Source: Parcubacteria group bacterium GW2011_GWA2_40_23
Lineage (GTDB): Bacteria > Patescibacteriota > Patescibacteriia > UBA11705 > JABHMO01
Assembly: GCA_000996245.1 (NCBI GenBank)
Contig: LBYP01000002.1
Location: forward strand, 5,352 to 69,351
Length of the DNA: 64,000 nucleotides
Direction: 5' to 3'
In this document: in pieces, positions 1-64,000 of the stretch
Layout of the letters: each line of letters opens with the position of its first letter
Position numbering within the stretch: position 1 is the first letter of the stretch
Made by a program: the position numbers and the translations under genes
Notes under the pieces: model-generated
The model's input: the letters and a program-made list of their open reading frames with translations, nothing else
Databases searched by the model: none
Told to the model about the DNA's origin: nothing

Positions 1-186
1 ATTTGTAAGATCGCAAAAAAACTTTGCTTTGATTAAAGCATTCTCTTGAAAAGCTGTCCCTGTTTCCTCCACATCATCAGTAATACTTAGATCTTCCAAG
101 GATACGGCCTCAATGTTCCAAAGAGCTAAAAACTTTTTGAGTTCTTGAGCTTTTCCGACATTATGTGTTGCGATTACGAGTTTCAT
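1..186 (-). CDS. rdgB: RdgB/HAM1-family non-canonical purine NTP pyrophosphatase, N-terminal 62 codons (gene continues past left edge)
   Basis: Own translation of reverse strand from ATG at 186-184: MKLVIATHNVGKAQELKKFLALWNIEAVSLEDLSITDDVEETGTAFQENALIKAKFF, the conserved ATxNxGKxxE / ETGxTFxENA N-terminus of this family. Missing from ORF track because truncated. TAGAAT (rc of 195-200) lies 8 nt upstream of the ATG. Confidence 0.75.
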   Translation of the reverse strand, partial: MKLVIATHNVGKAQELKKFLALWNIEAVSLEDLSITDDVEETGTAFQENALIKAKFFCDLTN

Positions 187-216
187 ATATAAATATTCTA
201 CAAACAAACAAATCAA

Positions 217-251
217 CCCTGCACTATAAAGTGTGCCCTTTAAGTACAGGG
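217..251. repeat. GC hairpin of a dispersed intergenic family (CCCyGCAC ... GGG followed by CAAG)
   Basis: CCCTGCAC (217-224) / GTACAGGG (244-251) imperfect inverted repeat followed by CAAG. Related hairpins at 2185, 6080, 22277, 29586. Confidence 0.45.
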
Positions 252-298
252 CAAGCAAAGCAAACAATTATGCAAAAAGTCCTTTGACCATTCTTAGC

Positions 299-344
299 TA
301 ATCATAGTAATCACTTGGTAATCATGCTAATTATAGTCAATCAG
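299..344 (-). repeat. Phased array of five ATGATTA-like heptamers (plus strand TAATCAT), 9-11 bp period, abutting the T-tract of the unit A1 terminator
   Basis: taatcat 299, taatcac 308, taatcat 319, taattat 328, caatcag 338. The reverse-strand reading TGATTGACTATAATTAGCATGATTA matches 21/25 nt of the array at 18662-18696. Confidence 0.6.
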
Positions 345-347
345 AGT

Positions 348-385
348 AAAAAAAGGAGGGTCGACGCACTGTAGCATCGACCCTC
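348..385 (-). terminator. Intrinsic terminator of unit A1
   Basis: Reverse strand: GAGGGTCGA-N12-TCGACCCTC (9-bp perfect stem) followed by CTTTTTTT. Confidence 0.75.
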
Positions 386-979
386 GTGAACATGTCTTTA
401 CCACCGCGACCTTGACGGGCTTGCGATCAGAACAGCCCCGATCTTGGTCCGGCATGGATCCTCGGGGAACCGGCGTCCCATAGATACTGGGACGCGATGG
501 AGCTACGTGAACCAGCTCGGATACCGCTTGCACATGGCAAGTTCTCCTTCTGCTGTGGCCGCGAGCGTGGTGCTCGTTCTTCGGCCTCGTTCTTGCTCCA
601 GAACCGAGTTCGTGTGGCACGTCGCGAGTTGAGCTCTCGCAGCGTGCCGTCAGAAGCCGAAGATGAGCGTACCGGAGTGGAGCCGCATGAAGCCTCCGTC
701 TGCGGAATTCTCGCATCCAATTTCGAACTTCGAACCGTGTTGATCTCTTGTTGCTTGGTGAACAGCCTGTTGCACTCGGTGTTCCGCGGACTTGCTCGAT
801 GAACACAGTCTACAACAAATGAGTTCTGCGGACTTGTCCTACACGGGCGGGGGACGTGCTCTGAGCATGCGCACCTCCATGTTGTGGAACCTTGAGAACC
901 AACGTGGTGTTGATGGCCAGAAGCCGATATTCGAACGAACGCGGCTTCTTTCTCGCTAACACCACAAAAGCGAGACGAT
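348..979 (-). ncRNA. Unit A1: ~630-nt GC-rich transcript without a credible long ORF (candidate structured RNA, or decayed/scrambled coding cassette)
   Basis: Bounded by promoter 986-1014 and terminator 348-385. Many local helices, e.g. GCGTCCCA-N7-TGGGACGC at 473-495, and GGCACG/CGTGCC with nested GCGAG/CTCGC at 616-648. No frame shows the G/C third-position bias of the coding islands. The longest ORF (327-806) is Arg-rich and reads through the terminator. GGAGG (878-874) + 5 nt + ATG (868) opens only a 9-codon ORF, MLRARPPPV. Confidence 0.45.
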
Positions 980-985
980 AAAAAT

Positions 986-1014
986 ATCCTATACTATTTA
1001 TAAACTAATGTCAA
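986..1014 (-). promoter_or_regulatory. Sigma70-type promoter of unit A1
   Basis: Reverse strand TTGACA (1014-1009), 17-nt spacer ttagtttataaatagta, TAGGAT (991-986). Confidence 0.6.
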
Positions 1015-1028
1015 GTTTTTGGCAAAGG

Positions 1029-1056
1029 AAAAAGCGGTCGAGATGAGTCGAACCGC
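1029..1056 (-). terminator. Intrinsic terminator of unit A2
   Basis: Reverse strand GCGGTTCGA-N6-TCGACCGC (one bulged base) followed by TTTTTCC. Confidence 0.65.
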
Positions 1057-1267
1057 TTCTGGATTACTTGCTCGCCACGCCGTGGCACGCCGCTTCGAGG
1101 GAATCCAACCCCGGAAAAGCCTGTCTGTGGTAAACACTAAGGGGCCTTTCGACCTTAGTGCTCTGGACACTCTTCCATAGATCCTCCATGGTGTTTGTGC
1201 GTGCGCGAATCGTGACCGAACAGGATCTCTGCGTTGCTTCGCCGTTGATACGGCTTGGCAGTCCAGC
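1029..1267 (-). ncRNA. Unit A2: ~240-nt GC-rich transcript (candidate sRNA; a 41-codon small ORF cannot be excluded)
   Basis: Promoter 1274-1302 and terminator 1029-1056. Helices include CACTAAGG-N10-CCTTAGTG (1135-1160). GGAGG (1187-1183) + 4 nt + ATG (1178) opens a 7-codon ORF, MEECPEH. An SD-less 41-codon ORF (ATG 1189 to TAA 1064, MEDLWKSVQSTKVERPLSVYHRQAFPGLDSLEAACHGVASK) ends just before the terminator stem. Confidence 0.45.
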
Positions 1268-1273
1268 ATGTAT

Positions 1274-1302
1274 ATAATAGCACAATAATAAAATTATGTC
1301 AA
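1274..1302 (-). promoter_or_regulatory. Sigma70-type promoter of unit A2
   Basis: Reverse strand TTGACA (1302-1297), 17-nt spacer taattttattattgtgc, TATTAT (1279-1274). Confidence 0.7.
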
Positions 1303-1342
1303 TAGCAGTTTTACTTATTTTTGAAAATAGTCTAATTTAAGC

Positions 1343-1379
1343 AAAAAAAGAAGGGGTACCGCGTGAGCAAATACCCCTT
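1343..1379 (-). terminator. Intrinsic terminator of unit A3
   Basis: Reverse strand AAGGGGTA-N13-TACCCCTT followed by CTTTTTTTGC. Confidence 0.75.
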
Positions 1380-1447
1380 AGAACCGTGCCACCATTACAG
1401 TGGCGAGATCATGGTGTCCTCCAGTAATGGGGAAGACTAAAGTGACT
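1343..1447 (-). ncRNA. Unit A3: ~100-nt GC-rich transcript (candidate sRNA / leader-peptide RNA)
   Basis: Promoter 1450-1478 and terminator 1343-1379. Two mutually exclusive helices: CCATTAC..GTAATGG versus GCCAC-N7-GTGGC. GGAGG (1422-1418) + 5 nt + ATG (1412) opens a 5-codon ORF, MISPL (stop 1397-1395). Confidence 0.45.
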
Positions 1448-1449
1448 AC

Positions 1450-1478
1450 ATTATTACATAAAACAGCTTATATGTCAA
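1450..1478 (-). promoter_or_regulatory. Sigma70-type promoter of unit A3
   Basis: Reverse strand TTGACA (1478-1473), 17-nt spacer tataagctgttttatgt, AATAAT (1455-1450). Confidence 0.6.
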
Positions 1479-1533
1479 TAGTTAAGCCTGAGAAATAGAC
1501 AAAATCGTCTGATTTTAGTATAATTTACATAAT

Positions 1534-2175
1534 ATGCTTTACATTGTAGCCACACCTATTGGAAACCTCGAAGACATTACTTTTAGAGCTTTAAGAACGC
1601 TTAAGGAGGTGGATGTCATCTTGTGTGAAGATACAAGACAGACCATGAAGCTTTTGTCCCATTTTCAGTTTTCAAAGCATCTGATTTCTTTGCATCAGCA
1701 CACCTCGGACGAAAAGATGTTAGCTCTCTTAAAACAGTATGAAAATATTGCTTATGTAAGTGATGCAGGCACCCCAGGAATTTCTGACCCAGGAAATAAG
1801 TTAGTCGCTAAAGCGGTTGAATTGAATCTTCCGGTTTGTCCAATTCCAGGAGTTGCTGCCGTGACGACTGCACTTAGCATTTCTGGTTTTCAAACAGATC
1901 ATTTTATGTTTTTGGGTTTTATGCCCCTGCGCGGGCGAACCAAAATATTTAATTTAATCAAAGATTCTGATGTGACTATCGCATTTTACGAATCACCACA
2001 TCGAATAATCAAAACACTCGAAGCATTAAAGCCAATCGTGGGGAATCGCTTATTCTGCGTTTGTCGAGAACTGACTAAAAAGTTCGAAACTATTTACCGC
2101 GGAACTGTCGACGAGGTGCTTCCCGAAATATCTAAAAAAGTAAAAGGTGAATTTACAATTATTATAAGTAAATAA
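1534..2175 (+). CDS. rsmI: 16S rRNA (cytidine1402-2'-O)-methyltransferase RsmI (short form, 213 aa)
   Basis: N-terminus MLYIVATPIGNLEDITFRALRTLKEVDVILCEDTR is the RsmI/tetrapyrrole-methylase-fold signature. TATAAT at 1519-1524 lies 9 nt before the ATG, with no SD. Confidence 0.85.
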   Translation: MLYIVATPIGNLEDITFRALRTLKEVDVILCEDTRQTMKLLSHFQFSKHLISLHQHTSDEKMLALLKQYENIAYVSDAGTPGISDPGNKLVAKAVELNLPVCPIPGVAAVTTALSISGFQTDHFMFLGFMPLRGRTKIFNLIKDSDVTIAFYESPHRIIKTLEALKPIVGNRLFCVCRELTKKFETIYRGTVDEVLPEISKKVKGEFTIIISK

Positions 2176-2184
2176 GCTCGTAAG

Positions 2185-2229
2185 CCCCGCACCACAAACT
2201 GCCTTTGGGTGCAGGGTAAACGAGATAAG
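2185..2229. repeat. 45-bp repeat copy 1 (hairpin CCCCGCACC-N14-GGTGCAGGG plus TAAACGAGATAAG)
   Basis: Exact reverse complement of 6067-6111. The adjacent segment TAAGTGAAATAAGC...AAACTTATCTCGCTA is also shared (direct orientation) with 6032-6131. Confidence 0.85.
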
Positions 2230-2295
2230 TGAAATAAGCTAATTCAAGGTTTACTTAGCACTTAACTTGCTTAAAACTTATCTCGCTAGAAAAAT

Positions 2296-3807
2296 ATGGA
2301 AAAATATTACATAACAACACCTATTTATTACGCTAATAGCAAGCCACATATTGGTCATGCTTATACGACGATAGTGGCCGATATTTTAGCGCGATATTAT
2401 CGTTTAAAATTAGGACAAGAAAATGTTTGGTTTTTAACGGGGACAGATGAACATGGTTCAAAAATTGCGCAGGTTGCAGAAAAAGAAGGCAAAGATCCTC
2501 AAACTTTTGTTGATGATGTTTCAGCTCTTTTTCAGTTGTCTTGGAAAAATTTGAATATTAGTAATAACGATTATATTCGCACGACAGAAAAAAGACATGA
2601 AGACGTCGTCACTGAGATCCTCACGAAATTGAAATCAGCTAAAACTCCACTTGGCAATGACTTTATTTATTCTGGTGATTATGAGGGTTTATATTGTGTC
2701 GGTTGTGAATCATACAAAAAGCCTGAAGATTTGGTAGACGATAAATGTCCAGATCATAACAAAGAACCAGAATTGCTTAAAGAAAGTAATTGGTATATTC
2801 GTTTGTCAGATTATGCCGAGATACTCAAAAATAAAATTCAAAACGATGAAATAAAAGTTTTGCCAGCCGATCGTAAAACAGAAGTTTTGTCATTTATCGA
2901 ACAAGGTTTGGAGGATGTGGCCATTAGTCGTCAACAAGTTAAATGGGGCATACCGGTACCATTCGACAAAGATCAAACTATATACGTTTGGGTCGATGCT
3001 CTTCTAAACTATATCTCAGCACTTGGTTATCCAAATGACGAAAAGTTTAAAAAATTTTGGCCAGCAAACACTCAACTCTTGGCAAAAGATATTTTAAAGT
3101 TTCATGCCATCATTTGGCCAGCGATGCTCATTGCGGCCGGCATCGAGGCACCCAAAGAACTTTTTATCCATGGTTATTTCACTATTGATGGTAAGAAAAT
3201 GAGTAAAACTATTGGTAATGTTATTGATCCAAATGATTTAGTCTCTGAGTTCGGAGTTGACGCCGCACGCTATTTAATCGTTTCACAATTTCCATTTGGA
3301 CAAGACGGTGACGTCAAAGCTGATGAATTTAAAGTAAAATATAATTCTGATCTTGCTAATGGTATCGGTAATTTAGTTAGTCGTGTAATTACGATGGCTG
3401 AAAAGTATTGCGATAATAAAATTCCAGCATTGAAATATACTGGCACTTTTAATTTAACCGCACTTTGGAAAAGAGTGGAACAAAATTATGTAGATTATAA
3501 GATTTTTGAGAACCTTAGAGAAATTCAAGAATTAATTAGCTGGGCTGACAATCATATTGCCGAAACTACGCCTTGGGCCAAGGCTAAAGAAGGGAAGGCA
3601 GCAGAAGTAAACCAAATCCTTTATAATTTAATTGAAGTCCTGAAACAACTTGCGGGGTTATTACTTCCGATACTTCCACAAACCGGAGCAGAGATTCTTA
3701 AACGTATAAATTTTGCTTCTACTGATATAGAATCAATTAAAACACTGAATAATCTCGACTCAAAAAAAACATTAGATAAAGGTGAGCCTTTATTCCTTAG
3801 AAAGTAG
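2296..3807 (+). CDS. metG: Methionyl-tRNA synthetase
   Basis: HIGH-type motif PHIGHAYT and KMSKS-type motif KMSKT. Length and N-terminus are typical of MetRS. Confidence 0.95.
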   Translation: MEKYYITTPIYYANSKPHIGHAYTTIVADILARYYRLKLGQENVWFLTGTDEHGSKIAQVAEKEGKDPQTFVDDVSALFQLSWKNLNISNNDYIRTTEKRHEDVVTEILTKLKSAKTPLGNDFIYSGDYEGLYCVGCESYKKPEDLVDDKCPDHNKEPELLKESNWYIRLSDYAEILKNKIQNDEIKVLPADRKTEVLSFIEQGLEDVAISRQQVKWGIPVPFDKDQTIYVWVDALLNYISALGYPNDEKFKKFWPANTQLLAKDILKFHAIIWPAMLIAAGIEAPKELFIHGYFTIDGKKMSKTIGNVIDPNDLVSEFGVDAARYLIVSQFPFGQDGDVKADEFKVKYNSDLANGIGNLVSRVITMAEKYCDNKIPALKYTGTFNLTALWKRVEQNYVDYKIFENLREIQELISWADNHIAETTPWAKAKEGKAAEVNQILYNLIEVLKQLAGLLLPILPQTGAEILKRINFASTDIESIKTLNNLDSKKTLDKGEPLFLRK

Positions 3808-3863
3808 TAATTTGCTTTTTTGTTTTCTTGCTTTTTTGATTATCGTTAAATAATTTTCTAAAT

Positions 3864-4706
3864 ATGATAGACACTCATGCCCATGTTAATTTTAGCACCT
3901 TTAAAGATGATGCTGATGCAGTAATTCAATCAGCTTTAGATAAAAAAATTGCTATTATTAATGTTGGGTCGCAAATCAGCACTAGTCGTCGTGCCGTCGA
4001 GTTGGCCGCTAAGTATCCTCGTGTGTTTGCAGCTATTGGTTTACATCCGATTCAATTACAGGATGAAGAAGTAATTGAGGAGGGAATCACTTTCACTACA
4101 CGGAAAGAAGAGTTTAACTACTCAACATACAAAGAGTTGGCTAAACAGAAACATGTCATCGCTATTGGTGAGACTGGTTTGGATTATTACCATATTCAAG
4201 AAAGGCCTGAATTTAAAGAGATTGTTGAAGATCAGAAGAAAGTTTTTCATCAACATATAGATTTGGCAAATGAAATGAAATTGCCCATGATCATTCATAC
4301 CCGAAGTGGTAAAAATAATAGTGATGCGGCGTGCATCGATATTCTCTCGGAGTTAAGAAAAAATAAACCTAAATATGGTGGAGTTATGCATTGCTATGCT
4401 GGTCCGCCTGAATTGATTAAGGATTTTGTGGCCCTGGATATGTATATTAGTTTTAACGGTATTTTAACTTTTGATAAAACGGGACTCATCGAAAAAATCT
4501 TGTTCTCAACACCCGAAGATCGAATTCTAACTGAAACCGATTGTCCTTATCTAACTCCTGCGCCATATAGAGGCAAACGTAATGAACCGGCCTATGTGGA
4601 TTTTGTAGTTTCTAAAATCGCTGAACTAAAAAATCGTGAATTTGCTGAAATTGATCTTTTAACGACCAGAAACGCAGAACGACTTTTTCATATCGCTTTA
4701 CAATAG
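3864..4706 (+). CDS. tatD: TatD-family metal-dependent hydrolase/DNase
   Basis: MIDTHAHVNF N-terminal HxH metal motif, GETGLDYY, ~280 aa. Confidence 0.85.
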   Translation: MIDTHAHVNFSTFKDDADAVIQSALDKKIAIINVGSQISTSRRAVELAAKYPRVFAAIGLHPIQLQDEEVIEEGITFTTRKEEFNYSTYKELAKQKHVIAIGETGLDYYHIQERPEFKEIVEDQKKVFHQHIDLANEMKLPMIIHTRSGKNNSDAACIDILSELRKNKPKYGGVMHCYAGPPELIKDFVALDMYISFNGILTFDKTGLIEKILFSTPEDRILTETDCPYLTPAPYRGKRNEPAYVDFVVSKIAELKNREFAEIDLLTTRNAERLFHIALQ

Positions 4707-4770
4707 GATTTTATGATCAAGCTTCGTATTGTGACTTATAAACAAGAATGCTTGATTTTTTTTTATTTTC

Positions 4771-5097
4771 ATGATAGATTGTAGGTGCTTTTCTATACCT
4801 ATGCAAAATTCTAAGAATGAGAAAGTTTGGTGGCAACCGGCCATCGAAATCTTTGTTCAAGTCTCTGGATGGATTGTATTCCCGCTACTCATCGGTATTT
4901 ATTTAGGCCGATGGTTACAGGAAAAATGGGGACATGAACCGTGGATATATATAGGTTGTGTTGCGGCTGCTTTCATTATTACAAATGTGGGTTTAATACT
5001 GATTGTTTTAAAGGCGGCCAAGAAAATGCAAAAAGTCATCGACGAATCCGAAAAACAAGTTCAGAATCACAAAGAGACTGAGCAAGTAAAAAAATAA
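4771..5097 (+). CDS. AtpZ/AtpI-like small membrane protein preceding atpB (alternative start ATG 4801)
   Basis: Two hydrophobic helices; positioned immediately upstream of atpB as in many atp operons. Confidence 0.5.
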   Translation: MIDCRCFSIPMQNSKNEKVWWQPAIEIFVQVSGWIVFPLLIGIYLGRWLQEKWGHEPWIYIGCVAAAFIITNVGLILIVLKAAKKMQKVIDESEKQVQNHKETEQVKK

Positions 5098-5100
5098 TAT

Positions 5101-6006
5101 ATGGCTCAAAGTGGTCACGCGACAACTGAAGTGCAAGAAATAGAAACTGCTCAAACAGAAGAGGCAGTTACGCTTGGTCACAATTCTACGGATGCAAAAA
5201 CAGAAGTTTCGCACGAAGCTACTTTAGCGGCAGAACCAATTGCTCATTTTGGTGCTTTCCCAATTACAAATTCTTTATTAAATACCTGGATAGTTGTCGC
5301 TATCCTTTTTGTTTTTGCCATTGTTTTACGATCTAAATTGAAAATAATTCCAAAGGGTTTGCAGAATCTATTTGAAATTGTAGTTGATGGTGCCTTGAAT
5401 CTGTGCGACTCAGTAACTAATGACCGCAAAAAAACCTTAAAAGTTTTTCCAATCGTTTTTAGTTTCTTTATATTCATTTTAATTGCTAATTGGATGGGTT
5501 TAGTCCCGGGAATTGGTTCAATCGGATTTATTGAAACTGAAGGAGCTCATAGTATTTTTGTCCCATATTTTCGTGGTGGTACGGCCGATTTAAATACAAC
5601 ATTAGCTTTAGCTTTGATTGCAGTTATTGGTTCGAATATTTTCGGTATTATAGCAGTGGGCGGCTGGAAGTATTTTAATAAATTTGTAAATCTAAAAATT
5701 TTGGCTCGAATCCCATTTACGATAAAAAAGGATCCAAGTGTCATCATTGTTAACCCTATTAAGTTTTTTGTGGGTATTATAGAAATTATCGGTGAAGTGG
5801 CAAAAATTGCTTCGCTCTCTTTTCGGCTTTTTGGAAATGTTTTTGCTGGCGAGGTTCTACTTTCATCATTAGCTGTTATTTTGGCCTTTGGATTACCAAT
5901 ACCTTTTATGTTTTTGGAAGTTATAGTAGGTGTTATTCAGGCATTAATATTTGGCATGTTGACTTTGGTTTATTTCAGCATTGCCATGACTGAAGAAGAA
6001 CATTAA
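5101..6006 (+). CDS. atpB: F0F1 ATP synthase subunit a
   Basis: Polytopic membrane protein with the conserved LSFRLFGNVFAGE arginine motif. Confidence 0.9.
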   Translation: MAQSGHATTEVQEIETAQTEEAVTLGHNSTDAKTEVSHEATLAAEPIAHFGAFPITNSLLNTWIVVAILFVFAIVLRSKLKIIPKGLQNLFEIVVDGALNLCDSVTNDRKKTLKVFPIVFSFFIFILIANWMGLVPGIGSIGFIETEGAHSIFVPYFRGGTADLNTTLALALIAVIGSNIFGIIAVGGWKYFNKFVNLKILARIPFTIKKDPSVIIVNPIKFFVGIIEIIGEVAKIASLSFRLFGNVFAGEVLLSSLAVILAFGLPIPFMFLEVIVGVIQALIFGMLTLVYFSIAMTEEEH

Positions 6007-6066
6007 TAAAGTGAGTAAGCTTGTAAGCTAGTAAGTGAAATAAGCAAGTCAAGGACTCGCTTGAAA

Positions 6067-6111
6067 CTTATCTCGTTTACCCTGCACCCAAAGGCAGTTT
6101 GTGGTGCGGGG
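6067..6111. repeat. 45-bp repeat copy 2 (inverted relative to 2185-2229)
   Basis: cttatctcgtttaccctgcacccaaaggcagtttgtggtgcgggg is the exact reverse complement of 2185-2229. Confidence 0.85.
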
Positions 6112-6163
6112 CTTACGGCTTATCTCGCTATAAAATAAGAGTGATAAACCAAGCAGACGTTAA

Positions 6164-6418
<255 letters not shown>

Positions 6419-6488
6419 TTTGTTCTTAGATTACTCTGCTCATTTGAGCAGGGTAGTAAAGAGTAAATTATAAAATATAAATATTTAT

Positions 6489-7004
6489 ATGGATGATTTA
6501 ATAAAAACATTTCACATCGATTGGAAATTACTTATTGCGCAAATAATTAATTTTGGCATTGTGGTGGTTGTTTTGGGCGTATTTGCTTTGAAGCCATTAA
6601 TTAAAATGATGAAAGAGAGGGAAGAAAAGATTTCTGATGGGATAAAACATGCCGAAGAAATGGAAGAAAAGATTAAGGAAGTTGCTAAACTTAAAGAAGA
6701 AGAAATAAAACAAGGGAGAAAAGAAGCTCAAGTTTTAATTGCACAGGCAGAAAAGAAAGCGGAAGATTTACGACAAGAAAAAATTAAAAAAACTATCACT
6801 GAAATTGAAAAAATGGCCATAGATGCTCGTGGTCGTATCCGTGAAGAACGTGACGAGATGATTAAGAGTGTCAAGGATGAACTCGGAGCTTTAATTGCAA
6901 CCGCTTTAAACCGGGTTATGAGTAATGTTATTTCAGAAAAAACACATACACAGGTAATTGATGATGTTATTAAAGATCTTGAAAAAGAAGCCATTACCAA
7001 ATAA
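6489..7004 (+). CDS. atpF: F0F1 ATP synthase subunit b
   Basis: N-terminal TM helix followed by a long charged coiled coil; operon position. Confidence 0.85.
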   Translation: MDDLIKTFHIDWKLLIAQIINFGIVVVVLGVFALKPLIKMMKEREEKISDGIKHAEEMEEKIKEVAKLKEEEIKQGRKEAQVLIAQAEKKAEDLRQEKIKKTITEIEKMAIDARGRIREERDEMIKSVKDELGALIATALNRVMSNVISEKTHTQVIDDVIKDLEKEAITK

Positions 7005-7006
7005 TT

Positions 7007-7549
7007 ATGTCCCAGACTTCTACAATTAAACATTATGCTACTGCCTTGGTGGAACTTGGTATTGAAAACCAATGTTATGAAGCTTTAGTGGCTGACTTAG
7101 TAGATGTTGATTCTAAGATCAATGAGAATTTAGAATTTAAAAAGTATTTAACCGACAAGCATGTAACTTTTACTAAAAAACAAGAAGCTTTAAAAAACAC
7201 TTTTCAGGATTTTATCAGCGATAAAACATATAATTTTTTATATTTATTGATTAAAGATGGAAAGCTTCTGGATTTATCATCAATATTAAAGATTGCCGCT
7301 AAAACACATTTAGAATCGCAGGATTTGTTTGAGGTTATGGTGGAATCAGTTATTCCTTTGACTGTAGCTCAGGAAAAGAAGATTCAAGAAAAATTGTCAC
7401 AAACGATTAAGCAAAAATTAATTACCAAAAATATAATTAATCCCGAAATTATCGGCGGTTTAAAAATTTTCTTAGGCGACACTGAGATAGATGGCAGTAT
7501 TCGCGGAAAAATTTTGCGACTAAAGAAAAAGATTGAGGATTACGAATAA
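7007..7549 (+). CDS. atpH: F0F1 ATP synthase subunit delta (OSCP)
   Basis: 180 aa; sits between atpF and atpA; C-terminal [22 protein letters not shown] motif. Confidence 0.8.
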
Positions 7550-7565
7550 ATTATCAAATAACAAT

Positions 7566-9104
7566 ATGGTACAAAAAAAAGACGATTACGTAATAGAAGC
7601 CTTAAAGAAACAAATTAATGAGTTCAAAGAACATGTATCAGTTGATACTGTTGGACGTGTTTTGGAAGTGGGCGATGGTATTGCCAAAATATCAGGACTT
7701 TCGAATGTTATGTATTCAGAAATGCTAGATTTTGGTTCTGGTGTCTTCGGTGTTGCTTTAAATCTTGAAGAGGATGCAGTCGGTGCCATGATTTTGGGTG
7801 ACTGGTTAAAGATTAAAGAAGGTGATGTCGTTAAAAGTACTGGACGTGTGTTGGAAGTTCCAGTGGGCGAGAATTTAATTGGACGTGTGGTTAACCCCTT
7901 GGGTGAAGCTATGGATGGCAAAGGAAAAATTGATTCAAAAATATTTTATCCAGTAGAAAAAATAGCGCCGGGTGTTATTACTCGAAAATCTGTAAATGTC
8001 CCAGTGCAAACTGGTATTAAAGCAGTTGATTCCATGATTCCAATCGGACGTGGTCAACGCGAACTTATTATTGGTGATCGTCAAACAGGCAAGACTGCCA
8101 TTGCTATTGATACAATTATCAACCAAAAAGGAAAAGATTTAATTTGTGTTTACGTTGCGATTGCTCAAAAGGAATCAAAGATTGCTAAGATTGTAGCCAA
8201 GCTCGAAGAAGCCGGTGCTATGGATCACACGATTATTGTTTTGGCGGGTGCTTCTGCTCCAACATCATTAAATTATATTGCGCCTTTTGCTGGTTGTGCC
8301 ATGGCAGAATATTTTATGGATAAGGGCAAGGATGTTTTAATAGTTTATGATGATTTATCAAAACATGCTGTAGCTTATCGCGAAATTTCATTGTTATTAC
8401 GCCGACCACCAGGACGTGAAGCTTATCCTGGAGATGTTTTCTATTTACATTCCAGATTATTAGAAAGATCCGCTCGCTTAGACAAGGAATATGGTGGTGG
8501 TTCTATTACTGCTTTGCCAATTATTGAAACTCAAGCAGGGGACATCTCTGCCTATATTCCCACAAATGTAATTTCAATTACTGATGGACAAATTTTCTTG
8601 GAAAGTGATTTGTTTTATCAGGGTATTCGTCCAGCGATTAATGTGGGTTTATCTGTTTCTCGTGTCGGTTCAAGCGCCCAAATTAAAGCTATGAAAAAAG
8701 TAGCTGGTAAATTACGTTTGGAGGTAGCGCAATATCGAGAATTGGCAGCCTTCGCTCAATTCGGTTCAGATTTAGATGAATCAACTAAGAATCAACTCGA
8801 ACGTGGTAAACGTATTGTTGAAATTTTGAAACAGGGTCAATACGTTCCAATGGCAGTTGAAAAACAAGTTGTGATTCTTTTTGCAGCAATTAAGGGATTA
8901 CTCGATAATGTTGATGTCAGCAAATTAAATGAATTTGAAATTGGTTTACATAATTATTTGGAAACTACAGTTCCAGAGATTTTGAAAGAAATTTTAGAGA
9001 AAAAAGAAATTGATGAAATGCTAGAAGCCAAAATCATTAAAACTATTAATGAATACAAGTCAACGGTAGAAGAACTATTGGTAAAAGCTGAGGCTGATGT
9101 TTAG
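7566..9104 (+). CDS. atpA: F0F1 ATP synthase subunit alpha
   Basis: Walker A GDRQTGKT. Start placed at ATG 7566 (MVQKKDDY...). The track start 7533 is a TTG overlapping atpH. Confidence 0.95.
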
Positions 9105-9118
9105 GGTTTGTCATGCAT

Positions 9119-9160
9119 CATACATCATGTAACACTTTGATACAGGTTACATGATACATG
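9119..9160 (+). other. Long hairpin in the 112-nt atpA-atpG spacer
   Basis: CATACATCATGTAAC-N12-GTTACATGATACATG (10 bp perfect plus 3 bp after a 2-nt mismatch), with no T-tract. Possible processing/stability element. Confidence 0.4.
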
Positions 9161-9216
9161 CCGGAGTTAAGCAGTAATTCGTAACATCATTATAAATGTA
9201 CTATTCGTAAAACAAT

Positions 9217-10170
9217 ATGGCTGGTGGAACAAGAGAATTAAAACGTCGTATCAAATCTGTTGCTAGTACTCAAAAGGTAACTAAGGCAATGGAAATGGTC
9301 GCTGCATCAAAAATGCGTCGCGCCATTAATTCGGTTTTGGCTACACGCGATTACTCTAATCTTGCTTGGGCGACTATTATGAACTTGGCACAAAGAACAG
9401 ACTCGGCTTTGCATCCATTATTAGCCAAAAAAGATAAAGTCGAAAGTGTTTGCTTGATTCTAATCAGTTCAAACCGTGGACTTTGCGGTGGATTTAATAT
9501 GCAAGTTGTTCAAAAGGCTATTAACTCAATCAAAAAACACGAAGAGAATGTTAAAGTTACAGATGTAATTACCATGGGAACAAAGGGCCGAGACATTATT
9601 CGTGGTTTTAAATTTAATGTTGCAGCTGATTTTAAAAAACAAGATTTAACTTTAAGAGTTTCCGATGTTTACGCAGTAGCTCATTTGATCATAAAAGATT
9701 TTACTTCTGGGAAATACGATAAAGTTTTTGTGGCTTTTACAGATTTTGTTTCAACTTTAAAGCAAGAACCGCGCGTTAAACAATTATTACCGATCGATCA
9801 AGAACCAGATGAATATCTTGGTGTAGTTGGAAAGAGTGCAGGCGTTGGTACTACAAAAAAGTTTATTCAAGCCAAAGCTGAAAAATATTTGAAAAAAGGC
9901 GAATATTCTTATGAATATGTTTTCGAACCTAATGCTAAAACTGTTTTAGAAGAAATGTTGCCACGTTTAATCGAAACTCAGATCTATCAGGCTGTTTTGG
10001 AATCTGAAGCATCCGAACACAGTGCCAGAATGTTCTCTATGCGCAATGCTTCTGAAGCTGCTTCGGACATGATTAGCGATTTATCATTATCATATAACCG
10101 TGCTCGTCAAGCTGGTATTACGCAGGAAATTGCGGAAATCAGTTCTGCGGCTGAATCTTTAAAAAAATAA
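9217..10170 (+). CDS. atpG: F0F1 ATP synthase subunit gamma
   Basis: N-terminal LKRRIKSVxSTQKVTKAMEMVAASKMRRA and C-terminal ITQEIAEI motifs. Confidence 0.9.
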   Translation: MAGGTRELKRRIKSVASTQKVTKAMEMVAASKMRRAINSVLATRDYSNLAWATIMNLAQRTDSALHPLLAKKDKVESVCLILISSNRGLCGGFNMQVVQKAINSIKKHEENVKVTDVITMGTKGRDIIRGFKFNVAADFKKQDLTLRVSDVYAVAHLIIKDFTSGKYDKVFVAFTDFVSTLKQEPRVKQLLPIDQEPDEYLGVVGKSAGVGTTKKFIQAKAEKYLKKGEYSYEYVFEPNAKTVLEEMLPRLIETQIYQAVLESEASEHSARMFSMRNASEAASDMISDLSLSYNRARQAGITQEIAEISSAAESLKK

Positions 10171-10189
10171 TTCAATTTAAAAATAGTAA

Positions 10190-11563
<1,374 letters not shown>

Positions 11564-11568
11564 ACATT

Positions 11569-12024
11569 ATGGAAAAAATGAATTTTAAAATTGCGACTCC
11601 CGAACGTGTCGTCTTCAAAGAAGACATTGATTCAGTTACTTTGCCAACAAGAGCTGGTGAAATTACGGTTTTACCAAATCACGTCCCACTGATTTCAGTT
11701 TTGCAACCAGGGGAAATAAGAATTCAAAATGAGGGCAAGGAAACAGTTCTGGCCATCTCGGGTGGTTTTGTTGAAGTTTTATCAACCAAGGTTGTTGTCT
11801 TGGCTGACACTGCTGAACGTTCAGAAGAAATTGATGTGGCTCGAGCCGAAGCCGCGATTCGCAAAGCGCAAGAATTGCGTGAACAAAGAGCGGGGGATAG
11901 TCGCGAGTTTGCAGCTCTTTCAGCACAAATTGAAAAAGAATTGGCACGTGTGAAAGTCGGTCGTAAAATGGCGCATCGGGTTCAAATGCAAGGCGCGCAA
12001 AGAAGTCAGCTAGAAAAAGAATAG
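11569..12024 (+). CDS. atpC: F0F1 ATP synthase subunit epsilon (extended C-terminus)
   Basis: Operon position; N-terminal beta-sandwich-like sequence, then a helical tail. Confidence 0.85.
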   Translation: MEKMNFKIATPERVVFKEDIDSVTLPTRAGEITVLPNHVPLISVLQPGEIRIQNEGKETVLAISGGFVEVLSTKVVVLADTAERSEEIDVARAEAAIRKAQELREQRAGDSREFAALSAQIEKELARVKVGRKMAHRVQMQGAQRSQLEKE

Positions 12025-12040
12025 TATAAAGTTATAATAG

Positions 12041-12076
12041 AAGGTCAGAGTTTAATGCTCATGACCTTTTATATTT
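12041..12076 (+). terminator. atp operon terminator
   Basis: GGTCA-N14-TGACC followed by TTTTATATTT. Confidence 0.6.
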
Positions 12077-12118
12077 ATCATGATTTTGCTATAATTCCAT
12101 TGAATAAAAATAAAAAAT

Positions 12119-12616
12119 ATGGTGATTCTAGATTACATTTTGCTTGGTATCATTATCCTCTTGGGAATCTTAGGATTAAGAAGGGGACTAATTCAATCAG
12201 TTGGATCAATCATCGGCATTATTGTGGGAACGCTTGTGGCGAGTCGTTTTTATCCGCTGGTTGCAGATTGGTTTGGCGGATCTAATTTAACAACTTTGCT
12301 AACATTTATTGTAATTTTTAGCATAACTGTTAAACTGGTCAGTATCTTGTTTTGGCTCCTTGGCAAGATCTTTAAGATAATAACCATTCTACCTATAATA
12401 TCGCATTTTGACAGGTTTTTAGGCCTAATTTTAGGGCTTGTAGAAGGGCTGCTAGTCCTCGCAGTGATTCTAAGCTTTTTACTGAAATATCCATTTAACT
12501 ATTGGATAGTAACTCAAATGGGTGCTTCAGTTGTCGCAAAAGTTTTGTTGAAAATCGGGTTTGTGTTTATTCCACTTTTCCCAGATGCTTTGAAGAAAAT
12601 TAAATCATTCATGTAA
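12119..12616 (+). CDS. cvpA: CvpA-family membrane protein
   Basis: N-terminus ILDYILLGIIILLGILGLRRGLIQSVGSIIGIIVG is typical of CvpA; 4 TM helices. Confidence 0.7.
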   Translation: MVILDYILLGIIILLGILGLRRGLIQSVGSIIGIIVGTLVASRFYPLVADWFGGSNLTTLLTFIVIFSITVKLVSILFWLLGKIFKIITILPIISHFDRFLGLILGLVEGLLVLAVILSFLLKYPFNYWIVTQMGASVVAKVLLKIGFVFIPLFPDALKKIKSFM

Positions 12617-12617
12617 T

Positions 12618-13490
12618 ATGTCAAATGTAAAACAGTATAAAAGAAGGGAAAAGGGAAAAGGGATATGGGGTATGGGAGTTAGATCTTCCCTTATACCTTA
12701 CCCCATAATGCTTACCCCAAATAAATTGTTTTTTTGTTTTCTTGCTTTTTTGATTATGCTTACAGGTTGTACTAAAGTAGGTGATTATTCTTTCGTCAAT
12801 TATGGACTTAACACCAAGACCAATGAAATAGTAAAATCCGCAGATGGTCAATCCGTTTCTTGGGTATCACAAGATGTAAGTGGCGAAAAAGTAATGAACA
12901 GAATTTTTTCCGCAACAAACACCGGTAAAAACAAAACAGAACTTTTGAGTATGGAATTAGAGAAGGAACGTTCTTTACGTATTTTAGGTTTTTATCCAGA
13001 GAATAGCGTTTTCGTTTATGCTATCGAATATCAAAATCCAAACTTTGGAGTTGCTGTACAACGAGAAACTTTTTATAAATTTTTTAATGAAGATAATTCA
13101 CACAGTATTGGTAAAGATTATTTACGATTTTTCAAAACAGATCGTGGTGTCATGGGCTTAAGAGTCGGTGATGTCTTAGCTTACTATCAACTATCAATGA
13201 ACAATGCCTATGCGGTTGATTCTAAAAGTAATTACATCCAAGATAGTAAGGTAAAAGCATTATTTACAGATGCACAATTAACTCCTGATCTTAAAAAAAT
13301 TGTCTATACTTTTGAATATGAACCAGCAACTCAAGGCTATAATCAGAATAAGCTAATGGTCAGCGATTTTTATGGGGAGAATCGCAAGGAACTTGTCGCC
13401 TCAGACAAAAGTATTGATATTCTTGAAATGATTGGCAATGATAAAGTTAAGGTCAAAGTCGGGGATGAAGAAAAAGAGTTTTCCTTTTAA
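12618..13490 (+). CDS. Putative lipoprotein (likely true start ATG 12708)
   Basis: Lipobox LTGC after the hydrophobic stretch FFCFLAFLIM. From the in-frame ATG at 12708 the signal peptide is MLTPNKLFFCFLAFLIMLTGC. The upstream 30 codons overlap a G-rich hairpin motif. Confidence 0.6.
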   Translation: MSNVKQYKRREKGKGIWGMGVRSSLIPYPIMLTPNKLFFCFLAFLIMLTGCTKVGDYSFVNYGLNTKTNEIVKSADGQSVSWVSQDVSGEKVMNRIFSATNTGKNKTELLSMELEKERSLRILGFYPENSVFVYAIEYQNPNFGVAVQRETFYKFFNEDNSHSIGKDYLRFFKTDRGVMGLRVGDVLAYYQLSMNNAYAVDSKSNYIQDSKVKALFTDAQLTPDLKKIVYTFEYEPATQGYNQNKLMVSDFYGENRKELVASDKSIDILEMIGNDKVKVKVGDEEKEFSF

Positions 13491-13502
13491 GTAAATTATG
13501 AA

Positions 13503-13533
13503 GAGGCGAGCTAGGCTCGTCTCTTTTTGTTTT
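13503..13533 (+). terminator. Terminator of the lipoprotein gene (sequence re-used right of island B)
   Basis: GAGGCGAGC-tag-GCTCGTCTC followed by TTTTTGTTTT. Confidence 0.7.
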
Positions 13534-13637
13534 CATATAAATATCAATTGTCTAGTAGAGGAGAATATGGATAATTTGTAATTCGTAAAATAATGTTTAA
13601 ATTTAGCTAAAATAAGTAAGTGTCCATATGATTCCTG

Positions 13638-13666
13638 TTGACAAACATAAGAAAGTATGTTATTGT
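13638..13666 (+). promoter_or_regulatory. Sigma70-type promoter of island B
   Basis: TTGACA (13638-13643), 17-nt spacer aacataagaaagtatgt, TATTGT (13661-13666). Confidence 0.6.
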
Positions 13667-13705
13667 TATGGCAATTGAACCTGTGCTACAACGATGGAGG
13701 AATCC

Positions 13706-13990
13706 ATGGATCTGATCGGATTGGACATGAAGGCTCGTCAGGCTCGGGAGAAGTTCACGGTCGTGACCAAGCTGGGTGATGCGGTCTGGACGCCGGCGGA
13801 GATCAACCGACTGGTGCACCAGTACAGAACCATCATCAGCACGCTTCCCAGGATGCCCTCCGTCGCGATTCTCGCGGGAGAGTACTCCAAGGACCAGCTC
13901 GTCGCGTTCCTCGGGACGGACAACTTCACCGTCGAGCTGATGGTCGGTCGCCAGAACCCCAAGCTGCCGTTCAGCGCTCCGATGCTCTGA
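13706..13990 (+). CDS. Island B1: 94-aa GC-rich protein of unknown function, paralog of B2
   Basis: GGAGGA ends 4 nt before ATG 13706. G/C-ending codons dominate. About 45% identity to B2 over ~67 aa (KFTVVT..G..VW..E..RL....PR..SVAI.AGE.SK...V..LGTD.F.VEL.V). Confidence 0.7.
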   Translation: MDLIGLDMKARQAREKFTVVTKLGDAVWTPAEINRLVHQYRTIISTLPRMPSVAILAGEYSKDQLVAFLGTDNFTVELMVGRQNPKLPFSAPML

Positions 13991-14020
13991 GCGCGGCAAG
14001 TTCGAAAGAGAGGAACGGAC

Positions 14021-14248
14021 ATGCTGGTTCTGTTGACTCCTGCCAAGTTCACCGTCGTGACCTTGTTCGGTTTTGGGGTGTGGCATAAGGACGAGGTTCA
14101 ACGTCTGGCGAACAGGCTGAGAGCCTGCGTCTACACGTATCCAAGGAGGCTTTCGGTCGCGATCATCGCGGGAGAGCACTCCAAGGCTTCGATCGTGGAC
14201 GTCCTCGGTACGGACGACTTCGGCGTCGAGCTGAAGGTCAAGTGCTAG
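14021..14248 (+). CDS. Island B2: 75-aa GC-rich protein, paralog of B1
   Basis: AGAGAGGAA SD-like motif 5-6 nt before ATG 14021; same conserved blocks as B1; followed directly by terminators. Confidence 0.7.
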   Translation: MLVLLTPAKFTVVTLFGFGVWHKDEVQRLANRLRACVYTYPRRLSVAIIAGEHSKASIVDVLGTDDFGVELKVKC

Positions 14249-14282
14249 AAACCAGTCACTCAAGGTTTCAAGAGGCGAGCAG

Positions 14283-14351
14283 CTTCGTAGTTGCTCGCCT
14301 TTTAAATTTTAGGAAATGAGACAACTCGTCTCTTTTTGTTTATTATGCTAA
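14283..14351 (+). terminator. Two tandem terminators closing island B
   Basis: AGGCGAGC-N12-GCTCGCCT + TTTTAAATTTT (14283-14320), then GAGAC-N5-GTCTC + TTTTTGTTT (14328-14351). Their outer halves, AAGAGGCGAGC and CTCGTCTCTTTTTGTTT, duplicate the host terminator at 13501-13532. Confidence 0.7.
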
Positions 14352-14364
14352 TATTTACTTGAAT

Positions 14365-17337
14365 ATGAGCTTATTAGAATCATCAAACAAAGAGCAGCTT
14401 TCAGCTATTATGCATGAGGCTGGGCCTCAGCTGATCGTTGCCGGAGCGGGGACGGGCAAGACGCGAGTAATTACAGCCCGTATAGCTTATTTAATTACAG
14501 AAAAAAACATAAATGTCGACGAAATTCTGGCTTTGACTTTTACTGACAAAGCAGCCGAAGAAATGGAAGAACGTGTAGATAAAATGTTGCCTTATGGCTA
14601 TGTCGACTTGTGGATTTCAACTTTTCACTCCTTTTGTGACAAACTATTAAAACGCCACGCTCTCGATATTGGACTCTCTAACAATTATAAACTTATAAAC
14701 GAAACTGAGGCTTGGTTACTGATTAAAAAGAATTTAGCGCGTTTTGATTTGGATTATTACCGTCCGCTTGGTAATCCAACCAAATTTATTCATGCTTTGC
14801 TAAAACATTTTTCGCGTTGTAAAGATGAGGGCATTTCGGCCGAAGAATATTTGGAATTTGCTGATGGTTTAAAATTGGACTTGGATGTAACTGATTATGT
14901 AAAAAAATTAGATTTGCCAGAAGACTTTGCGGAACTGAAGAAAGAAGAAAAACAAGCGTTGCTCAAACAGGAAATTATTCGAATTAATGAAATCGCTAAG
15001 GCATATCACACATATCAACAAATATTAATCGAAAATGATTGCTTGGATTTTGGCGATTTGCACAATTACGCCATTAAACTTTTTAAAGATCGTCCCTTGA
15101 TTTTAGATAAATATCGACGTCAATTTAAATATATACTTGTCGATGAATTTCAGGACACAAATTTTGTTCAATATGAACTCATCAAGCTTTTAGCAGCTCC
15201 CAAAAATAATTTGACAGTGGTGGGGGATGATGACCAGTCAATTTATAAATTCCGAGGAGCTTCTATTAGTAATATCATGCAATTTAAAGAAGATTACCCA
15301 AACGCGCAGGAAGTTGTCTTAACGGAAAACTATCGATCGGCGCAGGAAATTTTAGATTTGTCATATAATTTTATTAAGCAAAATGATCCTAATCGGTTGG
15401 AAGCGAAGTTGAATATCAATAAAAAATTAAAATCGAATAAAACTGAGCAGGGAGTTATCGATCACAAACATTTTGAAACTATCGATGCTGAAGCGCAGTT
15501 TGTTATAAGTCAGATTCGAGAAATACAAAAAGTAACTCAGTGCGAGTGGAAACAATTTGCCATATTGGTACGTGCCAATGAAAGCGCTAATATTTTTATT
15601 AGTTATTTAGATTCCGCAAATATTCCATATCAGTTCTTAGCATTACGTGGATTGTATACGAAGCCAGTCATTGTTGATTTGCTCAACTACCTAAAGTTGT
15701 TAGATGATTATCATGAGGGAGCTTCGGTTTATCGATTGTTAAATTTCCCATGTTTCAAATTAAAAACTGATCAAATCATCAAAATTGTTCATTATGCAAA
15801 GCAAAAAAGTTTTTCATTGTACGACACGTTGAAGAAGATTGTTATAATTCCTGGTATTGAAATGGAAACAATAACTCAGGTTGGGAAAATATATGCTCAG
15901 GTTGAAGCTGATACTGCTTTGGCACAAAAGAAACGTCCGACCGAAGTCTTGCTAAATTTTTTATACACTTCCGGTTATTTAGAACACGTAAAAAATTTGG
16001 ACGAAAAAATTGCTAAAGAAAATTTAGATTATATCCAACAGTTTTTTCAAAAAGTTAAAGAGATAGAAACCACTTACGAAGATGCGCGCATTAAAGATAT
16101 AGTCGAGGTTTTTGATTTAGAATTGCAATCTGGCGAAGCTGGGCGATTGGCTTTTGATGTTGAAACAGGTCCAGACATGGTAAAGGTCATGACAGTGCAT
16201 GGATCAAAAGGTTTGGAGTTTGACTATGTTTTCTTGCCAAATCTTGTCGACCGTAAATTCCCAACAGACGAACGCAAAGAGGCTATCGAGATTCCAGCAG
16301 CCTTGATTGAAGAAAAACTGCCCGAAGGTAATTTCCATTTAGAAGAAGAACGCCGACTTTTTTATGTGGCGATGACTCGAGCGCGACGTGGTTTATTTTT
16401 TACATCGGCAGAGGATTATGGCGGAGTACGCAAAAAAAGGTTATCGAGATTTTTAATAGAAATGGGTTATAAAAAAGATTATGACATCCAATCGACTGAA
16501 ACTATTTTAATCAAGCCAAGTAAATCATCAGCAGTTGATAAATTTGTTTATGAATTACCAAAAAGATTTAGCTTTTCGCAAATTGCAACTTACGAAAAAT
16601 GTCCTTTACAATACAAATACGGAAATATTTTAAAAATCCCAGCTTTTGGCAGTCATTATTTTACTTTTGGTACAATTATCCACTCAACTTTGCAGAAATT
16701 TCTAGAAGAATCGTATCAAGTTAATAATAATGTTCAAGAAGATTTATTTAGCAATATAAAAAAGACGATTAAAAAGGGAACTTTGCCCTTGGATCGATTG
16801 TATCAAGTTTATGATGATGTTTGGTTTGATGATTGGTTCCAAGATCCTAAGCAGAAAGAAGAATATTATAAAAAAGGAAAAGCTTTGCTGAAAAGTTTTC
16901 ATGCTGATTTTAATTCAGAGTTACCAGAAGTAAGAAATCTCGAAATATCATTTAAATTGCCAGTCGGCCCATATTTCTTTTCTGGTAGAATTGATCGAGT
17001 CGATAATTTAGAGTCTGGTTTAGTGCAGATCATTGATTATAAAACCGGGCAAGCCAAGGATGATAAATTAACAACAGATGACAAACGTCAACTTTTATTT
17101 TATCAGATTGCGGCCGAGGAAGCCTTAAAGTTGAAAGTTGAAAAGATGACATACCATTATTTAGAAGAAAATAAGAAAATATCTTTTATGGGTAAAGAAA
17201 AAGACAAGGAAGAATTAAAGAAAAGATTTATTGAAGATATTGAATTGATCAAGGCACAGAAATTCGAAGCCACGCCAAGTCCTTATGTTTGTGGTAGTTG
17301 CGATTATCGAAATATTTGTGAGCATAAAAAATTGTAA
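14365..17337 (+). CDS. UvrD/PcrA-type superfamily-1 helicase fused to a C-terminal PD-(D/E)XK, Cas4/AddB-like 4-Cys nuclease
   Basis: Walker A GAGTGKT, motif II VDEFQDTN, C-terminal Cys cluster KCPLQ ... CGSCDYRNIC (CX2CX5C). Start at ATG 14365 (track start 14359 is TTG). Confidence 0.85.
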   Translation: MSLLESSNKEQLSAIMHEAGPQLIVAGAGTGKTRVITARIAYLITEKNINVDEILALTFTDKAAEEMEERVDKMLPYGYVDLWISTFHSFCDKLLKRHALDIGLSNNYKLINETEAWLLIKKNLARFDLDYYRPLGNPTKFIHALLKHFSRCKDEGISAEEYLEFADGLKLDLDVTDYVKKLDLPEDFAELKKEEKQALLKQEIIRINEIAKAYHTYQQILIENDCLDFGDLHNYAIKLFKDRPLILDKYRRQFKYILVDEFQDTNFVQYELIKLLAAPKNNLTVVGDDDQSIYKFRGASISNIMQFKEDYPNAQEVVLTENYRSAQEILDLSYNFIKQNDPNRLEAKLNINKKLKSNKTEQGVIDHKHFETIDAEAQFVISQIREIQKVTQCEWKQFAILVRANESANIFISYLDSANIPYQFLALRGLYTKPVIVDLLNYLKLLDDYHEGASVYRLLNFPCFKLKTDQIIKIVHYAKQKSFSLYDTLKKIVIIPGIEMETITQVGKIYAQVEADTALAQKKRPTEVLLNFLYTSGYLEHVKNLDEKIAKENLDYIQQFFQKVKEIETTYEDARIKDIVEVFDLELQSGEAGRLAFDVETGPDMVKVMTVHGSKGLEFDYVFLPNLVDRKFPTDERKEAIEIPAALIEEKLPEGNFHLEEERRLFYVAMTRARRGLFFTSAEDYGGVRKKRLSRFLIEMGYKKDYDIQSTETILIKPSKSSAVDKFVYELPKRFSFSQIATYEKCPLQYKYGNILKIPAFGSHYFTFGTIIHSTLQKFLEESYQVNNNVQEDLFSNIKKTIKKGTLPLDRLYQVYDDVWFDDWFQDPKQKEEYYKKGKALLKSFHADFNSELPEVRNLEISFKLPVGPYFFSGRIDRVDNLESGLVQIIDYKTGQAKDDKLTTDDKRQLLFYQIAAEEALKLKVEKMTYHYLEENKKISFMGKEKDKEELKKRFIEDIELIKAQKFEATPSPYVCGSCDYRNICEHKKL

Positions 17338-17370
17338 AAAAAGGGCCACGCAAACTTGTGTCTGCGTGGC
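17335..17370 (-). terminator. Terminator of island C (also sits directly after the helicase stop)
   Basis: Reverse strand GCCACGCA-N10-TGCGTGGC followed by CCCTTTTTTTT. The T-tract is present only in the minus orientation. Confidence 0.7.
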
Positions 17371-17396
17371 TCCTTGCGACGAGTTGTGACTCGGCG

Positions 17397-18377
17397 CTAG
17401 TTGGTGAGCACGTGGCTGATGTCCATGTCCGGACTGACGATCAGCTTCTGTGCCGTGTTCTCGCCGATGACCTCGATCGCCTCGTTCGGACCCGTACCCA
17501 GGTTCGGGATGAACCCGATCTGGATGTACGAGTACTGCTCGAGGGGATCGACGTCGCAGCGCACGTCGAAGGCCGTCGTGGTGCCCTTGGGTAGGAAGAT
17601 GTCCGTCAGGTCATGGAAGACGAGCTGCGCGTTCCATCCCTCGGTGTTTACGTAGGGTTGACCCTGGTAGGCCAGGGTGTGGCCACCCGAGATCAGGCTG
17701 CAGTTGCGCACCTTCTCGAAGTGGTCCCCGGTCATCATCATCGACAGCGTGACCTCGGTGAGAACGCCGTCCTCGGCGTAGGCCGTGTCTTCGGCGTCGA
17801 CCATCAGGTAGAACGTGAACAAGTGGACCTGCGAACCTTCGACGAGCAGGTTGCTGGTTTCCTTCTTCCAGACCATGACGGTCGAGAATTGCGGCTCCAT
17901 GTACGGCGCGCAGACTTCTTCGACGGAGCAGTAGAACGTACGGTTGCCCCTGGCGATGGCGTCGTAGAAGGCTTGGAAGTTGCTGTGCCAGACGTTCATC
18001 ATCGCGATCTGCTTCTGCGCCGCGATCCGTCGCAGCTTGTAGGTCGGGATCATGGCGATGGGGTATTTGGGGTCTCCCGCCAAGGCCAGCTTGATCTTCC
18101 AGGTGTTGGTCGTCGCGTTCTGCGTCGCCTTGGCCAGGAACTGGCCCTCGTACTGGAAGTAGTAGCTGATGTTGTCGGTGAAGTTGGTCCACCCGACGCA
18201 GTCGGTGCCGTACCAGTCCGGCAACTGGCCGGTCAGGTTGAAGTAGTCGATGCTTTCCTGGTTGTACGTCTCGGCGACGTACTTGAGGTCGGCGAAGGTC
18301 TGGGGCGGACCGCCCCCGGCGTACGCGGCACTCGAGAAGCACAGGACGGCGAGCAGGGCGATGAGGGTCTTCTTCAT
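17397..18377 (-). CDS. Island C: secreted 326-aa GC-rich protein of unknown function
   Basis: Signal peptide MKKTLIALLAVLCFSSAAYA. GGAGGA lies 7 nt before the ATG. Near-exclusive NNC/NNG codon usage (checked codon by codon). Several Cys residues; no motif I can name. Confidence 0.8.
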   Translation of the reverse strand: MKKTLIALLAVLCFSSAAYAGGGPPQTFADLKYVAETYNQESIDYFNLTGQLPDWYGTDCVGWTNFTDNISYYFQYEGQFLAKATQNATTNTWKIKLALAGDPKYPIAMIPTYKLRRIAAQKQIAMMNVWHSNFQAFYDAIARGNRTFYCSVEEVCAPYMEPQFSTVMVWKKETSNLLVEGSQVHLFTFYLMVDAEDTAYAEDGVLTEVTLSMMMTGDHFEKVRNCSLISGGHTLAYQGQPYVNTEGWNAQLVFHDLTDIFLPKGTTTAFDVRCDVDPLEQYSYIQIGFIPNLGTGPNEAIEVIGENTAQKLIVSPDMDISHVLTN

Positions 18378-18447
18378 CTCGGATTCCTCCTTCGGACGTT
18401 TCGAACCTTAGATCGATGGTGTACATCACCAATCTCTCTTTGGCACC

Positions 18448-18476
18448 ATTCTAGCATGTTTTTAATAAATTGTCAA
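18448..18476 (-). promoter_or_regulatory. Sigma70-type promoter of island C
   Basis: Reverse strand TTGACA (18476-18471), 17-nt spacer atttattaaaaacatgc, TAGAAT (18453-18448); ~64-nt leader. Confidence 0.7.
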
Positions 18477-18499
18477 ACCTATTTTCATCGTTTTGCGAG

Positions 18500-18520
18500 C
18501 CTGCCTGCCGGCCAGGCAGG
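18500..18520. other. Isolated GC hairpin ~25 nt upstream of the island C -35 box
   Basis: CCTGCCTG-ccggc-CAGGCAGG, 8-bp perfect stem, no T-tract on either strand. Confidence 0.4.
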
Positions 18521-18661
18521 GAGCACTTTCGTTAAAAAGCGACGTGGCAATCTCTAATTCGATTTCTAATTAATCAAATCAATAGGTTATACATTTTTAT
18601 TCGTAAATTTAGCAAAATACTAGATACTGTCTAAGCGAACCTAACTGCAAATCGAGGATAC

Positions 18662-18696
18662 TAATCATGATAATCATGAAAATCATAGTTAATCAT
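18662..18696 (-). repeat. Phased array of four ATGATTA-like heptamers abutting the island D terminator
   Basis: taatcat at 18662, 18671, 18690 and aaatcat at 18680 (period 9-10 bp). Homologous to the array at 299-344. Confidence 0.6.
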
Positions 18697-18699
18697 GGC

Positions 18700-18735
18700 A
18701 AAAAAGAGCCCCACCGTTCGCGACGAACGGTGGGG
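18700..18735 (-). terminator. Intrinsic terminator of island D
   Basis: Reverse strand CCCCACCGTTCG-tcg-CGAACGGTGGGG (12-bp perfect stem) followed by CTCTTTTTT. Confidence 0.8.
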
Positions 18736-18740
18736 CAGGG

Positions 18741-19364
18741 CTAGAAGTTCCAGACCAGGCGCAGGTACAGCACGTGGTCACCCGCGATCTCCGGCGTGAA
18801 GTCGTAGGCGACCCAGATTCGGCCCGCGCCGAGCAAGATCGAGGGGCCGATGGCCGCCTCGTCGAACGTCTTCTCGGAGAAGAAGTTCTCCTGGACGATG
18901 CCGAACCCAGCGATGTTGCCTGGCTTCATCCAGTCGAGGGTGGTCAGCGTGTAGTAGTTCCGCTGCACGTGCCCCTTGTCGCCGTCGACAGGGAAGTAGA
19001 CGTCGCCCTCGACGCACAGGAGCAGGTCGCTTGGCAAGGGCTGCGTGAGCCAGATGCTCGCGAGAGCGGACATGCCGCCGTCGTTGGTCATCCAGAGACC
19101 TCCCAGGAGCTTGAGGTTCGTCTTCGTCGACAGGACGCTCATCTCCGGCCCGAAGTAGCCGAAGATCATGGAGTTGCCGCGCATTGACACCAGGCCGGTG
19201 GCGTGGGCGTAGATGCCGCCCGTGATGTTCTCGCTGAGCGTGAACGGGGAGAAGGTTCGGCCCAGGGTGACCAGGAACTGGCCGTTGGACTCGACCTTGG
19301 CCTCGGCGGCCGTGGGGATGATCATCGCACACAGCAACAGGATCACGAGCAGGAAGCGCTTCAT
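18741..19364 (-). CDS. Island D: 207-aa secreted protein with outer-membrane beta-barrel-like features
   Basis: Start placed at MKRF (ATG 19364) with GGAGG 5 nt upstream. Signal peptide MKRFLLVILLLCAMIIPTAAEA. Gly/aromatic-rich alternating pattern. C-terminus YLRLVWNF has hydrophobic residues at positions -1, -3, -5, -7 and a terminal Phe (classical OMP beta-signal). Confidence 0.7.
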   Translation of the reverse strand: MKRFLLVILLLCAMIIPTAAEAKVESNGQFLVTLGRTFSPFTLSENITGGIYAHATGLVSMRGNSMIFGYFGPEMSVLSTKTNLKLLGGLWMTNDGGMSALASIWLTQPLPSDLLLCVEGDVYFPVDGDKGHVQRNYYTLTTLDWMKPGNIAGFGIVQENFFSEKTFDEAAIGPSILLGAGRIWVAYDFTPEIAGDHVLYLRLVWNF

Positions 19365-19409
19365 CGAAGCCTCCAAAGTGGTGTGACGTCCCGTGAAACA
19401 GGACATTCT

Positions 19410-19437
19410 AATTTATCATAAATAATAAAAAAGTCAA
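19410..19437 (-). promoter_or_regulatory. Promoter of island D
   Basis: Reverse strand TTGACT (19437-19432), 16-nt spacer, TGaTAAATT extended -10 (hexamer 19415-19410). The -35 box ends 1 nt from the ATG of the divergent host gene at 19439. Confidence 0.55.
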
Positions 19438-19438
19438 G

Positions 19439-19762
19439 ATGCAAGGCATTAGTGGTATACTAAAATCAACTTTCAATAAAAGAAGTGTCCTCAGCAAACA
19501 AGTGCAATCTGGGATGATTGTTGAGTTTGTTAATGAACTAATTCATGAATACTGGGGCAAAAAGGGCGCTGAACAGGCAAAGGCTAAATTTATAAAAAAT
19601 AAAATTTTAACTATATTTACTGTAAATGCAGGCATGTCGCAGGAAATTAAATTTAAACAAAATAAAATATTAGAAACAGTTAACACTAGGTTTGATGAGC
19701 GGGTACTTAATCAATTAAAAATCGTTGCCGGCGGAATTGACAAAGGCGATGATATACCGTAA
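19439..19762 (+). CDS. DUF721/DciA-like small protein (host-type composition except the last ~13 codons)
   Basis: 107 aa with pattern W..VVG-like EYWGKKGAEQAKAKFIKNKILTIFTVNAGMSQEIKF, typical of DUF721. The 3' end, GTTGCCGGCGGAATTGACAAAGGCGATGATATACCGTAA, is GC-richer and contains the island E -35 box. Confidence 0.5.
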   Translation: MQGISGILKSTFNKRSVLSKQVQSGMIVEFVNELIHEYWGKKGAEQAKAKFIKNKILTIFTVNAGMSQEIKFKQNKILETVNTRFDERVLNQLKIVAGGIDKGDDIP

Positions 19763-19765
19763 AAC
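19737..19765 (+). promoter_or_regulatory. Candidate promoter of island E embedded in the 3' end of the DUF721 gene
   Basis: TTGACA (19737-19742), 17-nt spacer aaggcgatgatataccg, TAAAAC (19760-19765, overlaps the stop codon). Confidence 0.45.
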
Positions 19766-19797
19766 GAAGTGATGGCCTTTCCATCAAGGAGGTTCCC

Positions 19798-20115
19798 ATG
19801 GATGCACGACAAAAGGTCGTGGCAGTGTTCGATCTTCCGCACGGTGAAGGTCAGGTCGATCTGATGGTCGACATGGCACTTGAGTCCAGCTGGACTGGCC
19901 AAGGAATCGATACTTCGTACTTCATGTTCCACAAGCCGCACTGCGGCGGTCCCATGCGGCCGATCAAGGTGGCGGACAAGAAGATGGTTCTGTACTGCAG
20001 CGGTTGCGTGTTGCGTCTTCAGCTTCTGATCATGAAACTGCCTACGAACCTGGGCGAACTCGGTGAAGCGATCAACGAGACCTGCACGCATTCGGATCTG
20101 CCCTCACGTTTCTAA
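19798..20115 (+). CDS. Island E: 105-aa GC-rich protein with Zn-ribbon-like Cys/His spacing
   Basis: AAGGAGG lies 5 nt before the ATG. HKPHCGGP ... YCSGC (H/C-x..-CxxC). G/C-ending codons. Confidence 0.7.
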   Translation: MDARQKVVAVFDLPHGEGQVDLMVDMALESSWTGQGIDTSYFMFHKPHCGGPMRPIKVADKKMVLYCSGCVLRLQLLIMKLPTNLGELGEAINETCTHSDLPSRF

Positions 20116-20127
20116 TCGAGATAATAT

Positions 20128-20162
20128 CAGGCCTTCCTAGCACTAGGAGGCCTGGTTTTTTA
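20128..20162 (+). terminator. Intrinsic terminator of island E
   Basis: CAGGCCTTCCTAG-ca-CTAGGAGGCCTG (one bulge) followed by GTTTTTTAT. Confidence 0.75.
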
Positions 20163-20201
20163 TGTTGAAAAGCTCTAGCTTCTGTGATAGAATATCTGCA
20201 T

Positions 20202-20585
20202 ATGAGTATAGGGCGTTTTTTCCTAGTTTTAGGTCTGGCTACAGGTCTGTGTTGGTTGGCCTGGATTGCTGTTTTATTTTTTATGAATCCAGCAGAAAAT
20301 AGTCCCGTGGCTCTAATCTTATTTTATTTAAGTCTTTGTTTGTCCTTAATTGGTACCTTTTTATTCATCGGGTATCTTGTTAGAGGTTTAACTAACCAAA
20401 CCGAAATGCCGTATAAGCATGTTAAAGCAGCTTCAAGGCAGGCAGTCTTATTTACCGTACTCATTGTTCTAGCCTTGATGCTACAAAGTTATCGTTTTTT
20501 AACTTGGTGGAATTTGTTAATTTTGGTGGCCTTACTTGGGTTCGTAGAATTATTCTTTATTTCATACAAAAAATATAATAAATAA
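20202..20585 (+). CDS. Polytopic membrane protein, unknown function (leaderless-style start)
   Basis: Four hydrophobic helices. Extended -10 TGaTAGAAT (20185-20193) lies 8 nt before ATG 20202. The track start 20184 is a GTG inside the promoter. Confidence 0.6.
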   Translation: MSIGRFFLVLGLATGLCWLAWIAVLFFMNPAENSPVALILFYLSLCLSLIGTFLFIGYLVRGLTNQTEMPYKHVKAASRQAVLFTVLIVLALMLQSYRFLTWWNLLILVALLGFVELFFISYKKYNK

Positions 20586-20588
20586 AAT

Positions 20589-22274
20589 ATGAGACAGTCA
20601 AAGTTATTTGGTAAAACACAAAAAGAAACACCATCTGATGCTGTAGCCGAAAGTCAGAAGCTTCTACATCGAGCAGGTTATGTGCGCGATTCTGTGGCCG
20701 GTAGATATTATTTTTTACCATTGGGAATGCGCGTACATGAAAAAATAGAAAAAATTATCCGTGAAGAAATGGATCGCACCGGCGCGGAACAAATATTAAC
20801 ACCAACCTTACATCAACTAGAATTATGGAAAGAAACAAATCGTACAGACACCGCTGGCTTTGAGTTGATGAAAGTAAAAGATAGAAATGGGGCGGAGTTC
20901 GCTTTGGGTGGAACGGCCGAGGAAATGATTGTTGATGTGGTGCGAAAGTTTAATATCAGTTACAAAGATTTACCTTTTAATATTTATCAATTCTCAAATA
21001 AGTTTAGAGATGAAATGCGTGCTCGCGGTGGCCTTTTGCGAACTCGAGAATTCATCATGAAAGACGCTTACTCTTTTCATGAAACAGAAGCTGATTTTAA
21101 AAAAGAATATGAAAAGATGTGGAAGGCATACGAAACAATTTTTGCTCGTATGGGGCTAAAAACTGTTGCGATTGAATCTGATAATGGTTACATTGGTGGT
21201 GAATATTGTCACGAATTTATTGTTGAATCTGCCAGTGGAGAAAGTAAAGCTTTGACTACAGAGGATGGAACTTATGCTGCACACGAAGAAGTGGCAAAAT
21301 TCAAACGAGATAATAAAAATTTAGATGAGTCTCTGGGTGGAATGATTGAAGTCGAGGCCAAGAGAGAAAACACCATGCAAGCTGGTGTGGAATTGCATAA
21401 GTTACCTTTATGGCAACAAATTAAGAATGTTTTATTTGTGACAGAAAAAGGGAGATTTATTTTGGCTGTGATCCGTGGTGATTTAGCCGTCAATGAGTTA
21501 AAGCTTGTGCACGCAGTTGGTGCGTTGATATTAAGAGCAGCAACGGATGAAGAAATTCGATCAATCGGAACAGAACCTGGCTTTATTGGTCCTGTAGGGC
21601 TTGATCATAAAAAAGTCACAGTTGTTGGTGATTTATCGTTACGAACAGCTGTTAACTTTTGTACTGGTGCTAATAAACAATATTGTGACTTACAAAACGT
21701 AAATATTGATCGTGACTTTAATGTAGACAAAGAAGCTGACATCGCCTTGGCGGAAGCAGGCTTTTTAAGTGAATCCGGCAAAGAGTTACGAGAGATCAAA
21801 GGTATTGAGGTTGGAAATATTTTTCAACTTGGTTATCATTATTCCAAATTAATGAATGCAACTTTTACAGGTAAAGATGGTAAAGAAGAATTTTACTATA
21901 TGGGCTGTTATGGAATAGGTTTGGGGCGAACTATGGCCACAATTGTAGAAATGCATAATGATGAAAAAGGTATAATTTGGCCAGAAGCTGTCGCACCTTT
22001 TCAAGTACATTTACTGACATTGGGCGAAGACGAGAAGGTGATGAAAGCATCCGAACAATTATATGAGGAGTTGTTGGCGGCAGGTATTGAGGTGTTGTTT
22101 GATGATCGCGATCTAAGCGCTGGAATCAAATTAAAAGATAGTGATCTTATTGGTTTGCCAAAGCGTATTGTCGTAAGCACTAAAACCCTGGAGCAAAATA
22201 AAGTTGAATTGAAATTACGATCAGAGGACGAAATAGAACTGGTTGACATTAGTTCAATCGCAAAAAAGGTGTAA
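20589..22274 (+). CDS. proS: Prolyl-tRNA synthetase (bacterial type with insertion domain)
   Basis: MRQSKLFGKTQKE... N-terminus, class II motifs (REFIMKDAYSF, GCYGIGLGR), 561 aa. Confidence 0.95.
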   Translation: MRQSKLFGKTQKETPSDAVAESQKLLHRAGYVRDSVAGRYYFLPLGMRVHEKIEKIIREEMDRTGAEQILTPTLHQLELWKETNRTDTAGFELMKVKDRNGAEFALGGTAEEMIVDVVRKFNISYKDLPFNIYQFSNKFRDEMRARGGLLRTREFIMKDAYSFHETEADFKKEYEKMWKAYETIFARMGLKTVAIESDNGYIGGEYCHEFIVESASGESKALTTEDGTYAAHEEVAKFKRDNKNLDESLGGMIEVEAKRENTMQAGVELHKLPLWQQIKNVLFVTEKGRFILAVIRGDLAVNELKLVHAVGALILRAATDEEIRSIGTEPGFIGPVGLDHKKVTVVGDLSLRTAVNFCTGANKQYCDLQNVNIDRDFNVDKEADIALAEAGFLSESGKELREIKGIEVGNIFQLGYHYSKLMNATFTGKDGKEEFYYMGCYGIGLGRTMATIVEMHNDEKGIIWPEAVAPFQVHLLTLGEDEKVMKASEQLYEELLAAGIEVLFDDRDLSAGIKLKDSDLIGLPKRIVVSTKTLEQNKVELKLRSEDEIELVDISSIAKKV

Positions 22275-22276
22275 AA

Positions 22277-22311
22277 CCCCGCACCAGAAAGTATTCTCTT
22301 TCGGTTCGGGG
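22277..22311. repeat. GC hairpin of the dispersed family, downstream of proS
   Basis: CCCCGCACC-N17-GGTTCGGGG followed by CAAG. Confidence 0.5.
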
Positions 22312-22367
22312 CAAGTAAAAACAAAAATCAAAGTAATAATTTATTATTGATTTTTATTTTAAATAGT

Positions 22368-23423
22368 ATGTTAAGAAGATTGTTAAATAGATTCTCCAAG
22401 AAAATCGGTATTGATCTTGGAACATCAAATACAACTATCGCCTTGCAGGACAAGGGGATTGTTATTCGTGAGCCATCGGTTGTGGCCATTAATAATCGTT
22501 TAGATCAAATTATTGCCGTGGGCGAAGAGGCTAGTAAGATGATTGGTAAGAATCCAAAATATATTACCTTGGCTTATCCTTTGGTTAATGGTGTTATCTC
22601 TGATTTTGAGGTAACTGAAAAGATGTTCAAGTATTTTTTTGATAAGATATTTCAGGAAAACTTTAATTTTACAGCTAGACCCTCGGTAATTATTAGTATT
22701 CCGCTTGATGTTACAGAAGTTGAAAAGAAAGCTGTTGAAGATGCTGCCCTGGGTGCAGGTGCTGGGAAAGTTTTTTTGGTTGAAGAAGTTATGGCTGCAG
22801 CTATTGGCGCGCGCTTACCGATTAACGATGCTTCTGGTAGCATGATTATTAATTTGGGTGGTGGCAAGACCGAAATTGCAGTTATTTCTTTGCATGGTGT
22901 TGTAATTTCGAAGTCTTTGAAATTAGCTGGCGAAGAATTAAATAAAAATATTATTCAATACGCTCGTGATCGTTTTAACCTACTTATTGGAGAAAAAAAT
23001 GCTGAAGATATAAAAATTAAAATTGGTTCAGCATTCGAACAGGGTGAGTCTATGTCTGTAGAAATGCGTGGACGTGATTTAATCAGTGGTTTGCCACGAG
23101 AAATTATTATCACTGATTATCAAGTTAGGGAAGCGATCGCCAGTTCTATCCACAATATAATTGATGCTATAAAAAGTGTGCTTGAAGTAACCCCGCCGGA
23201 GTTGGTAGCTGATATTTTCGAACGAGGTATTGTACTTTGCGGCGGTGCAGCGCAATTGCGTGGCATGGAAAAAATTATTTCGAAGGAAACTGAAATTCCA
23301 GTCAGAGTTGCAGATGATCCAACGACTTGTACTATACGCGGCGTAATGGTTTTGTTGGATGATGACAATTTACTCAAAGATATTTTATTGCCTTCTGCTA
23401 ACGAAGAAAAAGTAGTTAGATAA
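22368..23423 (+). CDS. mreB: Rod-shape protein MreB
   Basis: Actin-fold phosphate-1 motif GIDLGTSNT. Start at ATG 22368 (track start is TTG). Confidence 0.9.
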   Translation: MLRRLLNRFSKKIGIDLGTSNTTIALQDKGIVIREPSVVAINNRLDQIIAVGEEASKMIGKNPKYITLAYPLVNGVISDFEVTEKMFKYFFDKIFQENFNFTARPSVIISIPLDVTEVEKKAVEDAALGAGAGKVFLVEEVMAAAIGARLPINDASGSMIINLGGGKTEIAVISLHGVVISKSLKLAGEELNKNIIQYARDRFNLLIGEKNAEDIKIKIGSAFEQGESMSVEMRGRDLISGLPREIIITDYQVREAIASSIHNIIDAIKSVLEVTPPELVADIFERGIVLCGGAAQLRGMEKIISKETEIPVRVADDPTTCTIRGVMVLLDDDNLLKDILLPSANEEKVVR

Positions 23424-23424
23424 T

Positions 23425-24231
23425 ATGCCCTTAACACCAAAACCAACAAAGCTGATTATTCTAACAGTAGTAATTATTTTGCTACTGGTTTTTTTACATT
23501 ATACGCACATTCTTTCTCCACTAGAGCGAGCTGTAACTGGAATGACAAAAATGATTATGAGAATTTCTTATAATTTTTCTAATAATATTGGGGCAAACTA
23601 TTTGGAATTCAAGTTAAAGAGAGAGTTGTTGAATGAAAATAAAGAATTGAAGGATCAACTGGCCATACTGTTTAAGGAAAAGAGTCGTTATTTAAATGAA
23701 AAGGAAGAAAACGATTTTCTGCGTGAACAGTTGAAGTTTTCACAAACATTGAATTACGAATTTATAATTGCCAATGTGGTCGGAAAAAATGTTGCAGGCG
23801 TACAAAATATTTTATTATTAGATGTTGGTGCTCAAAACGGGTTGCTTGTTGGTCAGCCAGTTCTTGGTGAACAAGGAGTGGTAATTGGTAAAATTAGCAA
23901 AGTCGAAAAAAATCGAGCTTTCATGTTACTTATAAATGATGATCTATCGCGCCTGGCCGTAAAAGTTCAAGGTTCTGATAAAACCATGGGAATTATTGAG
24001 GGTGAATTTGGACTTGGTATAAAGATGCGTCTCATACCGCAAAACGAAACAATAAGTGAGGGCGATTTGGTGGTTACTTCCGGATTGGAGGAATTAGTTC
24101 CAGCAAATTTAATTATTGGAACCATAGAGAAAATAACCAGAGCCCCCGAAGATCTTTTTCAAGAAGCTGCGATTAAGTCGCCGATTGATTTTAGTAAAAT
24201 TACTCTGGTTAATATTATAAAAAATAAATGA
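23425..24231 (+). CDS. mreC: Rod-shape protein MreC
   Basis: N-terminal TM helix, coiled coil, beta-rich C-terminal domain; position after mreB. Confidence 0.8.
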   Translation: MPLTPKPTKLIILTVVIILLLVFLHYTHILSPLERAVTGMTKMIMRISYNFSNNIGANYLEFKLKRELLNENKELKDQLAILFKEKSRYLNEKEENDFLREQLKFSQTLNYEFIIANVVGKNVAGVQNILLLDVGAQNGLLVGQPVLGEQGVVIGKISKVEKNRAFMLLINDDLSRLAVKVQGSDKTMGIIEGEFGLGIKMRLIPQNETISEGDLVVTSGLEELVPANLIIGTIEKITRAPEDLFQEAAIKSPIDFSKITLVNIIKNK

Positions 24232-24770
24232 TAAAATCAACATTAAAACATTTTTTCATTATAATAATAGTCGCTTTATTACAGGTGGCTATTTTGCCCA
24301 ATTTATCAAGTAAAATGGGTAATTTAGATCTTGTCTTGGTTGTTTTAATCTTCATAGCAGTTGTTTATAAGTTTTATCTAGGGGTGATTTATGGTTTAAT
24401 ACTTGGATTTTTCCTTGACCTCTATTCTGCTTTGCCCTTTGGCATGATTATTCTGTGCTATATGTTGGTTTTGTATTTTGTCTATTTGATATTTCAAAAG
24501 TTATTAACAAATAAATCATTTTATTCATTACTCGGAGTGACATTTATCGGGACTATAATTTATAGCATTTTGATATATATTTCGAAAATTAGTTATTATT
24601 TCATAAATACTAAGGATTACTTATTAATAAAAAATTATTCAATAATAAGTTTTCAAAATATAGGTTGGCAGGTTTCACTAAATATATCATTAGCTATAAT
24701 TTTGTTCATGTGTTTCCATTTTGGCAGCCGTCAGTTTAACGCCGGTTTTATTGATACAACAAAAAAGTAA
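24228..24770 (+). CDS. mreD: Rod-shape protein MreD
   Basis: Small polytopic membrane protein overlapping the mreC stop (ATGA); operon position. Confidence 0.65.
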   Translation: MIKSTLKHFFIIIIVALLQVAILPNLSSKMGNLDLVLVVLIFIAVVYKFYLGVIYGLILGFFLDLYSALPFGMIILCYMLVLYFVYLIFQKLLTNKSFYSLLGVTFIGTIIYSILIYISKISYYFINTKDYLLIKNYSIISFQNIGWQVSLNISLAIILFMCFHFGSRQFNAGFIDTTKK

Positions 24771-24771
24771 T

Positions 24772-26808
24772 ATGTGGTCTTACCTTAAATACAAATTCAC
24801 AAATAAGCTCAAAAAAAAATATCAAGATGATAGTGCAATTTTTGCCGGCAGCAAAACACACATTGAAAGTTCTGGCATTAAATCTAGAAATAAAAGCGCG
24901 TGGGTAGAAGAAGCTTTTGTCAATTATACGGAAGAAGACTTAGTTAGCACAAAACAAAATTATTTGGGAACAGTTTTACCAGCCAAACGAATGATAATTT
25001 TTTGGTTTTGTCTTATGCTCGGCGTTGTTTTGCTACTCGCTCGAGCCCTACAATTGCAGGTCATTAAAGGACCATATTATCGTTCAGTAGCTGAAAAAAA
25101 TCGTATTCGTGTTTATAATTTACCAGCTCCTCGAGGCATAATTTATGACATTAATAATATCCCACTCGTGCGCAATGTGCCGACTTTTGCTCTTTACATA
25201 ATTCCCAACGATTTATCATCTAGCTTAGAAAATAAAGATGAGGTTTTAACTTGGCTTAATAAAAATTTGAAGATGGATTCCAATAATGAAGATCTGCAAA
25301 AAATACTTAAAATTAAATCTTCACAAAAAGAATATTACGAACCTGTTTTACTAGTCGAAGATATTGATTATGAGGCTGCGCTTAAAATGCATATTGAAAG
25401 CGCAATTTATAACGGAGTTGACGTAGAAATTCAATCAAGACGTGAGTATTTAAATACCAATAATCAACAACTTGTTAGCAGTTTAGCCCATGTTTTAGGG
25501 TATGAAGGAAAGATAAGTCAAGAGGAATATGAAAATCGGGTAAATGATGGTTATTTATTTAATGATTTTATTGGAAAAACCGGATTAGAAGAAAGTCTTG
25601 AAAAGACTTTACGCGGTGTTTATGGAAAAGAACAAGTTGAAGTTGATTCTAGTGGCAAGGCTATTAAAATTCTAGCACAGGAAGATGTTAAAAAGGGCGA
25701 TAATGTTATTTTAAATATTGATTTTGAAATGCAAAAAAAGCTTGAATCTATAACTCAGGCATATTTGAATAAATATAATAAGCAGAAATCGGCCATCGTT
25801 GTTTTGAATCCGCAAAACGGAGCCGTCATGGTGTTGCTTAGTTTGCCGGGATATGACAATAACGCATTTTCAAAGGGCATATCTGGGACTGAGTATAATA
25901 AATTGATGGAAGACAAAAATAAGCCACTGTTCAATCGAGTCATTAGTGGTGAGTATCCTTCGGGTTCAACAATTAAACCCGTGATGGCCGCGTCAGCTCT
26001 AGAGGAAGGAATTATAACGGCTTCAACTTCATTTTTGAGCACCGGTGGAATTCGCATTGGTCAGTGGTTCTTCCCCGATTGGTTGGCTGGGGGACATGGC
26101 ATTACTGATGTCAAAAAAGCGCTGGCGCAATCAGTTAATACCTTCTTCTATATTATTGGTGGGGGCTATGGTGAACAACCGGGCTTAGGCGTTTATAAAA
26201 TAAAAGAGTATTTAGAAAAATTTGGTTTGTATAAAGTTAGTGGTATTGAATTACCCAACGAACACGCTGGTTTCTTGCCCACTCCCGAATGGAAAGAAAA
26301 AGCAAAAAATGAACCATGGTACATTGGAGATACTTATCATTTATCTATCGGACAAGGTGATTTATTGGTCACGCCATTACAAATTGCCAATTATACCGGT
26401 GTTTTTGCAAATAAAGGAACTCTTTATAAACCACATTTAGTCAACCATTATTTTGATCAAAACACACAACAAACATTGATGATTGAGCCGGAAGTAATCA
26501 ATTCAAATTTTATTAAGGAAAATAATATTGAGATTGTTCGTCAGGGAATGCAACAAGGCGTCAAAAACGGTAGCTCACGCATTTTAAATTCCTTGCCCGT
26601 AACTTCGGGCGCTAAAACTGGCACAGCTCAATGGAATTTGGAAAAAGACCCGCATGCTTGGTTTACAGCCTTTGCTCCTTACAATGATGCTGAAATTGTT
26701 ATAACGGTCTTGGTTGAAGAAGGTAAGGAGGGAAGTCAAATTTCAGCTTATATTGCCAATGATTTTTTAAATTGGTATTTTCGTGAGTATCATAAATTGT
26801 CGCGCTAG
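24772..26808 (+). CDS. mrdA: Penicillin-binding protein 2 (elongation transpeptidase)
   Basis: SxxK = STIK (YPSGSTIKP) and KTG = KTGTA. Start at ATG 24772 right after the mreD stop; the track's 17-codon extension overlaps mreD. Confidence 0.85.
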   Translation: MWSYLKYKFTNKLKKKYQDDSAIFAGSKTHIESSGIKSRNKSAWVEEAFVNYTEEDLVSTKQNYLGTVLPAKRMIIFWFCLMLGVVLLLARALQLQVIKGPYYRSVAEKNRIRVYNLPAPRGIIYDINNIPLVRNVPTFALYIIPNDLSSSLENKDEVLTWLNKNLKMDSNNEDLQKILKIKSSQKEYYEPVLLVEDIDYEAALKMHIESAIYNGVDVEIQSRREYLNTNNQQLVSSLAHVLGYEGKISQEEYENRVNDGYLFNDFIGKTGLEESLEKTLRGVYGKEQVEVDSSGKAIKILAQEDVKKGDNVILNIDFEMQKKLESITQAYLNKYNKQKSAIVVLNPQNGAVMVLLSLPGYDNNAFSKGISGTEYNKLMEDKNKPLFNRVISGEYPSGSTIKPVMAASALEEGIITASTSFLSTGGIRIGQWFFPDWLAGGHGITDVKKALAQSVNTFFYIIGGGYGEQPGLGVYKIKEYLEKFGLYKVSGIELPNEHAGFLPTPEWKEKAKNEPWYIGDTYHLSIGQGDLLVTPLQIANYTGVFANKGTLYKPHLVNHYFDQNTQQTLMIEPEVINSNFIKENNIEIVRQGMQQGVKNGSSRILNSLPVTSGAKTGTAQWNLEKDPHAWFTAFAPYNDAEIVITVLVEEGKEGSQISAYIANDFLNWYFREYHKLSR

Positions 26809-26841
26809 AAAATATATTTTGTTTGTTTGTTTGTGGATAAC

Positions 26842-26916
26842 TTGACTTTAAGCCCATATTTGTTATATTTAAATCATAAGGAATAAAACCAGGTCTAAAC
26901 GACCTGTATTTAATTT
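26842..26916 (+). promoter_or_regulatory. greA promoter plus leader hairpin with T-tract (possible attenuator)
   Basis: TTGACT (26842-26847), 16-nt spacer, TGtTATATT (hexamer 26864-26869), then CAGGTC-taaac-GACCTG (26890-26906) followed by TATTTAATTT, 10 nt before the greA ATG. Confidence 0.5.
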
Positions 26917-26925
26917 AGTAGTATT

Positions 26926-27390
26926 ATGTCAGCTCCAATTATTTTAACAGCCGAAGGACGAAGTAAGCTCGAGATAGAATTAAAAAATTTAAAAGAAGTT
27001 AGACGACCAGAAATTATCGAGAAAATTGAACAAGCTAAGGAATTGGGTGATCTTTCTGAAAATGCTGAATACCATGACGCTAAAGATCAACAGGGTCGCA
27101 TCGAATTGCGTATTCGTGAAATTGAAGAAATTTTTAGAAAAGCCATTGTTAGTGAGCAAACTAAAACTAAAGACAAAATTACTCTAGGCTCAAAGTTTAT
27201 TGTTAAAGACGCAGCAGGGAACAAAAAAGAGTTTTTCATAGTTGGTTTTAACGAAGCCGCACCCGCAGAAGGTAAGATTTCTATAGATTCTCCTATAGGG
27301 CAGGCCTTTATGAATGCTAAAAGGGGGGAGGAGGTAGAATTTATAGCGCCTCGTGGTAAAGTCGTTTATCAGGTTGTAGAAATATTGTAA
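26926..27390 (+). CDS. greA: Transcription elongation factor GreA
   Basis: 154 aa with conserved LSENAEYHDAKDQQ motif in the N-terminal coiled coil. Confidence 0.9.
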   Translation: MSAPIILTAEGRSKLEIELKNLKEVRRPEIIEKIEQAKELGDLSENAEYHDAKDQQGRIELRIREIEEIFRKAIVSEQTKTKDKITLGSKFIVKDAAGNKKEFFIVGFNEAAPAEGKISIDSPIGQAFMNAKRGEEVEFIAPRGKVVYQVVEIL

Positions 27391-27402
27391 GATCAAATAA
27401 GG

Positions 27403-27436
27403 GAGGCGCTTAGATCAAGCGCCTCTTTGCGTTTTT
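27403..27436 (+). terminator. greA terminator
   Basis: GAGGCGCT-N7-AGCGCCTC followed by TTTGCGTTTTT. Confidence 0.75.
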
Positions 27437-27469
27437 ACTTAAAATAAGCTATAATTTCACTATAAATAT

Positions 27470-28048
27470 ATGCAAACAGGAATATCTATTGCTGATGCGC
27501 GAGAACTCCTTAAAAAGTACATCAAGCAAACAAACACATTAAATCATTGCCGCGAATCAGAAGTTGTTATGGCAGCTTTGGCTGAACGCTTAGGCGAAGA
27601 TCAAGAATCATGGGCCATTGCAGGCTTATTACACGATTTAGATTGGGAATTGGTTCAAGATGATGTTAATGAACATGGTGTTAAAGTCCAAGAACTTTTG
27701 CGGTCCGAGGGTGTTTCCGAGGAATTGATTTCGGTCATTGTTTCTCATGTTGGCGGTTTAACTAGTCATTATCCAGAGAGTAAGCGAGAATCCAAGATTG
27801 AACACGCTCTCGCTGCAGGGGAAACTGTTACCGGCTTAATTTTCGCCTCAGCTTTGGTCAATCCAGAGAAAAAGTTTGAGTTCGTCAAAGTTAGTTCCTT
27901 GCGCAAAAAGATGAAGGACAAAGGCTTTGCGGCTAAGGTTAATCGTGATGTTATTATGGAATGTGAAAAGATTGGACTTACTATTGATGAGTTTTTAGAA
28001 ATTAGTTTAAAAGCGATGCAGGCGATTGCAAAGGAAATCGGATTATAA
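27470..28048 (+). CDS. HD-domain metal-dependent phosphohydrolase
   Basis: H...HD signature (NHCRESE ... AGLLHDLD), 192 aa. Confidence 0.7.
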   Translation: MQTGISIADARELLKKYIKQTNTLNHCRESEVVMAALAERLGEDQESWAIAGLLHDLDWELVQDDVNEHGVKVQELLRSEGVSEELISVIVSHVGGLTSHYPESKRESKIEHALAAGETVTGLIFASALVNPEKKFEFVKVSSLRKKMKDKGFAAKVNRDVIMECEKIGLTIDEFLEISLKAMQAIAKEIGL

Positions 28049-28062
28049 ATATAATTTGAAAT

Positions 28063-29547
28063 ATGTCTGAAACAACTGAAGAACAAATTCGTCTACAAAA
28101 ACTAAGTCAATTAGCTGATTTAGGCATGCAAGCCTATCCTGAGAAGTTTGATAAAAAACAATCATTAGCTGAATGTATTGAGTTGAAAGAGGGCAAAAAA
28201 GTTCAAACTGCTGGCCGTTTGATTATGTTTAGAGATATGGGCAAGCTAACCTTTGCTCATATCCAGGATTTTTCTGGCAAAATGCAAATTGCTTTCAAAC
28301 AAGACGATTTGGGCAAAGATAATTATAAGGCTTTGTTAAAGCTGATTGATTTGGGTGATTTTATCGGTGTAGAAGGGGAAACATTTGTTACTCATAAAGG
28401 TGAATTAACGATATTAGTTTCAAAATGGACTTTTTTAGGTAAGGCCTTACGTCCTTTACCAGAAAAATGGCATGGCTTAAAAGACAGGGAGGTCGCTTAT
28501 CGACAACGATATTTAGATCTTATTTCCAATCCCGAAGCGATGTCTAGATTCCAGTTCCGCAGCAATTTTGTTAAAGCTTTACGTGAATTTTATTGGTCCA
28601 AAGGTTTTTCTGAAGTAGAAACTCAAACCCTGTGCCATAAGGCAACTGGTGCGCACGCTCAGCCTTATAAGACACATAATAATGCACTTGATATGGATGT
28701 CTATTTGAGAATTTCGCATGAATTACCATTAAAAGAACTTATAGTCGGTGGATTTGAAAAAATATTCGAGCTTGGAAAAGCTTTTAGAAATGAAGGTCAT
28801 GATCCTTCTCATTTGCCAGAGCATACTCATCTTGAGCATTATTGCGCATATTGGAATTATGAGGATAATATGAAGTTTTTGGAGGAAATGTTTGATTATT
28901 TATTTGAAAAATTAAATTTACCAAAGAAGATTAAGATTAAAGATAAAGAGGGTAATGAACGTGATGTTGATTTTACCACACCATTTGAACGTATTAATTT
29001 TGTCGAATTGATAAAAAAGGATTCAGGTATTGATATTGCTGAAGTTAGAGACAGTAAGGAGCTTATTAAGCAAATTAAAGCAAAAAATATTAAGATCGAG
29101 GGTATGGACGAAATGGGCTATGCTACATTGGTTGATAATCTTTATAAAAAGGTTTCTAGACCTAAAATTACTGGCCCAGCCTTCCTTTATCATTATCCGA
29201 TAGAATTGCAGCCTTTAGCTCGTAGAAATGATGAAGACAAGAGTATCGTCGATCAATTCCAAATTGTTGTAAACGGTTGGGAGGTTGGTAAGGCTTATTC
29301 TGAGTTAGTTGATCCAATTGATCAGGAACAGCGCTTTGCTGAACAATCTAGTTTAAAAGAAACAGGGGATGATGAAACTATGGAAGGTGATCCAGAATAT
29401 ATTACTGCCATGAAAACTGGTATGCCACCAATTTCTGGTTGGGGCATGGGAGTTGATAGAATAATTACACTTTTGACAGGACAAGAAAATCTTCGCGATG
29501 TTGTACTCTTCCCCTTAATGAAACCAAAAGATGGAGAAGATGAATAA
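28063..29547 (+). CDS. lysS: Lysyl-tRNA synthetase, class II
   Basis: N-terminal OB anticodon-binding region, class II motifs (FRNEG, GWGMGVDR), 494 aa. Confidence 0.95.
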   Translation: MSETTEEQIRLQKLSQLADLGMQAYPEKFDKKQSLAECIELKEGKKVQTAGRLIMFRDMGKLTFAHIQDFSGKMQIAFKQDDLGKDNYKALLKLIDLGDFIGVEGETFVTHKGELTILVSKWTFLGKALRPLPEKWHGLKDREVAYRQRYLDLISNPEAMSRFQFRSNFVKALREFYWSKGFSEVETQTLCHKATGAHAQPYKTHNNALDMDVYLRISHELPLKELIVGGFEKIFELGKAFRNEGHDPSHLPEHTHLEHYCAYWNYEDNMKFLEEMFDYLFEKLNLPKKIKIKDKEGNERDVDFTTPFERINFVELIKKDSGIDIAEVRDSKELIKQIKAKNIKIEGMDEMGYATLVDNLYKKVSRPKITGPAFLYHYPIELQPLARRNDEDKSIVDQFQIVVNGWEVGKAYSELVDPIDQEQRFAEQSSLKETGDDETMEGDPEYITAMKTGMPPISGWGMGVDRIITLLTGQENLRDVVLFPLMKPKDGEDE

Positions 29548-29566
29548 ATAATGTGTTCACATTCTT

Positions 29567-29639
29567 GTCACCATGAGTTTACTTGCCCAGCACCCAAACG
29601 TAGTGAGTGGTGCTGGGCCGAAGGGTGACATTTTGTTTC
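29567..29639 (+). terminator. Compound hairpin terminator of lysS containing a family GC hairpin
   Basis: Outer stem GTCACC/GGTGAC encloses CCCAGCACC-N14-GGTGCTGGG (29586-29617), followed by ATTTTGTTT. Confidence 0.65.
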
Positions 29640-29640
29640 A

Positions 29641-29679
29641 CAAAATAAACAGCGAGAAATCATTTGAGACGTCCCGCTG
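29641..29679 (-). terminator. Terminator of island F
   Basis: Reverse strand CAGCGGGA-N13-TTCTCGCTG (8 bp including one G-U) followed by TTTATTTTG. Confidence 0.55.
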
Positions 29680-29686
29680 AGTTGGA

Positions 29687-29878
29687 CTAGGCGCGTTGCT
29701 TGACCTTGAGTTGCATGTACAAGGCGATAGGAAAGAAGATCAGCCCGAAGAGTCGGTAGATCAGGAAGTCGCCAGCAGGAACCCCTGAACGTAAGGTTGG
29801 ATCATCTCTGACGAGACTCGCAGCGAAATAACCCCAGAGCAAATTGAGCAGGACGACGGCTACTGCGATAGAAAGCAT
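29687..29878 (-). CDS. Island F: 63-aa GC-rich two-TM membrane peptide
   Basis: GGGGGAGG lies 5 nt before the ATG. Hydrophobic segments are SIAVAVVLLNLLWGYFAASLV and LIYRLFGLIFFPIALYM, with a basic C-terminus KVKQRA. Confidence 0.65.
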   Translation of the reverse strand: MLSIAVAVVLLNLLWGYFAASLVRDDPTLRSGVPAGDFLIYRLFGLIFFPIALYMQLKVKQRA

Positions 29879-29916
29879 TCAAGCCTCCCCCAAAAGATTT
29901 GCGCACCCGAAAGCAT

Positions 29917-29945
29917 ATATTAGTTTTATTATACCTGTTTGTCAA
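29917..29945 (-). promoter_or_regulatory. Sigma70-type promoter of island F
   Basis: Reverse strand TTGACA (29945-29940), 17-nt spacer aacaggtataataaaac, TAATAT (29922-29917). Confidence 0.7.
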
Positions 29946-30120
29946 TAATTTGAAAAAAACAGTGATTTGCTGTAAAATTATGTTGTTATATGATTTATAC
30001 ATTAATTAATCAAATAAAAATCTCCCCGGTGGGGGAATAACCTTGTCTCCTCAACGTTTGTGTTGCTGTAATTCTTCCATGATCCATGTCCTATGTATAA
30101 CTAAACAATTCTTAAAATAT

Positions 30121-31392
30121 ATGTTAGATATAAAATTTATCCGTGAAAATAAAGAGCTCCTGCAAACAGTCGCAGGTCAAAAGAATATTAAGGTCGACTT
30201 CGAAAAGCTTATTAAGCTTGACGATAAGCGTCGCACTTTGAATCAGAAAATTGACGAACTCAGGACTCAAAAGAATCAAACATCTAAAGAGATTCCACAA
30301 ATGTCATCCAAGGATAGAGAAATTGCCCTAGAAAAGATGAAAGTGGTCGATACGGAACAAGATAAGCTTGAAGAGCAATTAAAACCATTATTAATTGAAA
30401 TTAACGATTTGATGTTGCAAGTCCCCATGTATGTTCATAAAGATACACCTGTCGCGCTTGATGAAGGCGGCAATGTCTCAATTAAAGAGGTTGGAGAGAT
30501 TCGAAAATTTGATTTTACAATTAAAGATCATGTTCAACTTGGTAAAGACTTAGATATTATTGATGGCGAACGTGGTGTCAAAATTGGTGGATCTCGAGCT
30601 TATGTCCTAAAAGGTGATGGAGCACGACTTGAACAATCTCTTTTGAAATATGCTCAGGACTTCATTTCACGTAAAGGTTATACTTTAATGTATGTGCCAG
30701 TGATAGTCGATCGTTTCGCTTTGGAAGGCACCGGTTTTTTCCCTGGTTCAGAAGATCAAATTTATCATTTGGGAAAAGATGATAAGTATTTGGTCGGTAC
30801 GTCCGAAGTTGCTTTAGGCGCATATTATTCAAACGAGGTGTTAGATATTAAGAATATTCCGTGTAAAATGGCGGGGATTTCAACCTGTTTTAGACGCGAA
30901 GCTGGTACTTATGGTAAAGATACGTCTGGGGTTTATCGTGTCCACCAATTTAACAAAGTCGAACAATTTATTCTTTGTGAAGGTAGTGAAGAAAAAAGCC
31001 AAGCTATGTTTGATGAGTTAGCCAAGAATGTTGAAGAATTTTTAGCATCATTAAAACTGCCTTATAGAATATTGAATATCTGTACAGGCGACATGGGGCG
31101 TGGCAAATATCAAATGTATGATTTTGAATGTTGGATGCCAAGCAGAAAAAATTATGGAGAAACTCATTCTTGCTCAAATCTTCATGATTTCCAGGCGCGA
31201 CGACTTAATCTACGTTACAAAGACGCCGATGGTAAGATAAGTTATTGCCATACTCTGAATAATACTTTGGTCGCGACACCAAGAATACTTATTCCAATTC
31301 TTGAATTGAACCAAAATGAGGATGGCAGCATCAATATACCTGAAGTTTTACGACCATACATGGATAATCAAGAGAAAATAGTCAAAAAATAG
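30121..31392 (+). CDS. serS: Seryl-tRNA synthetase
   Basis: MLDIKFIRENKELL start, N-terminal coiled-coil arm, class II core (FRREAG, TLNNTLVATPR). The track's 26-codon N-terminal extension (30043) is Cys-rich nonsense. Confidence 0.95.
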   Translation: MLDIKFIRENKELLQTVAGQKNIKVDFEKLIKLDDKRRTLNQKIDELRTQKNQTSKEIPQMSSKDREIALEKMKVVDTEQDKLEEQLKPLLIEINDLMLQVPMYVHKDTPVALDEGGNVSIKEVGEIRKFDFTIKDHVQLGKDLDIIDGERGVKIGGSRAYVLKGDGARLEQSLLKYAQDFISRKGYTLMYVPVIVDRFALEGTGFFPGSEDQIYHLGKDDKYLVGTSEVALGAYYSNEVLDIKNIPCKMAGISTCFRREAGTYGKDTSGVYRVHQFNKVEQFILCEGSEEKSQAMFDELAKNVEEFLASLKLPYRILNICTGDMGRGKYQMYDFECWMPSRKNYGETHSCSNLHDFQARRLNLRYKDADGKISYCHTLNNTLVATPRILIPILELNQNEDGSINIPEVLRPYMDNQEKIVKK

Positions 31393-31402
31393 AGATCTAG
31401 AA

Positions 31403-31434
31403 GAAGCTCCGCAGTTGTGGGGCTTCTTTGTTTT
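31403..31434 (+). terminator. serS terminator
   Basis: GAAGCTCC-N8-GGGGCTTC followed by TTTGTTTT. Confidence 0.7.
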
Positions 31435-31467
31435 ATAAAACACCTAAAATCTGCTATAATTTAGCAT

Positions 31468-32601
31468 ATGAATAACGAAAAAACCTGGGTCGAAATTGAT
31501 CAAGGAAAAATTTTAAATAATTTCAGTCAATTCCGTAAAAGAGTGGGGAAGGGGGTTAAAATTGCTGCAGTTCTTAAGGCTAATGCATATGGTCATGGCC
31601 TTGAAAATGTAACTGAGATCCTTAAAAATAAAACTGATTATTTTGCAGTTGATTCGATTCGCGAAGCGTTGATAGTTAGAAAAATTTCTAAACTTCCAGT
31701 AGTTATTTTTGGTTATACTTCGGAAGGGGAGTATCCAAAACTGCTGAACAATAATTTTGAACAAACTATTTTTGATTTTTCTAATTTAAGCCAATTAAAC
31801 GTTGTGGCGAGTCGATTGCACAGGGTTGCACAAATTCATTTAGAAATTGAAACTGGTACTTCTCGTAATGGGATTTTATTGAAGGATTTGCCTATGTATC
31901 TTGGGTTCATAAAAAAGAACAAGTCCTTGAGTTTGGCAGGTTTGTTTACACATTTTGCCAATATTGAGGACACAACTAATCATGCATATGCAGAAAAGCA
32001 ATTAAAGATATATAAAGAGGCAGTTAAGTTGGTAAATGAATTTGGTTTTAAAGATTTTATTAAACATACGGCCTGCACGGCTGCGAGCATTCTCTTTGAT
32101 AAAACTTATTTTGATATGATACGTTTAGGTATTGGTCTTTATGGTATGTGGCCGTCAGAAGAAACAAAAATTAGTGCGCAGAACGATAGGATTGATCTTA
32201 AGTTGAAACCAGCATTAACCTGGAAAACAAGAATTGCACATATCAACGATTTACCAACAAAAACATATGTCAGTTATGGTTGTACTGAACGTTTAATGCG
32301 TGACAGTAAGGTTGCAGTCATCCCTGTGGGTTATTATGATGGCTTTGATAGAGGGCTCTCAAATATAGGTGAAGTCCTGGTTGGAGGCCTACGTTGCCCA
32401 GTTTTAGGTCGAATTTGTATGAATATGAGTATGATTGATGTTACTAACGTTAAAAACGTAAAGATTGATGATGAAGTTGTCCTTCTTGGCCGTCAAAAAC
32501 AAGAAGAAATCACAGCGGAAACAACGGCACAAAAAATAAATACGATTAATTACGAGGTTACGACGCGCATCAACCCCCTAATAAAGAGATTTACAATTTA
32601 A
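31468..32601 (+). CDS. alr: Alanine racemase
   Basis: PLP-lysine motif AVLKANAYGHG. TGcTATAAT (hexamer 31455-31460) lies exactly 7 nt before the ATG (leaderless style). Confidence 0.9.
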   Translation: MNNEKTWVEIDQGKILNNFSQFRKRVGKGVKIAAVLKANAYGHGLENVTEILKNKTDYFAVDSIREALIVRKISKLPVVIFGYTSEGEYPKLLNNNFEQTIFDFSNLSQLNVVASRLHRVAQIHLEIETGTSRNGILLKDLPMYLGFIKKNKSLSLAGLFTHFANIEDTTNHAYAEKQLKIYKEAVKLVNEFGFKDFIKHTACTAASILFDKTYFDMIRLGIGLYGMWPSEETKISAQNDRIDLKLKPALTWKTRIAHINDLPTKTYVSYGCTERLMRDSKVAVIPVGYYDGFDRGLSNIGEVLVGGLRCPVLGRICMNMSMIDVTNVKNVKIDDEVVLLGRQKQEEITAETTAQKINTINYEVTTRINPLIKRFTI

Positions 32602-32603
32602 AT

Positions 32604-33425
32604 ATGGGCATTAGCAGTAAATATCAACGTGATTATTCAAATGTCAGCTTCGATAATCCACGTTTATTAAAAAAGCGTGAAAATCGTAAGCTTTTTTTAG
32701 CGCGTACTATATCAATAATAAGCGGCGTTATTATAATTGCTTTATTTTACTTTATATTTTATTCAAGTTTTTTTAGAGTTACGACTTATGAAGTCAATGG
32801 CTTACAAAAGATAAAGCAGGAAAACATAGACAATATTATCAATAATTACTTGAATAAACGTAGGTTATTGATTTTTTCTCATCATAATTTTTGGTTGTTA
32901 GATAAGAATGGTTTAAAGACAGAAATCAATAAATATTATTATTTTGAGCAATTAGAAATAAAACGAAAGCTACCAAACCGATTGATTATCAATATCTCCG
33001 AAAAACAGCCTATGATTAATTGGGTTTCAAATGAATTGTGTTTTCACGTTGACTTGAGTGGAAATGCAATTGGTTATTGTGAAAATGATAGTGGATTAGT
33101 GACTATACGTGATTTACAACAAAAAGAAGTCAAAATTGGGTCATTGGTAGCCAGCCCAGAGACCTTAAACTACATCATTAATTTGCATCAGCAAGCCACG
33201 AATATATTAAAAGAGCGATATAAACCTCTTTATTATGAACTAAATGATAAGTTACTCACGGCACATAGTGATTCGGGTCCTGAGATTCGATATAATTTAG
33301 ATATTGCGATAGGGGAACAAGTGGGGCGATTAGATCTTGTCTGTAGGCAGAAAGAGGTTAAAGACAATTATCAAAATCTTAAGTATATTGATTTGCGCTT
33401 TGGAGAAAAAGTTTTCTATCAATAA
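32604..33425 (+). CDS. FtsQ/DivIB-like cell-division protein (TM + POTRA)
   Basis: N-terminal TM helix, then a YEVNGLQKIKQENI POTRA-like start; genomic context is cell-wall genes. Confidence 0.55.
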   Translation: MGISSKYQRDYSNVSFDNPRLLKKRENRKLFLARTISIISGVIIIALFYFIFYSSFFRVTTYEVNGLQKIKQENIDNIINNYLNKRRLLIFSHHNFWLLDKNGLKTEINKYYYFEQLEIKRKLPNRLIINISEKQPMINWVSNELCFHVDLSGNAIGYCENDSGLVTIRDLQQKEVKIGSLVASPETLNYIINLHQQATNILKERYKPLYYELNDKLLTAHSDSGPEIRYNLDIAIGEQVGRLDLVCRQKEVKDNYQNLKYIDLRFGEKVFYQ

Positions 33426-33553
33426 TAATTCTCTTAATTCCCCCTTGTTATATTTTACGACACTCAACATAGCGAGTATGAATAGTGGGCGATATTAAAT
33501 AATGCAGAAAGAACTGGTATTGCTAGACTTATTGATAGAGGAGCTAAAGACTA

Positions 33554-33583
33554 CCGCGAAAATTTTTTAAAAAATTTTGGCGG
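33554..33583. promoter_or_regulatory. 30-bp near-perfect palindrome 115 bp upstream of the xer gene (candidate dif-like/Xer or other protein binding site)
   Basis: CCGCGAAAATTTTTTAAAAAATTTTGGCGG; 14 of 15 mirrored positions are complementary. Confidence 0.35.
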
Positions 33584-33697
33584 CGTACCATCAGTAATTT
33601 GGTTTAAAAAGTCTTTTTAAATGATTATCCACACGCGCCGCTTGTTCTAAGCTTTAAAAGCCCTATACTTAGTATAGTACAACTCTTAATTAGCATT

Positions 33698-34678
33698 ATG
33701 CGACGTATGTATAATTCAGATAAGCCTATAATTAAACATATCCCCGACTTCCTCGACTACCTCGAGATTGAAAAAGGTCTGGGAAATAAAACGCAAGAAA
33801 ACTACGCGCGTTTTTTACATCGTTTCTCGGAATGGTTGCAGCAGAACAATCAAGAGAAGCTTCTCCCCCACGAATTAAGCCCGGAGCTCGTTTGGGCTTA
33901 TCGTGTATATTTGTCGCGCGAAACAAAATCTAGAAGAAAGAACGAGGACTTTTTGAAAAAATCAACCCAGAATTATTATTTGATTGCCTTGCGCGGATTA
34001 TTGAATTTTTTCACAGAAAGAGATATTAATGCGATTCCTGGTGAAAAAGTTAAACTGGCTAAAAACTTAAAGGAACATAGCATTCATTTTTTAAATCTTG
34101 ATCAAATTAAACAATTATTAGAAGCTCCTGATATTAAACATACTCCTGGTTTAAGAGATCGAGCCATTCTCGAAAGCCTCTTTTCAACTGGATTACGCGT
34201 AGCTGAGCTGGCTAAATTAAATCGAGAAGATTTTAAAGTAAAAGATGGTGTTGTTTTTTTAGAACTTAATGTCATGGGTAAAGGAAGTCATCCTCGAGTA
34301 GTTTATTTTTCCGAGCGAGCTTTAAACTGGATAAAAGCATATTTAGCAAAGCGTGCAGATATTGACCCTGCCCTCTTTATTAATTATAAGCCAGGAAAAA
34401 ATGAAGTTAATGATCGGCGTTTAACGGTTCGTTCGATTGAAGTAATTGTAAAAAAATATGTAAAAATAGCCGGACTACCACTAACAACAACTCCACATAC
34501 GTTGCGACATTCATATGCCACGGACTTGTTGACACAGGGTGTCGATTTGAGGCTTGTTCAGGAGTTTTTGGGTCATCGAAGTATTTCGACGACTCAAATA
34601 TATACTCACGTGACTAACAAGAATCTGCGTGATGTTTACTTGAAATATCATAGTGGCGCACAAGATAAAAAATATTAA
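33698..34678 (+). CDS. Tyrosine site-specific recombinase, XerC/XerD family
   Basis: C-terminal catalytic motifs HTLRHSYATDLL and LGHRSISTTQIYTHV; N-terminal SAM-like domain. Confidence 0.85.
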   Translation: MRRMYNSDKPIIKHIPDFLDYLEIEKGLGNKTQENYARFLHRFSEWLQQNNQEKLLPHELSPELVWAYRVYLSRETKSRRKNEDFLKKSTQNYYLIALRGLLNFFTERDINAIPGEKVKLAKNLKEHSIHFLNLDQIKQLLEAPDIKHTPGLRDRAILESLFSTGLRVAELAKLNREDFKVKDGVVFLELNVMGKGSHPRVVYFSERALNWIKAYLAKRADIDPALFINYKPGKNEVNDRRLTVRSIEVIVKKYVKIAGLPLTTTPHTLRHSYATDLLTQGVDLRLVQEFLGHRSISTTQIYTHVTNKNLRDVYLKYHSGAQDKKY

Positions 34679-34689
34679 TTTATATTTTT

Positions 34690-34959
34690 ATGATGAGAAA
34701 ATTTTGGCAAATTATGGGAGGAACTTATCTCTTCTTATTCAAAAGAAGAAAAGTGATTTTGGGTCTAGTTATTACTGTTTTGGTTGTTGGTCAGCTTTTT
34801 TTGTTAATTTGGTTGGTTGTGGGACAAGTTAAAATTAAAAAAGACATGAAGAAAAATCAGGACGCGGTCGTAAAGCTTCTCAATAAAACCTATAGTCAAG
34901 CTTGGCAGTTAAATACCAAGTTTAATCAAAGAGAAGCTGCAGCCAACCCCAAAAAATGA
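34690..34959 (+). CDS. Small single-TM protein (89 aa)
   Basis: One hydrophobic helix (ILGLVITVLVVGQLFLLIWLVV) plus a polar tail; upstream of the giant surface protein. Confidence 0.5.
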   Translation: MMRKFWQIMGGTYLFLFKRRKVILGLVITVLVVGQLFLLIWLVVGQVKIKKDMKKNQDAVVKLLNKTYSQAWQLNTKFNQREAAANPKK

Positions 34960-35069
34960 TATCCACTACTTAATAGATGTAATTTTGAAGATATTTTGCT
35001 ATAATTTAAGTGTCAAACAGACAATGACGTTGATATATTTTAAATATTGTAAATTAAATTTATAAAGCT

Positions 35070-35315
35070 ATGTCAAAACTAGTTGATTTTTTGAAGTTTC
35101 CGTGGCTAATTAGAAGCATACGTGAAATAAAAATTTTGTATTTAATTGTTTTTGTGATGTTGGCGGTACAAACAATTTTGTCCGCTCTTTTATTTATGCG
35201 TCTCGAGAAGCTTGATAATAGCTTTATCGATTACCGCGAAACATCCATGAAACGAATTAACCAGATTTACGGTCAGGTCTATTCCCTATCGTCGAGAATT
35301 GAAAATAAAAAATAA
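35070..35315 (+). CDS. Small single-TM protein (81 aa), same architecture as 34690-34959
   Basis: One TM helix plus a short helical tail. The stop overlaps the next ATG (TAATG). Confidence 0.5.
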   Translation: MSKLVDFLKFPWLIRSIREIKILYLIVFVMLAVQTILSALLFMRLEKLDNSFIDYRETSMKRINQIYGQVYSLSSRIENKK

Positions 35316-38300
35316 TGTATTTATATAATATAAAAATAAAATTTAGTATGACAAAAACAATTTTCATGAATCGTGCTTTTGTCAGTATTATCGCCGTGGT
35401 TACTGTTTTTACCATGAGCGGTATTGCTGGCTTAATACAACCGGCTAACGCAGCTAATCCCCCGCTTGATCCACCGTTAACAACGGCACTAGTTTATTCT
35501 AATCTTGTTGAACCAACAAATTTGACTGTTGGCGTGGATGGAAGTGTTTTGATTGCTGATTTTGACCTTCAAGGAAATGATCAACCATTAAGTAGTTTTA
35601 TGGTTTATGTTGAACCTGTAGGAGATTTTGACCCAGCAACTGATTTGGGTGCAGAAGGTTTGGCAAGTTTCACTCTTGGAATTGTTGAATCACCACAGGG
35701 GCCAGATGACGTTTTATTAAGTTTTATTGGAAACACTCCCATGGTTGGTTCGGGATTCTTTACTGGTATGTATGCTTATCAACTAACTCCAACCGGTTCA
35801 GATCCTTTAATTTCCAGTACCCTTACCACGTACTACCTAAACGCCGTGTATACGGATACGGCCGTTGTTGGGCATTCATTTGTGGTAAAAATCACTTCCC
35901 TTTCTGTTGCTTCTGGTGAATCTGCTGCAGTTTTTACGAACGTAGTTGGAGGTGATCCTGCATTACTAACAACAGAAACAATGACTTTTGTTGAAGGCGA
36001 AGAACCACCACCGGGTGGGGATGGTTTTTCCTTGGTCGCCTACGGTCCGATGCAACAAATGACTATTCCTAAATACGCTCCTGTAGATTTTTTCTTCAAT
36101 GAAGATTTAAATAGCGCTGTGAGAGCAGATTTAGATAGTTATTTTCAAACAGACCCGGTAGTTGCTGGCAATTGGAATCTCTATGATGAATATTGGGGCG
36201 AAAATCATATTTATCATGTTGGGTTTTTTCCGGCTGATGGTTGGGAGACAGGTACGTCTTACAATGTTAAAGCAGCAAAAAGCATTACAAACACTGAGGA
36301 TGAAGCATTTTCATTGGATTTGGGTGGCGGTGATGGTTTTGAATATGGTGACATGGCTTCTGACGAACTTTTTTATTATTTTACTGTTGTCGGTAGTGAT
36401 CAAGAAGACAGTGGTTACTTCCCTCCCATGGCTTTCTTGGGTTATCCTAATAATGAAATGCATAATGTACCAACAAGTTTACAACAGATAGGTGTTGAAT
36501 TTGATCGTAATGATATGGATGCTACAACGTTTACTAACGAAAATATTTATTTAGTCAAAGTTTCACCTGGCGGTGGCGAAGAGACGGTTGATGATGTAGA
36601 ACTATCCCCTGCAAGCGGCTTATCTGGCTCTGTAAGTTTGTCTGGATTTACATTAGAGGCAAATACTAAATATAGGGTTTATGTAACTCGCGATGTCATG
36701 GATAGCCGCGGGAATCGACTAGCTGGACAATTTAGTCAAGGTAGTGAACCCGGTCCCTTTACGAGCAGTTTTTATACTGGTGGAGGTTCAGATCAGCTTA
36801 TAGCTAGGTACATGGGCACAAATTTGAATTTTTTTAGAAATGGTGCCGGACAAATTGTTAACGTCCCCACGGCTGAAAATGTTCGACTATCATTTGACAA
36901 TCCTTTAATGGCCTCATCATTAACGGGCAATATTACAATTGAACCAAGCTTGGGCTGCGGTGAAGGTGGAGATTTATCTTTGTCGTATGATGCCAACTCT
37001 TTTGAAGCAATTGTAATCCCAAACTGTCTTTTTACCGCTTCAACTTCTTATACCTTAAGCTTTGAAGATTTAATGTCGGTTACGGGAACGGAGGTTAACG
37101 CTGGTAGTCTTGTTTTCACGACAGGACTAGCAGATGCCGCACAACCAACAATAAATTCTGTTATGGCCGACAATTATGGTTTGATAATTGAATTTAACGA
37201 GCCAATGGACACTACTCTTGCAGAAAACAAAGGAAACTATGCCTTAAAAGTGCGGAATGATGCTACAGACTGGGCAGAAGTTACAGCCACTCCACTTTCA
37301 AATGCTGTTGTCAGATATGAAAGTGATAATAAAACCGTGTTCATAGATATCTCATTGACTGCTGGGTCTGAATATCAAGTAACTGTCAGCAGCAATTTAA
37401 CAGATTTATCTGACAATCCCCTTTTGACTGATGGCGGTGTTAATGTTCGTACCGGTTATGTTATGGACGCGTCAAAATTTGCGGGCGGTCAAGGAAACCA
37501 AGGCATGGGTGGTAGTACTTTCGACATGGGAAACATGGGAGAAATGCCAATTGCTGTACGACCTATGTCAAAATTAGTTGGAGTTACAACAAAATATTTT
37601 GTTGATTTACCGATAAGTCAACAAATTAATGCTGGTGGCAAAATTGAATTTTGGTTCCCACAGGGATTTATAACGAGTGCTGCGATTCGTGATGCGCAAA
37701 GTCCAGTAAATGGTGACTTTAATCAACCAGCACCAGGTAAACCAAGTTTTGCGAATACAGATCCTGCCGGCACAACCAGTAATGGTGTTGCCAATGATGG
37801 TATTGGCATAATCGGCGAGCGAACTATTGTAATTAAGTTGAGCGAGGGTACTATGCCACAGGATTTTTTGCGTATCGACCTTGATGGCATTGTCAATTCT
37901 TCTACTGTGAAAAAAGAAGATACGGCAGGTTGGCAGGTCAGCATAATGACATATAATTCTTCAGGTGTAATGTTAGAAGGGCTTACATCAATGCCATTTT
38001 ATACGAGTGCTGGTGGTACAAATTCATTGACGGTTGACATTGATGGCGTTAGTGACGGTGACGATGGTTCTTTGGGAGTTTACCTATTCTCCCCCATGAC
38101 CGGTCAAATTATGCAAACAGCGACAATTACGGGCGATGAGTCAGAAGGGGTGGCCGATGGTAGTGTCACTTTCAATAATTTAGATGATGGACAATATGAG
38201 TTCTTCACAGATAAAAATGCACAACTAGATGGCAATATGTACTATGGGAATTCATTTATGGATAGTATTTCGCTGTCAGGCGGTGAGGATGAAACAAGAG

Positions 38301-41300
38301 AAATTATCTTTTCTGATCCTGCAACGCAAGACAATTTATACGCATTAGAAGTTACATTAATTGGAGATTTTACAACCGATGGCGAAAATGACAATGTTGA
38401 TATTTTTGCTGGTTCACCAAATGGATTTCGGGTTATCACGGCTTCACCGGGCAATACTGCTGGTTATCCTGTGACTCTATATTTACCTGATGGTGAATGG
38501 AATGTCGGTATGGGGCCGGCCATGTCTGCAACATCAACGATGGCTTCTCAAATAGATTGGATGCCACCACAAAATCAATTTGTTAAGGTTTGGAATAATG
38601 GATGGAATGCGAGCGTGCAAGAAGTAATATTGGATAGCAGTAATATAGAACAGTATTCAATCAGCGGATCAGTTGTTGATGAAAATGATGTTGGAATTGC
38701 TGATGTTGAAGTTTATGCCTATCAACCGCAAGCAAGTTTCGGAAAACAAAGTGTTAAAACGCAGTCAGATGGTTCTTTTGTCTTGAACGTAGGCTGGCCG
38801 GGTGTTTATACTCTTGGTACAAATAAAAATGGTTTTCCGGAGTCTTCACAGCAATCGATTGCGGTTAATGATGATGTCTCTGATGTTAGTTTTGTGTTGA
38901 AAAAACCAGCTTTTACAATTTCTGGCATGGTAAAAGATTATAATGGTAATGGCGTCCCTAACGCTCCTGTTTGGTCCTATCAAACAGCGGGTGGATTTGG
39001 CTGGTCTGGGACATCAACAGACGTAACAGGTTCATTTATTCTTTATGTTGATACGGGTACTTGGATGGTTGAATCAGACCCAAAAAGTGTCGGGTGGATG
39101 CAATACTCTGATGCAATTGAAATAACAGATGAATCTGTCAGTGGCATTACACTCCAACCAGATACTGATCTTGATTATGTAACCATAACAGGAAATGTAA
39201 GCATAGATGGTAATGCATATACGTACGGACCTATTCGGGCTGTAAAATACAATGCCAATGGGTCATTCGCTGGTCAGCAATATGGTGGTCAAACTGATAG
39301 TCAAGGAGATTATTCAATAACAGTACCAGAAGGAATTTATCGTGTAGATATTTGGGCTCCTGGTTATGGAGAGATTGAACGAACAGACTCTGATGATTAT
39401 CCAAATAACCCTGCAAACGTAAATGCAACCAGTGGCAATGTTGACGGAGTTGATATTACTGTCGGTGCGGATGACTTAATTGATGTCAGCGTTAATTTTA
39501 CAAATCTCGATAGCGGCGAATATGACGGTGTGTCAGCTTTTGTAACACTTAGTGCTGTTAACTTGGGGACAGGAATCCCTACCGGATACAAAAACAATAT
39601 CATGATCAAAAACATTGCTGACCCAACTTTTGATAATATTGTTAAGGTCAAGGAAGGAAATTATTTTGCCTTTGTTCAAGTGCCAGGGTATGGTGAATTT
39701 ATTCCGTTAGAGGGCCAACTAAATGCGGCCACAACACCAGGATACATTGATGTAGGCGCTGGAAGTACCGATAGTAATACACTCACTATTGATCTTCCGG
39801 ATGTAGATAATTTAATTACAGTCACTGGCTCTGTAATTGATGCAGAAGAAAGTCCAGTAGAAAATGCTTGGGTGACAATCAATAACATGGAAAAAGGTTT
39901 TAATCGCGGAGTTAATACTGATAGTAGCGGTGAATTTTCGATTAATTTACCGGTTCTTCAATCAGGAAATTATAATATTGCTGTTGGTAAACCAGGTTAT
40001 ATGGCTGTGACGCCAGAAGCTGTTGATTTAACTGATGTAAATCTAAATGGTATTGCTGATGCATTATATGAATTTACACTTCAACAGCAAACAGCACTTA
40101 TTACAGGTAATATATTTGCTGATAAAGATGGAGGCACAAATAATGTTCTTGATGTGGGAGAAGGTCTCGCTTATGGTTGGATCTTTGCTCAAGAAACAAT
40201 TACAGGTCTAGTAAGTAATACACCTGTTGATGGCAAAGGATATTATCAACTTGGAGTTGTTAATGGTACCTGGGAAGTTTTTGGTAATGCGGATGGATAT
40301 GAACAAACACAGTATAAATCGGGCGGAGTACCTGCAACGATTGTTGTCAACAATGGAAACCAAACCAACAAAAATATTGAACTTGGTTTGCGTGCAGATT
40401 GGAACAAAAAAACCAAAAAGAGCCCCATGACTTTGAATCAAGGTGGTACTATTGATGATTCAGCTTCAACCGGAACTGGTGTTAAATTGGTTGTTCCAGC
40501 GAATGCCATGGGGACATCAAGTTCTTCTGGGTCATTCAATATATCGAACACAACATCAGTTGGTTCATCTAATACGTCTAGACCCTTTGGTATGGAAGGA
40601 AAAGTTGTTAGTGCTGTTGATGCAGATGGTCAACCAATCACGACATTAAGCGATTACATTGACATTGAAATGGTTGTTTGGAAATCAGAAGTTGATGCTG
40701 AAATTGCAGCTGAAAGAATGACTGAAATGTCTGATCTTTTATCCGCTCAACTTGGGTATTATGACAATTCAACAGATAATTGGGTCGCATTAGAAACAAC
40801 GCGTGTCGCCTACTATCAAGAAAATGAAGATGATGCAGAATGGAAAACTTACATTAGCGATGATGAAACATTAAATGATTATGAAGCTTTTATTACGGAT
40901 GCTTTGATTGACGAAACCTTCACTGCTTATTTCGACTATAAGCTTGTTTTCACAGCCAAAACAAACCACTTAACGACTTTTGGGGTAACAACCGCGCTCG
41001 GTGTTGCCGGTGGCGAGGAATCAGCTAATGATGCACCAAGAAGCACTAGCGGCGCCGGTTCAGCTGTTATTCTTGTAACTGAAACAATTGTAGACAAAGC
41101 TATTACAGTTCCCCTTTCAACTTCATCATCAACAGTAGTTTTATCAAAGGCAGGGACTATGAATTTTACAAGCTCCGGTTTAGCTCATAGTTTAACGCTC
41201 AAAAATGTTGATGTGACTGGTCAGTCAGCAATTTTAGTAGTAGCGAGTACCCCCTTCGAAGTAACGGCTAAATTGAACAAGGCGGAATTAGTAGACATAA

Positions 41301-42001
41301 ATAAAGATGGTGTTAATGACATGGAAGTCTTGTTAACAGCGATAAATTCAGCAAATGATGTGAAATTAACAGTGAAGTTATTAGTTGGGGCGAGTATAGT
41401 CCCTCCAGGAGCCGTTGTGACACCAACTCCTGTAGCTGAAACACCCGCAACCACAGCTGTTACCACAGAGTATATGCCTCGTAAAGCTGCTGTGATTAAT
41501 CTTATGAGTGAACAGCAGGCCTTAACTGACTTCATTGCTTTGACAAAACTCGTACCAAACACGCAAGCCGACAACTGGGTAGTAGATTACCTTGCTTATG
41601 GTAATTCAACTCGTACCTTGGCAATGTCAGCTCGAGAAAGAAAGGGCATCTTGGAAGATTTTATCTCAATTTATGGCAACTTACCTAAGACTGAAAGTGA
41701 TTGGAAGGCTCTAGCTGAAATAGCGGCCGGTAAAGTCACTCCTAAGCGTGTTATTGCTCAGGAAGTTAAAGCGATCAAGGAATTCTTTAAAATCTTTAAG
41801 AAGACTGTTAATTTTAAAGATAAAACCAACGAATCCTTTGTTCACAAATTGTCTTATAGAATGCGAGTTGATCAGCGGAATTTAGCTAAGGAGCAAACAG
41901 CTTTAACTAAATTTATAAAAGTGTATCAAAAGAAGCCTTGGGATGGATATGCTTGGTCGATTGTGAGAGCACTCGCCTATTCTGGGATATTAGACAAATA
42001 A
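35315..42001 (+). CDS. Giant (2228 aa) secreted/cell-surface protein with Ig-like and CarboxypepD_reg-like repeats (alternative start ATG 35348)
   Basis: Signal/anchor NRAFVSIIAVVTVFTMSGIAGLIQPANA. Repeated modules of the type ISGSVVDENDVGIADVEVYAY...SDGSF and VTGSVIDAEESPVENAWV...TDSSGEF. Thr/Ser/Gly/Asp-rich and Cys-poor. Confidence 0.85.
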   Translation: MYLYNIKIKFSMTKTIFMNRAFVSIIAVVTVFTMSGIAGLIQPANAANPPLDPPLTTALVYSNLVEPTNLTVGVDGSVLIADFDLQGNDQPLSSFMVYVEPVGDFDPATDLGAEGLASFTLGIVESPQGPDDVLLSFIGNTPMVGSGFFTGMYAYQLTPTGSDPLISSTLTTYYLNAVYTDTAVVGHSFVVKITSLSVASGESAAVFTNVVGGDPALLTTETMTFVEGEEPPPGGDGFSLVAYGPMQQMTIPKYAPVDFFFNEDLNSAVRADLDSYFQTDPVVAGNWNLYDEYWGENHIYHVGFFPADGWETGTSYNVKAAKSITNTEDEAFSLDLGGGDGFEYGDMASDELFYYFTVVGSDQEDSGYFPPMAFLGYPNNEMHNVPTSLQQIGVEFDRNDMDATTFTNENIYLVKVSPGGGEETVDDVELSPASGLSGSVSLSGFTLEANTKYRVYVTRDVMDSRGNRLAGQFSQGSEPGPFTSSFYTGGGSDQLIARYMGTNLNFFRNGAGQIVNVPTAENVRLSFDNPLMASSLTGNITIEPSLGCGEGGDLSLSYDANSFEAIVIPNCLFTASTSYTLSFEDLMSVTGTEVNAGSLVFTTGLADAAQPTINSVMADNYGLIIEFNEPMDTTLAENKGNYALKVRNDATDWAEVTATPLSNAVVRYESDNKTVFIDISLTAGSEYQVTVSSNLTDLSDNPLLTDGGVNVRTGYVMDASKFAGGQGNQGMGGSTFDMGNMGEMPIAVRPMSKLVGVTTKYFVDLPISQQINAGGKIEFWFPQGFITSAAIRDAQSPVNGDFNQPAPGKPSFANTDPAGTTSNGVANDGIGIIGERTIVIKLSEGTMPQDFLRIDLDGIVNSSTVKKEDTAGWQVSIMTYNSSGVMLEGLTSMPFYTSAGGTNSLTVDIDGVSDGDDGSLGVYLFSPMTGQIMQTATITGDESEGVADGSVTFNNLDDGQYEFFTDKNAQLDGNMYYGNSFMDSISLSGGEDETREIIFSDPATQDNLYALEVTLIGDFTTDGENDNVDIFAGSPNGFRVITASPGNTAGYPVTLYLPDGEWNVGMGPAMSATSTMASQIDWMPPQNQFVKVWNNGWNASVQEVILDSSNIEQYSISGSVVDENDVGIADVEVYAYQPQASFGKQSVKTQSDGSFVLNVGWPGVYTLGTNKNGFPESSQQSIAVNDDVSDVSFVLKKPAFTISGMVKDYNGNGVPNAPVWSYQTAGGFGWSGTSTDVTGSFILYVDTGTWMVESDPKSVGWMQYSDAIEITDESVSGITLQPDTDLDYVTITGNVSIDGNAYTYGPIRAVKYNANGSFAGQQYGGQTDSQGDYSITVPEGIYRVDIWAPGYGEIERTDSDDYPNNPANVNATSGNVDGVDITVGADDLIDVSVNFTNLDSGEYDGVSAFVTLSAVNLGTGIPTGYKNNIMIKNIADPTFDNIVKVKEGNYFAFVQVPGYGEFIPLEGQLNAATTPGYIDVGAGSTDSNTLTIDLPDVDNLITVTGSVIDAEESPVENAWVTINNMEKGFNRGVNTDSSGEFSINLPVLQSGNYNIAVGKPGYMAVTPEAVDLTDVNLNGIADALYEFTLQQQTALITGNIFADKDGGTNNVLDVGEGLAYGWIFAQETITGLVSNTPVDGKGYYQLGVVNGTWEVFGNADGYEQTQYKSGGVPATIVVNNGNQTNKNIELGLRADWNKKTKKSPMTLNQGGTIDDSASTGTGVKLVVPANAMGTSSSSGSFNISNTTSVGSSNTSRPFGMEGKVVSAVDADGQPITTLSDYIDIEMVVWKSEVDAEIAAERMTEMSDLLSAQLGYYDNSTDNWVALETTRVAYYQENEDDAEWKTYISDDETLNDYEAFITDALIDETFTAYFDYKLVFTAKTNHLTTFGVTTALGVAGGEESANDAPRSTSGAGSAVILVTETIVDKAITVPLSTSSSTVVLSKAGTMNFTSSGLAHSLTLKNVDVTGQSAILVVASTPFEVTAKLNKAELVDINKDGVNDMEVLLTAINSANDVKLTVKLLVGASIVPPGAVVTPTPVAETPATTAVTTEYMPRKAAVINLMSEQQALTDFIALTKLVPNTQADNWVVDYLAYGNSTRTLAMSARERKGILEDFISIYGNLPKTESDWKALAEIAAGKVTPKRVIAQEVKAIKEFFKIFKKTVNFKDKTNESFVHKLSYRMRVDQRNLAKEQTALTKFIKVYQKKPWDGYAWSIVRALAYSGILDK

Positions 42002-42006
42002 CGGAT

Positions 42007-42071
42007 AAAAAAATATACGGGGGTAGGGAACAAAAATCTTTGTTCCCTACAAACACCCGTATATTTTTTTT
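42007..42071. terminator. Bidirectional nested-hairpin terminator between convergent genes
   Basis: A-tract, ATATACGGGGGTAGGGAACAAA-N4-TTTGTTCCCTAC..CACCCGTATAT, T-tract. Confidence 0.75.
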
Positions 42072-42081
42072 GTAATTCTAT

Positions 42082-43269
42082 TTAAGGCAAATAGTTTAAA
42101 GGATTAACCGGAATTCCATTCAACCTAACTTCAAAGTGCAAGTGTGGCCCAGTTGTCAGATTGCCGGCGCCTTGGGTTCCTGGCATACCGCCTGTATTCC
42201 CTATTATTTCTCCCTTGGCAACGAATTCATCATTTTGCACAAATATTTTACTGACGTGTCCATAAACCGTAGAAAGACCGTCGCTGTGAATCAAGGAAAT
42301 GTAACTGTATCCCATACCTGCATTTCTAACGTTTAGCACATAGCCATCGGCTGGAGCCCTGATTGAAGTCCCTTGTTTAACCGCAATATCGATGGCTGGG
42401 TGTTCAAATAAATAACGAAACGGATAGCCGGGGTCATGGAATGTAGTGGTGATTCGGCGTGAGCTAAGAGGCCAATCAAAATCTGAAGAAGTTAATTGTT
42501 GAGGTTTAGATTTAAGTTTACTGCGCAATGCCTTTTCCATCTGCGCAATTTGCGCACTAACTGCATCCTGATCACGTTTTGCTTGCTTGTATAATTCATT
42601 GTACTTTTTTTCAGACTGTTTGGTTGTTACTAAAAGGTTATCTTTGTAACTTACCTCTCCTGTTATTTCTGTCTTTTTAAGCTCAAGATCATCTTTTAAC
42701 TGAGCATATTCTTTTTGCTTAGCTTCGAGCTGGCTTTTTTTGTCAACTTGTTCCTTTTTTACTGTTTTTAAATCCCCAAGTGTTGTTTGTAGATTGACTT
42801 GAAGGTCGCGGGTGTATTCTATTTGATTGTAAAAGTCAGAAATTGTGTTGTTAAGTAAAAAAATATGGAGTTCATTCTTTTGATCATTCTCATGTATTTC
42901 TTGAAGCACTGCTGAAAGGTTCAGTTTTTGATTACTGATTCTGTCGTTAGTGTTAATTATTTGAAGTTCTAGCTTTCTTGATTCTAACTTGGCTGTGTTT
43001 ATTTCTTGCTCCGTAGCCTTGATATCAAGATTAGTTTTGGCTATTTGATTGTCGAGAATTGAAAGTTGATTAGCAAGTGAAGCAGATTCTTGTTGTTTTT
43101 TCTTGATATTTTCTTGATAAATGGACATTTGCTTTTTGAGATCATTAGCTGCATTCTTTTTTTGCTCAATTTGCAGTGTTAAGTCATCAGTTGTTTCTGC
43201 TTGAGTTAAAAAAGGTAAAAATAAAAACACTAAGCTAAGTGTTAATAAAATTTTTGTTTTTGATTTCAT
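42082..43269 (-). CDS. M23-family peptidase with long N-terminal coiled coil (EnvC-like)
   Basis: C-terminal HPAIDI, GPHLHFEVRLNG metal motifs. Signal peptide from MKSKTKILLTLSLVFLFLPFLTQA (start 43269; track start 43302). Confidence 0.85.
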   Translation of the reverse strand: MKSKTKILLTLSLVFLFLPFLTQAETTDDLTLQIEQKKNAANDLKKQMSIYQENIKKKQQESASLANQLSILDNQIAKTNLDIKATEQEINTAKLESRKLELQIINTNDRISNQKLNLSAVLQEIHENDQKNELHIFLLNNTISDFYNQIEYTRDLQVNLQTTLGDLKTVKKEQVDKKSQLEAKQKEYAQLKDDLELKKTEITGEVSYKDNLLVTTKQSEKKYNELYKQAKRDQDAVSAQIAQMEKALRSKLKSKPQQLTSSDFDWPLSSRRITTTFHDPGYPFRYLFEHPAIDIAVKQGTSIRAPADGYVLNVRNAGMGYSYISLIHSDGLSTVYGHVSKIFVQNDEFVAKGEIIGNTGGMPGTQGAGNLTTGPHLHFEVRLNGIPVNPLNYLP

Positions 43270-43420
43270 TTGTTGTAAATGTTGAAAATGTTTATCCCGC
43301 ATTTTAAGGGCTTGTCATGTAGTTAAAGAGTATACTTTATACTACATGGAACACTTTATAGTGCGGGATTCTAAATGTTCAAATTCTTCCATTACATTGT
43401 AACACAACTGAGCCTAGAAC

Positions 43421-44956
43421 TTAAGATAAGAAGTCGAGGGCTTTTTGAATCCGAGCTAATGTTTTATCTTTCCCTAGCGCAGAAGCTAGTTCAAACGGTC
43501 CTGGTGATTTGTCTCGACCAGAAAGAGCATAGCGCAAAGGCCACAGAATTGAACCAGTATCAAGGTTGTTTTGTTGAATCAAGGCCTTGAGATCAACCTC
43601 TATTTTTTCTGAGTTGAATGATTCGTCTTTTAAATCTTGAAAATATTGTAAGAGAAGTTTTAAATTCACTTTTGTTTGTTCTTTGTCGGATTTCTTCCAG
43701 ATCAAATTCTCTGCAGGATATCCAAGATTGTTACTAAGCATAAAGCCAATCGCCTCTGGTAAGTCACTTAACTTTTTAATGCGACTCTTTTCGAGGGCTA
43801 AAATGCGGTTCAATTCAGTTGGTTTAATGCTCTCCCCTGTTTCGTTAATAACAATTTTATTGTCAGAAAAAGTCAAAAGTTCAGCTTTTTCTAAATATGG
43901 TTTGGCCAGTTCTAGGAATTTTGCTTCTGAAGATTCGCGAATATAAATGCCATTAATCCAATCTAATTTATCGACGTCGAAAACAGCACCTGCTTTATGA
44001 ACATTATCAAGTGAAAATTGATTAATAAGTTCATCGAAAGTATAAACTTCTTGTTCTGTGCCGGCGTTCCAGCCGAGTAAGGCAATAAAGTTCAAAAGAG
44101 CTTCTTTTAAATAACCAGATTCAACAAAATCAGAAACACTTGAATCTCCGTCGCGTTTGCTAAGCTTTTTGCGTTGTTTGTTTAATAATTGTGGTAAATG
44201 TGCGAATTGGGGCATTTGCCAACCAAAAGCTTCATACAATAAAACATGTTTGGGTGTGCTGGCAATCCATTCGTCTCCACGCATAACTTGAGTTATTTTC
44301 ATCAAATGATCATCAACAATATTGGCAAAGTGATAAGTTGGGAAATTATCTGCTTTCATTAAAACATAGTCATCGAGGTTCTTGGTATTAAAAATAATTT
44401 CGCCACGAATTAAATCATCACAAATTACATCTTTATTTTCGGGCATGCGGAAACGAATAACATGCGGTGCCCCCTGTTTTAAAAGCGTTTGAACTTCATC
44501 TTTAGATAAATCTCGACATAAATTATCGTATTTGGGTGCCAGTTTATTTTTAACCTGATCTTCGCGTAAAGTTTCCAGTCTTTCTTTACTGCAAAAACAA
44601 TAATAGGCTTTATTTTTGTCTAATAAATCTTGTATATGTTGTTGATAGATGTCTAGTCGCTGTGATTGCGTATAAGGTCCAAAATCACCTTTTTCCTTGA
44701 CCTTGCCATCTTTTGTGAGGTATGGACCTTCATCACCCGAAATATTAGCCCATTCAAGGACTTTAAGTAAATTTTCTACTGCTCCTGGCACTTTTCTTGT
44801 TTGGTCTGTGTCTTCGATTCTAATTAAAAAATTACCTTTATAATGTTTAGCAAAAAGAAAGTTATAAAGAATGGTTCTTAGGTTGCCAATATGAACAAGT
44901 CCTGTTGGGCTTGGAGCAATACGAACGCGTACATTTTGAGTATTAAGTTTTTCCAT
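43421..44956 (-). CDS. gltX: Glutamyl-tRNA synthetase
   Basis: RIAPSPTGLVHIGN (HIGH-type) and KLSKRDG (KMSKS-type) motifs. Confidence 0.95.
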   Translation of the reverse strand: MEKLNTQNVRVRIAPSPTGLVHIGNLRTILYNFLFAKHYKGNFLIRIEDTDQTRKVPGAVENLLKVLEWANISGDEGPYLTKDGKVKEKGDFGPYTQSQRLDIYQQHIQDLLDKNKAYYCFCSKERLETLREDQVKNKLAPKYDNLCRDLSKDEVQTLLKQGAPHVIRFRMPENKDVICDDLIRGEIIFNTKNLDDYVLMKADNFPTYHFANIVDDHLMKITQVMRGDEWIASTPKHVLLYEAFGWQMPQFAHLPQLLNKQRKKLSKRDGDSSVSDFVESGYLKEALLNFIALLGWNAGTEQEVYTFDELINQFSLDNVHKAGAVFDVDKLDWINGIYIRESSEAKFLELAKPYLEKAELLTFSDNKIVINETGESIKPTELNRILALEKSRIKKLSDLPEAIGFMLSNNLGYPAENLIWKKSDKEQTKVNLKLLLQYFQDLKDESFNSEKIEVDLKALIQQNNLDTGSILWPLRYALSGRDKSPGPFELASALGKDKTLARIQKALDFLS

Positions 44957-45074
44957 AATTTATGTAAATTTCATCAACATTATAGTCTATTTTGAGCAAC
45001 AAGTAAATGACAGTCAAGGTCAACGAATATATTGGCTAAATTTATTTAAAATATTGACATATCGTTTGAAGGGG

Positions 45075-45103
45075 TTGACAAAATTGTAATTATTTGCTAT
45101 TAT
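45075..45103 (+). promoter_or_regulatory. Sigma70-type promoter of island G
   Basis: TTGACA (45075-45080), 17-nt spacer aaattgtaattatttgc, TATTAT (45098-45103); ~110-nt leader. Confidence 0.7.
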
Positions 45104-45220
45104 TACCTGTTATTCAAGTGTTTACCTTAGCTTTTTGAGGCTGAGTTAATTTCCGCCTTTTAAAGGTGTAGTGAACACCACAAGTGATCTGTTCCCCAAC
45201 CATCCGTGAGGAGGTGCCTG

Positions 45221-46735
45221 ATGCTGTACCAGAAACTGCTCGATGCGAAGATCGGAGTCGGTCCGGCCACCATCACCAAGCTCGACGAGGCGGGTCTCAA
45301 GACCGCCGAGGCCATCCTGGCCGCCGGGCTCGACGGGCTGCGCGCCATCAAGGTCTTCCCGCCGATCGCGGGCAAGATCCTCGAGGTCGCGCTCGCCAAC
45401 CCGACGCCCGCCACCGAGATCGAGGCCGCGTCGGCCCCGATCATCCTCCACCCCGACGACGCGGCCAAGGTGGCCGAGGTCGCCCCCACCACCACGAAAA
45501 ACGAGACCCCCGCGGTCCTGGTCAAGCGGCAGACGGTGTTCGCCGCCAAGCTCGAGGAGGCCGCCAAGGCCAACGGTACGACGGTGGAGGAGCTCCGCGC
45601 CGCCGCCAAGGCCAACGTGCCGGCCGAGAAGCCGGTCGTGGTGACCCACAAGACCCTGGCCAAGCCCGAGAACGAGCACGTGAACTTCATCGACGTCGGG
45701 ATCGAAACCCCGACCGAGTTCACGAGCCCCGTGCGTCTGCGCGACTTCTTCGACAAGCTGCCCAAGGGGCAGGTGCCGGACAGCGCGCGCTACATCAAGA
45801 ACCTCTTCCCCGTCTGCGCGATGTGTCGCGCCGCGGGCAGCACGAAGACCCTCCAGATCGACCACGTGCACGTGCTCGTGGTCACCCGTCTCGACGGCAG
45901 CGTCAACAGCGGTTTGTTCTGCGACGACCACATCACGGTGGCGTACGGACAGGCCAAGGACCTGGTCAAGGACGGGAAGCTGAAGGAGGTCAAGATCATC
46001 TGGCTGCGCGAGGCGTGGGCCAACCTGACCCGCGCGTACAGGGCGCAGGTCGACGAGGCGCGCGAAGAGCGCTACCGCAAGGAGCGCGCCGACCGCCGCA
46101 CGGCCGCCCTCCGGGCCGTGATGGAGGATCTCGGCTCGGTGACCAGCGAGCACTGGATGACCGACGAGCAGCTCGGCAGCTACGTGTCGCCCATGGACGT
46201 CCCGGTCTTCACGTGCGGACTCGAGGCGAAGCAGGCCCGTGAGCTGCACCTCCTGCCCAACGACAAGGAGAAGGGTACGTTCAAGGGGCGCTGGGGGCGG
46301 TTCTACGACGAGTACGGCATCCGGCTCGTCATGCGGCCCCCGCAGGACCTGACCCAGCACAACACGCTCGTCCAGCACTTGCGGGACGACGCCAAGGCCG
46401 CCCAGGCCACGCCGTTCTTCCCCGTCGTCCTGGTCCGCCGTTACTTCGGTGACGACCTGGGCTGGCGCTACCTGGCGATCCACGAACTGGTCATCGAGGA
46501 GTTCGTGGCGACCTACGAGCAGGCGCACAACTTCAAGGTGCGCACCGGGGCCATGGCCTACGAGTGGCTGACCCGTCGCTGGGAGGTCCAGCGCGAAGAA
46601 GCCGCCAAGGCCGCGGCGCAGGCGTTCGCCAAGAGCGACGAAGGCAAGGCGCTGAACGCCTTCCTCAACGCCGCCCCGGACGACGAGGCCGCCGCCGACA
46701 GCGCCCTGTTGGCCGGCAGCGCCCACAAGAAGTAA
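45221..46735 (+). CDS. Island G: 504-aa GC-rich protein with N-terminal helix-hairpin-helix pair and a CxxC..DH..N..CxxH (HNH-like) motif
   Basis: GAGGAGG lies 6 nt before ATG 45221. HhH-like KIGVGPATITKLDEAG and LRAIKVFPPIAGKILE. Cys/His motif VCAMCRAAGSTKTLQIDHVHV...VNSGLFCDDH (nt 45815-45931). Strong G/C third-position bias only in this frame. Confidence 0.75.
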   Translation: MLYQKLLDAKIGVGPATITKLDEAGLKTAEAILAAGLDGLRAIKVFPPIAGKILEVALANPTPATEIEAASAPIILHPDDAAKVAEVAPTTTKNETPAVLVKRQTVFAAKLEEAAKANGTTVEELRAAAKANVPAEKPVVVTHKTLAKPENEHVNFIDVGIETPTEFTSPVRLRDFFDKLPKGQVPDSARYIKNLFPVCAMCRAAGSTKTLQIDHVHVLVVTRLDGSVNSGLFCDDHITVAYGQAKDLVKDGKLKEVKIIWLREAWANLTRAYRAQVDEAREERYRKERADRRTAALRAVMEDLGSVTSEHWMTDEQLGSYVSPMDVPVFTCGLEAKQARELHLLPNDKEKGTFKGRWGRFYDEYGIRLVMRPPQDLTQHNTLVQHLRDDAKAAQATPFFPVVLVRRYFGDDLGWRYLAIHELVIEEFVATYEQAHNFKVRTGAMAYEWLTRRWEVQREEAAKAAAQAFAKSDEGKALNAFLNAAPDDEAAADSALLAGSAHKK

Positions 46736-46757
46736 CGTTCAACAACGTTCGTAGCCG

Positions 46758-46795
46758 CCTCCCGAGGACTCATTTCTCGGGGGGCGCTTTTTTTT
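46758..46795 (+). terminator. Terminator of island G; its T-tract runs into the -35 box of island H
   Basis: CCTCCCGAG-N9-CTCGGGGGG followed by CGCTTTTTTTT. The last Ts are the first bases of TTGACA at 46794. Confidence 0.7.
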
Positions 46796-46822
46796 GACAA
46801 ATATACACCTGAACTCTATGAT
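46794..46822 (+). promoter_or_regulatory. Sigma70-type promoter of island H
   Basis: TTGACA (46794-46799), 17-nt spacer aatatacacctgaactc, TATGAT (46817-46822). Confidence 0.7.
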
Positions 46823-46855
46823 TGTACTAAGTGGTACTGTTCTAAGGAGCGTGGC

Positions 46856-47473
46856 ATGAATGCGAAACATCTTCCTCCGCCCACTCCCACGACGCTCTCC
46901 GAAGCGTTTTGGCCCCTGTTCATGACGAACAAAGTGATGGTGCGTTTTGTCGGTGCGTATATCTGCTTCGGCGTGGCAGATGACAGCAACCGACTACTCG
47001 TAGTGTATGCACACGACACTGCCAGCCGATTGCATCTTCCTACACAGGAAGCAATTGCTCGAGCGTTCCCTCTGCGGAATGCCAAACAACAAGAATACAC
47101 CGGACCACATGATCTGCCAGTGTCGTACAGTGACATTCAACGAGTTCGCAACGTGATGCGTTATGAGTTTCTTCAGGAAAACCGGCGCGTCTTACTGCTT
47201 GTTTCGACTCCTGAGGAGTCGGTAGTTGAAAACCAGGAACAACTCATGTTCATCCAATGGAGTAGACCGAACCCACTTCAAATTGCTCGCATCGTCGAAA
47301 CTATTGGTGCGGATCGTGTCCACGTCGTACGAAAAAATGCGCTGGAAACGCGCCTCCTGGTGGAGTTGAAACCCAATGAACGATTGAAGTTCTCTGTGAC
47401 CGGTTGCCACTTCAGCAGCCCCTTTGCAACTGCGGCTCTGTTGCCGGTGCAGTGCGACACCTGCACTGCTTGA
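46856..47473 (+). CDS. Island H: 205-aa protein of unknown function (intermediate GC)
   Basis: AAGGAG lies 6 nt before the ATG. Bounded by its own promoter and terminator. No recognisable motif. C-terminal Cys pair CDTC. Confidence 0.65.
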   Translation: MNAKHLPPPTPTTLSEAFWPLFMTNKVMVRFVGAYICFGVADDSNRLLVVYAHDTASRLHLPTQEAIARAFPLRNAKQQEYTGPHDLPVSYSDIQRVRNVMRYEFLQENRRVLLLVSTPEESVVENQEQLMFIQWSRPNPLQIARIVETIGADRVHVVRKNALETRLLVELKPNERLKFSVTGCHFSSPFATAALLPVQCDTCTA

Positions 47474-47477
47474 AAAT

Positions 47478-47518
47478 AAGCCAGCCTTGATCCTCGAATC
47501 TTGGCTGGCTTTCTTTTT
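47478..47518. terminator. Terminator after island H, shared with the convergent wecG-NUDIX gene
   Basis: AAGCCAGCC-N16-GGCTGGCTT followed by TCTTTTT; A-rich on the other side. Confidence 0.7.
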
Positions 47519-47529
47519 ACAAAATAAAT

Positions 47530-48735
47530 CTAAATTTCATCAATAAATTTTTTGGTAAATTCTTGTCGAACCGGATGTAATAGTTTTAATAGTTCATCTT
47601 TTTTGACCCACTTGATGGCAGCGACTTCCCTATTTGGTCGGAATTGATTTGAGTCGATAGCCCCGCTATATTCTACTAAAAATGCAATTTGCTTTTGTCC
47701 TTTGTACCCATGAAGTAATTGATAATGTTTTGGTGAGATATAGGCATGTTCTGCCTTAATTCTTTTAACTACTTTCATCTTATCTAATTCGAATCCGAGC
47801 TCTTCATTAATTTCACGCAGGATTGCAATCTCAATATTCTCGTTTTTATCAACGCCGCCTTGTGGAAATTGCCAGTGATTGGGAAGATGAGCATTTTCTT
47901 GAATTAAATATAGACCGTCTTTGTTTTTTATAACGCCGAGAACATTGGCACGATATTCTGTTTTAATTCTTTTAGCCCATTTATGACATTCTAAAAGAAA
48001 ATCTGCGGTGGCATGTTTAATGCGCATCAACCTTTTTGGTTCTTGATAAAGTCTAAAGAGCCATTCCATTCCCAGTTCTTGCATTAACTTTGGCGCGCGC
48101 TTTATCTTGCCTGATAAAAAATCAAAAGATCCCCCGACACCCAATGCTATTCTGACTGATGATCCATACCCCTTATCCCCTATCCCTTTTCCCAAATTGT
48201 TTTCAATCCACTCCTCTTGTTCTGGCGCACCCAAACAGACAAACAATACTTGAGTTTGATGCTTTTTGATTTTGTCCAAAAGAACTTTATCAGCGATTGG
48301 AGTTTTAGCGGATAAAGCACATCCAAGTTTAACTTGAGGATATGAATTATCGAAAAACTTTTTTAGGTCCTCAAGCGTTGTTAGCGAATCGTTTCGTAGA
48401 AGTACAAAAACACGAGCCGAGTTGTTTTGGCCTAATAGTTCGCGCGTGAAGTCAGCGCCTGTGACTCGGTTTTTTAAATCTGTTCCAAGTATTTTGGCAC
48501 CGAGTTTGAGCCCAAAGCCATCTGGCAAATTTAAGTCTGCCGAGTTCAATGTGTCTTTGTATTCTTCCGAGCTTGCAGCTTTTAAGCAGATTTCTGGGTT
48601 GGGCGTATAAACGCTATGGGGAGCATCCGAGGCCATGAACTCCCTGGTTTTTTCAAGAAAATATTCCAAAGGCTGGTCGTCTATTTTAACGCCAAGAATT
48701 ATCGCTTTGTTTTGTAGGTCTTTGGGGACGTTCAT
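47530..48735 (-). CDS. Fusion protein: WecG/TagA/CpsF-family glycosyltransferase + C-terminal NUDIX hydrolase
   Basis: GAPEQEEWI ... GVGGSFDFLSGKIKRAP ... GMEWLFRL (WecG/TagA motifs), then NUDIX box GGVDKNENIEIAILREINEELG. Start at MNVPKDL (48735), because the track extension overlaps the clpB promoter. Confidence 0.8.
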   Translation of the reverse strand: MNVPKDLQNKAIILGVKIDDQPLEYFLEKTREFMASDAPHSVYTPNPEICLKAASSEEYKDTLNSADLNLPDGFGLKLGAKILGTDLKNRVTGADFTRELLGQNNSARVFVLLRNDSLTTLEDLKKFFDNSYPQVKLGCALSAKTPIADKVLLDKIKKHQTQVLFVCLGAPEQEEWIENNLGKGIGDKGYGSSVRIALGVGGSFDFLSGKIKRAPKLMQELGMEWLFRLYQEPKRLMRIKHATADFLLECHKWAKRIKTEYRANVLGVIKNKDGLYLIQENAHLPNHWQFPQGGVDKNENIEIAILREINEELGFELDKMKVVKRIKAEHAYISPKHYQLLHGYKGQKQIAFLVEYSGAIDSNQFRPNREVAAIKWVKKDELLKLLHPVRQEFTKKFIDEI

Positions 48736-48809
48736 AATGTTTTGATACTTGTGGGTAAACAAGAACAATATAGCAGATTTTTGCTTAAATTTAAATAACA
48801 CCACTAGAT

Positions 48810-48837
48810 TTGACAAATTATGGCTATCCCCTATAAT
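48810..48837 (+). promoter_or_regulatory. clpB promoter
   Basis: TTGACA (48810-48815), 16-nt spacer, TATAAT (48832-48837). Confidence 0.65.
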
Positions 48838-48840
48838 TAA

Positions 48841-48867
48841 TTAGCAGTCCTAATGTTAGACTGCTAA
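48841..48867 (+). promoter_or_regulatory. CIRCE-like inverted repeat (HrcA-operator type) in the clpB leader
   Basis: TTAGCAGTC-N9-GACTGCTAA versus the CIRCE consensus TTAGCACTC-N9-GAGTGCTAA. The full palindrome TTAATTAGCAGTC/GACTGCTAATTAA is 13 bp perfect. Confidence 0.65.
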
Positions 48868-48879
48868 TTAACAAAAAAT

Positions 48880-51519
48880 ATGGATATTAGAAAATTTACC
48901 ACAAATTCACAACAGGCCATGCAAGAAGCACAGGCTCTGGCTTTTGAATATAATCACCCGCAAATCGATACCTTGCACTTACTCTATGCCCTACTCCAAC
49001 AAGACGAGAGTATTGTTTTAACGGTCTTAAAAAAGATGGAAGCACCTGTTGAAAACATTATTCGAGATGTTGAAACAGCCTTGCGTCGCATGCCCAAGGG
49101 CGCAGTTAACAAACAGCCACAATCTGGTCAGGTTTTTATAACTGCTTACATGAATCATGCGTTGGTTTATTCAGAAAAAGAAGCTTTAAAGTTGGGGGAT
49201 GAGTTTGTCAGTACAGAACATCTTTTATTGGCTTTGCTGAAAGTTGATTCTGCTGCCAGCGAGATACTGAAACTTTACAATATTAATTACGATTTAGTTT
49301 CCAAAATTTTATTAGATGTACGCGGTGGTCAAAAAGTTGACTCAGCTGAACCAGAAAATAAAGTTAATATCTTGAGCAAACATACGGTTAATTTAACTGA
49401 AGAAGCCCGACAAGAAAAATTAGATCCAGTTATTGGTCGTAACGAAGAAATCCGTCGTGTACTTCAAGTCCTTTCTCGACGCACCAAAAATAATCCAGTA
49501 TTAATTGGCGAACCCGGCGTTGGTAAAACTGCTATTGCTGAAGGTTTGGCTCAACGAATTGTCTCGGGTGATGTTCCAGAAAATTTAAAAGACCGAGAAG
49601 TCTTATCTTTGGATATTGGTTCATTGGTTGCTGGTTCAAAATTCCGCGGTGAATTTGAGGAACGCATGAAAGCTATTTTAACTGAAATTAAAAAGAATAA
49701 AGATCGTTATATTATTTTTATTGATGAGTTACATACCATAGTCGGTGCTGGTTCAATTGAAGGCACACTCGATGCATCGAATATGTTAAAACCGGCCTTA
49801 GCGCGTGGCGATTTACATTGTGTTGGCGCTACTACTTTGAAAGAATATCAAAAGCATATTGAAAAAGATGCTGCTTTGGAACGTCGCTTCCAGCCAGTCT
49901 TTGTTAGCGAACCATCAGTTGATGATACGATCGCTATTCTACGTGGTATTAAAGAAAAATATGAAGTTCATCATGGTGTTCGTATTACTGACGATGCTTT
50001 AATTGCAGCGGCTAAACTTTCTCAAAAATATATTACTGATCGTTTCCTTCCAGATAAGGCAATTGATTTGGTTGATGAAGCCACCTCAGCTTTACGGATT
50101 GAATTAAATAGCATGCCTGTTGAATTAGATTTAATGAAGCGCGACATTATGCGTTTAGAAATTGAAAAGCAAGCTATTTCCAAAGAAAAAACTGTGACGA
50201 CCATTAAACGTCTCAGGGAAATCAATAAAAATCTGGCTGAACTTAAAGAAAAAGCACACCAATTAGAATTGCATTGGAAGAAAGAACGTGAACTCATTAA
50301 CGATATTCAAGAAGCCAAAAAAGAAATAGACAAAATGCGACAAGAAGCAGAAATTTTTGAACGCAAAGCTGAATATGAACGTGTCGCTGAAATCCGTTAT
50401 GGCCGCATTCCCGAAAGAGAAAAAGCGATCAAGAGTTTGCAAATGCGTATGAAAAAATTGCAGTCAGGCCCTGGTGGTAGAAAAATGTTGAAAGAAAAAG
50501 TTACTGAGGAAGATATCGCAGTTGTAGTTTCAAAATGGACGGGAATTCCAGTTTCCAAAATGCTGCAAAGTGAAATTGAAAAACTGGCTCATGCAGAAGA
50601 AGAATTAAGTAAGCGTGTTATTGGTCAAAAAAGAGCCATACAAGCCGTGTCAAATGCATTACGTCGTTCACGCGCCGGTTTATCTGAAGAAAATCAACCA
50701 ATTGGAACTTTTATGTTCCTTGGTCCAACTGGTGTTGGGAAAACAGAACTGGCGAAAGCGTTGGCAGAATTCATGTTTAATAGTGAAGAAGCCATTGTGC
50801 GTGTAGATATGTCGGAGCTGATGGAAAAACATGCTGTTTCAAAATTGATTGGTTCGCCCCCAGGATATATTGGTTACGAAGAAGGCGGACAACTTACAGA
50901 AAAAGTTAGACGACGCCCCTACTCTGTTGTTTTGTTTGATGAAATTGAAAAAGCCCATCCCGATATATTTAATGTTTTATTACAACTTTTAGACGACGGT
51001 CGTTTGACTGATGCCAAAGGGCGTATAGTCAATTTCAAAAATACTGTTATTATCATGACTTCAAATATCGGTAGTGATATGATTTTGCAAGCTTTGAATA
51101 AACGAGGCGATCTTGGTTTTCAAGGCAATGAAATCAATCAACATGATGATATTGAGTCAAAGGTAAAAGATCGTCTTAAAGAGTTCTTTAATCCAGAATT
51201 TTTGAATCGTGTAAATGAAATAATCGTTTTTGAAGCTTTACAAAAAGAAGATATAAGACAAATAGTCGATTTACAACTAAATTTAGTCGCAAAACGACTT
51301 GCAGATCATAATGATATTAAACTCACCTTTACCAAAGCCATTAAAGAGTTACTGGTAGAAAAAGGATTTGATCCTCAATTTGGCGCCCGGCCGCTAAAAA
51401 GACTGATACAAAATAAAATCTTGGATGAATTAGCCTTAAATATCATAGAGGGCAAGATCAAAAATAAAGTAACCATTGACTACAGTAATGAAAAGCAAAA
51501 AGTGATGATTAAGTGCTAA
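48880..51519 (+). CDS. clpB: ATP-dependent chaperone/disaggregase ClpB
   Basis: Two AAA+ modules ([16 protein letters not shown]), N-domain, long middle coiled coil; 879 aa. Confidence 0.95.
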
Positions 51520-51526
51520 TATAGCG

Positions 51527-51557
51527 CAGCTCTGCTTACCGCAGGGCTGTTTACTTT
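51527..51557 (+). terminator. clpB terminator
   Basis: CAGCTCTGC-ttacc-GCAGGGCTG followed by TTTACTTT. Confidence 0.6.
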
Positions 51558-51585
51558 GAGGCAGAATTTCTGTATAATTTAGCAT

Positions 51586-52959
51586 ATGACAAAAACCAAA
51601 ATTTTATTTAATTTAATAGTAATTTGTGCTCTTTTGGTGCCTTTTATTCCCGCTGAAGCTGCCAGTTTTGACCCTGGTAATATCATTTCTGACGTGAACA
51701 TGACGAATTATGGGACCATGACGCAACAGGATATCCAAAATTTTTTAAATAAAAAAAGCGGCACTCTAAAGGCCTTGATATCTCCAGATGTAAATGGCAT
51801 TCCTAAGTTAGCCAGCGAAATTATTTATCAAGCAGCTATACAGAACCGGATCAATCCGATGTATTTGTTGGTCATGCTTCAGAAAGAAATGAGTTTAATT
51901 GAAGATTCTACTCCTAAAGCGTCTCAATACGATTGGGCAATGGGCTATGGTGTTTGTGATAATTGCAGCGTCGAAGATCCGAAAGTACTAGCGTTAAAAG
52001 GTTTTGGTGTGCAAGTTGATCGTGCGGCTGGTGTTCAAAGATGGTTTTACGATAATGCGCAGAATGGTTGGGTAAAACGAGCTGGTAAATCCTATACGAT
52101 TGATAATCAGGAAGTGTTTATGCAAAATCAGGCGACAGCTAATTTGTATAATTATACGCCGCATATCAGAGGGAATAATAATTTTTGGAAAATTTGGAAC
52201 AATTGGTTTTCACAAAAATATCCTGATGGAACCTTACTTCAAAAAGCCAATGATCCTGGTGTCTGGTTAATTCAAAACAGTATGCGTCGCGCATTCCAAT
52301 CTAAATCAGCCTTACTCTCACGCTTCGATTTAAAGAATATTATTATTGTTAGTGCTGATGAGTTAGATAAATATGAAATTGGTTCTGCCATTAAATATCC
52401 CAACTATTCATTGCTAACAACACCTGACGGAGCTGTATACATGATTGTTAATGACAAACTGAGAAAATTTGAATCAAAAGAAGTTATACGAACTTTAGGT
52501 TATAATCCAGAAGAGTTTGAAGATATCACTTTTGATGAATTGGCTACTTACGAACTTGGTGATTTAATAACTATTACAAGTTCATATCCAGCAGGAGCCT
52601 TGTTACAAGATAAAAAATCAGGTGGCGTGTATTTTGTAATGGATGGATATAAATATCCAATTATCGCCAGGGAAATCATGCAAATTAATTTTCCCAAGAT
52701 GAAAATAACAGCAATTTCAACAGAAGAATTAGATAAATTCCCACGTATGGATTCGGTGAAAATTAAGGACGGTACTCTAGTAAAATCAAAAGAGTATTCA
52801 TCGGTTTATGTAATTGCCAATGGACAAAAAATGCCAATTTCCGCAGGTACTGTTTTCGAAGGTTTAGGCTATAAATGGGCCAATATCAAAGTGGTTCCTG
52901 AAGTTGCTTTAAGCAATTTACCACAAGGCAATTATTTGGATCTTGATTATAAAAAATAG
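51586..52959 (+). CDS. Secreted 457-aa protein, unknown function (possibly cell-wall associated)
   Basis: Signal peptide MTKTKILFNLIVICALLVPFIPAEA. TATAAT (51573-51578) lies exactly 7 nt before the ATG. Confidence 0.6.
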   Translation: MTKTKILFNLIVICALLVPFIPAEAASFDPGNIISDVNMTNYGTMTQQDIQNFLNKKSGTLKALISPDVNGIPKLASEIIYQAAIQNRINPMYLLVMLQKEMSLIEDSTPKASQYDWAMGYGVCDNCSVEDPKVLALKGFGVQVDRAAGVQRWFYDNAQNGWVKRAGKSYTIDNQEVFMQNQATANLYNYTPHIRGNNNFWKIWNNWFSQKYPDGTLLQKANDPGVWLIQNSMRRAFQSKSALLSRFDLKNIIIVSADELDKYEIGSAIKYPNYSLLTTPDGAVYMIVNDKLRKFESKEVIRTLGYNPEEFEDITFDELATYELGDLITITSSYPAGALLQDKKSGGVYFVMDGYKYPIIAREIMQINFPKMKITAISTEELDKFPRMDSVKIKDGTLVKSKEYSSVYVIANGQKMPISAGTVFEGLGYKWANIKVVPEVALSNLPQGNYLDLDYKK

Positions 52960-52960
52960 T

Positions 52961-53749
52961 ATGATTGTTTTTGCAGGCATAACCCCCCACTCACCTATCT
53001 TGATACCAACGATAGGCAAAGAGAATCAAGCAAAACTTAAAAAAACCTTGAAGGCTTTTGATATTTTAGAAGAAGAACTTTATAAGGCGGCACCAGATAC
53101 AATCATTGTTATTTCTCCGCACGGTGAGATTAATAATAATAATTTTATTGTAAACACACAAAGTGATTATAAAGCAAAGTTGCATGAATTTGGTGATTTT
53201 GGAACAGAATTACAATTTAAGTCTGATTTAATATTTATCAATCAACTGAAAAGTCAGAATGAAATGACTTTGCCTATTCAGTTGACATATAGCGATAACA
53301 TAGATCATGGTTTCTCTGTCCCTTTATATTTTTTAACGAGAAAGCATAAAAATTATCGGGTTGTCCCCATTAATTATTCTATGTTGAATTACGAAATGCA
53401 TCTTAAATTAGGCGAAGCTATAAAAGAAGCTTGTTTTTCTCTTGATAAACGTTTTGCCATTATTGCTTCCGGCGATTTATCGCATCGTCTATCGTATCAT
53501 GCGCCGGCTGGATTCTCTCCCCAAGCAAAAGAGTTTGATAAAAAAATGATTCAGCTTTTAAAAAAGAAAAATGTTGAGAATATTTTGAATCTAGACCCAG
53601 ATTTAATTGAAAATGCAGCTGAATGTGGTTTGCGTTCATTTCTTGTTTTGTTGGGTGCTATCAAAAAAATGGATTATGACTTTCAGGTTTTGAGTTATGA
53701 AGCACCTTTTGGCGTTGGTTATCTTGTGGGCGAAGCCAAATTTAAATAA
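52961..53749 (+). CDS. Class III extradiol dioxygenase (LigB/Memo-like) family protein
   Basis: GITPHSP, ISPHGE, DHGFSVPL, SGDLSHRL histidine-containing blocks typical of the fold. Start at ATG 52961 after the upstream stop. Confidence 0.55.
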   Translation: MIVFAGITPHSPILIPTIGKENQAKLKKTLKAFDILEEELYKAAPDTIIVISPHGEINNNNFIVNTQSDYKAKLHEFGDFGTELQFKSDLIFINQLKSQNEMTLPIQLTYSDNIDHGFSVPLYFLTRKHKNYRVVPINYSMLNYEMHLKLGEAIKEACFSLDKRFAIIASGDLSHRLSYHAPAGFSPQAKEFDKKMIQLLKKKNVENILNLDPDLIENAAECGLRSFLVLLGAIKKMDYDFQVLSYEAPFGVGYLVGEAKFK

Positions 53750-53753
53750 ACTT

Positions 53754-55661
53754 ATGATGACTATAGGACAATTTATTCCACTCACAAAACTACCAAGAAA
53801 TCTTGGTTGTTTTGATTATCAAATAAAACCAGAATTAATATCTCAAATAAAAGTTGGTCAAGTAATTAAGATCCCATTCGGCAAAAGAGAGGTTTGGGGT
53901 TGTTTCGTAGGTTTAATTGAGAAAAGTACTTTTGAAAACATAAAAGCTATCGATAAAATCGAGACGCTAACAGAACTTGATAGCTTTCAATTAGAGTTTT
54001 TGAAATGGTTCTCAAAATATTATTATTATTCTTTAGGGTCAACCTTCAAGCTTATGCAACCCGAGCGCCCCTTAAAGAAACAAGGTCTTCGCGAAAGCCA
54101 TGATGCAAATGATTACATTGCTATTGAGTTTAAACCCGAGACACAAATAAAGAAAATAGCACAAACAATTTTAAACAATAAAGAAGAAAAGTATTGGCTG
54201 GCTGATTTTGACAAAAATGTTAAATGGTCTTTATATCTAGAGTTAGTCAAAAACTCCCAGCTTCACTCACTGAGTTCGGATGCTGGGCAAGCAAAGAAAC
54301 AAATCTTCATTTTATTTCCAGAAGTTTCTCTTGCACAAAGCTTTTATCAATCGCTCCCACGTGATATTCAAAATGAATCACGCTTAGCAATTGGCGACAA
54401 CATGAAAACCAAGAACAAGGCTTATCAAATTTGGTCCGATATAAAAGATAATAAATGTAAGTTGATTGTTGGGACTCGCTCAACCTGTTTTTATTTGACG
54501 CAAAACATTGGAACAATTGTTGTTGATAGCGCCGAGTCTGGCGATTACAAACAATGGGATCAATCGCCATATTATGATTCTATTGAAATTTTAAGAAAGG
54601 CTCAATCTTTTTTAAAAAATAAGTTAATTTTGACAACAACAAAACCACGAATCGAAGACACTTTTGTTTTTAAACAAGAAAATTATCAATACATTGCTTT
54701 GGGCGACAAACAAAAACAAAACATTATCGTTGTCGACATGAAAAAGGAACAAAAACGAAAATTCTTTTTTCTTTCTTATCAAGCTGAAGCAGCTCTTGAT
54801 GATTGTATCGAAAACAATAAACAGGCTTTAATAATTATCAATAAGATGGGTTTATTCAGTAAATTAGTTTGTTCCGATTGCGGTTACGAGGCGCATTGTG
54901 AAAAATGTGAATTACCTATGATGGTTAATGAGCAAGGTGAATTAGAATGCCGTCATTGTAAACTAACAATAAAAGCTCCTACGGCTTGTCCTAAATGTGG
55001 TAACATTAAATTACAAGGACGTGGTGCTGGTTTAGCACAAATAAAAAAAGAATTGAGCCAGCAATATACTTGTTCCGAAAATTTAGCTGACAAAAAAGCA
55101 CAGGTTTTACTAAGTACGGGGCAGTATATGAATCCGGGTGAATTAAAAGATATTGACGTTGTAATATTCGCTTACTTTGACAGTTTAATTTATTTGACTG
55201 ATTTTAATTCTAATTTTAGACTTTACAACTTTGTTCAAAATATTATTGAAGGTTTGAACAAACCACAAAAGATTATTATTCAAACACATTTCCCAAATAA
55301 TGAAGTTTTTAAGTTTATCAATAATAATTATTCATTTTTATATAACAATGAAATTTCAGCTCGTAAAGAACATTACTATCCCCCATTTTGCACTTTGATT
55401 AAACTTTTTTTCCAACATCATGACAAAAAGATTTGTTCTGCAGAAGCAGCACGATTATACGCAGAGCTGTTGGTGCGAGTTAAAAACATTGGTGGTTCTA
55501 TTTCTGAACCATACCTTTATTACTTGAATAAAATACGTAAACGATATCGTTATATCTTGACGATTAAACTTCCGCCTTGTGACTTAAATAAAGAAAATGA
55601 GTTATTGTCAACTGTGCCAGATTTCTGGAGCATTGACAAGAATCCTAAAGACTTGTTATAA
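53754..55661 (+). CDS. priA: PriA-like primosomal protein N' homolog with degenerate helicase motifs I and II
   Basis: N-terminal 3'-DNA-binding-like region and the PriA zinc cluster CSDCGYEAHCEKCELPM...CRHC...CPKCG. The expected GxGKT position reads LADFDKNVKWS, and the expected DEEH reads VVDSAESGDYKQ. Confidence 0.7.
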   Translation: MMTIGQFIPLTKLPRNLGCFDYQIKPELISQIKVGQVIKIPFGKREVWGCFVGLIEKSTFENIKAIDKIETLTELDSFQLEFLKWFSKYYYYSLGSTFKLMQPERPLKKQGLRESHDANDYIAIEFKPETQIKKIAQTILNNKEEKYWLADFDKNVKWSLYLELVKNSQLHSLSSDAGQAKKQIFILFPEVSLAQSFYQSLPRDIQNESRLAIGDNMKTKNKAYQIWSDIKDNKCKLIVGTRSTCFYLTQNIGTIVVDSAESGDYKQWDQSPYYDSIEILRKAQSFLKNKLILTTTKPRIEDTFVFKQENYQYIALGDKQKQNIIVVDMKKEQKRKFFFLSYQAEAALDDCIENNKQALIIINKMGLFSKLVCSDCGYEAHCEKCELPMMVNEQGELECRHCKLTIKAPTACPKCGNIKLQGRGAGLAQIKKELSQQYTCSENLADKKAQVLLSTGQYMNPGELKDIDVVIFAYFDSLIYLTDFNSNFRLYNFVQNIIEGLNKPQKIIIQTHFPNNEVFKFINNNYSFLYNNEISARKEHYYPPFCTLIKLFFQHHDKKICSAEAARLYAELLVRVKNIGGSISEPYLYYLNKIRKRYRYILTIKLPPCDLNKENELLSTVPDFWSIDKNPKDLL

Positions 55662-55681
55662 TTCTCTTAATTTAAATAAAT

Positions 55682-56161
55682 ATGATATACAAAATTTTAA
55701 CACATCCGAATAAAGAATTGCGTAAAAAATCACAAAAAGTATTGGTGGCTGAAATTTGCACTCCAGAAAAGCAGAAGTTTTTGATTAACATGTCAAAAAC
55801 AATGATTACGAAGGATGGTATTGGTTTGGCAGCACCACAAATAGGTGTTTTAAAAAGAATTATTACAATTGCGTATAAAGATAAAGTGCTAGTCCTAATC
55901 AATCCAATATTAACAAAAAAATCATGGCTCAAAGAAGTTGAAGAAGAAGGCTGTTTAAGTGTCCCTGGGGTTTATGGATTAGTTAAAAGACATCATAAAT
56001 TATTTGTAACTGCTTATAACGAACAGGGCAAAAAAGTTGAGTTTGAAGCCAAGGGTTTACTGGCACGTATCATTCAGCATGAAGTTGATCATTTGGATGG
56101 GGTTTTATTTATTGATAAAGTTATAAAAATTACTCAAGGAGTAATGCCAGAAACACAATGA
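55682..56161 (+). CDS. def: Peptide deformylase
   Basis: Motifs GIGLAAPQ, EGCLS, HEVDH. Confidence 0.9.
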   Translation: MIYKILTHPNKELRKKSQKVLVAEICTPEKQKFLINMSKTMITKDGIGLAAPQIGVLKRIITIAYKDKVLVLINPILTKKSWLKEVEEEGCLSVPGVYGLVKRHHKLFVTAYNEQGKKVEFEAKGLLARIIQHEVDHLDGVLFIDKVIKITQGVMPETQ

Positions 56162-57105
56162 ATAAAAAAGACATAAAAATAATATTTATTGGTTCAGCCA
56201 ATTTTTCAGTTCCGATTTTAGAAATGTTAATCAAAAATTATACAGTTCAACTTATTGTCACTGAAGAAGATAAGGCCGCTGGACGCGGTAAAAAAATTAC
56301 TGCACCACCGCCTAAGTCAATTGCCCAAGCAAGCAATATTTCCTGCGTGCAACCTCAAAGAGTAAAAGGAAATGTGGAGCTATTCGAACAAATAAAAAAA
56401 TTAGCACCAACGGTTTTGATTGTCGCAGCTTATGGCAAAATTTTACCTAATAAAATCTTAGAGATGACTGAATTTGGTTGTTTAAATGTGCATCCTTCAC
56501 TACTCCCAAAATATCGCGGTCCCTCACCTATTCAAACAGTTTTACTGAACGGAGAAAGTCAGACTGGAGTCTCGATCATGCTTTTAAATAGTGCCATGGA
56601 TGAGGGTGATATTTTAAAACAGGATGAAGTCGCTATTGAATCAAACGAAACTTATGAAGAACTAGAATCTAAACTAGCATTAAAGAGTACTAAGATGCTT
56701 GACGAGGTCTTGCCTCAATATATTAACGAAAAGATAGAATTAACCAAACAAAATGATAGCGAAGCAACCTATTGTTATAAAATTGATAAACTTGATGGTT
56801 GCATAGATTTCACCAATTCAGCCGAAACAATCTATAACCAATATCGAGCTTATCATTATTGGCCCGGGATTTATTGTTTTTATGGGAAACTAAAACTCGA
56901 TTTGATCGAAGTCAAGAATGAACCTATTGAAGACATTGATAATTACAAAGTTGGTAAAGTTTTCAAAAAAAATAAAGCCGTCTATGTGAAGTGTCAAAAT
57001 TCTGCCTTACAGTTAGTAAAAGTTAGATTAGAATCGAAAAAAGAAACGCTTGTACTTGATTTTTTGAATGGACATCAAGATTTTATTGGAACTGTTTTAG
57101 AGTAA
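56158..57105 (+). CDS. fmt: Methionyl-tRNA formyltransferase
   Basis: Follows def with a 4-nt overlap. HPSLLPKYRG motif, N-terminal formyltransferase and C-terminal OB-like domain. Confidence 0.9.
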   Translation: MNKKDIKIIFIGSANFSVPILEMLIKNYTVQLIVTEEDKAAGRGKKITAPPPKSIAQASNISCVQPQRVKGNVELFEQIKKLAPTVLIVAAYGKILPNKILEMTEFGCLNVHPSLLPKYRGPSPIQTVLLNGESQTGVSIMLLNSAMDEGDILKQDEVAIESNETYEELESKLALKSTKMLDEVLPQYINEKIELTKQNDSEATYCYKIDKLDGCIDFTNSAETIYNQYRAYHYWPGIYCFYGKLKLDLIEVKNEPIEDIDNYKVGKVFKKNKAVYVKCQNSALQLVKVRLESKKETLVLDFLNGHQDFIGTVLE

Positions 57106-58616
57106 TTAAGACATTCGATAGTAGCCATCACTAAAATTATATAGCCGATTCCTAACGGATGATTTAAGTAAGGGCTAAAGACATGCGTGGCGACAAGTGC
57201 TACTAATCCCAAAAACAAGCCGATGAGAAGTGCATTGTTAGAATGTACTTCTTTATTTTTCAGTTGAATAAATAAATTACGTACAATTTGATAAATAAAT
57301 GCTAAATATATTAAAAGACCAATAACACCGATCTTCAGTATTATATCCAAGTAGCCCCACTCAAACGCGTATGTCGTGTATACTCCAGTCGGATTTTTAA
57401 TACTTGTGATGCGTGGATCGCGACTTTCATAAGTAATTGTAGTTCCCCATCCAGAACCTAAGATCGGATGTTTTGTGATGGCCTTAAAAAGATGTGGTAA
57501 TTGATTCCAACGACTGGCGCCGGCTTGATCCTGTATATCAAAACGAGAGTTTAAAGCTGAACTTGGATTTATTACTGTTTGTTGTGGTACAGGGAAAAAC
57601 AGCGCGATCGCTAAAACAATAAACGACAATAAAGCTAGGATTAATGCTTTTCCGGCTAGGCCTAAAATATTTGTAAATTTGTAACGATAATAAAATATTG
57701 CAAAACCTAATATTACTATTCCGGCGGCAAGTAGCCCGACCCAGAAGCTTCTAGACAAGGAAAGTAATACTGTTACGACACTTAAAGCGACTATGGCAGC
57801 ACAATACCACCAATCTTTTGTATTTGTTTTAGTTTTTTTTATCAAAAGAATATCGACAAGTAAAATCACTGCCCCAATCATAGTAAAGAGTTGGGCTTGA
57901 GAAAAAATGCGGAATAATCCCCCACTGACCAAAGTGAATTCACCCCAACGAGTGTCGCGACCCCAGTCGTATAAATAATTCTGGAGATTACTGAACTTGT
58001 GGGAAAAAGCGTAGAGAAAAAATAACGATTTTAATGAAACTGCCGTGACGCTAGCAAGTAAAATCGGCCATACTGGTGCAAGATACTTTTTTTCACGTAG
58101 GATATAAATCAGCGGAAGTAAATAAAGGAAATATAACCAAGCATTAAAATCATTAAAAATGTTTCCTAATGTGTTTCCCTTAATTAAGGCCATGAGTAAG
58201 CCCCAAAGACAAACTAGTCCTAATAATAAAAGGGATTTATTTTTAAAAATTACACTCAAAAATTGTTTTAATGTTTTCTGGCGGATAGTATGATAGAAAA
58301 AAGATAGCAAAACAATAACAAAAATAGCCATGCGAATCGAAATGGTTTGTCCGTTGATGACAAGATCAAAGTAATGACCTTGCGAACCAATAAATAGTTC
58401 AATTAAGGCAGTATAAACTCCATATTGTAATCGATAAATACTTATACAGGCAATAAAGAAACACAAAACAACAAAGACAAGGTTATTTATCGATAGAAAA
58501 GGATTTATCCAATGAGTGAAAAAGGAAAGTAACTCAATAAAAAAAATCAGCAGTAACGTAGTTTTAAACGCTCTGCCAAACCAAGTGAAGTTTAAAATGT
58601 GTGTATTGTCAGTCAT
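57075..58616 (-). CDS. O-antigen ligase/polymerase-like (Wzy_C) polytopic membrane protein
   Basis: More than 10 TM helices, a large loop with the SRSFWVGLLAAG-type segment; adjacent to glycosyltransferases. Confidence 0.6.
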   Translation of the reverse strand: MTDNTHILNFTWFGRAFKTTLLLIFFIELLSFFTHWINPFLSINNLVFVVLCFFIACISIYRLQYGVYTALIELFIGSQGHYFDLVINGQTISIRMAIFVIVLLSFFYHTIRQKTLKQFLSVIFKNKSLLLLGLVCLWGLLMALIKGNTLGNIFNDFNAWLYFLYLLPLIYILREKKYLAPVWPILLASVTAVSLKSLFFLYAFSHKFSNLQNYLYDWGRDTRWGEFTLVSGGLFRIFSQAQLFTMIGAVILLVDILLIKKTKTNTKDWWYCAAIVALSVVTVLLSLSRSFWVGLLAAGIVILGFAIFYYRYKFTNILGLAGKALILALLSFIVLAIALFFPVPQQTVINPSSALNSRFDIQDQAGASRWNQLPHLFKAITKHPILGSGWGTTITYESRDPRITSIKNPTGVYTTYAFEWGYLDIILKIGVIGLLIYLAFIYQIVRNLFIQLKNKEVHSNNALLIGLFLGLVALVATHVFSPYLNHPLGIGYIILVMATIECLNYSKTVPIKS

Positions 58617-59043
58617 CCGTTTTTCGGTAGAGTTTATAAATTAAACTTTCAGAATTATTAGAGACATAACAATGCGTATCGAAAAATTGTCGTAAATAAG
58701 ATGGTGCACAGTTAGGGCAGTTTTCGAATTGCTTAATAGTTAAATCGATTAAGAGGTCGTTAATTTTTATCCAACAATGTTTTATTGGCGTTTCGCCAAA
58801 TTCACCTGATTCAACATTACAATCACATCGATTTGAGCGTAAATAGTTAGCCAACTCGTTGTGATGGTAATCTGCTAAGCCGCTGATATTCAAAACGTGC
58901 ACAGGTTGACCATCAATAATTGTTTTACGTGTTTTTTCGTGTATATACTCTTCAATTCTTTGTATAATATCATTGATGTTGATTTCTGGTTTTTGCAAAT
59001 CAATAAAAGGTTGAAATGAAAATGATTTTTCGATAATTAACAT
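58609..59043 (-). CDS. Hypothetical 144-aa protein
   Basis: Host-like composition; overlaps neighbours by a few nt in the same operon; several Cys/His; no family recognised. Confidence 0.5.
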   Translation of the reverse strand: MLIIEKSFSFQPFIDLQKPEININDIIQRIEEYIHEKTRKTIIDGQPVHVLNISGLADYHHNELANYLRSNRCDCNVESGEFGETPIKHCWIKINDLLIDLTIKQFENCPNCAPSYLRQFFDTHCYVSNNSESLIYKLYRKTDD

Positions 59044-59047
59044 ATTG

Positions 59048-60013
59048 TTAAACCCGTGATTGAGGTCGAGCTTTTATTTTTAAAAATTGAACTAATAATG
59101 TTAAAGCCCAGCTAATTGGTTGCAAAGCGTAGAGTATCCAATATTCATAAGCCTTATGATGTTTCTTGAAATAACGTAACATACCCTGGTTAAAACGTTT
59201 TTGTTTTTTAAGACCAAAAGTTTGGGCAAAACTCTTGCCTTCATAATGAGTCACTTCAGCGAGTGGCGTAAAGTAAATTTTATATCCCTTAGCTAATATG
59301 TTTTGGCATAGTTCAACATCTTCCCACCAGAGCCAATAACTTTCGTCCCAGCCACCAATTTTATCCATAATTGATTTTCTGGTAAATATACAAGCACCCA
59401 TAGCTTGTTCTACTTCCCTTTCAGATAAATAGTTAAAATCTTTCATTAAATAATTCTTAATGCAAGGAAGCCAATTTAAAAAGTGATGTAGTTTTAGTAA
59501 AATTAATATTTGGCTGCAGAGATCAGGCAACTTTTTAACACTAGGCTGAATAGTCTTGTCAGCATAGATTAAACGACAAGTAACTATACCCGCATTTATT
59601 TTGGATTTAAAATAATCCTGTAGTTTTAAGACAACATTTTCTTTAATTTCCATATCAGGATTCATGAAAAAGATGTATTCACCTTTTGCAACCGTTAAAC
59701 CTTGGTTATTTGCTTTCGCAAAACCAGCGTTAAAATCGTTAGCTATTATAACTAAGCGTTTTTCATTTATTTCTGATCTGAAAATTTGTTGTAAATGTTC
59801 GACAGAACCATCTGAAGATTTATTGTCTATAAGAATGACTTCAAAACGAATATTTCTGGTGTATTTAAAAAGAGATTGAATCATTTTAGTAACAATCTCT
59901 TTTACGTTCCAGTTAACAATTATAATTGAAACATCAACTTGGTCACGAAGTTCAGAGTTCATGGCTTGAAGTTGTGTAACGAATTTATAGGTTTGATCTA
60001 AAAGCGTTTTCAT
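59048..60013 (-). CDS. Glycosyltransferase family 2
   Basis: VSIIIVNWN ... LIDNKSSDGS ... NAGFAKANNQG ... FFMNPDMEI, typical GT2 blocks. Confidence 0.85.
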   Translation of the reverse strand: MKTLLDQTYKFVTQLQAMNSELRDQVDVSIIIVNWNVKEIVTKMIQSLFKYTRNIRFEVILIDNKSSDGSVEHLQQIFRSEINEKRLVIIANDFNAGFAKANNQGLTVAKGEYIFFMNPDMEIKENVVLKLQDYFKSKINAGIVTCRLIYADKTIQPSVKKLPDLCSQILILLKLHHFLNWLPCIKNYLMKDFNYLSEREVEQAMGACIFTRKSIMDKIGGWDESYWLWWEDVELCQNILAKGYKIYFTPLAEVTHYEGKSFAQTFGLKKQKRFNQGMLRYFKKHHKAYEYWILYALQPISWALTLLVQFLKIKARPQSRV

Positions 60014-61218
60014 GAGTGAAAAATTTTACTGTAAATAATCTTAGTCATCATGTCGGCGCGTTTTTCCCAGGTATGATCCTTAACTATTAATTGACGCTCT
60101 AGATGTTTTACATCCGAGTCTTCCTTGAGGGCACGGTCGATTAAATTCAAAAAGTCGTTTGAATCTTGAGCAATATAAATATCATTTTTAAACTTTTCTA
60201 CTCCAGCACCGTTTGTTGTCACGACCGGCAACCCACAAGCCAAATAGTCATAAAGTTTCATGGGGTTCATGGAGTTAACAAAATGATTCAATTTGTGTGG
60301 AATAATGGCAACATCAAAACGTTTTAAGTAACTTGGAGCATCATCATAAGCGACGCGGCCAAGCCAATGGACATTCTGAAAATGCTTTAATGCTCGCTCG
60401 GCCGCATTCCTTACTGATGGCCAAACAGGACCGCATAAGACTAATTCTTTGTCTGGATTTTTTTGAGCTATTTTTGCTAGCAATTCAAAATCAATGCGTT
60501 CTTCGATTGTGCCTAAATAACCAATAACTGGTTTAGTGATTTCCGAAATATCGTTTGTTTTATCAACTAAGTCTGGATTATTGAAATGATCATAATCAAC
60601 TCCATTCGGTACCCAATAAACATCTTCGGTTCTATCAAATTCTTTAAACATGTCCTTCATGTGTTCGGATACAGTAAAAACAACCTGAGCTTTTTCGCTA
60701 ATTGTTTTGTAGTTGTTGAGAATACGCTGCTTTGACATCAGTTTTGTATAACTTGGATGCTCGGACCAATCATCAACCGCATCAAATACAAAAAGATGCT
60801 CATTTAATTTTCCAATAAAATCTGTAAACAGCGGATTATAGGACCAAAAAACAACGTTTTTAAGATTAAGTATTTTTTCAATTCGTTTTAATTCGTTAGC
60901 AACAGTTTTGTGCGAGAAAAATGAATCAACCGTACTGTAAACATAAATCTTGTCGGTTTTCTGCCAACACGCACTCGTGAGGTCACCGTAAATCATTTCT
61001 GAACTTTTTTTCTCAAAAAGTATATTTTTAATAAAATGACCAATCGTTTTTTTAAATCCGATAGGCAAAAAATCTACAGCTACAATTTTTTCTATTTTAT
61101 CTTCTTCGGCTAAGGCTTGGAGAATATTATAGTTACGATTGACTATGCCGTGATCCCAATCAAAATAAGATGACATGTTAAACATGACTAGATTTATTTT
61201 TTCGTGGTGTGCAAGCAT
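60010..61218 (-). CDS. Glycosyltransferase family 1 (GT4-type)
   Basis: C-terminal block PMKLYDYLACGLPVVTT is typical of GT-B retaining enzymes. Confidence 0.8.
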   Translation of the reverse strand: MLAHHEKINLVMFNMSSYFDWDHGIVNRNYNILQALAEEDKIEKIVAVDFLPIGFKKTIGHFIKNILFEKKSSEMIYGDLTSACWQKTDKIYVYSTVDSFFSHKTVANELKRIEKILNLKNVVFWSYNPLFTDFIGKLNEHLFVFDAVDDWSEHPSYTKLMSKQRILNNYKTISEKAQVVFTVSEHMKDMFKEFDRTEDVYWVPNGVDYDHFNNPDLVDKTNDISEITKPVIGYLGTIEERIDFELLAKIAQKNPDKELVLCGPVWPSVRNAAERALKHFQNVHWLGRVAYDDAPSYLKRFDVAIIPHKLNHFVNSMNPMKLYDYLACGLPVVTTNGAGVEKFKNDIYIAQDSNDFLNLIDRALKEDSDVKHLERQLIVKDHTWEKRADMMTKIIYSKIFHS

Positions 61219-61219
61219 A

Positions 61220-62215
61220 TTAATTTAAAAATAATTTTGTATCAAGGGCAAAAATGCGATCGGAAAAATCTGCCGGAGAGCCTTGATTATCGAAGATAGC
61301 TTTATCAGCGACGTTAACCTTAGTAGATAGATCATCCAAATGATTTAGCGCAACTGCTTCGCGTGTTTGTGGTAAAACAGGGCTACCAAACTCTAAACGG
61401 CCATGATGACTGGCAATTAAATGTAGCACTTTTGTTTTTAATAAATCAGGAAAATCTTTTATACTCTCGATAGCTTTAGACACAGCAATTGTGCCTAACA
61501 TTAAATGACCAATGAGCGCCCCATCAACAGTACGAAAAATTGTATGATTTACATCCAATTCATCGAGTTTGCCAATGTCATGTAATAAAACTCCAGTCTT
61601 TAAAAGATCTTTATCTATTCTTGTAAAACTGGCACATAAACATTCTGCTAATGCAAGCATCTCGGATACATGTTCTACAAAACCACCAACGTAAGCATGA
61701 TGTATACGTTCTGCTGCCGGAGCTTTCTTGAACTTTTCGATAAATTTTTCATCTTTAAAAAAAGAATTTACGAGTTTCTTTAAATCATCATTCTCGATAC
61801 TATCGACTTGTTTTAAAATTGTTTTGAAGAGCGCTTCTAAATCCTTCTCTGATCCGGGTAGAAAATCGGCTGTTTCTTGATTTTGAGCTTTTTGTAAAAA
61901 TGAAATTATAAGTTGATTTTTTTCTTTAAATTCATTGACCTTGCCTCCAAGACTAATGATGTCACCAATCTCAAACTCATCACAATTGTTCAAATTATCT
62001 TCCCAAATTTTAGCTGTTATTTCACCGGTTCGATCAGCTAAAATAAGGTCAATAAAATCTTTATTTTGGCTGGTTTTCCCTTTTTTAATGTCTCGTACTA
62101 CTGCTAAAAAATTGGCGACTTGGTCTCCGGCTTGTAAATCCTTGATGAATTTATCTTTCATATTTGATTGTTTTTTATGATTTGTGACCTCTTCTATAAA
62201 TGAAAGTTGAGTCAT
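61220..62215 (-). CDS. YhaM-like OB-fold + HD-domain 3'-5' exoribonuclease (alternative start 62161)
   Basis: N-terminal OB fold (FLAVVRDIKKGKTSQNKDFIDLILADRTGEITAKIW) and HD domain (HHAYVGGFVEH ... LLHDIGK). The track's 80-codon N-terminal extension runs into island I and is rejected. Confidence 0.75.
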   Translation of the reverse strand: MTQLSFIEEVTNHKKQSNMKDKFIKDLQAGDQVANFLAVVRDIKKGKTSQNKDFIDLILADRTGEITAKIWEDNLNNCDEFEIGDIISLGGKVNEFKEKNQLIISFLQKAQNQETADFLPGSEKDLEALFKTILKQVDSIENDDLKKLVNSFFKDEKFIEKFKKAPAAERIHHAYVGGFVEHVSEMLALAECLCASFTRIDKDLLKTGVLLHDIGKLDELDVNHTIFRTVDGALIGHLMLGTIAVSKAIESIKDFPDLLKTKVLHLIASHHGRLEFGSPVLPQTREAVALNHLDDLSTKVNVADKAIFDNQGSPADFSDRIFALDTKLFLN

Positions 62216-62276
62216 AATGCTGTGATTTATACTAAAATAGCGTAAGAGTATAAAATTATTATAGCATTTTTTGAGA

Positions 62277-62312
62277 AATATAAAAGGCGCACTGATCTTG
62301 AGACCAGGCGCC
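62277..62312 (-). terminator. Terminator of island I
   Basis: Reverse strand GGCGC..CTG.TCT..AGA.CAG..GCGCC extended imperfect stem followed by CTTTTATATTT. Confidence 0.6.
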
Positions 62313-62318
62313 AACGTT

Positions 62319-62660
62319 CTACGCAGCTGCAACGATTTTCTTGATTTTTCGACGCAGTTCAATCGCATCGAAAGGCTTGGTGACCACTTCGTCGGGTTGC
62401 TCGGCACAAGAGAAGTGTTCTGGCGGGGCGCTTGAAACCATGATGATGCGAGCATCAGGGCAAAGTCGTCGTGCGTAGACGATGAACTCGGCTCCCGTCA
62501 TTCCAGGCATGTCGTGGTCTGTGACAATGACCCGGGCTGAGCGACCGCTAAGGCATTTTAAGGCCTCGAATGGTGAATGATGCGTTCGGTGTGGCAAAGT
62601 ACCAGCAACAGCCTTGAATAGAGCTAGATTCTCTGGCAGATCATCAACGAAAAGCACCAT
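62319..62660 (-). CDS. Island I: stand-alone CheY-like response-regulator receiver domain (113 aa)
   Basis: VLFVDD acidic pair, VIVTDHDMPGMTG phospho-acceptor Asp context, IIMVSS, TKPF lysine. AGGGAG lies 7 nt before the ATG. GC-rich codons. Confidence 0.8.
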   Translation of the reverse strand: MVLFVDDLPENLALFKAVAGTLPHRTHHSPFEALKCLSGRSARVIVTDHDMPGMTGAEFIVYARRLCPDARIIMVSSAPPEHFSCAEQPDEVVTKPFDAIELRRKIKKIVAAA

Positions 62661-62693
62661 AACATGACTCCCTATGTTGATAAGAGCTTCAAT

Positions 62694-62722
62694 ACTGTAT
62701 ACTAAAAAAAACTTCCTGTCAA
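62694..62722 (-). promoter_or_regulatory. Sigma70-type promoter of island I
   Basis: Reverse strand TTGACA (62722-62717), 17-nt spacer ggaagttttttttagta, TACAGT (62699-62694). Confidence 0.6.
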
Positions 62723-62747
62723 GGATCGCTTTTGTGAATAAGTCGAT

Positions 62748-63779
62748 TTATTTAAAAAAACAAGCATCTCCAAAACTAAAAAACTTATATTTTTGTTTGA
62801 TAGCTTTTTGATATAGTTCAAGAGTAGTTTTTCGTCCAATAAGTGCGCTGACAAGCATTAAAAGTGATGATTTTGGTAAATGGAAATTAGAAATTAGTGC
62901 GTCAACAAATTTGAATTTGTAACCGGGATAAATAAATATGCTTGTATTTTGTTTAATTGCTTCGTTGCTTAATTGATTATTTGAAAATGCGGTTTCAAGA
63001 GTTCTAAGACTGGTTGTTCCGACTGCAATTATTCTCTTGCCTGCTTTTTTCGCCTTGATTAATTGATTAATTGTTTGTTTGTTTACTTCAATATATTCTG
63101 AATGAATTTGGTAGTCTTCAATCTTTTCAGTATTAACGGGATCGAACGTTCCAAGTCCTACATGCAAAGTGACAAATTCAATTTGACATCCGACTCTTTT
63201 GATTTGGGTCAGCAATTTTTTGGTAAAATGAAGTCCAGCGGTTGGTGCTGCGGCAGATCCTAGTTTTTTTGCATAAATAGTTTGATATTGTTTTTGAAGA
63301 ACACTTTCAGTCGATTTTGAATGAATATAAGGAGGTAATGGCATTTGACCAATTTTAAGTAAAATGCTGTTAAATTTTTTACCCTTAAAATTGAACTCTA
63401 CGAGCCACGTTTTCCCTTCATTTCTAGATATTACTTGAGCCTTTAAACCAGCCTTAAAAAGCAATTTTAGACCAACCTGGGGGTTCCGTAGTCCAAGTAA
63501 GACTTCCCATTTGTGGTCTTCGGTTTGATCTAGCAGCAAAACCTCTGCCCGACCACCACTTTCTTTGTTCCCCATTAAGCGGGCCGGCATAACTTTCGAA
63601 TCATTAAAAACTAAAACGTCGTTTTTAGTTAAATATTTAGGTAGATCATAAAAATGTTTATGCTCAATCTTTTTTGTTTTGCGATCATAAATCAAAAGAC
63701 GCGCACTGTCTCGTGGCGTCGCTGGTTTTTGAGCAATTAATTCTGATGGCAATTTGTAATCAAAAAGTTTTAAATTCAT
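62748..63779 (-). CDS. queA: S-adenosylmethionine:tRNA ribosyltransferase-isomerase
   Basis: N-terminus MNLKLFDYKLPSELIAQKPATPRDSARLL and the GTTSLRTLE block are typical of QueA. Confidence 0.95.
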   Translation of the reverse strand: MNLKLFDYKLPSELIAQKPATPRDSARLLIYDRKTKKIEHKHFYDLPKYLTKNDVLVFNDSKVMPARLMGNKESGGRAEVLLLDQTEDHKWEVLLGLRNPQVGLKLLFKAGLKAQVISRNEGKTWLVEFNFKGKKFNSILLKIGQMPLPPYIHSKSTESVLQKQYQTIYAKKLGSAAAPTAGLHFTKKLLTQIKRVGCQIEFVTLHVGLGTFDPVNTEKIEDYQIHSEYIEVNKQTINQLIKAKKAGKRIIAVGTTSLRTLETAFSNNQLSNEAIKQNTSIFIYPGYKFKFVDALISNFHLPKSSLLMLVSALIGRKTTLELYQKAIKQKYKFFSFGDACFFK

Positions 63780-63781
63780 AT

Positions 63782-64000
63782 TTATAAGTTACTCAACTGT
63801 TTCAGCAATTCATTAGTTTCAATGCGATCGTCATATTCCTTCCCCACATAACGATAAAGCTCTGTTCCGTTGTTGTCGAAAAGCATAATAGCAGGTTTAG
63901 AAACTTCTTTGCCTTTATAAACAGTTCTGAAATTGAAAGAATCGATAACTTTATAATCGTTGTCAGAGAGGACTGGATAATCAAGCTTTAAAAATTCTTT
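63782..64000 (-). CDS. Thioredoxin-fold peroxiredoxin/redoxin (AhpC-TSA/Bcp-like), C-terminal 72 codons (gene starts beyond right edge)
   Basis: Own translation of the reverse strand in the frame ending at TAA (63784-63782): KEFLKLDYPVLSDNDYKVIDSFNFRTVYKGKEVSKPAIMLFDNNGTELYRYVGKEYDDRIETNELLKQLSNL. The pattern F..LSD....v...f...........P...l.d..G is typical of this fold. The ORF-track entry 63802-63984 is a different, implausible frame. Confidence 0.6.
   Translation of the reverse strand, partial: KEFLKLDYPVLSDNDYKVIDSFNFRTVYKGKEVSKPAIMLFDNNGTELYRYVGKEYDDRIETNELLKQLSNL

Follow-up and report, generated by a model that had tools for sequence, protein, structure and literature searches.

The window analysed here, a stretch of 64,000 nucleotides, belongs to an uncultivated ultra-small Parcubacteria (CPR/Patescibacteria) bacterium represented by a groundwater metagenome-assembled genome; its PcrA is 100% identical to that of Parcubacteria GW2011_GWC2_39_14, and the nearest matches to AtpD belong for the most part to Patescibacteria MAGs, or to MAGs whose titles are uninformative or seem to be mis-assigned. 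Among its housekeeping genes (aminoacyl-tRNA synthetases, ATP synthase, pcrA, dciA) lie eleven GC-rich units at seven intergenic sites, with a unit GC of 0.49-0.66 and a GC3 of up to 0.95 in a genome of 0.35 GC. Sliding 300-nt windows rise from about 0.30-0.40 to 0.49-0.72 GC at each interval listed in the original prediction, and 80-nt segmentation returns identical blocks. The eleven self-sufficient units and abrupt compositional jumps proposed there were thereby borne out, as they were by promoter, Shine-Dalgarno (SD) and terminator scans. No strong GC skew runs across the window, and no integrase, transposase or tRNA gene was found in it beside any of the eleven units, in line with the earlier view that no transposase or integrase flanks them. 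The units and adjoining repeats are as follows, with promoters and terminators given as consensus matches.

9-nt tandem array TAATCATNG, 299..349, unstranded: 5.3 copies, directly past the U1 terminator
U1, 347..1014, minus strand: promoter (-35 at 1014), RNA of about 630 nt, GC 0.56, SD and 9-codon mini-ORF MLRARPPPV, terminator hairpin 356-385
U2, 1022..1302, minus strand: promoter (-35 at 1302, TTGACA-17-TATTAT), GC-rich RNA of about 245 nt, SD and 7-codon mini-ORF, terminator
U3, 1343..1478, minus strand: promoter (-35 at 1478), RNA of about 100 nt, SD and 5-codon mini-ORF, terminator
U4 left direct repeat, 13516..13532, plus strand: perfect 17-nt CTCGTCTCTTTTTGTTT
U4, 13638..14296, plus strand: promoter, leader of 32 nt, two paralogous cistrons encoding 94 aa (13706-13990) and 75 aa (14021-14248), terminator; GC3 0.84 and 0.79
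U4 right direct repeat, 14325..14341, plus strand: second copy of 17-nt CTCGTCTCTTTTTGTTT
U5, 17339..18476, minus strand: promoter TTGACA-17-TAGAAT with TG, 63-nt leader, SD, secreted Cys-rich orphan of 326 aa (17397-18377), terminator; GC3 0.91
9-nt tandem array TAATCATGA, 18662..18697, unstranded: 3.9 copies, directly past the U6 terminator
U6, 18702..19437, minus strand: promoter (TTGACT), 37-nt leader, SD, signal-peptide protein of 207 aa (18741-19364), strong terminator; GC3 0.94
U7, 19737..20160, plus strand: promoter, SD, Cys-rich protein of 105 aa (19798-20115), terminator; GC3 0.68
U8, 29640..29945, minus strand: promoter, SD, hydrophobic membrane-type protein of 63 aa (29687-29878), weak terminator; GC3 0.62
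U9, 45075..46795, plus strand: promoter, 110-nt leader, SD, orphan of 504 aa (45221-46735), terminator; GC 0.68, GC3 0.95
U10, 46794..47518, plus strand: promoter, SD AGGAG, orphan of 205 aa (46856-47473), terminator; GC3 0.54
U11, 62280..62722, minus strand: promoter, SD-like GGGAG, single-domain response-regulator receiver of 113 aa (62319-62660), terminator; GC3 0.51

All eleven promoters follow the predicted pattern, read here as consensus matches in the sequence: a -35 box (1014-, 1302-, 1478-, 13638+, 18476-, 19437-, 19737+, 29945-, 45075+, 46794+, 62722-) reading TTGACA, or TTGACT at 19437-, a spacer of 16-17 nt and a -10-like hexamer. Promoter GC is 0.17-0.39, against 0.49-0.66 in the unit bodies. 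The GC hairpin and T-tract proposed at the 3' ends likewise recur as a predicted terminator in all eleven units, and the three highest-scoring terminator-like sites of the first 20 kb are predicted island terminators. Predicted anti-SD pairing reaches -8 to -16 kcal/mol at island coding starts versus about 0 at 39 host starts, and none of the 39 scored host genes has an SD; for U6, pairing was scored at an upstream ATG, the true start being 19364, preceded by GGAGG. Strong SD sites thus accompany the island starts as the original prediction held, but its GGAGG is replaced by AGGAG in U10, GGGAG in U11 and GAGAGGA before the second cistron of U4. Host genes match their earlier description, as both lacking SD sites and starting shortly after a -10 box: a -10-like hexamer ends 6-12 nt before the ATG in 11 of 40, in five of those 11 the hexamer is TATAAT exactly, at a distance of 7 or 9 nt, and about a quarter of the scored host genes look leaderless. 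Conservation of the island regulatory regions is not peculiar to islands, as the spacers between host genes are conserved to about the same degree. The eleven units are best read as a second expression class, apparently SD-dependent and GC-rich, beside AT-rich leaderless or SD-less housekeeping genes.

With mini-ORFs of only 5-9 codons, U1-U3 are probably RNAs rather than protein genes. Their fold z-scores are -4.1 (U1), -2.2 (U2) and -3.8 (U3); Rfam, the resource suggested for 345-1450, returned no matching family for U1. In the relative L090, the promoter, SD-ATG, 3' domain and terminator of U1 are conserved and its middle has diverged; U2 keeps its hairpin GCACTAAGG/CCTTAGTG, its terminator and the length of its mini-ORF, the sequence of which has changed; and U3 keeps promoter and SD-ATG. 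The orthologous array to TAATCATNG there has 12.4 copies. On Bacillus mRNAs, STAB-SD sequences reportedly act as 5' ribosome-binding stabilisers. U1-U3 resemble them: close to the 5' end, each RNA has a strong SD together with a few codons at most, and the rest of it is non-coding; in STAB-SD the bound ribosome shields the transcript from 5' decay, and what U1-U3 share is the layout, as read from sequence. Alternatively, the U1 mini-ORF (xxARPPP) could encode a stalling leader peptide.

The coding units encode mostly unfamiliar proteins. Both U4 proteins have orthologs in L083 (85% and 91% identical, GC3 unchanged), and those of U5 are 45% (L083), 42% (L088) and 31% (L086) identical, with an invariant AGGGPP directly after the signal peptide. 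The U6 product is predicted to form a 12-stranded outer-membrane-type beta-barrel; it has no Pfam match, shows no sequence similarity to the 12-stranded outer-membrane porins KdgM/NanC (6-8% identity) and, unlike them, is encoded by a CPR bacterium. CPR bacteria are generally considered to be without an outer membrane. Between U6 and U7 lies the 324-nt host gene dciA, with a GC3 of 0.29 and with the U7 -35 box inside its 3' end; the U7 ortholog in L083 is 80-82% identical (GC3 0.76). U8 is flanked by genes for a class II (Asp/Lys/Asn-type) and a seryl-tRNA synthetase. The U9 protein combines an N-terminal helix-hairpin-helix-like region with Cys/His clusters and is preceded by a conserved 110-nt leader, while the promoter of U10, whose ortholog in L082 is 85% identical (GC3 0.55), overlaps the T-tract of the U9 terminator. 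U11 is flanked by genes for queuosine biosynthesis and for an HD/OB-domain protein; its product matches Pfam PF00072 (37.5 bits, cut-off 30.2), carries DD, D48, S and K-P motifs, and is by these features a CheY-like receiver. The proposed near-exclusive use of G/C-ending codons holds for three genes (GC3 0.91-0.95) but not for the others (0.51-0.84: U4 at 0.79-0.84, then 0.68, 0.62, 0.54 and 0.51), and U4, with its two cistrons, departs from the monocistronic design. Codon usage of the genes above 0.9 resembles that of an ordinary high-GC genome, which fits a foreign origin and alone indicates no specific selection.

Relatives hold orthologous GC-rich genes at the same sites, namely L082/L083 (91% PcrA identity to the window), L088 (66%) and L086 (67%). 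Composition was compared between the window and L082/L083, with two to four genomes per gene and few 4-fold sites in short genes. Host genes show dS of 0.6-1.9 at a GC3 of 0.28, and about 74% of host synonymous sites have turned over between the two closest genomes. Island GC3 is nevertheless held gene by gene (0.95/0.95, 0.91/0.94, 0.92/0.95, 0.84/0.84, 0.79/0.82, 0.68/0.76, 0.54/0.55), although neutral decay would be expected to take 0.95 to about 0.63. Island proteins evolve fast: dN/dS is about 0.3-0.85, and dN is 0.25-0.53 in genes with GC3 above 0.9 and 0.05-0.12 in those with GC3 of 0.54-0.84. At 4-fold sites, island differences are chiefly C<->G exchanges, found at 17.7% of sites as against 2.6% in host genes; per G/C site, C<->G divergence is 0.235 versus 0.196 (p=0.2), which fits co-divergence and no gross hypermutation. 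A weak outgroup polarity test counted 11 S>W and 8 W>S changes. Furthermore, island mRNAs are about twice as stably folded as host mRNAs, with a modest excess over synonymous shuffles (Stouffer z -3.2, versus -1.2 in host genes).

The data above show that the eleven units are authentic, fixed in the chromosome and passed on vertically with their composition maintained, and they show the anatomy of the units in sequence and the contrast in SD use. With moderate confidence, we favour the reading that they are moron-like autonomous accessory genes and small RNAs, their GC kept up by a unit-specific force. Each would start from a sigma-70 promoter of host type, carry a canonical SD in a leader of 25-110 nt, and end its GC-rich body with an intrinsic terminator. 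A directional force would keep GC-richness at a gene-specific level, unit by unit, rather than leaving it as the fading trace of a recent transfer. The likeliest such force would be selection on the transcript, favouring RNAs of high stability and strong structure, which would for that reason need an SD to be translated. This fits better than regional mutation bias or biased gene conversion would: a unit-specific rather than regional force is indicated by the low GC3 of dciA between U6 and U7 and by the lower GC of UTRs, and a transcript property by the RNA-only units, which are also GC-rich and structured. The products include rapidly changing orphan proteins (porin-like beta-barrel, secreted Cys-rich, HhH/zinc-type, CheY-like receiver, small membrane and Cys-rich), which may act on the cell surface or in interaction with a host, and the ancestry of the units may be foreign, from a GC-rich, SD-using and possibly diderm donor.

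The foremost alternative, which we hold to be improbable though worth weighing, places the units at fast-evolving recombination hot spots, where each exchange pushes toward G/C, or at sites of locally GC-biased mutation. GC3 does rise with dN across units, and the implied scaled bias S of about 1-4 lies inside the range discussed for GC-biased gene conversion. A precedent is offered by Borrelia vls, a GC-rich, conversion-driven antigenic-variation locus in a very AT-rich genome, which the islands resemble as fast-evolving, GC-rich loci that may encode surface proteins; unlike vls, they are many dispersed unrelated genes with neither a silent cassette array nor strong GC skew, and neither silent cassettes nor internal repeat donors were found in the window. 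Moreover, the boundaries are sharp, as dciA and the U7 -35 box inside it illustrate; 5' UTRs and RNA-only units have a GC of 0.38-0.58 rather than about 0.9; and each gene keeps its own GC3 set-point across genomes. The near-host C<->G divergence also counts against this alternative, as it points neither to hypermutation nor to the import of alleles that had diverged far.

Recent transfer of single genes from GC-rich, SD-using bacteria, with native ribosome-binding sites kept and drift to host composition incomplete, appears less probable again. High-GC composition and codon usage, the SD-less host genes, the predicted diderm-type fold of U6, the scar-like duplicated terminator around U4 and the varying unit content of hot spots among distant relatives would all suit it. 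However, near-saturated host dS together with unchanged gene-specific GC3 at the same sites leads us to reject it, and with it the implicit premise that GC-richness marks recent import. Promoters are AT-rich and host-type, and mobility and tRNA genes are absent nearby. The island protein families have 2, 13 and 8 database members; every member whose contig was looked at lies in a CPR context, and searches of 5.8 billion clusters and of 1.84 billion representatives gave no homologue from any other context. The amelioration model is said to describe horizontally acquired islets; like these, the islands deviate in GC and codon usage, have accessory functions and are restricted to a lineage, but they have not drifted to host composition although synonymous divergence is nearly saturated, and they have no detected donor homologues and no mobility genes.

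Slightly less credible still is a mobile family of promoter-gene-terminator cassettes inserting into intergenic spacers or terminators. The architecture is uniform in all units, 9-nt TAATCATGN arrays adjoin two of them, and distant relatives differ in which units occupy the pcrA hot spot. Additionally, the perfect 17-nt repeat at U4 duplicates the upstream host terminator, as does its counterpart in L083, and AGAGGCGAGC is likewise duplicated around U4. This is the only insertion scar among the eleven units, with no flanking repeats found at the other ten. No unit contains or adjoins a recombinase, transposase or integrase gene, the sequence common to units is generic promoter and SD consensus, and positions are stable across relatives. 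The suggested "undescribed cassette-type mobile or recruited gene family" therefore survives as autonomous and recruited, but not as recently mobile, given syntenic orthologs and no recombinase.

A chimera, with AT-rich and GC-rich organisms joined in assembly or binning, would account for the sharp compositional switches and the shortness of many database contigs with island genes, but is ruled out by a single-run Logan contig that stays 100% identical across the left and right junctions of the island at 45-47.5 kb, by contigs of a second run carrying U5 and U9/U10 with host flanks (for U5 in run SRR29904083, pcrA), by equal joins in ENA (megahit-style) and JGI assemblies of the host genome and relatives at five or more sites, and by island regulatory regions that align nucleotide by nucleotide with their counterparts in relatives. 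Equally, the textbook-like parts (consensus -35 box, 17-nt spacer, GGAGG, hairpin terminator) may recall deliberately designed expression cassettes, but engineering is ruled out by the environmental groundwater source of this CPR genome, the same islands in independent environmental samples and assemblies, the coding parts of relatives, 10-55% diverged at protein level in kept synteny, and the orphan nature of the proteins, none a marker or reporter.

In the literature, we found no published description of maintained GC-rich stand-alone units in an AT-rich CPR genome. The closest likeness is to phage morons, single genes with their own promoter and terminator and deviant GC between neighbours (Hendrix/Juhala; reviewed in Cumby, Davidson & Maxwell 2012, PMC3594210). 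The islands, also independent promoter-terminator genes with GC unlike their surroundings, differ in lying among housekeeping genes of a cellular chromosome and not in a prophage, with no PHROG match except the receiver domain, and in being syntenic and orthologous in diverged relatives, with deviant GC actively maintained and three units encoding RNAs. As for translation, in Bacteroidota the anti-SD is reportedly sequestered on the ribosome and rpsU (bS21) retains an SD. There too, bulk genes lack an SD and a few have a strong one, possibly translated by a distinct ribosome state, but the phylum is another, and the SD-led set here is accessory, rich in GC and quick to evolve. High-GC3 ORFs of other Patescibacteria loci that are AT-rich and SD-less also carry an SD (-7.5 versus about -1 kcal/mol), and such ORFs number 3.5 per 100 kb there versus 0.7 in SD-using AT-rich genomes.

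A lineage of Patescibacteria-type candidate bacteria (CPR) has a real and apparently undescribed feature: moron-like accessory units that are Shine-Dalgarno (SD)-led and GC-rich and whose composition is under active maintenance; searches of the literature on CPR found no description of this pattern. The eleven units, U1-U11, lie at seven intergenic sites, and the GC jumps that had first drawn attention to them are reproduced computationally: against a window baseline of 0.30-0.40, GC content reaches 0.49-0.72 in eight intervals (300-nt windows), and 80-nt segmentation returns identical blocks.

301-1450: GC-rich interval of U1-U3, RNA-only units
13.8-14.3 kb: GC-rich interval of U4, coding (94 and 75 aa)
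17.4-18.4 kb: GC-rich interval of U5, coding (17397-18377, minus strand; 326 aa)
18.7-19.4 kb: GC-rich interval of U6, coding (minus strand; 207 aa)
19.8-20.1 kb: GC-rich interval of U7, coding (105 aa)
29.6-29.9 kb: GC-rich interval of U8, coding (63 aa)
45.2-47.5 kb: GC-rich interval of U9 and U10, coding (504 and 205 aa)
62.4-62.7 kb: GC-rich interval of U11, coding (113 aa)

Unit bodies have a GC content of 0.49-0.66 and a GC3 of 0.51-0.95, versus 0.35 and 0.28 in the surrounding AT-rich housekeeping genes (host genes). The near-exclusive use of G/C-ending codons claimed in the original prediction holds for three genes (GC3 0.91-0.95), the remainder lying at 0.51-0.84. All eleven units carry, by sequence reading and scan, the predicted promoter first described for them (TTGACA, once TTGACT, a 16-17 nt spacer and a -10-like hexamer), with a GC content of 0.17-0.39, and all eleven show a hairpin plus T-tract after the stop, as consensus matches at the sequence level. 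When the first 20 kb were scanned, the three top terminator matches and several of the top promoter matches were island units. Leaders of 25-110 nt end in an SD-like site followed by ATG; the SD is thus where it was said to be, with AGGAG or GGGAG in some units in place of a literal GGAGG throughout. Monocistronic organization does not extend to U4, which is bicistronic and encodes two small paralogues, and U1-U3, also taken for units with an SD-led ATG, contain only mini-ORFs of 5-9 codons. Host genes lack an SD, as had been claimed: predicted anti-SD pairing is ~0 kcal/mol at 39 host starts versus -8 to -16 kcal/mol at island starts. No 16S rRNA gene or 16S 3' end was found in the window or any fetched locus. 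Moreover, a -10-like box ends 6-12 nt 5' of the ATG in 11 of 40 host genes, a position that suggests leaderless mRNAs for these genes.

Two artificial origins that had been considered fall away. An assembly chimera is excluded by a single-run Logan contig (SRR3309152), identical to window 44030-47562 at 100% across both junctions of the largest island, and by contigs of a second run (SRR29904083) carrying U9/U10 and U5 plus host flanks; an engineered construct is excluded by the environmental origin and by diverged relatives with orthologous islands. Host genes include rsmI, metG, tatD, the atp operon, a pcrA-Cas4 fusion, proS, mreBCD/mrdA, clpB, priA, def, fmt and several aminoacyl-tRNA synthetases. 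For the window's PcrA, identity is 100% with a protein of ‘Parcubacteria group bacterium GW2011_GWC2_39_14’; AtpD finds its nearest matches mostly in Patescibacteria MAGs, or in MAGs whose titles are uninformative or apparently mis-assigned. Several features of the host background are of separate interest:

14365-17337 (window): PcrA/UvrD-type helicase fused to a C-terminal PD-(D/E)XK / Cas4-like nuclease domain, 990 aa; many Patescibacteria have kept this fusion
35315-42001 (window): host protein of 2228 aa, a probable giant surface protein, whose orthologue weakly matches Big_5 and CarboxypepD_reg; the fastest-evolving host gene compared (79% identity)
4951-5871 (L083, a locus of a close relative): 306-aa ORF between atpG and atpD, of host-like composition and with no Pfam match; absent from the window

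Two contigs represent the close relative, one of 372 kb from ENA (loci L082 and L083) and one from JGI (L084); its PcrA is 91% identical to that of the window. These loci run collinear with the window, their GC-rich blocks falling at matching places; such blocks also occupy matching sites in the more distant loci L086 (PcrA 67%) and L088/L089 (PcrA 66%), and the genes within them are orthologous between window and relatives. The units would have lost their distinctiveness had the relatives' copies been host-like in composition, a prospect the original prediction had raised; orthologues do stand at the same sites, but they are GC-rich. Every close relative has the units; the equivalent spacer of L086 lacks U4, and at the pcrA hot spot the set of units varies in L086 and L088. 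A recent genomic island with patchy distribution is rejected on the strength of orthologues at the same sites in L082/L083, L086 and L088; among the traits of such islands, atypical composition is seen, and patchiness, decay, a donor, and mobility genes or tRNA are not. The window holds no tRNA or tmRNA genes, the ORFs scanned and the flanking genes include no integrase or transposase next to a unit, as first noted, and the flanks are housekeeping genes, not phage or prophage.

U4 is bracketed by a second copy of the upstream host terminator (window 13502-13532 and 14269-14341), comprising a perfect 17-nt repeat, CTCGTCTCTTTTTGTTT, plus AGAGGCGAGC, and its own terminator reuses the left arm of the second copy. 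The duplication, kept in the relative (L083 9140-9170 and 9906-9977), resembles the scar that an old insertion at this terminator would leave.

Divergence of host and island genes between the window and L082/L083
Host genes: protein identity 79-99%, dS 0.6-1.9, dN 0.006-0.13, GC3 0.28
Island genes: protein identity 45-91%, dS 0.16-0.62, dN 0.05-0.53

Island dN/dS in this comparison is ~0.3-0.85. Host intergenic spacers are often 85-96% identical to L082/L083 and host 4-fold sites only ~49%; in a genome this compact, the short spacers are strongly constrained. The notion that island regulatory regions (91-95%) are unusually conserved was dropped, since host spacers are conserved alike.

Over this divergence, island GC3 has hardly moved. 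Values in the window and the close relative are 0.95/0.95, 0.91/0.94, 0.92/0.95, 0.84/0.84, 0.79/0.82, 0.68/0.76 and 0.54/0.55, and island GC3 is still 0.86 in L088 and 0.78 in L086. Composition decaying toward that of the host, a trait of recent acquisition, is rejected, GC3 being alike in both genomes of each pair. Island differences at 4-fold sites are mostly C<->G (17.7% of sites versus 2.6% in host genes). Such change acts as a clock because it is blind to any GC-directed force, and per G/C site it amounts to 0.235 in islands versus 0.196 in host genes (p=0.2); judged by this clock, mutation in the islands has run at a normal rate as they diverged along with the genome, and the closeness of the two rates leads us to reject island hypermutation. 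In a simple resampling model, ~74% of host 4-fold sites have been resampled, with ~0.66 randomising events per site per lineage, and without a restoring force GC3 would be expected to fall from 0.95 to ~0.63. GC3 is unchanged despite this predicted fall, and composition is therefore maintained in place, with an implied scaled bias S of ~1-4 depending on the unit. An outgroup polarity test at synonymous sites carries little weight, being confounded by saturation (an artefactual W>S excess appears in host genes).

The borders of the units bear on the force involved. Between U6 and U7 lies dciA (324 nt), with GC3 0.29 in both genomes and the U7 -35 box within its 3' end; in L006, another CPR-type locus, an AT-rich tatD likewise lies between GC-rich units. 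GC content is 0.38-0.58 in 5' UTRs and 0.49-0.56 in RNA-only units, not ~0.9. From the borders at dciA, tatD and the UTRs it follows that the force acts on the unit, that is, on its transcript or codons. Predicted mRNA folding is about twice as stable in islands (-30 to -47 kcal/mol per 120 nt) as in host genes (-18 to -25), and island mRNAs are somewhat more stable than their own synonymous shuffles (negative z in 7/7, Stouffer -3.2; host -1.2); against shuffles, U1, U2 and U3 have fold z of -4.1, -2.2 and -3.8. This stable folding of island mRNAs and of U1-U3 favours selection on transcript properties, which would keep the units GC-rich, and the SD would be the necessary partner of a structured GC-rich mRNA where default initiation is leaderless or SD-independent. 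We infer both this maintenance mechanism and the biological role of the units.

Biased conversion remains a candidate for the island GC content, with GC3 rising with dN in its favour, but conversion tracts, like a regional mutation bias, would not respect borders such as dciA, the UTRs and the RNA-only units. Foreign origin of the units is a further candidate, in keeping with the GC3>0.9 genes, whose codon table could be that of any ordinary high-GC genome. Database searches revealed no donor-lineage homologues of the island families: these have 2, 13 and 8 members, and every member with an inspected contig lies in a CPR context. For example, the 504-aa U9 protein has one homologue among 5.8 billion clusters (the L082 orthologue) and eight among 1.84 billion representatives, and the 207-aa U6 family comprises 13 members, whose inspectable contigs are short or CPR-type. 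It is very improbable that the units are tuned across cells, for expression in, or delivery to, a GC-rich SD-dependent partner bacterium of an epibiotic CPR cell. Transcription would start from AT-rich promoters of the CPR cell itself and yield RNAs of unusual stability; in codon usage, in ribosome-binding sites and Sec signals, and in a 12-stranded outer-membrane-type barrel, the units would suit the machinery of a probably diderm partner rather than that of the CPR cell; such expression would explain a composition held against the cell's own mutation bias and protein evolution at arms-race speed. This, the most radical reading, has a low prior probability, and the data offer no direct support for transfer. 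High-expression codon optimisation is rejected as unlikely, given the GC3 of 0.28 in core genes such as atpD and the fact that evolution is fastest in the most GC-rich units.

The coupling of SD and high GC3 recurs in other CPR loci. High-GC3 ORFs (GC3 >0.25 above the local median) occur in 11 of 44 fetched AT-rich, SD-less CPR-type loci, at 3.5 per 100 kb versus 0.7 per 100 kb in SD-using AT-rich genomes, and those of SD-less loci have a mean SD of -7.5 kcal/mol. Most of their proteins in CPR-type loci have no Pfam match. Units read directly in L006 and in L004, a further CPR-type locus, have the same promoter, SD and terminator anatomy. Downstream of atpC in L004 (12012-12371 and 12517-13065), a GC-rich SD-led Pro_CA_2-like gene (GC3 0.67) adjoins an AT-rich paralogue (GC3 0.32; 27.5% identity), and L088 has only the AT-rich copy at this position; the pair hints that native gene families might enter the GC-rich class.

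In Bacteroidota, masking of the anti-SD on the ribosome (bS21/bS18/bS6) leaves a few SD-led genes under special control, and the window resembles this SD-led minority in an SD-poor genome: the bulk of genes lacks an SD and a few have strong ones. Integron cassettes are promoterless, arrayed by intI and served by a common promoter; they are rejected as an explanation, the units having their own promoters, seven sites, ordinary hairpin/T-tract terminators at their 3' ends and no integrase among the ORFs scanned. Phage morons possess a promoter and a terminator of their own and deviant GC (PMC3594210). The units share with them a predicted promoter and terminator of their own around the gene and a composition unlike that of the flanks; unlike morons, they are chromosomal, syntenic across species and compositionally stable, and are thus moron-like without being members of the moron class in the strict sense.

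Atypical GC content is a textbook sign of recent transfer and is expected to fade. These lineage-specific CPR units have kept GC3 of up to 0.95 in a GC3-0.28 genome, unit by unit and with sharp borders, while neutral sites were for the most part being replaced. A strong force on synonymous sites, specific to the gene, is implied, and it is coupled to a change in how translation starts (SD-led versus leaderless or SD-less). Composition-based detection of horizontal transfer and MAG ‘decontamination’ would wrongly discard such regions. If confirmed genome-wide, the pattern would define two expression classes in CPR bacteria, give a handle on host-interaction genes, among them the gene for a porin-like barrel in a cell supposed to be monoderm, and provide a clean natural system for separating selection from biased conversion at synonymous sites.

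Pfam and PHROGs searches with all island ORFs matched only the REC domain of U11 (PF00072, 37.5 bits versus a cut-off of 30.2), on which the only PHROG matches were two function-unknown families. With D6-D7, D48 (VTDHDMPG), S76 and K95-P all present, U11 is by its residues a canonical single-domain response-regulator receiver. U6 is modelled as a signal peptide followed by a 12-stranded antiparallel transmembrane barrel of the KdgM/NanC type; its structural matches to KdgM/NanC are only 6-8% identical, and it belongs to no Pfam family at E<=0.01, KdgM included. The general view of CPR cells is that they have no outer membrane. In the secreted U5 family the signal peptide is followed at once by an invariant AGGGPP, and five cysteines are invariant as well; this may be a processing or anchoring signal. 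U7 and U8, read off the sequence, are a small Cys-rich and a small two-helix membrane-type protein. U9 has an N-terminal helix-hairpin-helix-like region, a variable linker and a conserved C-terminal part; in PDB sequence searches with the 504-, 326- and 205-aa proteins, all that emerged was a weak helix-hairpin-helix match of U9 to RuvA (E=0.17), and an AF2 model of U9 from two sequences (pLDDT 49) was too poor to read. Its 110-nt leader (45111-45220) is ~97% identical in L082 and can form a long hairpin (fold z only -1.7); it may be regulatory.

U1-U3 are best described from their sequence as RNAs. In L090, a related locus with MetG 92% identical, the promoter, the SD-ATG, stretches of the body and the terminator are retained and the remainder diverges quickly; nhmmer found homologues in L090 only. 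Rfam at gathering thresholds gave nothing on the window or six related loci, and a permissive scan of 300-1500, following the original suggestion of an Rfam search there, gave nothing credible. The U1 mini-ORF (868-897, minus strand) starts M-x-x-A-R-P-P-P in both the window and L090; polyproline stretches are a classic ribosome-stalling motif, and the mini-ORF may be a regulatory leader peptide. Upstream of rsmI, L086 has ~2.4 kb of GC-rich sequence (2540-4950) with no called genes, no Rfam match and minus-strand promoter-to-terminator units, one of ~1.2 kb, which may be large unknown CPR RNAs. Finally, tandem arrays of a 9-nt unit, TAATCATGN, lie directly past the terminators of minus-strand U1 and U6 and could be protein-binding arrays:

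299-349 (window): array past U1, 5.3 copies
18662-18697 (window): array past U6, 3.9 copies
2976-3096 (L090): orthologous array, 12.4 copies

Follow-up and report, generated by a model that had tools for sequence, protein, structure and literature searches.

The window analysed here, a stretch of 64,000 nucleotides, is a chromosome segment (38% GC) of a CPR bacterium whose RsmI and MetRS are 100% identical to those of Rifle aquifer contigs named Parcubacteria group bacterium GW2011_GWC2... and whose closest named relatives, judged by the AddA-like helicase, are Candidatus Kuenenbacteria (64%) and Falkowbacteria. Its housekeeping genes include those for MetRS, the ATP synthase operon, AddA, DciA, ProRS, MreBCD, a PBP, GreA, LysRS, SerRS, Alr, a Xer-like recombinase, GluRS, ClpB and PriA, and the spacers between them hold about ten GC-rich islands (51-65% GC). 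Most islands come with both a near-consensus sigma-70 promoter of their own and a strong intrinsic terminator, and usually with a GGAGG ribosome-binding site. Each cassette has a TTGACA-17-TATAAT promoter to itself, the island hairpins are ordinary terminators whose stems and loops are unrelated and lack a conserved core, and the island ORFs, for which no Pfam or PHROGs family was found, are all ORFans. The cassettes are patchily distributed. Another cis motif shared by these genomes, ATTCGTAA, forms clusters near start codons.

Two short arrays of ATGATTA-like units lie in this segment, both on the minus strand and both in the immediate wake of a terminator. The features at the two loci, all on the minus strand, are as follows.

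251-298, minus strand: 'type-1' flank that follows array A1, GCTAAGAATGGTCAAA ... TTTGCTTTGCTTGC
299-344, minus strand: array A1, five phased units, (A)TGATT(A/G) with one TAATTA variant, with ...TGATTACTATGATTAG at its end
356-385, minus strand: intrinsic terminator of the A1 GC island, 12-bp stem and T7; array A1 begins 4 nt past the T-tract
18448-18476, minus strand: consensus promoter of D1 (326-aa gene), TTGACA-17-TAGAAT with TG, 186 nt downstream of array D
18644-18653, minus strand: 'type-2' flank motif GATTTGCAGT, 7-8 nt past array D
18662-18696, minus strand: array D, four phased units, ATGATTAACT ATGATTTTC ATGATTATC ATGATTAG
18708-18736, minus strand: intrinsic terminator of D2 (221-aa GC-rich gene), 13-bp stem and T6; array D begins 3 nt past the T-tract

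Read on the minus strand from 344 to 299, A1 consists of TGATTGACTA TAATTAGCA TGATTACCAAG TGATTACTA TGATTAG, with cores at 338-343, 328-333, 319-324, 308-313 and 299-304, and the cores of array D (minus strand, 18696-18662) lie at 18690-95, 18680-85, 18671-76 and 18662-67. A preliminary description of this DNA had reported that the two arrays agree at 21 of 25 positions and end alike, and upon realignment both the 21/25 identity and the shared end ATGATTAG proved correct. The same holds for its count of four to five ATGATTA-like units per array (five in A1, four in array D) and for its statement that the arrays come right after terminators, since only 3-4 nt separate T-tract and array at both window loci. 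It had attributed the second array to the island D terminator; the array does follow a terminator, but this terminator belongs to D2, and the array sits between two island D cassettes, at the terminator-proximal end of a 225-nt spacer.

The arrays are not chance products of an AT-rich sequence. As a single heptamer ATGATTA is not enriched in the window (19 occurrences found, 17.3 expected), and clusters of at least three TGATTA within 45 nt, sought on both strands of the window, are present solely at A1 and array D. In sequences simulated with a first-order Markov model (n = 200) the mean number of such clusters was 0.015 and no run contained two, the number observed. Tandem Repeats Finder independently called A1 and array D as period-9 arrays of 5.3 and 3.9 copies, copy numbers that rank among the highest in the window, and a profile built on the arrays matched A1 with E = 8.5e-15 and array D with E = 8.6e-9 (nhmmer). 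The profile found nothing in a further 10 kb beyond the right edge of the window, and neither profile nor pattern detected such an array in about 0.5 Mb of other related CPR loci. The arrays are rare, with three in about 90 kb when the array of L055, a metagenome locus that probably belongs to the same genome, is included. The proviso of the preliminary description, that arrays frequent in ordinary host spacers would amount to simple low-complexity sequence, does not describe what we found, namely two clusters in the window and none in about 0.5 Mb of relatives, and the homology it had proposed between the two arrays is borne out. Judged by these comparisons, A1 and array D genuinely belong to a small family of repeats that occurs in some groundwater Parcubacteria. 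Full-text searches of the literature returned no description of these arrays, nor of ATGATTA repeats in CPR.

Members of this family beyond the window were sought in a metagenome scan using a pattern fitted to A1 and array D, which demanded three near-perfect units and is therefore blind to degenerate arrays. The scan returned 51 loci, four of which (L046, L055, L056 and L085) clearly carry the same element; most of the matches were unrelated low-complexity or coding repeats, or belonged to a different 'GTCTGAACTGTGATT...' repeat family in non-CPR contigs, and matches other than these four were left out of the evidence. The known set thus comprises six arrays, which represent four independent loci. 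The relative L046, syntenic with window positions 1-4150 (72-82% nucleotide identity), has 14 units (12+2) in the interval from the orthologous A1 terminator to the start of Ham1, with a four-unit block duplicated as a higher-order repeat. L056 and L085 come from two further low-GC genomes, also with GC-rich cassettes, and share an orthologous locus in which a small GC-rich membrane-protein gene is followed by a terminator, 3 nt and a four-unit array. L055 has a 6+4-unit array upstream of a pfkB gene; this array lies 40 nt from a hairpin and T-run, not 2-5 nt, and no GC-rich sequence occurs within 500 nt on either side of it. Because the LepA encoded by L055 is 100% identical to that of GW2011_GWC2_39_14, its array is probably a third array of the window's own genome.

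Alignment of the six arrays revealed more than a common heptamer. The last four units align in register across arrays as ...ACTATGATTnnCATGATTAC(n2-5)TGATTAC(T/C)ATGATTAGC, and the module ends in TGATTAC(T/C)ATGATTAG(C). The ordered module reads ...ATGATTACCAAGTGATTACTATGATTAGCTAAGAATGG in window A1, ...ATGATTACGAGGTGATTACTATGATTAGCTTGGGAAATGG in L056 and ...ATGATTACGAGATGATTACTATGATTAGCTTAAGAAAT in L055. In some arrays the similarity extends 10-55 nt past the last unit: the type-1 flank is common to A1, L056 and L055 (that of A1 is alignable to the L056 flank, and its first ~20 nt also to that of L055), and the type-2 flank GATTTGCAGT is common to array D and L085. The sites themselves are not orthologous (one precedes Ham1, another separates ORFan cassettes and a third precedes pfkB), and since the same spacer order and flank recur at such sites, the array evidently travels as a sequence module. 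These alignments show that copies of the module have passed between unrelated loci, with the order of the spacers and some of the flank preserved.

The basic module measures about 35-46 bp and is made of four or five head-to-tail units, each with a (A)TGATT(A) core and a spacer of 2-5 nt (up to 7 in a single case). Across 35 units the TGATT core contains one mismatch in 175 cells, compared with 26 non-majority cells out of 58 at the two positions that follow the hexamer (Fisher p = 2e-17), and the spacers (3-7 nt) come in 15 different sequences. The sequence comparison shows that the TGATT core, but not the spacers, is subject to selection or recognition, and an invariant core between variable spacers is what a row of sites recognised by a sequence-specific protein would be expected to show; the invariance could nevertheless reflect in part recent common descent and slippage rather than selection. 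The 29 intervals between units in the six arrays are 9 bp (17 cases), 10 bp (4), 11 bp (5), 12 bp (2) and 13 bp (1), with a mean of 9.83. The preliminary description had equated the period with one helical turn; a spacing of 9-11 bp does apply in the window, but the equation is only approximate given a mode of 9 over 29 intervals. With a modal period of 9 bp, successive units gradually leave a common face of the helix in the course of four or five repeats.

All units share one orientation, being direct repeats, an arrangement that rules out symmetric dimers such as those of Fur, LexA or CRP. The Fur box is a 19-bp palindrome, described alternatively as inverted hexamers or 7-1-7 inverted repeats. 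By hand count array D matches the Fur consensus GATAATGATAATCATTATC at 14 of 19 positions, yet its units are all direct repeats, and the Fur box was rejected. IHF and DnaA boxes were likewise set aside as poor matches to their consensus by eye. A promoter cluster was also considered and rejected: the scan gave a single weak TTGCCA-17-CATGAT (9/12) in array D, and no correctly spaced -35/-10 pair could be made out within the arrays on inspection by hand.

Comparison with relatives revealed that the array comes and goes at conserved positions. At the A locus the window has five units, L046 has 14 and L087, in which A-type islands are present, retains a single unit; L088 and L092 have A-type islands and no array, and L091, the closest relative (92% RsmI identity), has neither A islands nor an array. 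At the D locus the window has four units, and L095 and L096 have none, though the D2 terminator and the D1 promoter are conserved in both. In L096 the near-identical terminator and promoter enclose a different, 165-nt spacer rich in ATTCGTAA motifs, so that the D1 promoter is kept without the array, and in L095 a mere 9 nt separate the D2 terminator from the D1 promoter. L003 and L097 have D2 alone and no array, and about eight other island terminators in the window have none either. At the level of sequence, these comparisons show that the array is gained and lost between close relatives, with copy numbers from 4 to 14 units.

Where present, the array keeps its place relative to the terminator. 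In five of the six arrays, representing three of the four independent loci, it starts 2-5 nt downstream of the T-tract, in spacers of 150-330 nt; by our own estimate, random placement within the spacers would produce this at three independent loci with a probability of about 1e-4 to 1e-5. The distance to the next promoter or start codon drifts, from ~25 to 113 nt in the A1/L046 pair and from 52 to ~250 nt in the L056/L085 pair, in both of which the array remains 2-5 nt from the T-tract. In L085 about 200 nt have been inserted between array and promoter, and although the L056 and L085 regions are only 69% identical overall, both retain the array at the terminator. We conclude that the array goes with the upstream terminator, sharing the orientation of the transcription unit which that terminator closes, and not with the downstream promoter. 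A head-on orientation to replication, hinted at by the minus-strand position of the arrays, was dropped, as the L085 array lies on the strand with most genes.

A partner protein was sought in the gene content. Pfam or PHROGs searches of about 55 ORFs from the window and the array-bearing loci yielded no DNA-binding candidate, and neither a binding protein nor a transposase or recombinase emerged as a candidate from the window, its 13.5 kb extensions or the other array loci; the sole recombinase of the window is the Xer-like tyrosine recombinase at 33698-34678, 15 kb from an array. Pfam recognised no BldC- or Xis-like small wHTH ORF in the array-bearing loci and the window, no resolvase, TnpA or TnpB domain was found in the same set, and Rep, Par and DnaA genes are absent from the window and its extensions. 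No terminal inverted repeats, target-site duplication, second end or inverted partner array were found, so that the argument for mobility draws only on distribution and sequence sharing. An origin in phages or plasmids was rejected when the long L046 array gave no blastn match in plasmids and phages, and a viral-contig origin after two pattern scans gave chance or coding matches only.

Taken together, the reading that we tentatively favour, plausible though short of probable, is that the arrays constitute a polar intergenic module of phased, predicted protein-binding sites that would be propagated by copy-and-paste, attached to terminators and adjusted in copy number by slippage.

It is possible, if on balance unlikely, that the units are operator or activator sites through which a transcription factor acts on the downstream promoter. 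Direct repeats about 10 bp apart with an invariant core would suit such a function, and the arrays are always intergenic, with five of the six preceding a gene in the same orientation. In L046 the last unit lies 6 nt ahead of a TATAAT without a recognisable -35, the geometry of an activator-dependent promoter, and the same genomes share other cis motifs, such as the ATTCGTAA clusters near start codons. The pho boxes of PhoB and the F1-F3 sites of OmpR are 7-bp direct repeats with AT-rich spacers and a period of ~10-11 bp, arranged head to tail in runs of two to six, and CtsR heptad repeats are a further parallel among operator arrays. The L046 array resembles OmpR/PhoB sites in abutting a -10 that lacks a -35. 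However, pho boxes stand at a fixed distance from the -10, whereas the promoter distance of the arrays is not conserved and orthologous promoters are found without an array. Set beside the 10-11 bp period of OmpR/PhoB sites, the intervals of the arrays are mostly 9 bp but include 10 and 11 bp. BldC of Streptomyces binds two to four or more 9-bp head-to-tail repeats with (A/G)ATT cooperatively, as a polar filament (PMC5859096), and the arrays are similar, with a 9-bp mode and GATT in every unit. A C-G pair at position 9 is required by the BldC consensus AATTxxxx(C) (PMC5859096), whereas position 9 in the GATT register of the arrays is T, not C, in the commonest units (GATTACTAT, GATTACCAT). Moreover, BldC sites are found in the promoters that are regulated, not at terminators, and are not known to be copied between loci. 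Several observations argue against operators of any kind: the distance to promoter or start codon varies from ~25 to ~250 nt while that to the terminator is fixed, close relatives manage without the array at orthologous promoters, the downstream genes are unrelated (Ham1, a secreted ORFan, another ORFan), and spacers and flanks are common to several loci, unlike convergent binding sites. Nearby, only a stand-alone receiver-domain protein (62319-62660) is encoded, and no DNA-binding response regulator was seen.

We consider it unlikely that the arrays are a neutral minisatellite, an AT-rich tandem repeat prone to expansion that arose next to T-tracts, was homogenised by slippage or gene conversion and has no binder. 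The range from 0 to 14 copies at one locus and the duplicated higher-order block of L046 are what such a repeat would produce, and unrelated ATGATTAnn tandem arrays do exist in other phyla (e.g. L070, L086). The trinucleotide before the first unit is also spacer-like, so that the T-tract resembles a degenerate unit. Slippage alone is a poor account, however, since it copies core and spacer equally faithfully, and here the spacers differ in sequence and length while TGATT does not. The retention of the array across ~30% flank divergence between L056 and L085 and the occurrence of the same ordered module at unlinked loci also speak against it.

The fixed position next to the terminator raises the question of a terminator backstop or insulator, in which a filament on the array would block read-through polymerase, supercoils or antisense traffic and shield the downstream gene. 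Sal-box/TTF-I arrays, mTERF sites and the BIMEs that bind gyrase and IHF at operon ends provide parallels. Position and orientation relative to the terminator are kept while the downstream spacing drifts, and the upstream units, which have consensus promoters, are probably highly expressed. From the footprint of polymerase, however, a block 3-5 nt past the T-tract would be predicted to stall the enzyme before the hairpin is complete, and most strong island terminators, as well as the relatives, manage without an array; we regard this function on its own as improbable.

The preliminary description had taken the arrays as a hint that the GC islands share an end, a landing site or a recombination/partition element, and an end, attachment site or landing pad of GC-rich cassettes is now very improbable and largely refuted. 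Three of the four independent loci do adjoin GC-rich cassettes, the cassettes are patchy (L091 has no A islands at all), and the architecture resembles the subterminal repeats of IS607-type elements. The same cassettes nonetheless occur without arrays in L088, L092, L095, L096, L003 and L097 and with a single unit in L087, which settles the question, posed in the preliminary description, of whether the array is part of the cassette: D2 and D1 in L095/L096 and the A-type islands in L088/L092 do without it. A shared cassette end is further contradicted by the ~8 array-free island terminators of the window and by the L055 array, which has no GC-rich sequence within 500 nt. The cassettes also have their own promoters and their hairpins have no conserved core, and no integrase or transposase but a distant Xer-like gene is available; with no integrase, transposase, Rep or Par gene near either array, a recombination or partition element is not borne out. 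That array D had been brought in by the D1 cassette, as the Kuenenbacteria relative L003 suggested, was refuted by L095 and L096, in which D2 and D1 are present and the array is not.

Known mobile systems were compared as well. The left end of IS1535, a member of the IS607 family, carries four helically phased 9-bp direct repeats over ~40 bp; a transposase filament starts from such repeats, and elements of this kind lack terminal inverted repeats and target duplications (PMC6188088). Ends of this family have some four phased repeats within about 60 bp of the element terminus and a serine-recombinase tnpA alongside, with or without tnpB. The arrays are alike in having four to five polar units over 35-46 bp and no inverted repeats or duplications, but they differ in lacking tnpA/tnpB, a second end and a definable element terminus, and their motif sequence is unrelated. 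In addition, A1 and array D flank 18 kb of essential genes, unlike IS607 ends. In integrons, IntI is encoded next to attI, and promoterless cassettes end in attC hairpins with conserved cores. An integron attI/attC system was rejected for the window, where the Xer-like recombinase stands alone, the cassettes have their own promoters and the hairpins are ordinary terminators.

Finally, an RNA-level element, either AUGAUUA repeats in read-through transcripts bound by an RNA-binding protein or a small ORF, is highly unlikely, for although the array RNA is unstructured like TRAP or Rho binding platforms (folding of both strands gave z-scores of +0.4 to -2.1 and just -5 to -12 kcal/mol) and array D reads as an 11-codon ORF (MINYDFHDYHD*), the arrays lie between strong terminators and promoters and should be mostly untranscribed, the frame is not kept in A1 (MITK*), L056 (MITMITR*) or L085, and Rfam gave no match. 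The Rfam searches covered the window at the gathering threshold and the surroundings of both arrays in E-value mode, with nothing meaningful returned, and no tRNA or tmRNA gene was found in the window.

How, then, do the arrays relate to described repeat families? The preliminary description had likened them to iterons or multimeric protein sites, and the signature of multimeric sites, an invariant core with variable spacers, is indeed there; as strict iterons they do not qualify. Typical iterons measure 17-22 bp, compared with the 9-10 bp units found here, and stand at a single locus per replicon beside a rep gene, an AT-rich unwinding element or DnaA boxes. The arrays do share with them phased direct repeats with a conserved core. 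Replicon iterons were rejected because the two window loci, 18 kb apart, and that of L055 all lie among housekeeping genes and show no plasmid or phage similarity. REP/BIME elements of enterobacteria are small extragenic modules at 3' ends that bind gyrase or IHF and are patchily distributed. REPs, however, are GC-rich transcribed palindromes that form hairpins, whereas the arrays are AT-rich direct repeats without structure. The nearest analogues in the literature are the heptamer repeats of Beggiatoaceae and cyanobacteria. The cyanobacterial STRR and Beggiatoaceae TAACTGA heptamers are contiguous, with a period of 7. The arrays differ in being spacer-separated (period 9-13 bp), terminator-attached and rare. 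The heptamers have been described as lineage-restricted, intergenic and patchy, of unknown function, with 2 to >40 copies per set and 169 sets per genome, and are mostly placed just upstream of start codons, where they are proposed to act on RNA (PMC4679880). In kind, we regard the arrays as a variant of phased direct-repeat binding arrays or small interspersed repeat elements.

Returning to the terminator-attached, copied module of predicted binding sites, we propose that each unit would be bound by one DNA-binding domain and that the protein would oligomerise head to tail along the array, by analogy with BldC or Xis-type winged-helix proteins, response regulators of the OmpR/PhoB type or the DNA-binding domain of IS607-type transposases. 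Insertion or recombination, preferentially on the 3' side of terminators, would spread the module, which after landing would expand or contract by slippage. Any effect on neighbouring genes, for example insulation from a strongly transcribed upstream unit, would be secondary. A more specific version, in which a module landing specifically 3' of strong intrinsic terminators serves as a dedicated polar, terminator-coupled barrier whose head-to-tail filament insulates neighbouring genes of an extremely compact genome, seems to us decidedly doubtful. If true, it would constitute a bacterial analogue of the eukaryotic Pol I Sal-box/TTF-I or the mitochondrial mTERF arrangement and define a new class of mobile cis elements directed to terminators.

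These results correct an attractive but wrong inference, that the array is an end marker of GC-rich cassettes, and leave the cassettes as the more puzzling feature of this genome. To our knowledge, CPR/Patescibacteria have very few recognisable regulators, and we know of almost nothing reported about their cis-regulatory DNA. As a ready bait, the array could lead to an as yet uncharacterised DNA-binding protein of an uncultivated phylum. A module that proved mobile would represent a new terminator-targeting element without a recognisable transposase, and its coupling to terminators, if functional, would amount to a novel means of insulating transcription units in tightly packed genomes.

About ten GC-rich cassettes, with a GC content of 51-65%, lie inside spacers of a genome whose own GC content is 36-38%, and most of those in the window carry their own near-consensus promoter, a GGAGG ribosome-binding site and a strong terminator.

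Window 345-1450, 13690-14250, 17345-19410, 19790-20150, 29610-29890 and 45150-47510: GC-rich cassettes
Window 62319-62660, minus strand: stand-alone receiver domain of the response-regulator type (PF00072 in the precomputed annotation for locus L111)

The cassette products of the window are all ORFans, several with signal peptides, and no Pfam or PHROGs family was assigned to any of the cassette ORFs of the window. Distribution among close relatives is patchy: the closest relative (L091) has no A island at all, and two loci that carry the D2 gene (L003 and L097) lack D1, the 326-aa gene of island D. The receiver-domain ORF is likewise GC-rich (53%); it encodes 113 aa and has no DNA-binding domain.

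Standardised parts are common to the GC-rich cassettes of two further loci, L056 and L085, where they are placed around paralogous ORFan genes.

L056 3673-3699 and 4867-4893, L085 2295-2320: shared cassette parts

These parts comprise promoters of the form TTGACA-17-TATAAT, a hairpin in the 5' leader (AAGTCCGCTGTTCGGACAGATCAACTG) and terminators that are nearly identical (CCCTCAACCGG(N)CATCTGGTTGGGGG).

Several other elements recur in the intergenic regions of the window and of the loci compared with it.

Window 9170-9212 and 18599-18606, L096 1296-1445, L085 7680-7727 and 12330-12410, L055 790-830: motif ATTCGTAA(C)/TTACGAAT
Window 18497-18523, L056 3892-3919: GC-rich palindrome GCGAGCCTGCCTGCCGGC(C)AGGCAGG
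Window ~205-225 (minus strand) and 43316-43373, L046 504-538 and 4795-4852: imperfect palindrome CACTTTATAGTG(C)(A/G)GG
Window 9105-9165, L055 840-900: CATG-rich element of ~60 nt

The first, a second recurrent motif in addition to the ATGATTA one, is clustered, occurs in both orientations and often flanks -10-like elements on both sides, directly 5' of start codons; six copies fill the D2-D1 spacer of L096, which in the window holds the ATGATTA array. In appearance the motif resembles an operator for a transcription factor, or else a palindromic, MITE-like element, common to these genomes. The GC-rich palindrome, which is REP-like, is 97% identical over 29 nt between the window copy, located 5' of the D1 promoter, and the L056 copy, located behind a cassette terminator. 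The imperfect palindrome belongs to a ~58-nt element repeated in L046, is positioned directly 5' of the Ham1 start and of the M23 peptidase gene start, and may be an operator overlapping a -10 element. The CATG-rich element lies in the window between the genes for the alpha and gamma subunits of ATP synthase; L055 has it in the opposite orientation, with 79% identity over 90 nt.

ATGATTA-like units also occur outside the CPR arrays.

L047/L052/L072, L050/L082, L063, L068 1269-1371, L076 3057-3243, L081 141-246: GTCTGAAC repeat family
L086 272-531 (and L040): 28-unit ATGATTA(N2-5) array with variable spacers

The former is a different family on non-CPR metagenome contigs, in which GTCTGAAC(T/C)(G/A)TGATT is followed by 3-4 ATGATTA-like units; its members sometimes pair up in inverted orientation at a distance of about 20-50 bp, in MITE-like fashion, or form tandem repeats of 48 bp, and in L047 analogous TAGGATT arrays adjoin the repeat. 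The L086 array begins where a methyltransferase-like gene has its stop codon, and three CAGGATT repeats come after it; the array is either a minisatellite of independent origin or distantly related to the CPR array family.

The A1 island (630 nt), which precedes the first array, has a promoter and a terminator, yet contains no long credible ORF.

Window 350-985, minus strand: A1 GC island, with promoter and terminator
Window 503-535, minus strand: A1 mini-ORF
L046 3624-3823, L087 3308-3340, L088 3356-3583, L092 2706-3038: orthologues

Its folding is unusually strong (z = -5.5), and it has no Rfam match. The island and its orthologues each contain one to three ten-codon mini-ORFs, every one preceded by a Shine-Dalgarno sequence, and the peptide that these mini-ORFs encode is conserved: M-x-(R/K/F)-R-(Y/F)-P-(S/C/T)-(G/W/H)-x-x, ending at a stop codon (for example MCKRYPSWFT). 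The A1 island with its mini-ORFs could represent a family of micropeptides or leader peptides, or alternatively a new ncRNA.

Follow-up and report, generated by a model that had tools for sequence, protein, structure and literature searches.

RESULTS

Three promoter-terminator units between rdgB and rsmI

The window, by which we mean the whole stretch of 64,000 nucleotides analyzed here, comes from an uncultured groundwater bacterium of the Parcubacteria from the Rifle aquifer. In it, a spacer of 1,347 nt separates a Ham1/RdgB-like gene on the minus strand from rsmI on the plus strand, and at positions 345 to 1480 three units (A3, A2, and A1) follow each other head to tail on the minus strand (Table 1). 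A sequence-only reading had described these as tandem units that are separately promoted and terminated, each by a TTGACA promoter with a 17-nt spacer to the −10 box and by a hairpin with a T tract, and all of these elements are indeed present. Three such promoters were observed in the spacer where 0.04 are expected, and none of 3,000 dinucleotide shuffles reached this number; taken together, the promoters and terminators of the units are far above chance. No antisense promoter was found inside the units. Between the promoter gaps and the unit bodies, the GC content changes from 0.20 to 0.30 to values of 0.52 to 0.63, and it does so within ~30 nt; over a whole body, it amounts to 55 to 60%. 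The look of an expression cassette had raised the suspicion of synthetic or chimeric DNA. However, identical DNA is present in the ENA, JGI, and Logan assemblies, and therefore the sequence is real and not an assembly artefact; since relatives, in addition, hold diverged syntenic versions, a synthetic or chimeric origin was ruled out.

TABLE 1 Features of units A3, A2, and A1 in the rdgB-rsmI spacer (window coordinates)
Feature	Position	Strand	Description
A3 promoter	1450-1478	minus	TTGACA (1478-1473), 17-nt spacer, TG-extended AATAAT (1455-1450)
A3 transcript (predicted)	1343-1444	minus	~100 nt; predicted transcription start near 1443
A3 Shine-Dalgarno sequence	1418-1422	minus	GGAGG
A3 mini-ORF	1395-1412	minus	MISPL, TAA
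A3 intrinsic terminator	1343-1379	minus	Hairpin, T7
A2 promoter	1274-1302	minus	TTGACA (1302-1297), 17-nt spacer, TG-extended TATTAT
A2 transcript (predicted)	1029-1268	minus	~240 nt
A2 Shine-Dalgarno sequence	1183-1187	minus	GGAGG
A2 mini-ORF	1155-1178	minus	MEECPEH, TAA
A2 hairpin around stop codon	1135-1160	minus	CACTAAGG...CCTTAGTG
A2 intrinsic terminator	1029-1061	minus	
A1 promoter	986-1014	minus	TTGACA (1014-1009), 17-nt spacer, TAGGAT
A1 transcript (predicted)	348-980	minus	~630 nt; three SD-led mini-ORFs
A1 module 1	839-878	minus	GGAGG (878-874), ATG (868), MLRARPPPV, TAG (841-839)
A1 module 2	650-697	minus	GGAGG (697-693), ATG (688), MRLHSGTLIFGF, TGA
A1 module 3	503-549	minus	AAGGAG (549-544), ATG (535), MCKRYPSWFT, TAG; member of the conserved decapeptide family
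A1 intrinsic terminator	348-385	minus	12-bp stem, T7

Mini-ORFs behind strong Shine-Dalgarno sequences

The units had been taken to contain no credible ORF. This holds for long ORFs, but every unit has an ATG behind a strong Shine-Dalgarno (SD) sequence, and the ORFs that begin there, one each in A2 and A3 and three in A1, span 5 to 12 codons. With a strict SD-start site defined as GGAGG or AAGGAG, 3 to 9 nt, and ATG, the sense strand of the A1 to A3 bodies holds 5 sites compared to 0.09 expected (reached by 0 of 2,000 shuffles), and the antisense strand holds none. The units of relatives contain 11 sites in the sense and 0 in the antisense direction, compared to 0.71 expected, and at least one strict site is present in 9 of 10 units from four lineages. 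The sequence 5′ of each SD is rich in A and C and poor in G. An SD precedes 3 of 44 host genes and all ORFs of the GC-rich cassettes in the window; because host genes are almost devoid of SDs while the cassette ORFs are all SD led, the SDs of the units are not background noise. Their cores are predicted to be mostly base paired, with a mean unpaired probability of 0.18 compared to 0.39 over whole units, and therefore translation may be inefficient or regulated.

The A3 unit shares the motif TGGAGG(A/T)CACCATG with unit 1 of relative L088; its peptide is not conserved, since L088 has a bare AUG-UAG at that place. The probable counterpart of A2 is unit 1 of relative L087, judged by a terminator arm (ATCCAGAAGCGGT) and an SD-ATGGA start in common. 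Again, the peptide is not conserved (MEKLSQKR followed by TAG in L087). Where A2 has the hairpin around its stop codon, L087 reads CGTTAGG...CCTAACG, an anecdotal correspondence of two sequences only. Because the peptides are unconserved and the A3 counterpart in L088 is a bare AUG-UAG, ribosome binding, and not the peptide, might be what matters in A2 and A3. The start codons of A1 lie in one frame, with spacings of 180 and 153 nt, and the same is true for the A1-type units of L087 and L088. A read-through polyprotein was rejected because the starts in relative L127 are 172 and 128 nt apart, neither distance being divisible by three, and because no periodicity is seen in the frame.

A decapeptide ORF shared by four lineages

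Module 3 of A1 belongs to a family of eight ORFs with the pattern M-x-x-R-(Y/F)-P-S-(G/W/H)-x-x, which come from only four related lineages, so that the counts given here are not independent. The length is exactly 10 codons in seven of the eight, and the stop codon is TAG in every one. A1-type transcripts carry two to three copies in relatives, of the form M-x-x-R-(Y/F)-P-S-G-x-x, and one in the window, where module 1 takes the position of the first decapeptide ORF of the relatives. Over codons 4 to 8, the identity between genomes is 0.77 at the first, 0.80 at the second, and 0.50 at the third codon position, compared to 0.26 to 0.29 in the flanks. The serine codon is TCA or TCC in two copies and AGC or AGT in six. 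This variation, including the TCN/AGY switches at serine, is a coding pattern. Conservation at the amino acid level was found for the A1-type decapeptide only and not for the peptides of A2 and A3.

When the eight modules were used as an nhmmer profile, the training copies were all that came back. Modules 1 and 2 of A1 were missed, and their sequence therefore gives no grounds to count them in the family. In a scan with a degenerate pattern (SD plus decapeptide ORF), the JGI metagenomes gave 30 matches, of which only the known L088 lineage was genuine, and IMG/VR gave 6, all by chance. The remaining JGI matches, chance hits as well, lie inside GC-rich coding DNA.

Occurrence of the island in relatives

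The rdgB-rsmI spacer is empty in two lineages and holds two or three units in three others. Relatives L092 and L123 to L126 have a spacer of 64 to 182 nt before rdgB and no units; in L127, the island and rdgB are separated by a methyltransferase gene. Since close relatives are without it, the island is accessory. The units of the relatives have the same design as A1 to A3, with unalignable sequence: apart from the mini-ORFs, no part could be aligned between relatives with RsmI identities of 69 to 89%. Nevertheless, the GC content of the units is 53 to 62% in all lineages, compared to a host background of ~35%. In the GC-rich cassettes, the GC content appears to be actively maintained.

RNA families and structure

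The sequence-only reading could match A1 to no RNA family, and this was confirmed: Rfam 15 gave no match in the whole window at the gathering threshold, and the best match at a relaxed threshold (23.8 bits compared to a threshold of 40) covered only a terminator. Among relatives, the L127 spacer yielded sub-threshold matches only, in the relaxed scan, and L087, L088, L123, and L092 yielded none at the gathering threshold. ARAGORN found no tRNA or tmRNA genes in the window.

Without terminators, the folding z scores against dinucleotide shuffles were −2.2 for A3, −1.1 for A2, and −2.8 for A1; with its terminator, A3 reached −4.0. The units of relatives ranged from −0.4 to −3.2. All ten units beat their shuffles, but weakly so. 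With regard to covariation, the available lineages are unalignable outside the mini-ORFs, and the A2 type alone allowed an alignment, one of two sequences. With no alignment outside the mini-ORFs and with z scores that are modest and inconsistent, the large ornate structured RNA suggested for A1 was not supported. 

Other RNA-based candidates were rejected. A sponge of the CsrB/RsmZ type would call for GGA motifs, and A1 (639 nt) has 10 GGA and 3 A.GGA, which is no enrichment. Base pairing to the leaders of the cassettes was no better than for shuffles in RNAduplex, and unconstrained duplexes were unrealistic. A type I toxin-antitoxin system, with a hydrophobic peptide of 20 to 60 amino acids and an overlapping antisense RNA, was dismissed in view of peptides of 5 to 13 amino acids that are not hydrophobic and of the missing antisense promoter.

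Protein homology and codon periodicity

As had been stated before, no frame of the units shows GC3 periodicity. The GC content per codon position is 0.60/0.54/0.54 in A1 and 0.60/0.52/0.52 in A2; of the seven protein cassettes in the window that are GC rich, five have a GC3 of 0.79 to 0.95 and the remaining two have 0.54 and 0.68. It is also correct that long ORFs cross the terminators, as seen for the ORF at 327 to 806 on the minus strand, which runs through the A1 terminator. The longest open frame (185 amino acids) had no protein match among 1.84 billion representatives (E ≤ 0.001), and A1 and A2 in all six frames had none among 5.8 billion proteins (E ≤ 0.01). No gene is called at the units in public assemblies. 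By blastn, A1 had no match in collections of phages and plasmids. When the units were compared to the window and to 82 fetched loci by blastn, nhmmer, and tblastx, they matched only themselves; tblastx of the units against the cassettes of the window was at chance.

DISCUSSION

Our data suggest, at somewhat better than even chances, that A1 to A3 are stand-alone mini-gene units, that is, unannotated genes for micropeptides. In this model, built on the sequence features described above, a separate near-consensus sigma-70 promoter would start and a separate intrinsic terminator would end the transcription of each unit, and the strong ribosome-binding sites would drive translation of the mini-ORFs. 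A1, with one copy of the decapeptide ORF and two diverged mini-ORFs, may represent in this genome a family of polycistronic RNAs that spans the clade; selection in this family would act either on the peptide itself or on its translation. Between the initiation modules, the variable GC-rich spacers are probably a stable, nuclease-resistant scaffold and an insulator. As for the peptide, we would guess that it is a small effector with its target at or close to the ribosome, or else a signal that is exported.

Among the closest precedents for such genes are the bar minigenes of phage lambda and the mini-gene of 23S rRNA for the pentapeptide called E-peptide, in which a strong SD precedes a very short ORF in an otherwise noncoding structured RNA. 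Their effect needs translation of the mini-ORF and comes about by peptidyl-tRNA drop-off or because the nascent peptide acts in cis inside the exit tunnel. A high-copy, high-expression design would suit this mechanism. However, the known minigenes have 2 to 6 codons and are cryptic or phage borne, whereas the ORFs described here have 5 to 13 codons, sit in dedicated promoter-terminator units in tandem, and include a peptide conserved across lineages. A second group comprises the dual-function RNAs RNAIII/hld, SgrS/SgrT, and SR1/SR1P, with one ORF of 26 to 43 amino acids plus a base-pairing domain, and, in eukaryotes, the tarsal-less/pri RNA of insects, in which one conserved peptide motif occurs in several repeats per RNA. 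A seemingly noncoding transcript with one or several tiny ORFs is the common trait, although translation is a prediction in our case; different from the dual-function RNAs, the conserved peptide has just 10 residues and no base-pairing target was found among the cassette leaders. The microcin C precursor gene mccA, with 7 codons and an SD of its own, likewise stands alone and stays below 15 codons, but it adjoins mccB and its peptides end in Asn, while the last residue of our peptides is T, F, D, L, or V. A Pfam search of the GC-rich cassettes in the window recovered no domain.

It is imaginable, if rather unlikely, that the units instead encode structured or regulatory noncoding RNAs, whose GC-rich bodies function as a scaffold, sponge, or antisense regulator and whose peptides are by-products; the SD-AUG elements would then be motifs to which ribosomes or proteins bind, such as an anti-SD or 30S decoy. 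Such a role would fit the high GC content that is kept in all lineages despite unalignable sequence, the better-than-shuffled folds of ten out of ten units, the predicted pairing of the SD cores, the reduction of the A3-type ORF to AUG-UAG in L088, and the hairpin over the stop codon that the A2-type pair retains with differing sequence. In size (100 to 640 nt), in having their own promoter and terminator, and in being GC rich in an AT-rich genome, the units also resemble OLE, ROOL, GOLLD, HEARO, raiA, RNase P, tmRNA, 6S, and SRP RNAs. Against this, no covariance model matched at either threshold, no sequence outside the ORFs is conserved between relatives, even where RsmI is 89% identical, and no structure common to them was recognized. 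A mean z score of about −1.5 is also reached by ordinary GC-rich mRNAs, and neither the GGA content nor the pairing to cassette leaders points to a sponge or an antisense regulator. Furthermore, the one conserved element varies as codons do, and an RNA motif would not tolerate switches between TCN and AGY at serine.

A more speculative reading, which we regard as improbable, also starts from the contrast between the units and their host genome. Host-type promoters, strong SDs, and an actively maintained GC content in a genome of AT-rich, SD-less genes may define a separate expression class of the clade, of which A1 to A3 would be the RNA-and-micropeptide members. A translation regime of its own, for example a stress state or a specialized state of the ribosome, could serve this class; more radically, the class could consist of messages made for an SD-using, GC-rich bacterial host of the episymbiont. 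The decapeptide mini-genes would in either case act directly on ribosomes, through the nascent chain inside the exit tunnel or by way of RF1-dependent termination at UAG. Comparison of the cassette proteins with PHROGs and PADLOC gave nothing informative, and nothing relevant was found in the literature on GC-rich islands or SD usage in bacteria of the candidate phyla radiation.

Decay of GC-rich protein cassettes, in which promoter, SD, ATG, and terminator were kept while the frame collapsed, was the other possibility raised by the sequence-only reading. The protein cassettes of the window are indeed built alike (TTGACA promoter, GGAGG SD, strong terminator), and two frames of A1 stay open for an unusual length, 185 and 159 codons. 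We nevertheless consider it very improbable: these frames lack codon periodicity and the database searches found no protein homology, tblastx to the cassettes stayed at chance level, and decay would not preserve a 10-codon length, a motif, and a TAG stop in four lineages. An array of successive leader-peptide attenuators that governs read-through into rdgB, for which the common orientation of the units and rdgB and, as in classical attenuation, the order of short ORF and terminator would speak, is equally hard to credit. Every unit has a perfect −35 promoter to itself, and what follows its terminator is a new perfect promoter, not a regulated gene in the same transcript. For rdgB, a separate −10 box sits beside the ATG, and several relatives express the gene from the short spacer without units. 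In addition, the L127 island is separated from rdgB, and MFE folds showed no evident alternative antiterminator pairing. The mini-ORFs do share with attenuator leaders and ribosome-arrest peptides the short SD-led ORF ahead of a terminator hairpin and the presence of Arg and Pro; the repetition of the ORF two to three times in A1-type units of relatives is foreign to attenuators, and to our knowledge, R-(Y/F)-P-S-G matches no known arrest motif.

If the mini-ORFs of the proposed micropeptide genes are translated, the decapeptide family would be among the smallest conserved bacterial genes, a 10-codon ORF that occurs in tandem in relatives and that no gene caller has annotated in any public assembly of these genomes. 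The accessory functions of bacteria of the candidate phyla radiation are almost entirely unknown. Here, one genome presents a sharp dichotomy between AT-rich, SD-less housekeeping genes and GC-rich, SD-led accessory units, the GC content of the latter apparently being held by selection or by a biased process, and this provides a concrete handle on the partitioning of translation in reduced cells. The units are gained and lost between close relatives, as is expected for functions in interaction or defense.

Three tandem units between rdgB and rsmI

The minus strand of the rdgB-rsmI spacer, in which the public gene calls annotate nothing, carries three GC-rich units (A3, A2, and A1; about 100, 240, and 630 nt) arranged head to tail. 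Each opens with a promoter in which 17 nt separate a perfect TTGACA from the -10 box and is closed by a GC-rich hairpin and a T-tract. Three promoters of this type lie within 1347 nt, compared to 0.04 expected, and 0/3000 shuffles gave three. The promoter gaps have a GC content of 0.20-0.30 and the bodies one of 0.52-0.63, with the change completed within ~30 nt, and third-position bias is absent from every frame (GC3 in the window's seven GC-rich protein cassettes is 0.79-0.95 in five and 0.54 and 0.68 in the other two). The sequence-only reading had described just such separately promoted and terminated units without third-position bias, and our data bear this out. Two GC-rich islands on the minus strand have clusters of ATGATT repeats directly after their last terminator.

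Coordinates of the features discussed (window positions unless a locus from another Patescibacterium, L-number, is named)
Feature	Position	Strand	Remark
Ham1/RdgB-like gene	1-186	minus	
A1 terminator	385-348	minus	hairpin + T-tract
A1 mini-ORF 3	ATG 535	minus	MCKRYPSWFT, stop TAG
A1 mini-ORF 2	ATG 688	minus	MRLHSGTLIFGF, stop TGA
A1 mini-ORF 1	ATG 868	minus	MLRARPPPV, stop TAG
A1 promoter	-35 1014-1009; -10 991-986	minus	
A2 terminator	1061-1029	minus	hairpin + T-tract
A2 mini-ORF	ATG 1178	minus	MEECPEH, stop TAA
A2 promoter	-35 1302-1297; -10 1279-1274	minus	
A3 terminator	1379-1343	minus	hairpin + T-tract
A3 mini-ORF	ATG 1412	minus	MISPL, stop TAA
A3 promoter	-35 1478-1473; -10 1455-1450	minus	
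rsmI	1534-2175	plus	Pfam TP_methylase
ATGATT repeat clusters	18663-18696; 300-330		
GC-rich cassettes	13638-14300; 17340-19440; 19740-20160; 29570-29945; 45075-47510		ORFan proteins
Cassette ORF starts checked for SD	13706; 14021; 18377; 19364; 19798; 29878; 45221; 46856		14021: weaker GAGAGGA only
504-aa ORFan gene	45221-46735; L086 10001-11590		syntenic orthologs
504-aa cassette leader	45104-45220; L086 9930-10032		
30-nt direct repeat	44948-44977; 47514-47543		
Signal-peptide cassettes	18741-19406; 17397-18377	minus	ORFans
98- and 75-aa paralogs	13694-13990; 14021-14248		one cassette
52-nt inverted repeat	2179-2230; 6066-6117		
Related hairpin repeats	29578-29617; 54256-54295; 215-242; 43343-43370		
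L127 middle unit	L127 3180-3600	minus	
Units upstream of rsmI	L015 5470-5900; L019 4860-5300 (minus)		

The sequence-only reading also saw no credible ORF. This holds for the long frames, which lack homology and periodicity, but five mini-ORFs led by Shine-Dalgarno (SD) sites were overlooked. On the sense strand, each GGAGG has an ATG 4-5 nt downstream, and one AAGGAG has an ATG 8 nt downstream. These five strict SD-ATG sites compare to 0.09 in dinucleotide shuffles (0/2000 gave five) and to zero on the antisense strand. Since only 3/44 host genes have an SD-like motif, the SD sites of A1-A3 are not host background. Many of the host genes, e.g., rsmI, look leaderless, with a -10 box within ~10 nt of the ATG; in most ORFs of the GC-rich cassettes, a GGAGG precedes the start by 4-8 nt.

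Positions 1-4786 of the window match an ENA metagenome scaffold of the Rifle aquifer study at 100% identity, and exact matches to further segments occur in JGI and Logan contigs of other runs. NCBI has identical copies of the RsmI protein under "Parcubacteria group bacterium GW2011_GWC2...", and the GTDB species representatives nearest by RsmI are Patescibacteria (≤58% identity). Judged from these matches, the DNA is therefore that of a natural candidate-phyla-radiation genome (GC content, about 35%).

A conserved decapeptide ORF in related spacers

The spacers of relatives, retrieved via RsmI similarity, are short, AT-rich, and free of units in L092 (RsmI identity, 92%; 64 nt) and L123-126 (82%; 182 nt), contain two GC-rich units in about 820 nt in L087 and in L088-91/L113 (83% each), and three in 1486 nt in L127 (69%). 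All these units are built alike (TTGACA-17-(-10) promoter, 53-62% GC body, terminator) and have 11 SD-start sites in sense and 0 in antisense orientation, compared to 0.71 expected. Blastn found no similarity of the relatives' spacers to A1-A3, and the L087 and L088 units align in patches only, despite 89% RsmI identity.

In each relative lineage with units, the largest unit has two or three SD-led ORFs, which encode peptides of the type M-x-x-R-(Y/F)-P-S-(G/W/H): (TTG)MRRCFPSGFF and MRRRYPSGDT in L087; MSRRYPSGCPPGV and MRRRYPSGCT in L088; and (GTG)MKIRYPSGDT, (GTG)MTFRFPSGFD, and MHFRYPSHFL in L127. The window's copy is A1 mini-ORF 3. The length is exactly 10 codons in 7/8, and the stop is TAG in 8/8. 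In comparisons between genomes, the 30-nt flanks on both sides have an identity of 0.26-0.29. Codons 4-8 reach 0.77 and 0.80 at the first and second codon positions and 0.50 at the third; furthermore, serine is encoded by TCA/TCC in two copies and AGC/AGT in six. At the level of these comparisons, such variation is the signature of selection on the peptide and not on an RNA motif.

A2 and A3 present a different picture. A2 has its probable counterpart in L087 unit 1, with a common terminator arm (ATCCAGAAGCGGT), an SD-ATGGA start, and in both a hairpin over the stop codon that differs in sequence. The probable counterpart of A3 is L088 unit 1; both have TGGAGG(A/T)CACCATG, and the L088 ORF is just AUG-UAG. 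Since the counterparts share the SD-start and their ORFs differ, the conserved part of A2 and A3 seems to be the ribosome-binding site rather than a peptide.

The family is present in four lineages and absent from two and, hence, is accessory within its clade. A scan of JGI metagenomes with a degenerate SD + M-x-R-R-Y-P-S-G pattern gave the L088 lineage as the sole genuine match, IMG/VR gave chance matches only, and no copy turned up in 80 Patescibacteria loci of greater distance. In the data reachable, the family thus appears limited to a small Parcubacteria clade.

Two loci of more distant Patescibacteria (L015 and L019) have, just upstream of rsmI, a GC-rich unit with its own promoter and terminator that encodes a glycine-zipper-like small membrane protein; this site may be a recurrent home of GC-rich small units.

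A model for A1-A3

In the best-supported model, each unit would give rise to an abundant, stable, monocistronic-style transcript, whose SD sites would recruit ribosomes for translation of the mini-ORFs. In A1-type units, i.e., those with decapeptide ORFs, selection would favor either the decapeptide itself or its UAG-terminated translation, and the GC-rich spacers would act as scaffold and insulators. By analogy to minigenes, we favor a small effector on or near the ribosome as the role of the peptide; an exported signal would come second.

Folding z-scores with terminators are -2.4 (A1), -2.3 (A2), and -4.0 (A3). Without terminators, the ten units of all lineages range from -0.4 to -3.2 (mean, about -1.5). 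The comparison to shuffles proposed in the sequence-only reading thus gave negative values throughout, but a conserved architecture was not demonstrated. The units fit GC-rich, locally structured messages. The SD cores are mostly paired in the prediction (unpaired probability of 0.18, compared to a unit mean of 0.39), and each SD is preceded by 50 nt rich in A/C and poor in G; possibly, ribosome access to the SD sites is regulated.

A non-coding scaffold or decoy RNA, with SD-AUG as a binding motif, could accommodate the ribosome-binding sites kept in A2 and A3 but not the codon pattern of the decapeptides, and we consider it unlikely. An attenuator array for rdgB, which lies on the same strand beyond the A1 terminator, is very improbable. 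Decayed or scrambled protein cassettes, the other option of the sequence-only reading, deserve hardly any credence: the 185-codon frame, the longest open one in A1, found no relative among 1.84 billion protein representatives, a six-frame concatenate of A1 and A2 has none in 5.8 billion proteins, tblastx against the window's own cassettes stayed at chance level, and the gene calls leave the spacer empty. The Rfam scan also suggested there, run with Rfam 15, returned no family for the window or its relatives at gathering or relaxed thresholds; neither tRNA nor tmRNA was found, and phage and plasmid records have no similarity to the units. If any of these RNAs is purely non-coding, the best candidate is the middle unit of L127, the most distant relative (428 nt with 53% GC and a promoter and terminator of its own), in which neither a strict SD-start site nor an Rfam match was found.

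Among the nearest concepts to the translated units of our model are bacterial minigenes, dual-function sRNAs, insect pri/tal RNA (with its repeated peptide), and leader peptides. To our knowledge, none of these combines, as A1-type units do, dedicated promoter-terminator units, a tandem conserved 10-codon ORF, strong SD sites against an otherwise SD-less genomic background, and a maintained GC-rich composition. A1-A3 would belong with micropeptide/minigene RNAs. We regard the observation as solid, and its phylogenetic range, as far as known, is narrow.

GC-rich cassettes elsewhere in the window

The same design (TTGACA promoter, GGAGG SD, strong terminator) recurs in several GC-rich cassettes with sharp boundaries. 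A syntenic relative of about 80% nucleotide identity (L086) keeps two of them, encoding 504 and 205 aa, in place. In the 504-aa gene, 34% of fourfold-degenerate sites differ, similar to host genes (38-49%), 50/64 of the changes are C<->G, and fourfold-site GC is held at 0.94-0.96, compared to 0.29-0.32 in host genes; its GC-richness therefore looks actively maintained and not left over from a recent transfer. That pattern is missing from the 205-aa cassette (fourfold GC of about 0.54, mixed changes). Plausibly, the same force acts on A1-type spacers, whose sequence would drift freely while the composition does not.

The AT-rich 5' leader of the 504-aa cassette (about 115 nt) is near-identical in L086, against just 67% identity of the protein, and may be a conserved regulatory leader. 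The island with both cassettes is flanked by a 30-nt direct repeat (83% identical, TAAATTTCATCAA in both copies), possibly the trace of an insertion event. The products of two further ORFan cassettes have signal peptides and no Pfam, PHROG, or PADLOC match; the C terminus of the 221-aa protein (...LRLVWNF) has an outer-membrane beta-barrel look, odd for a Parcubacteria genome. Another cassette encodes two small paralogs with FTVVT...VAI(L/I)AGE(Y/H)SK...LGTD(N/D)F(T/G)VEL in common, in which no known domain was found. Finally, a perfect 52-nt inverted repeat flanks the metG-tatD-atpB block and appears, together with related hairpins of the CCCAGCACC...GGTGCTGGG type, to form a REP-like family of host repeats.
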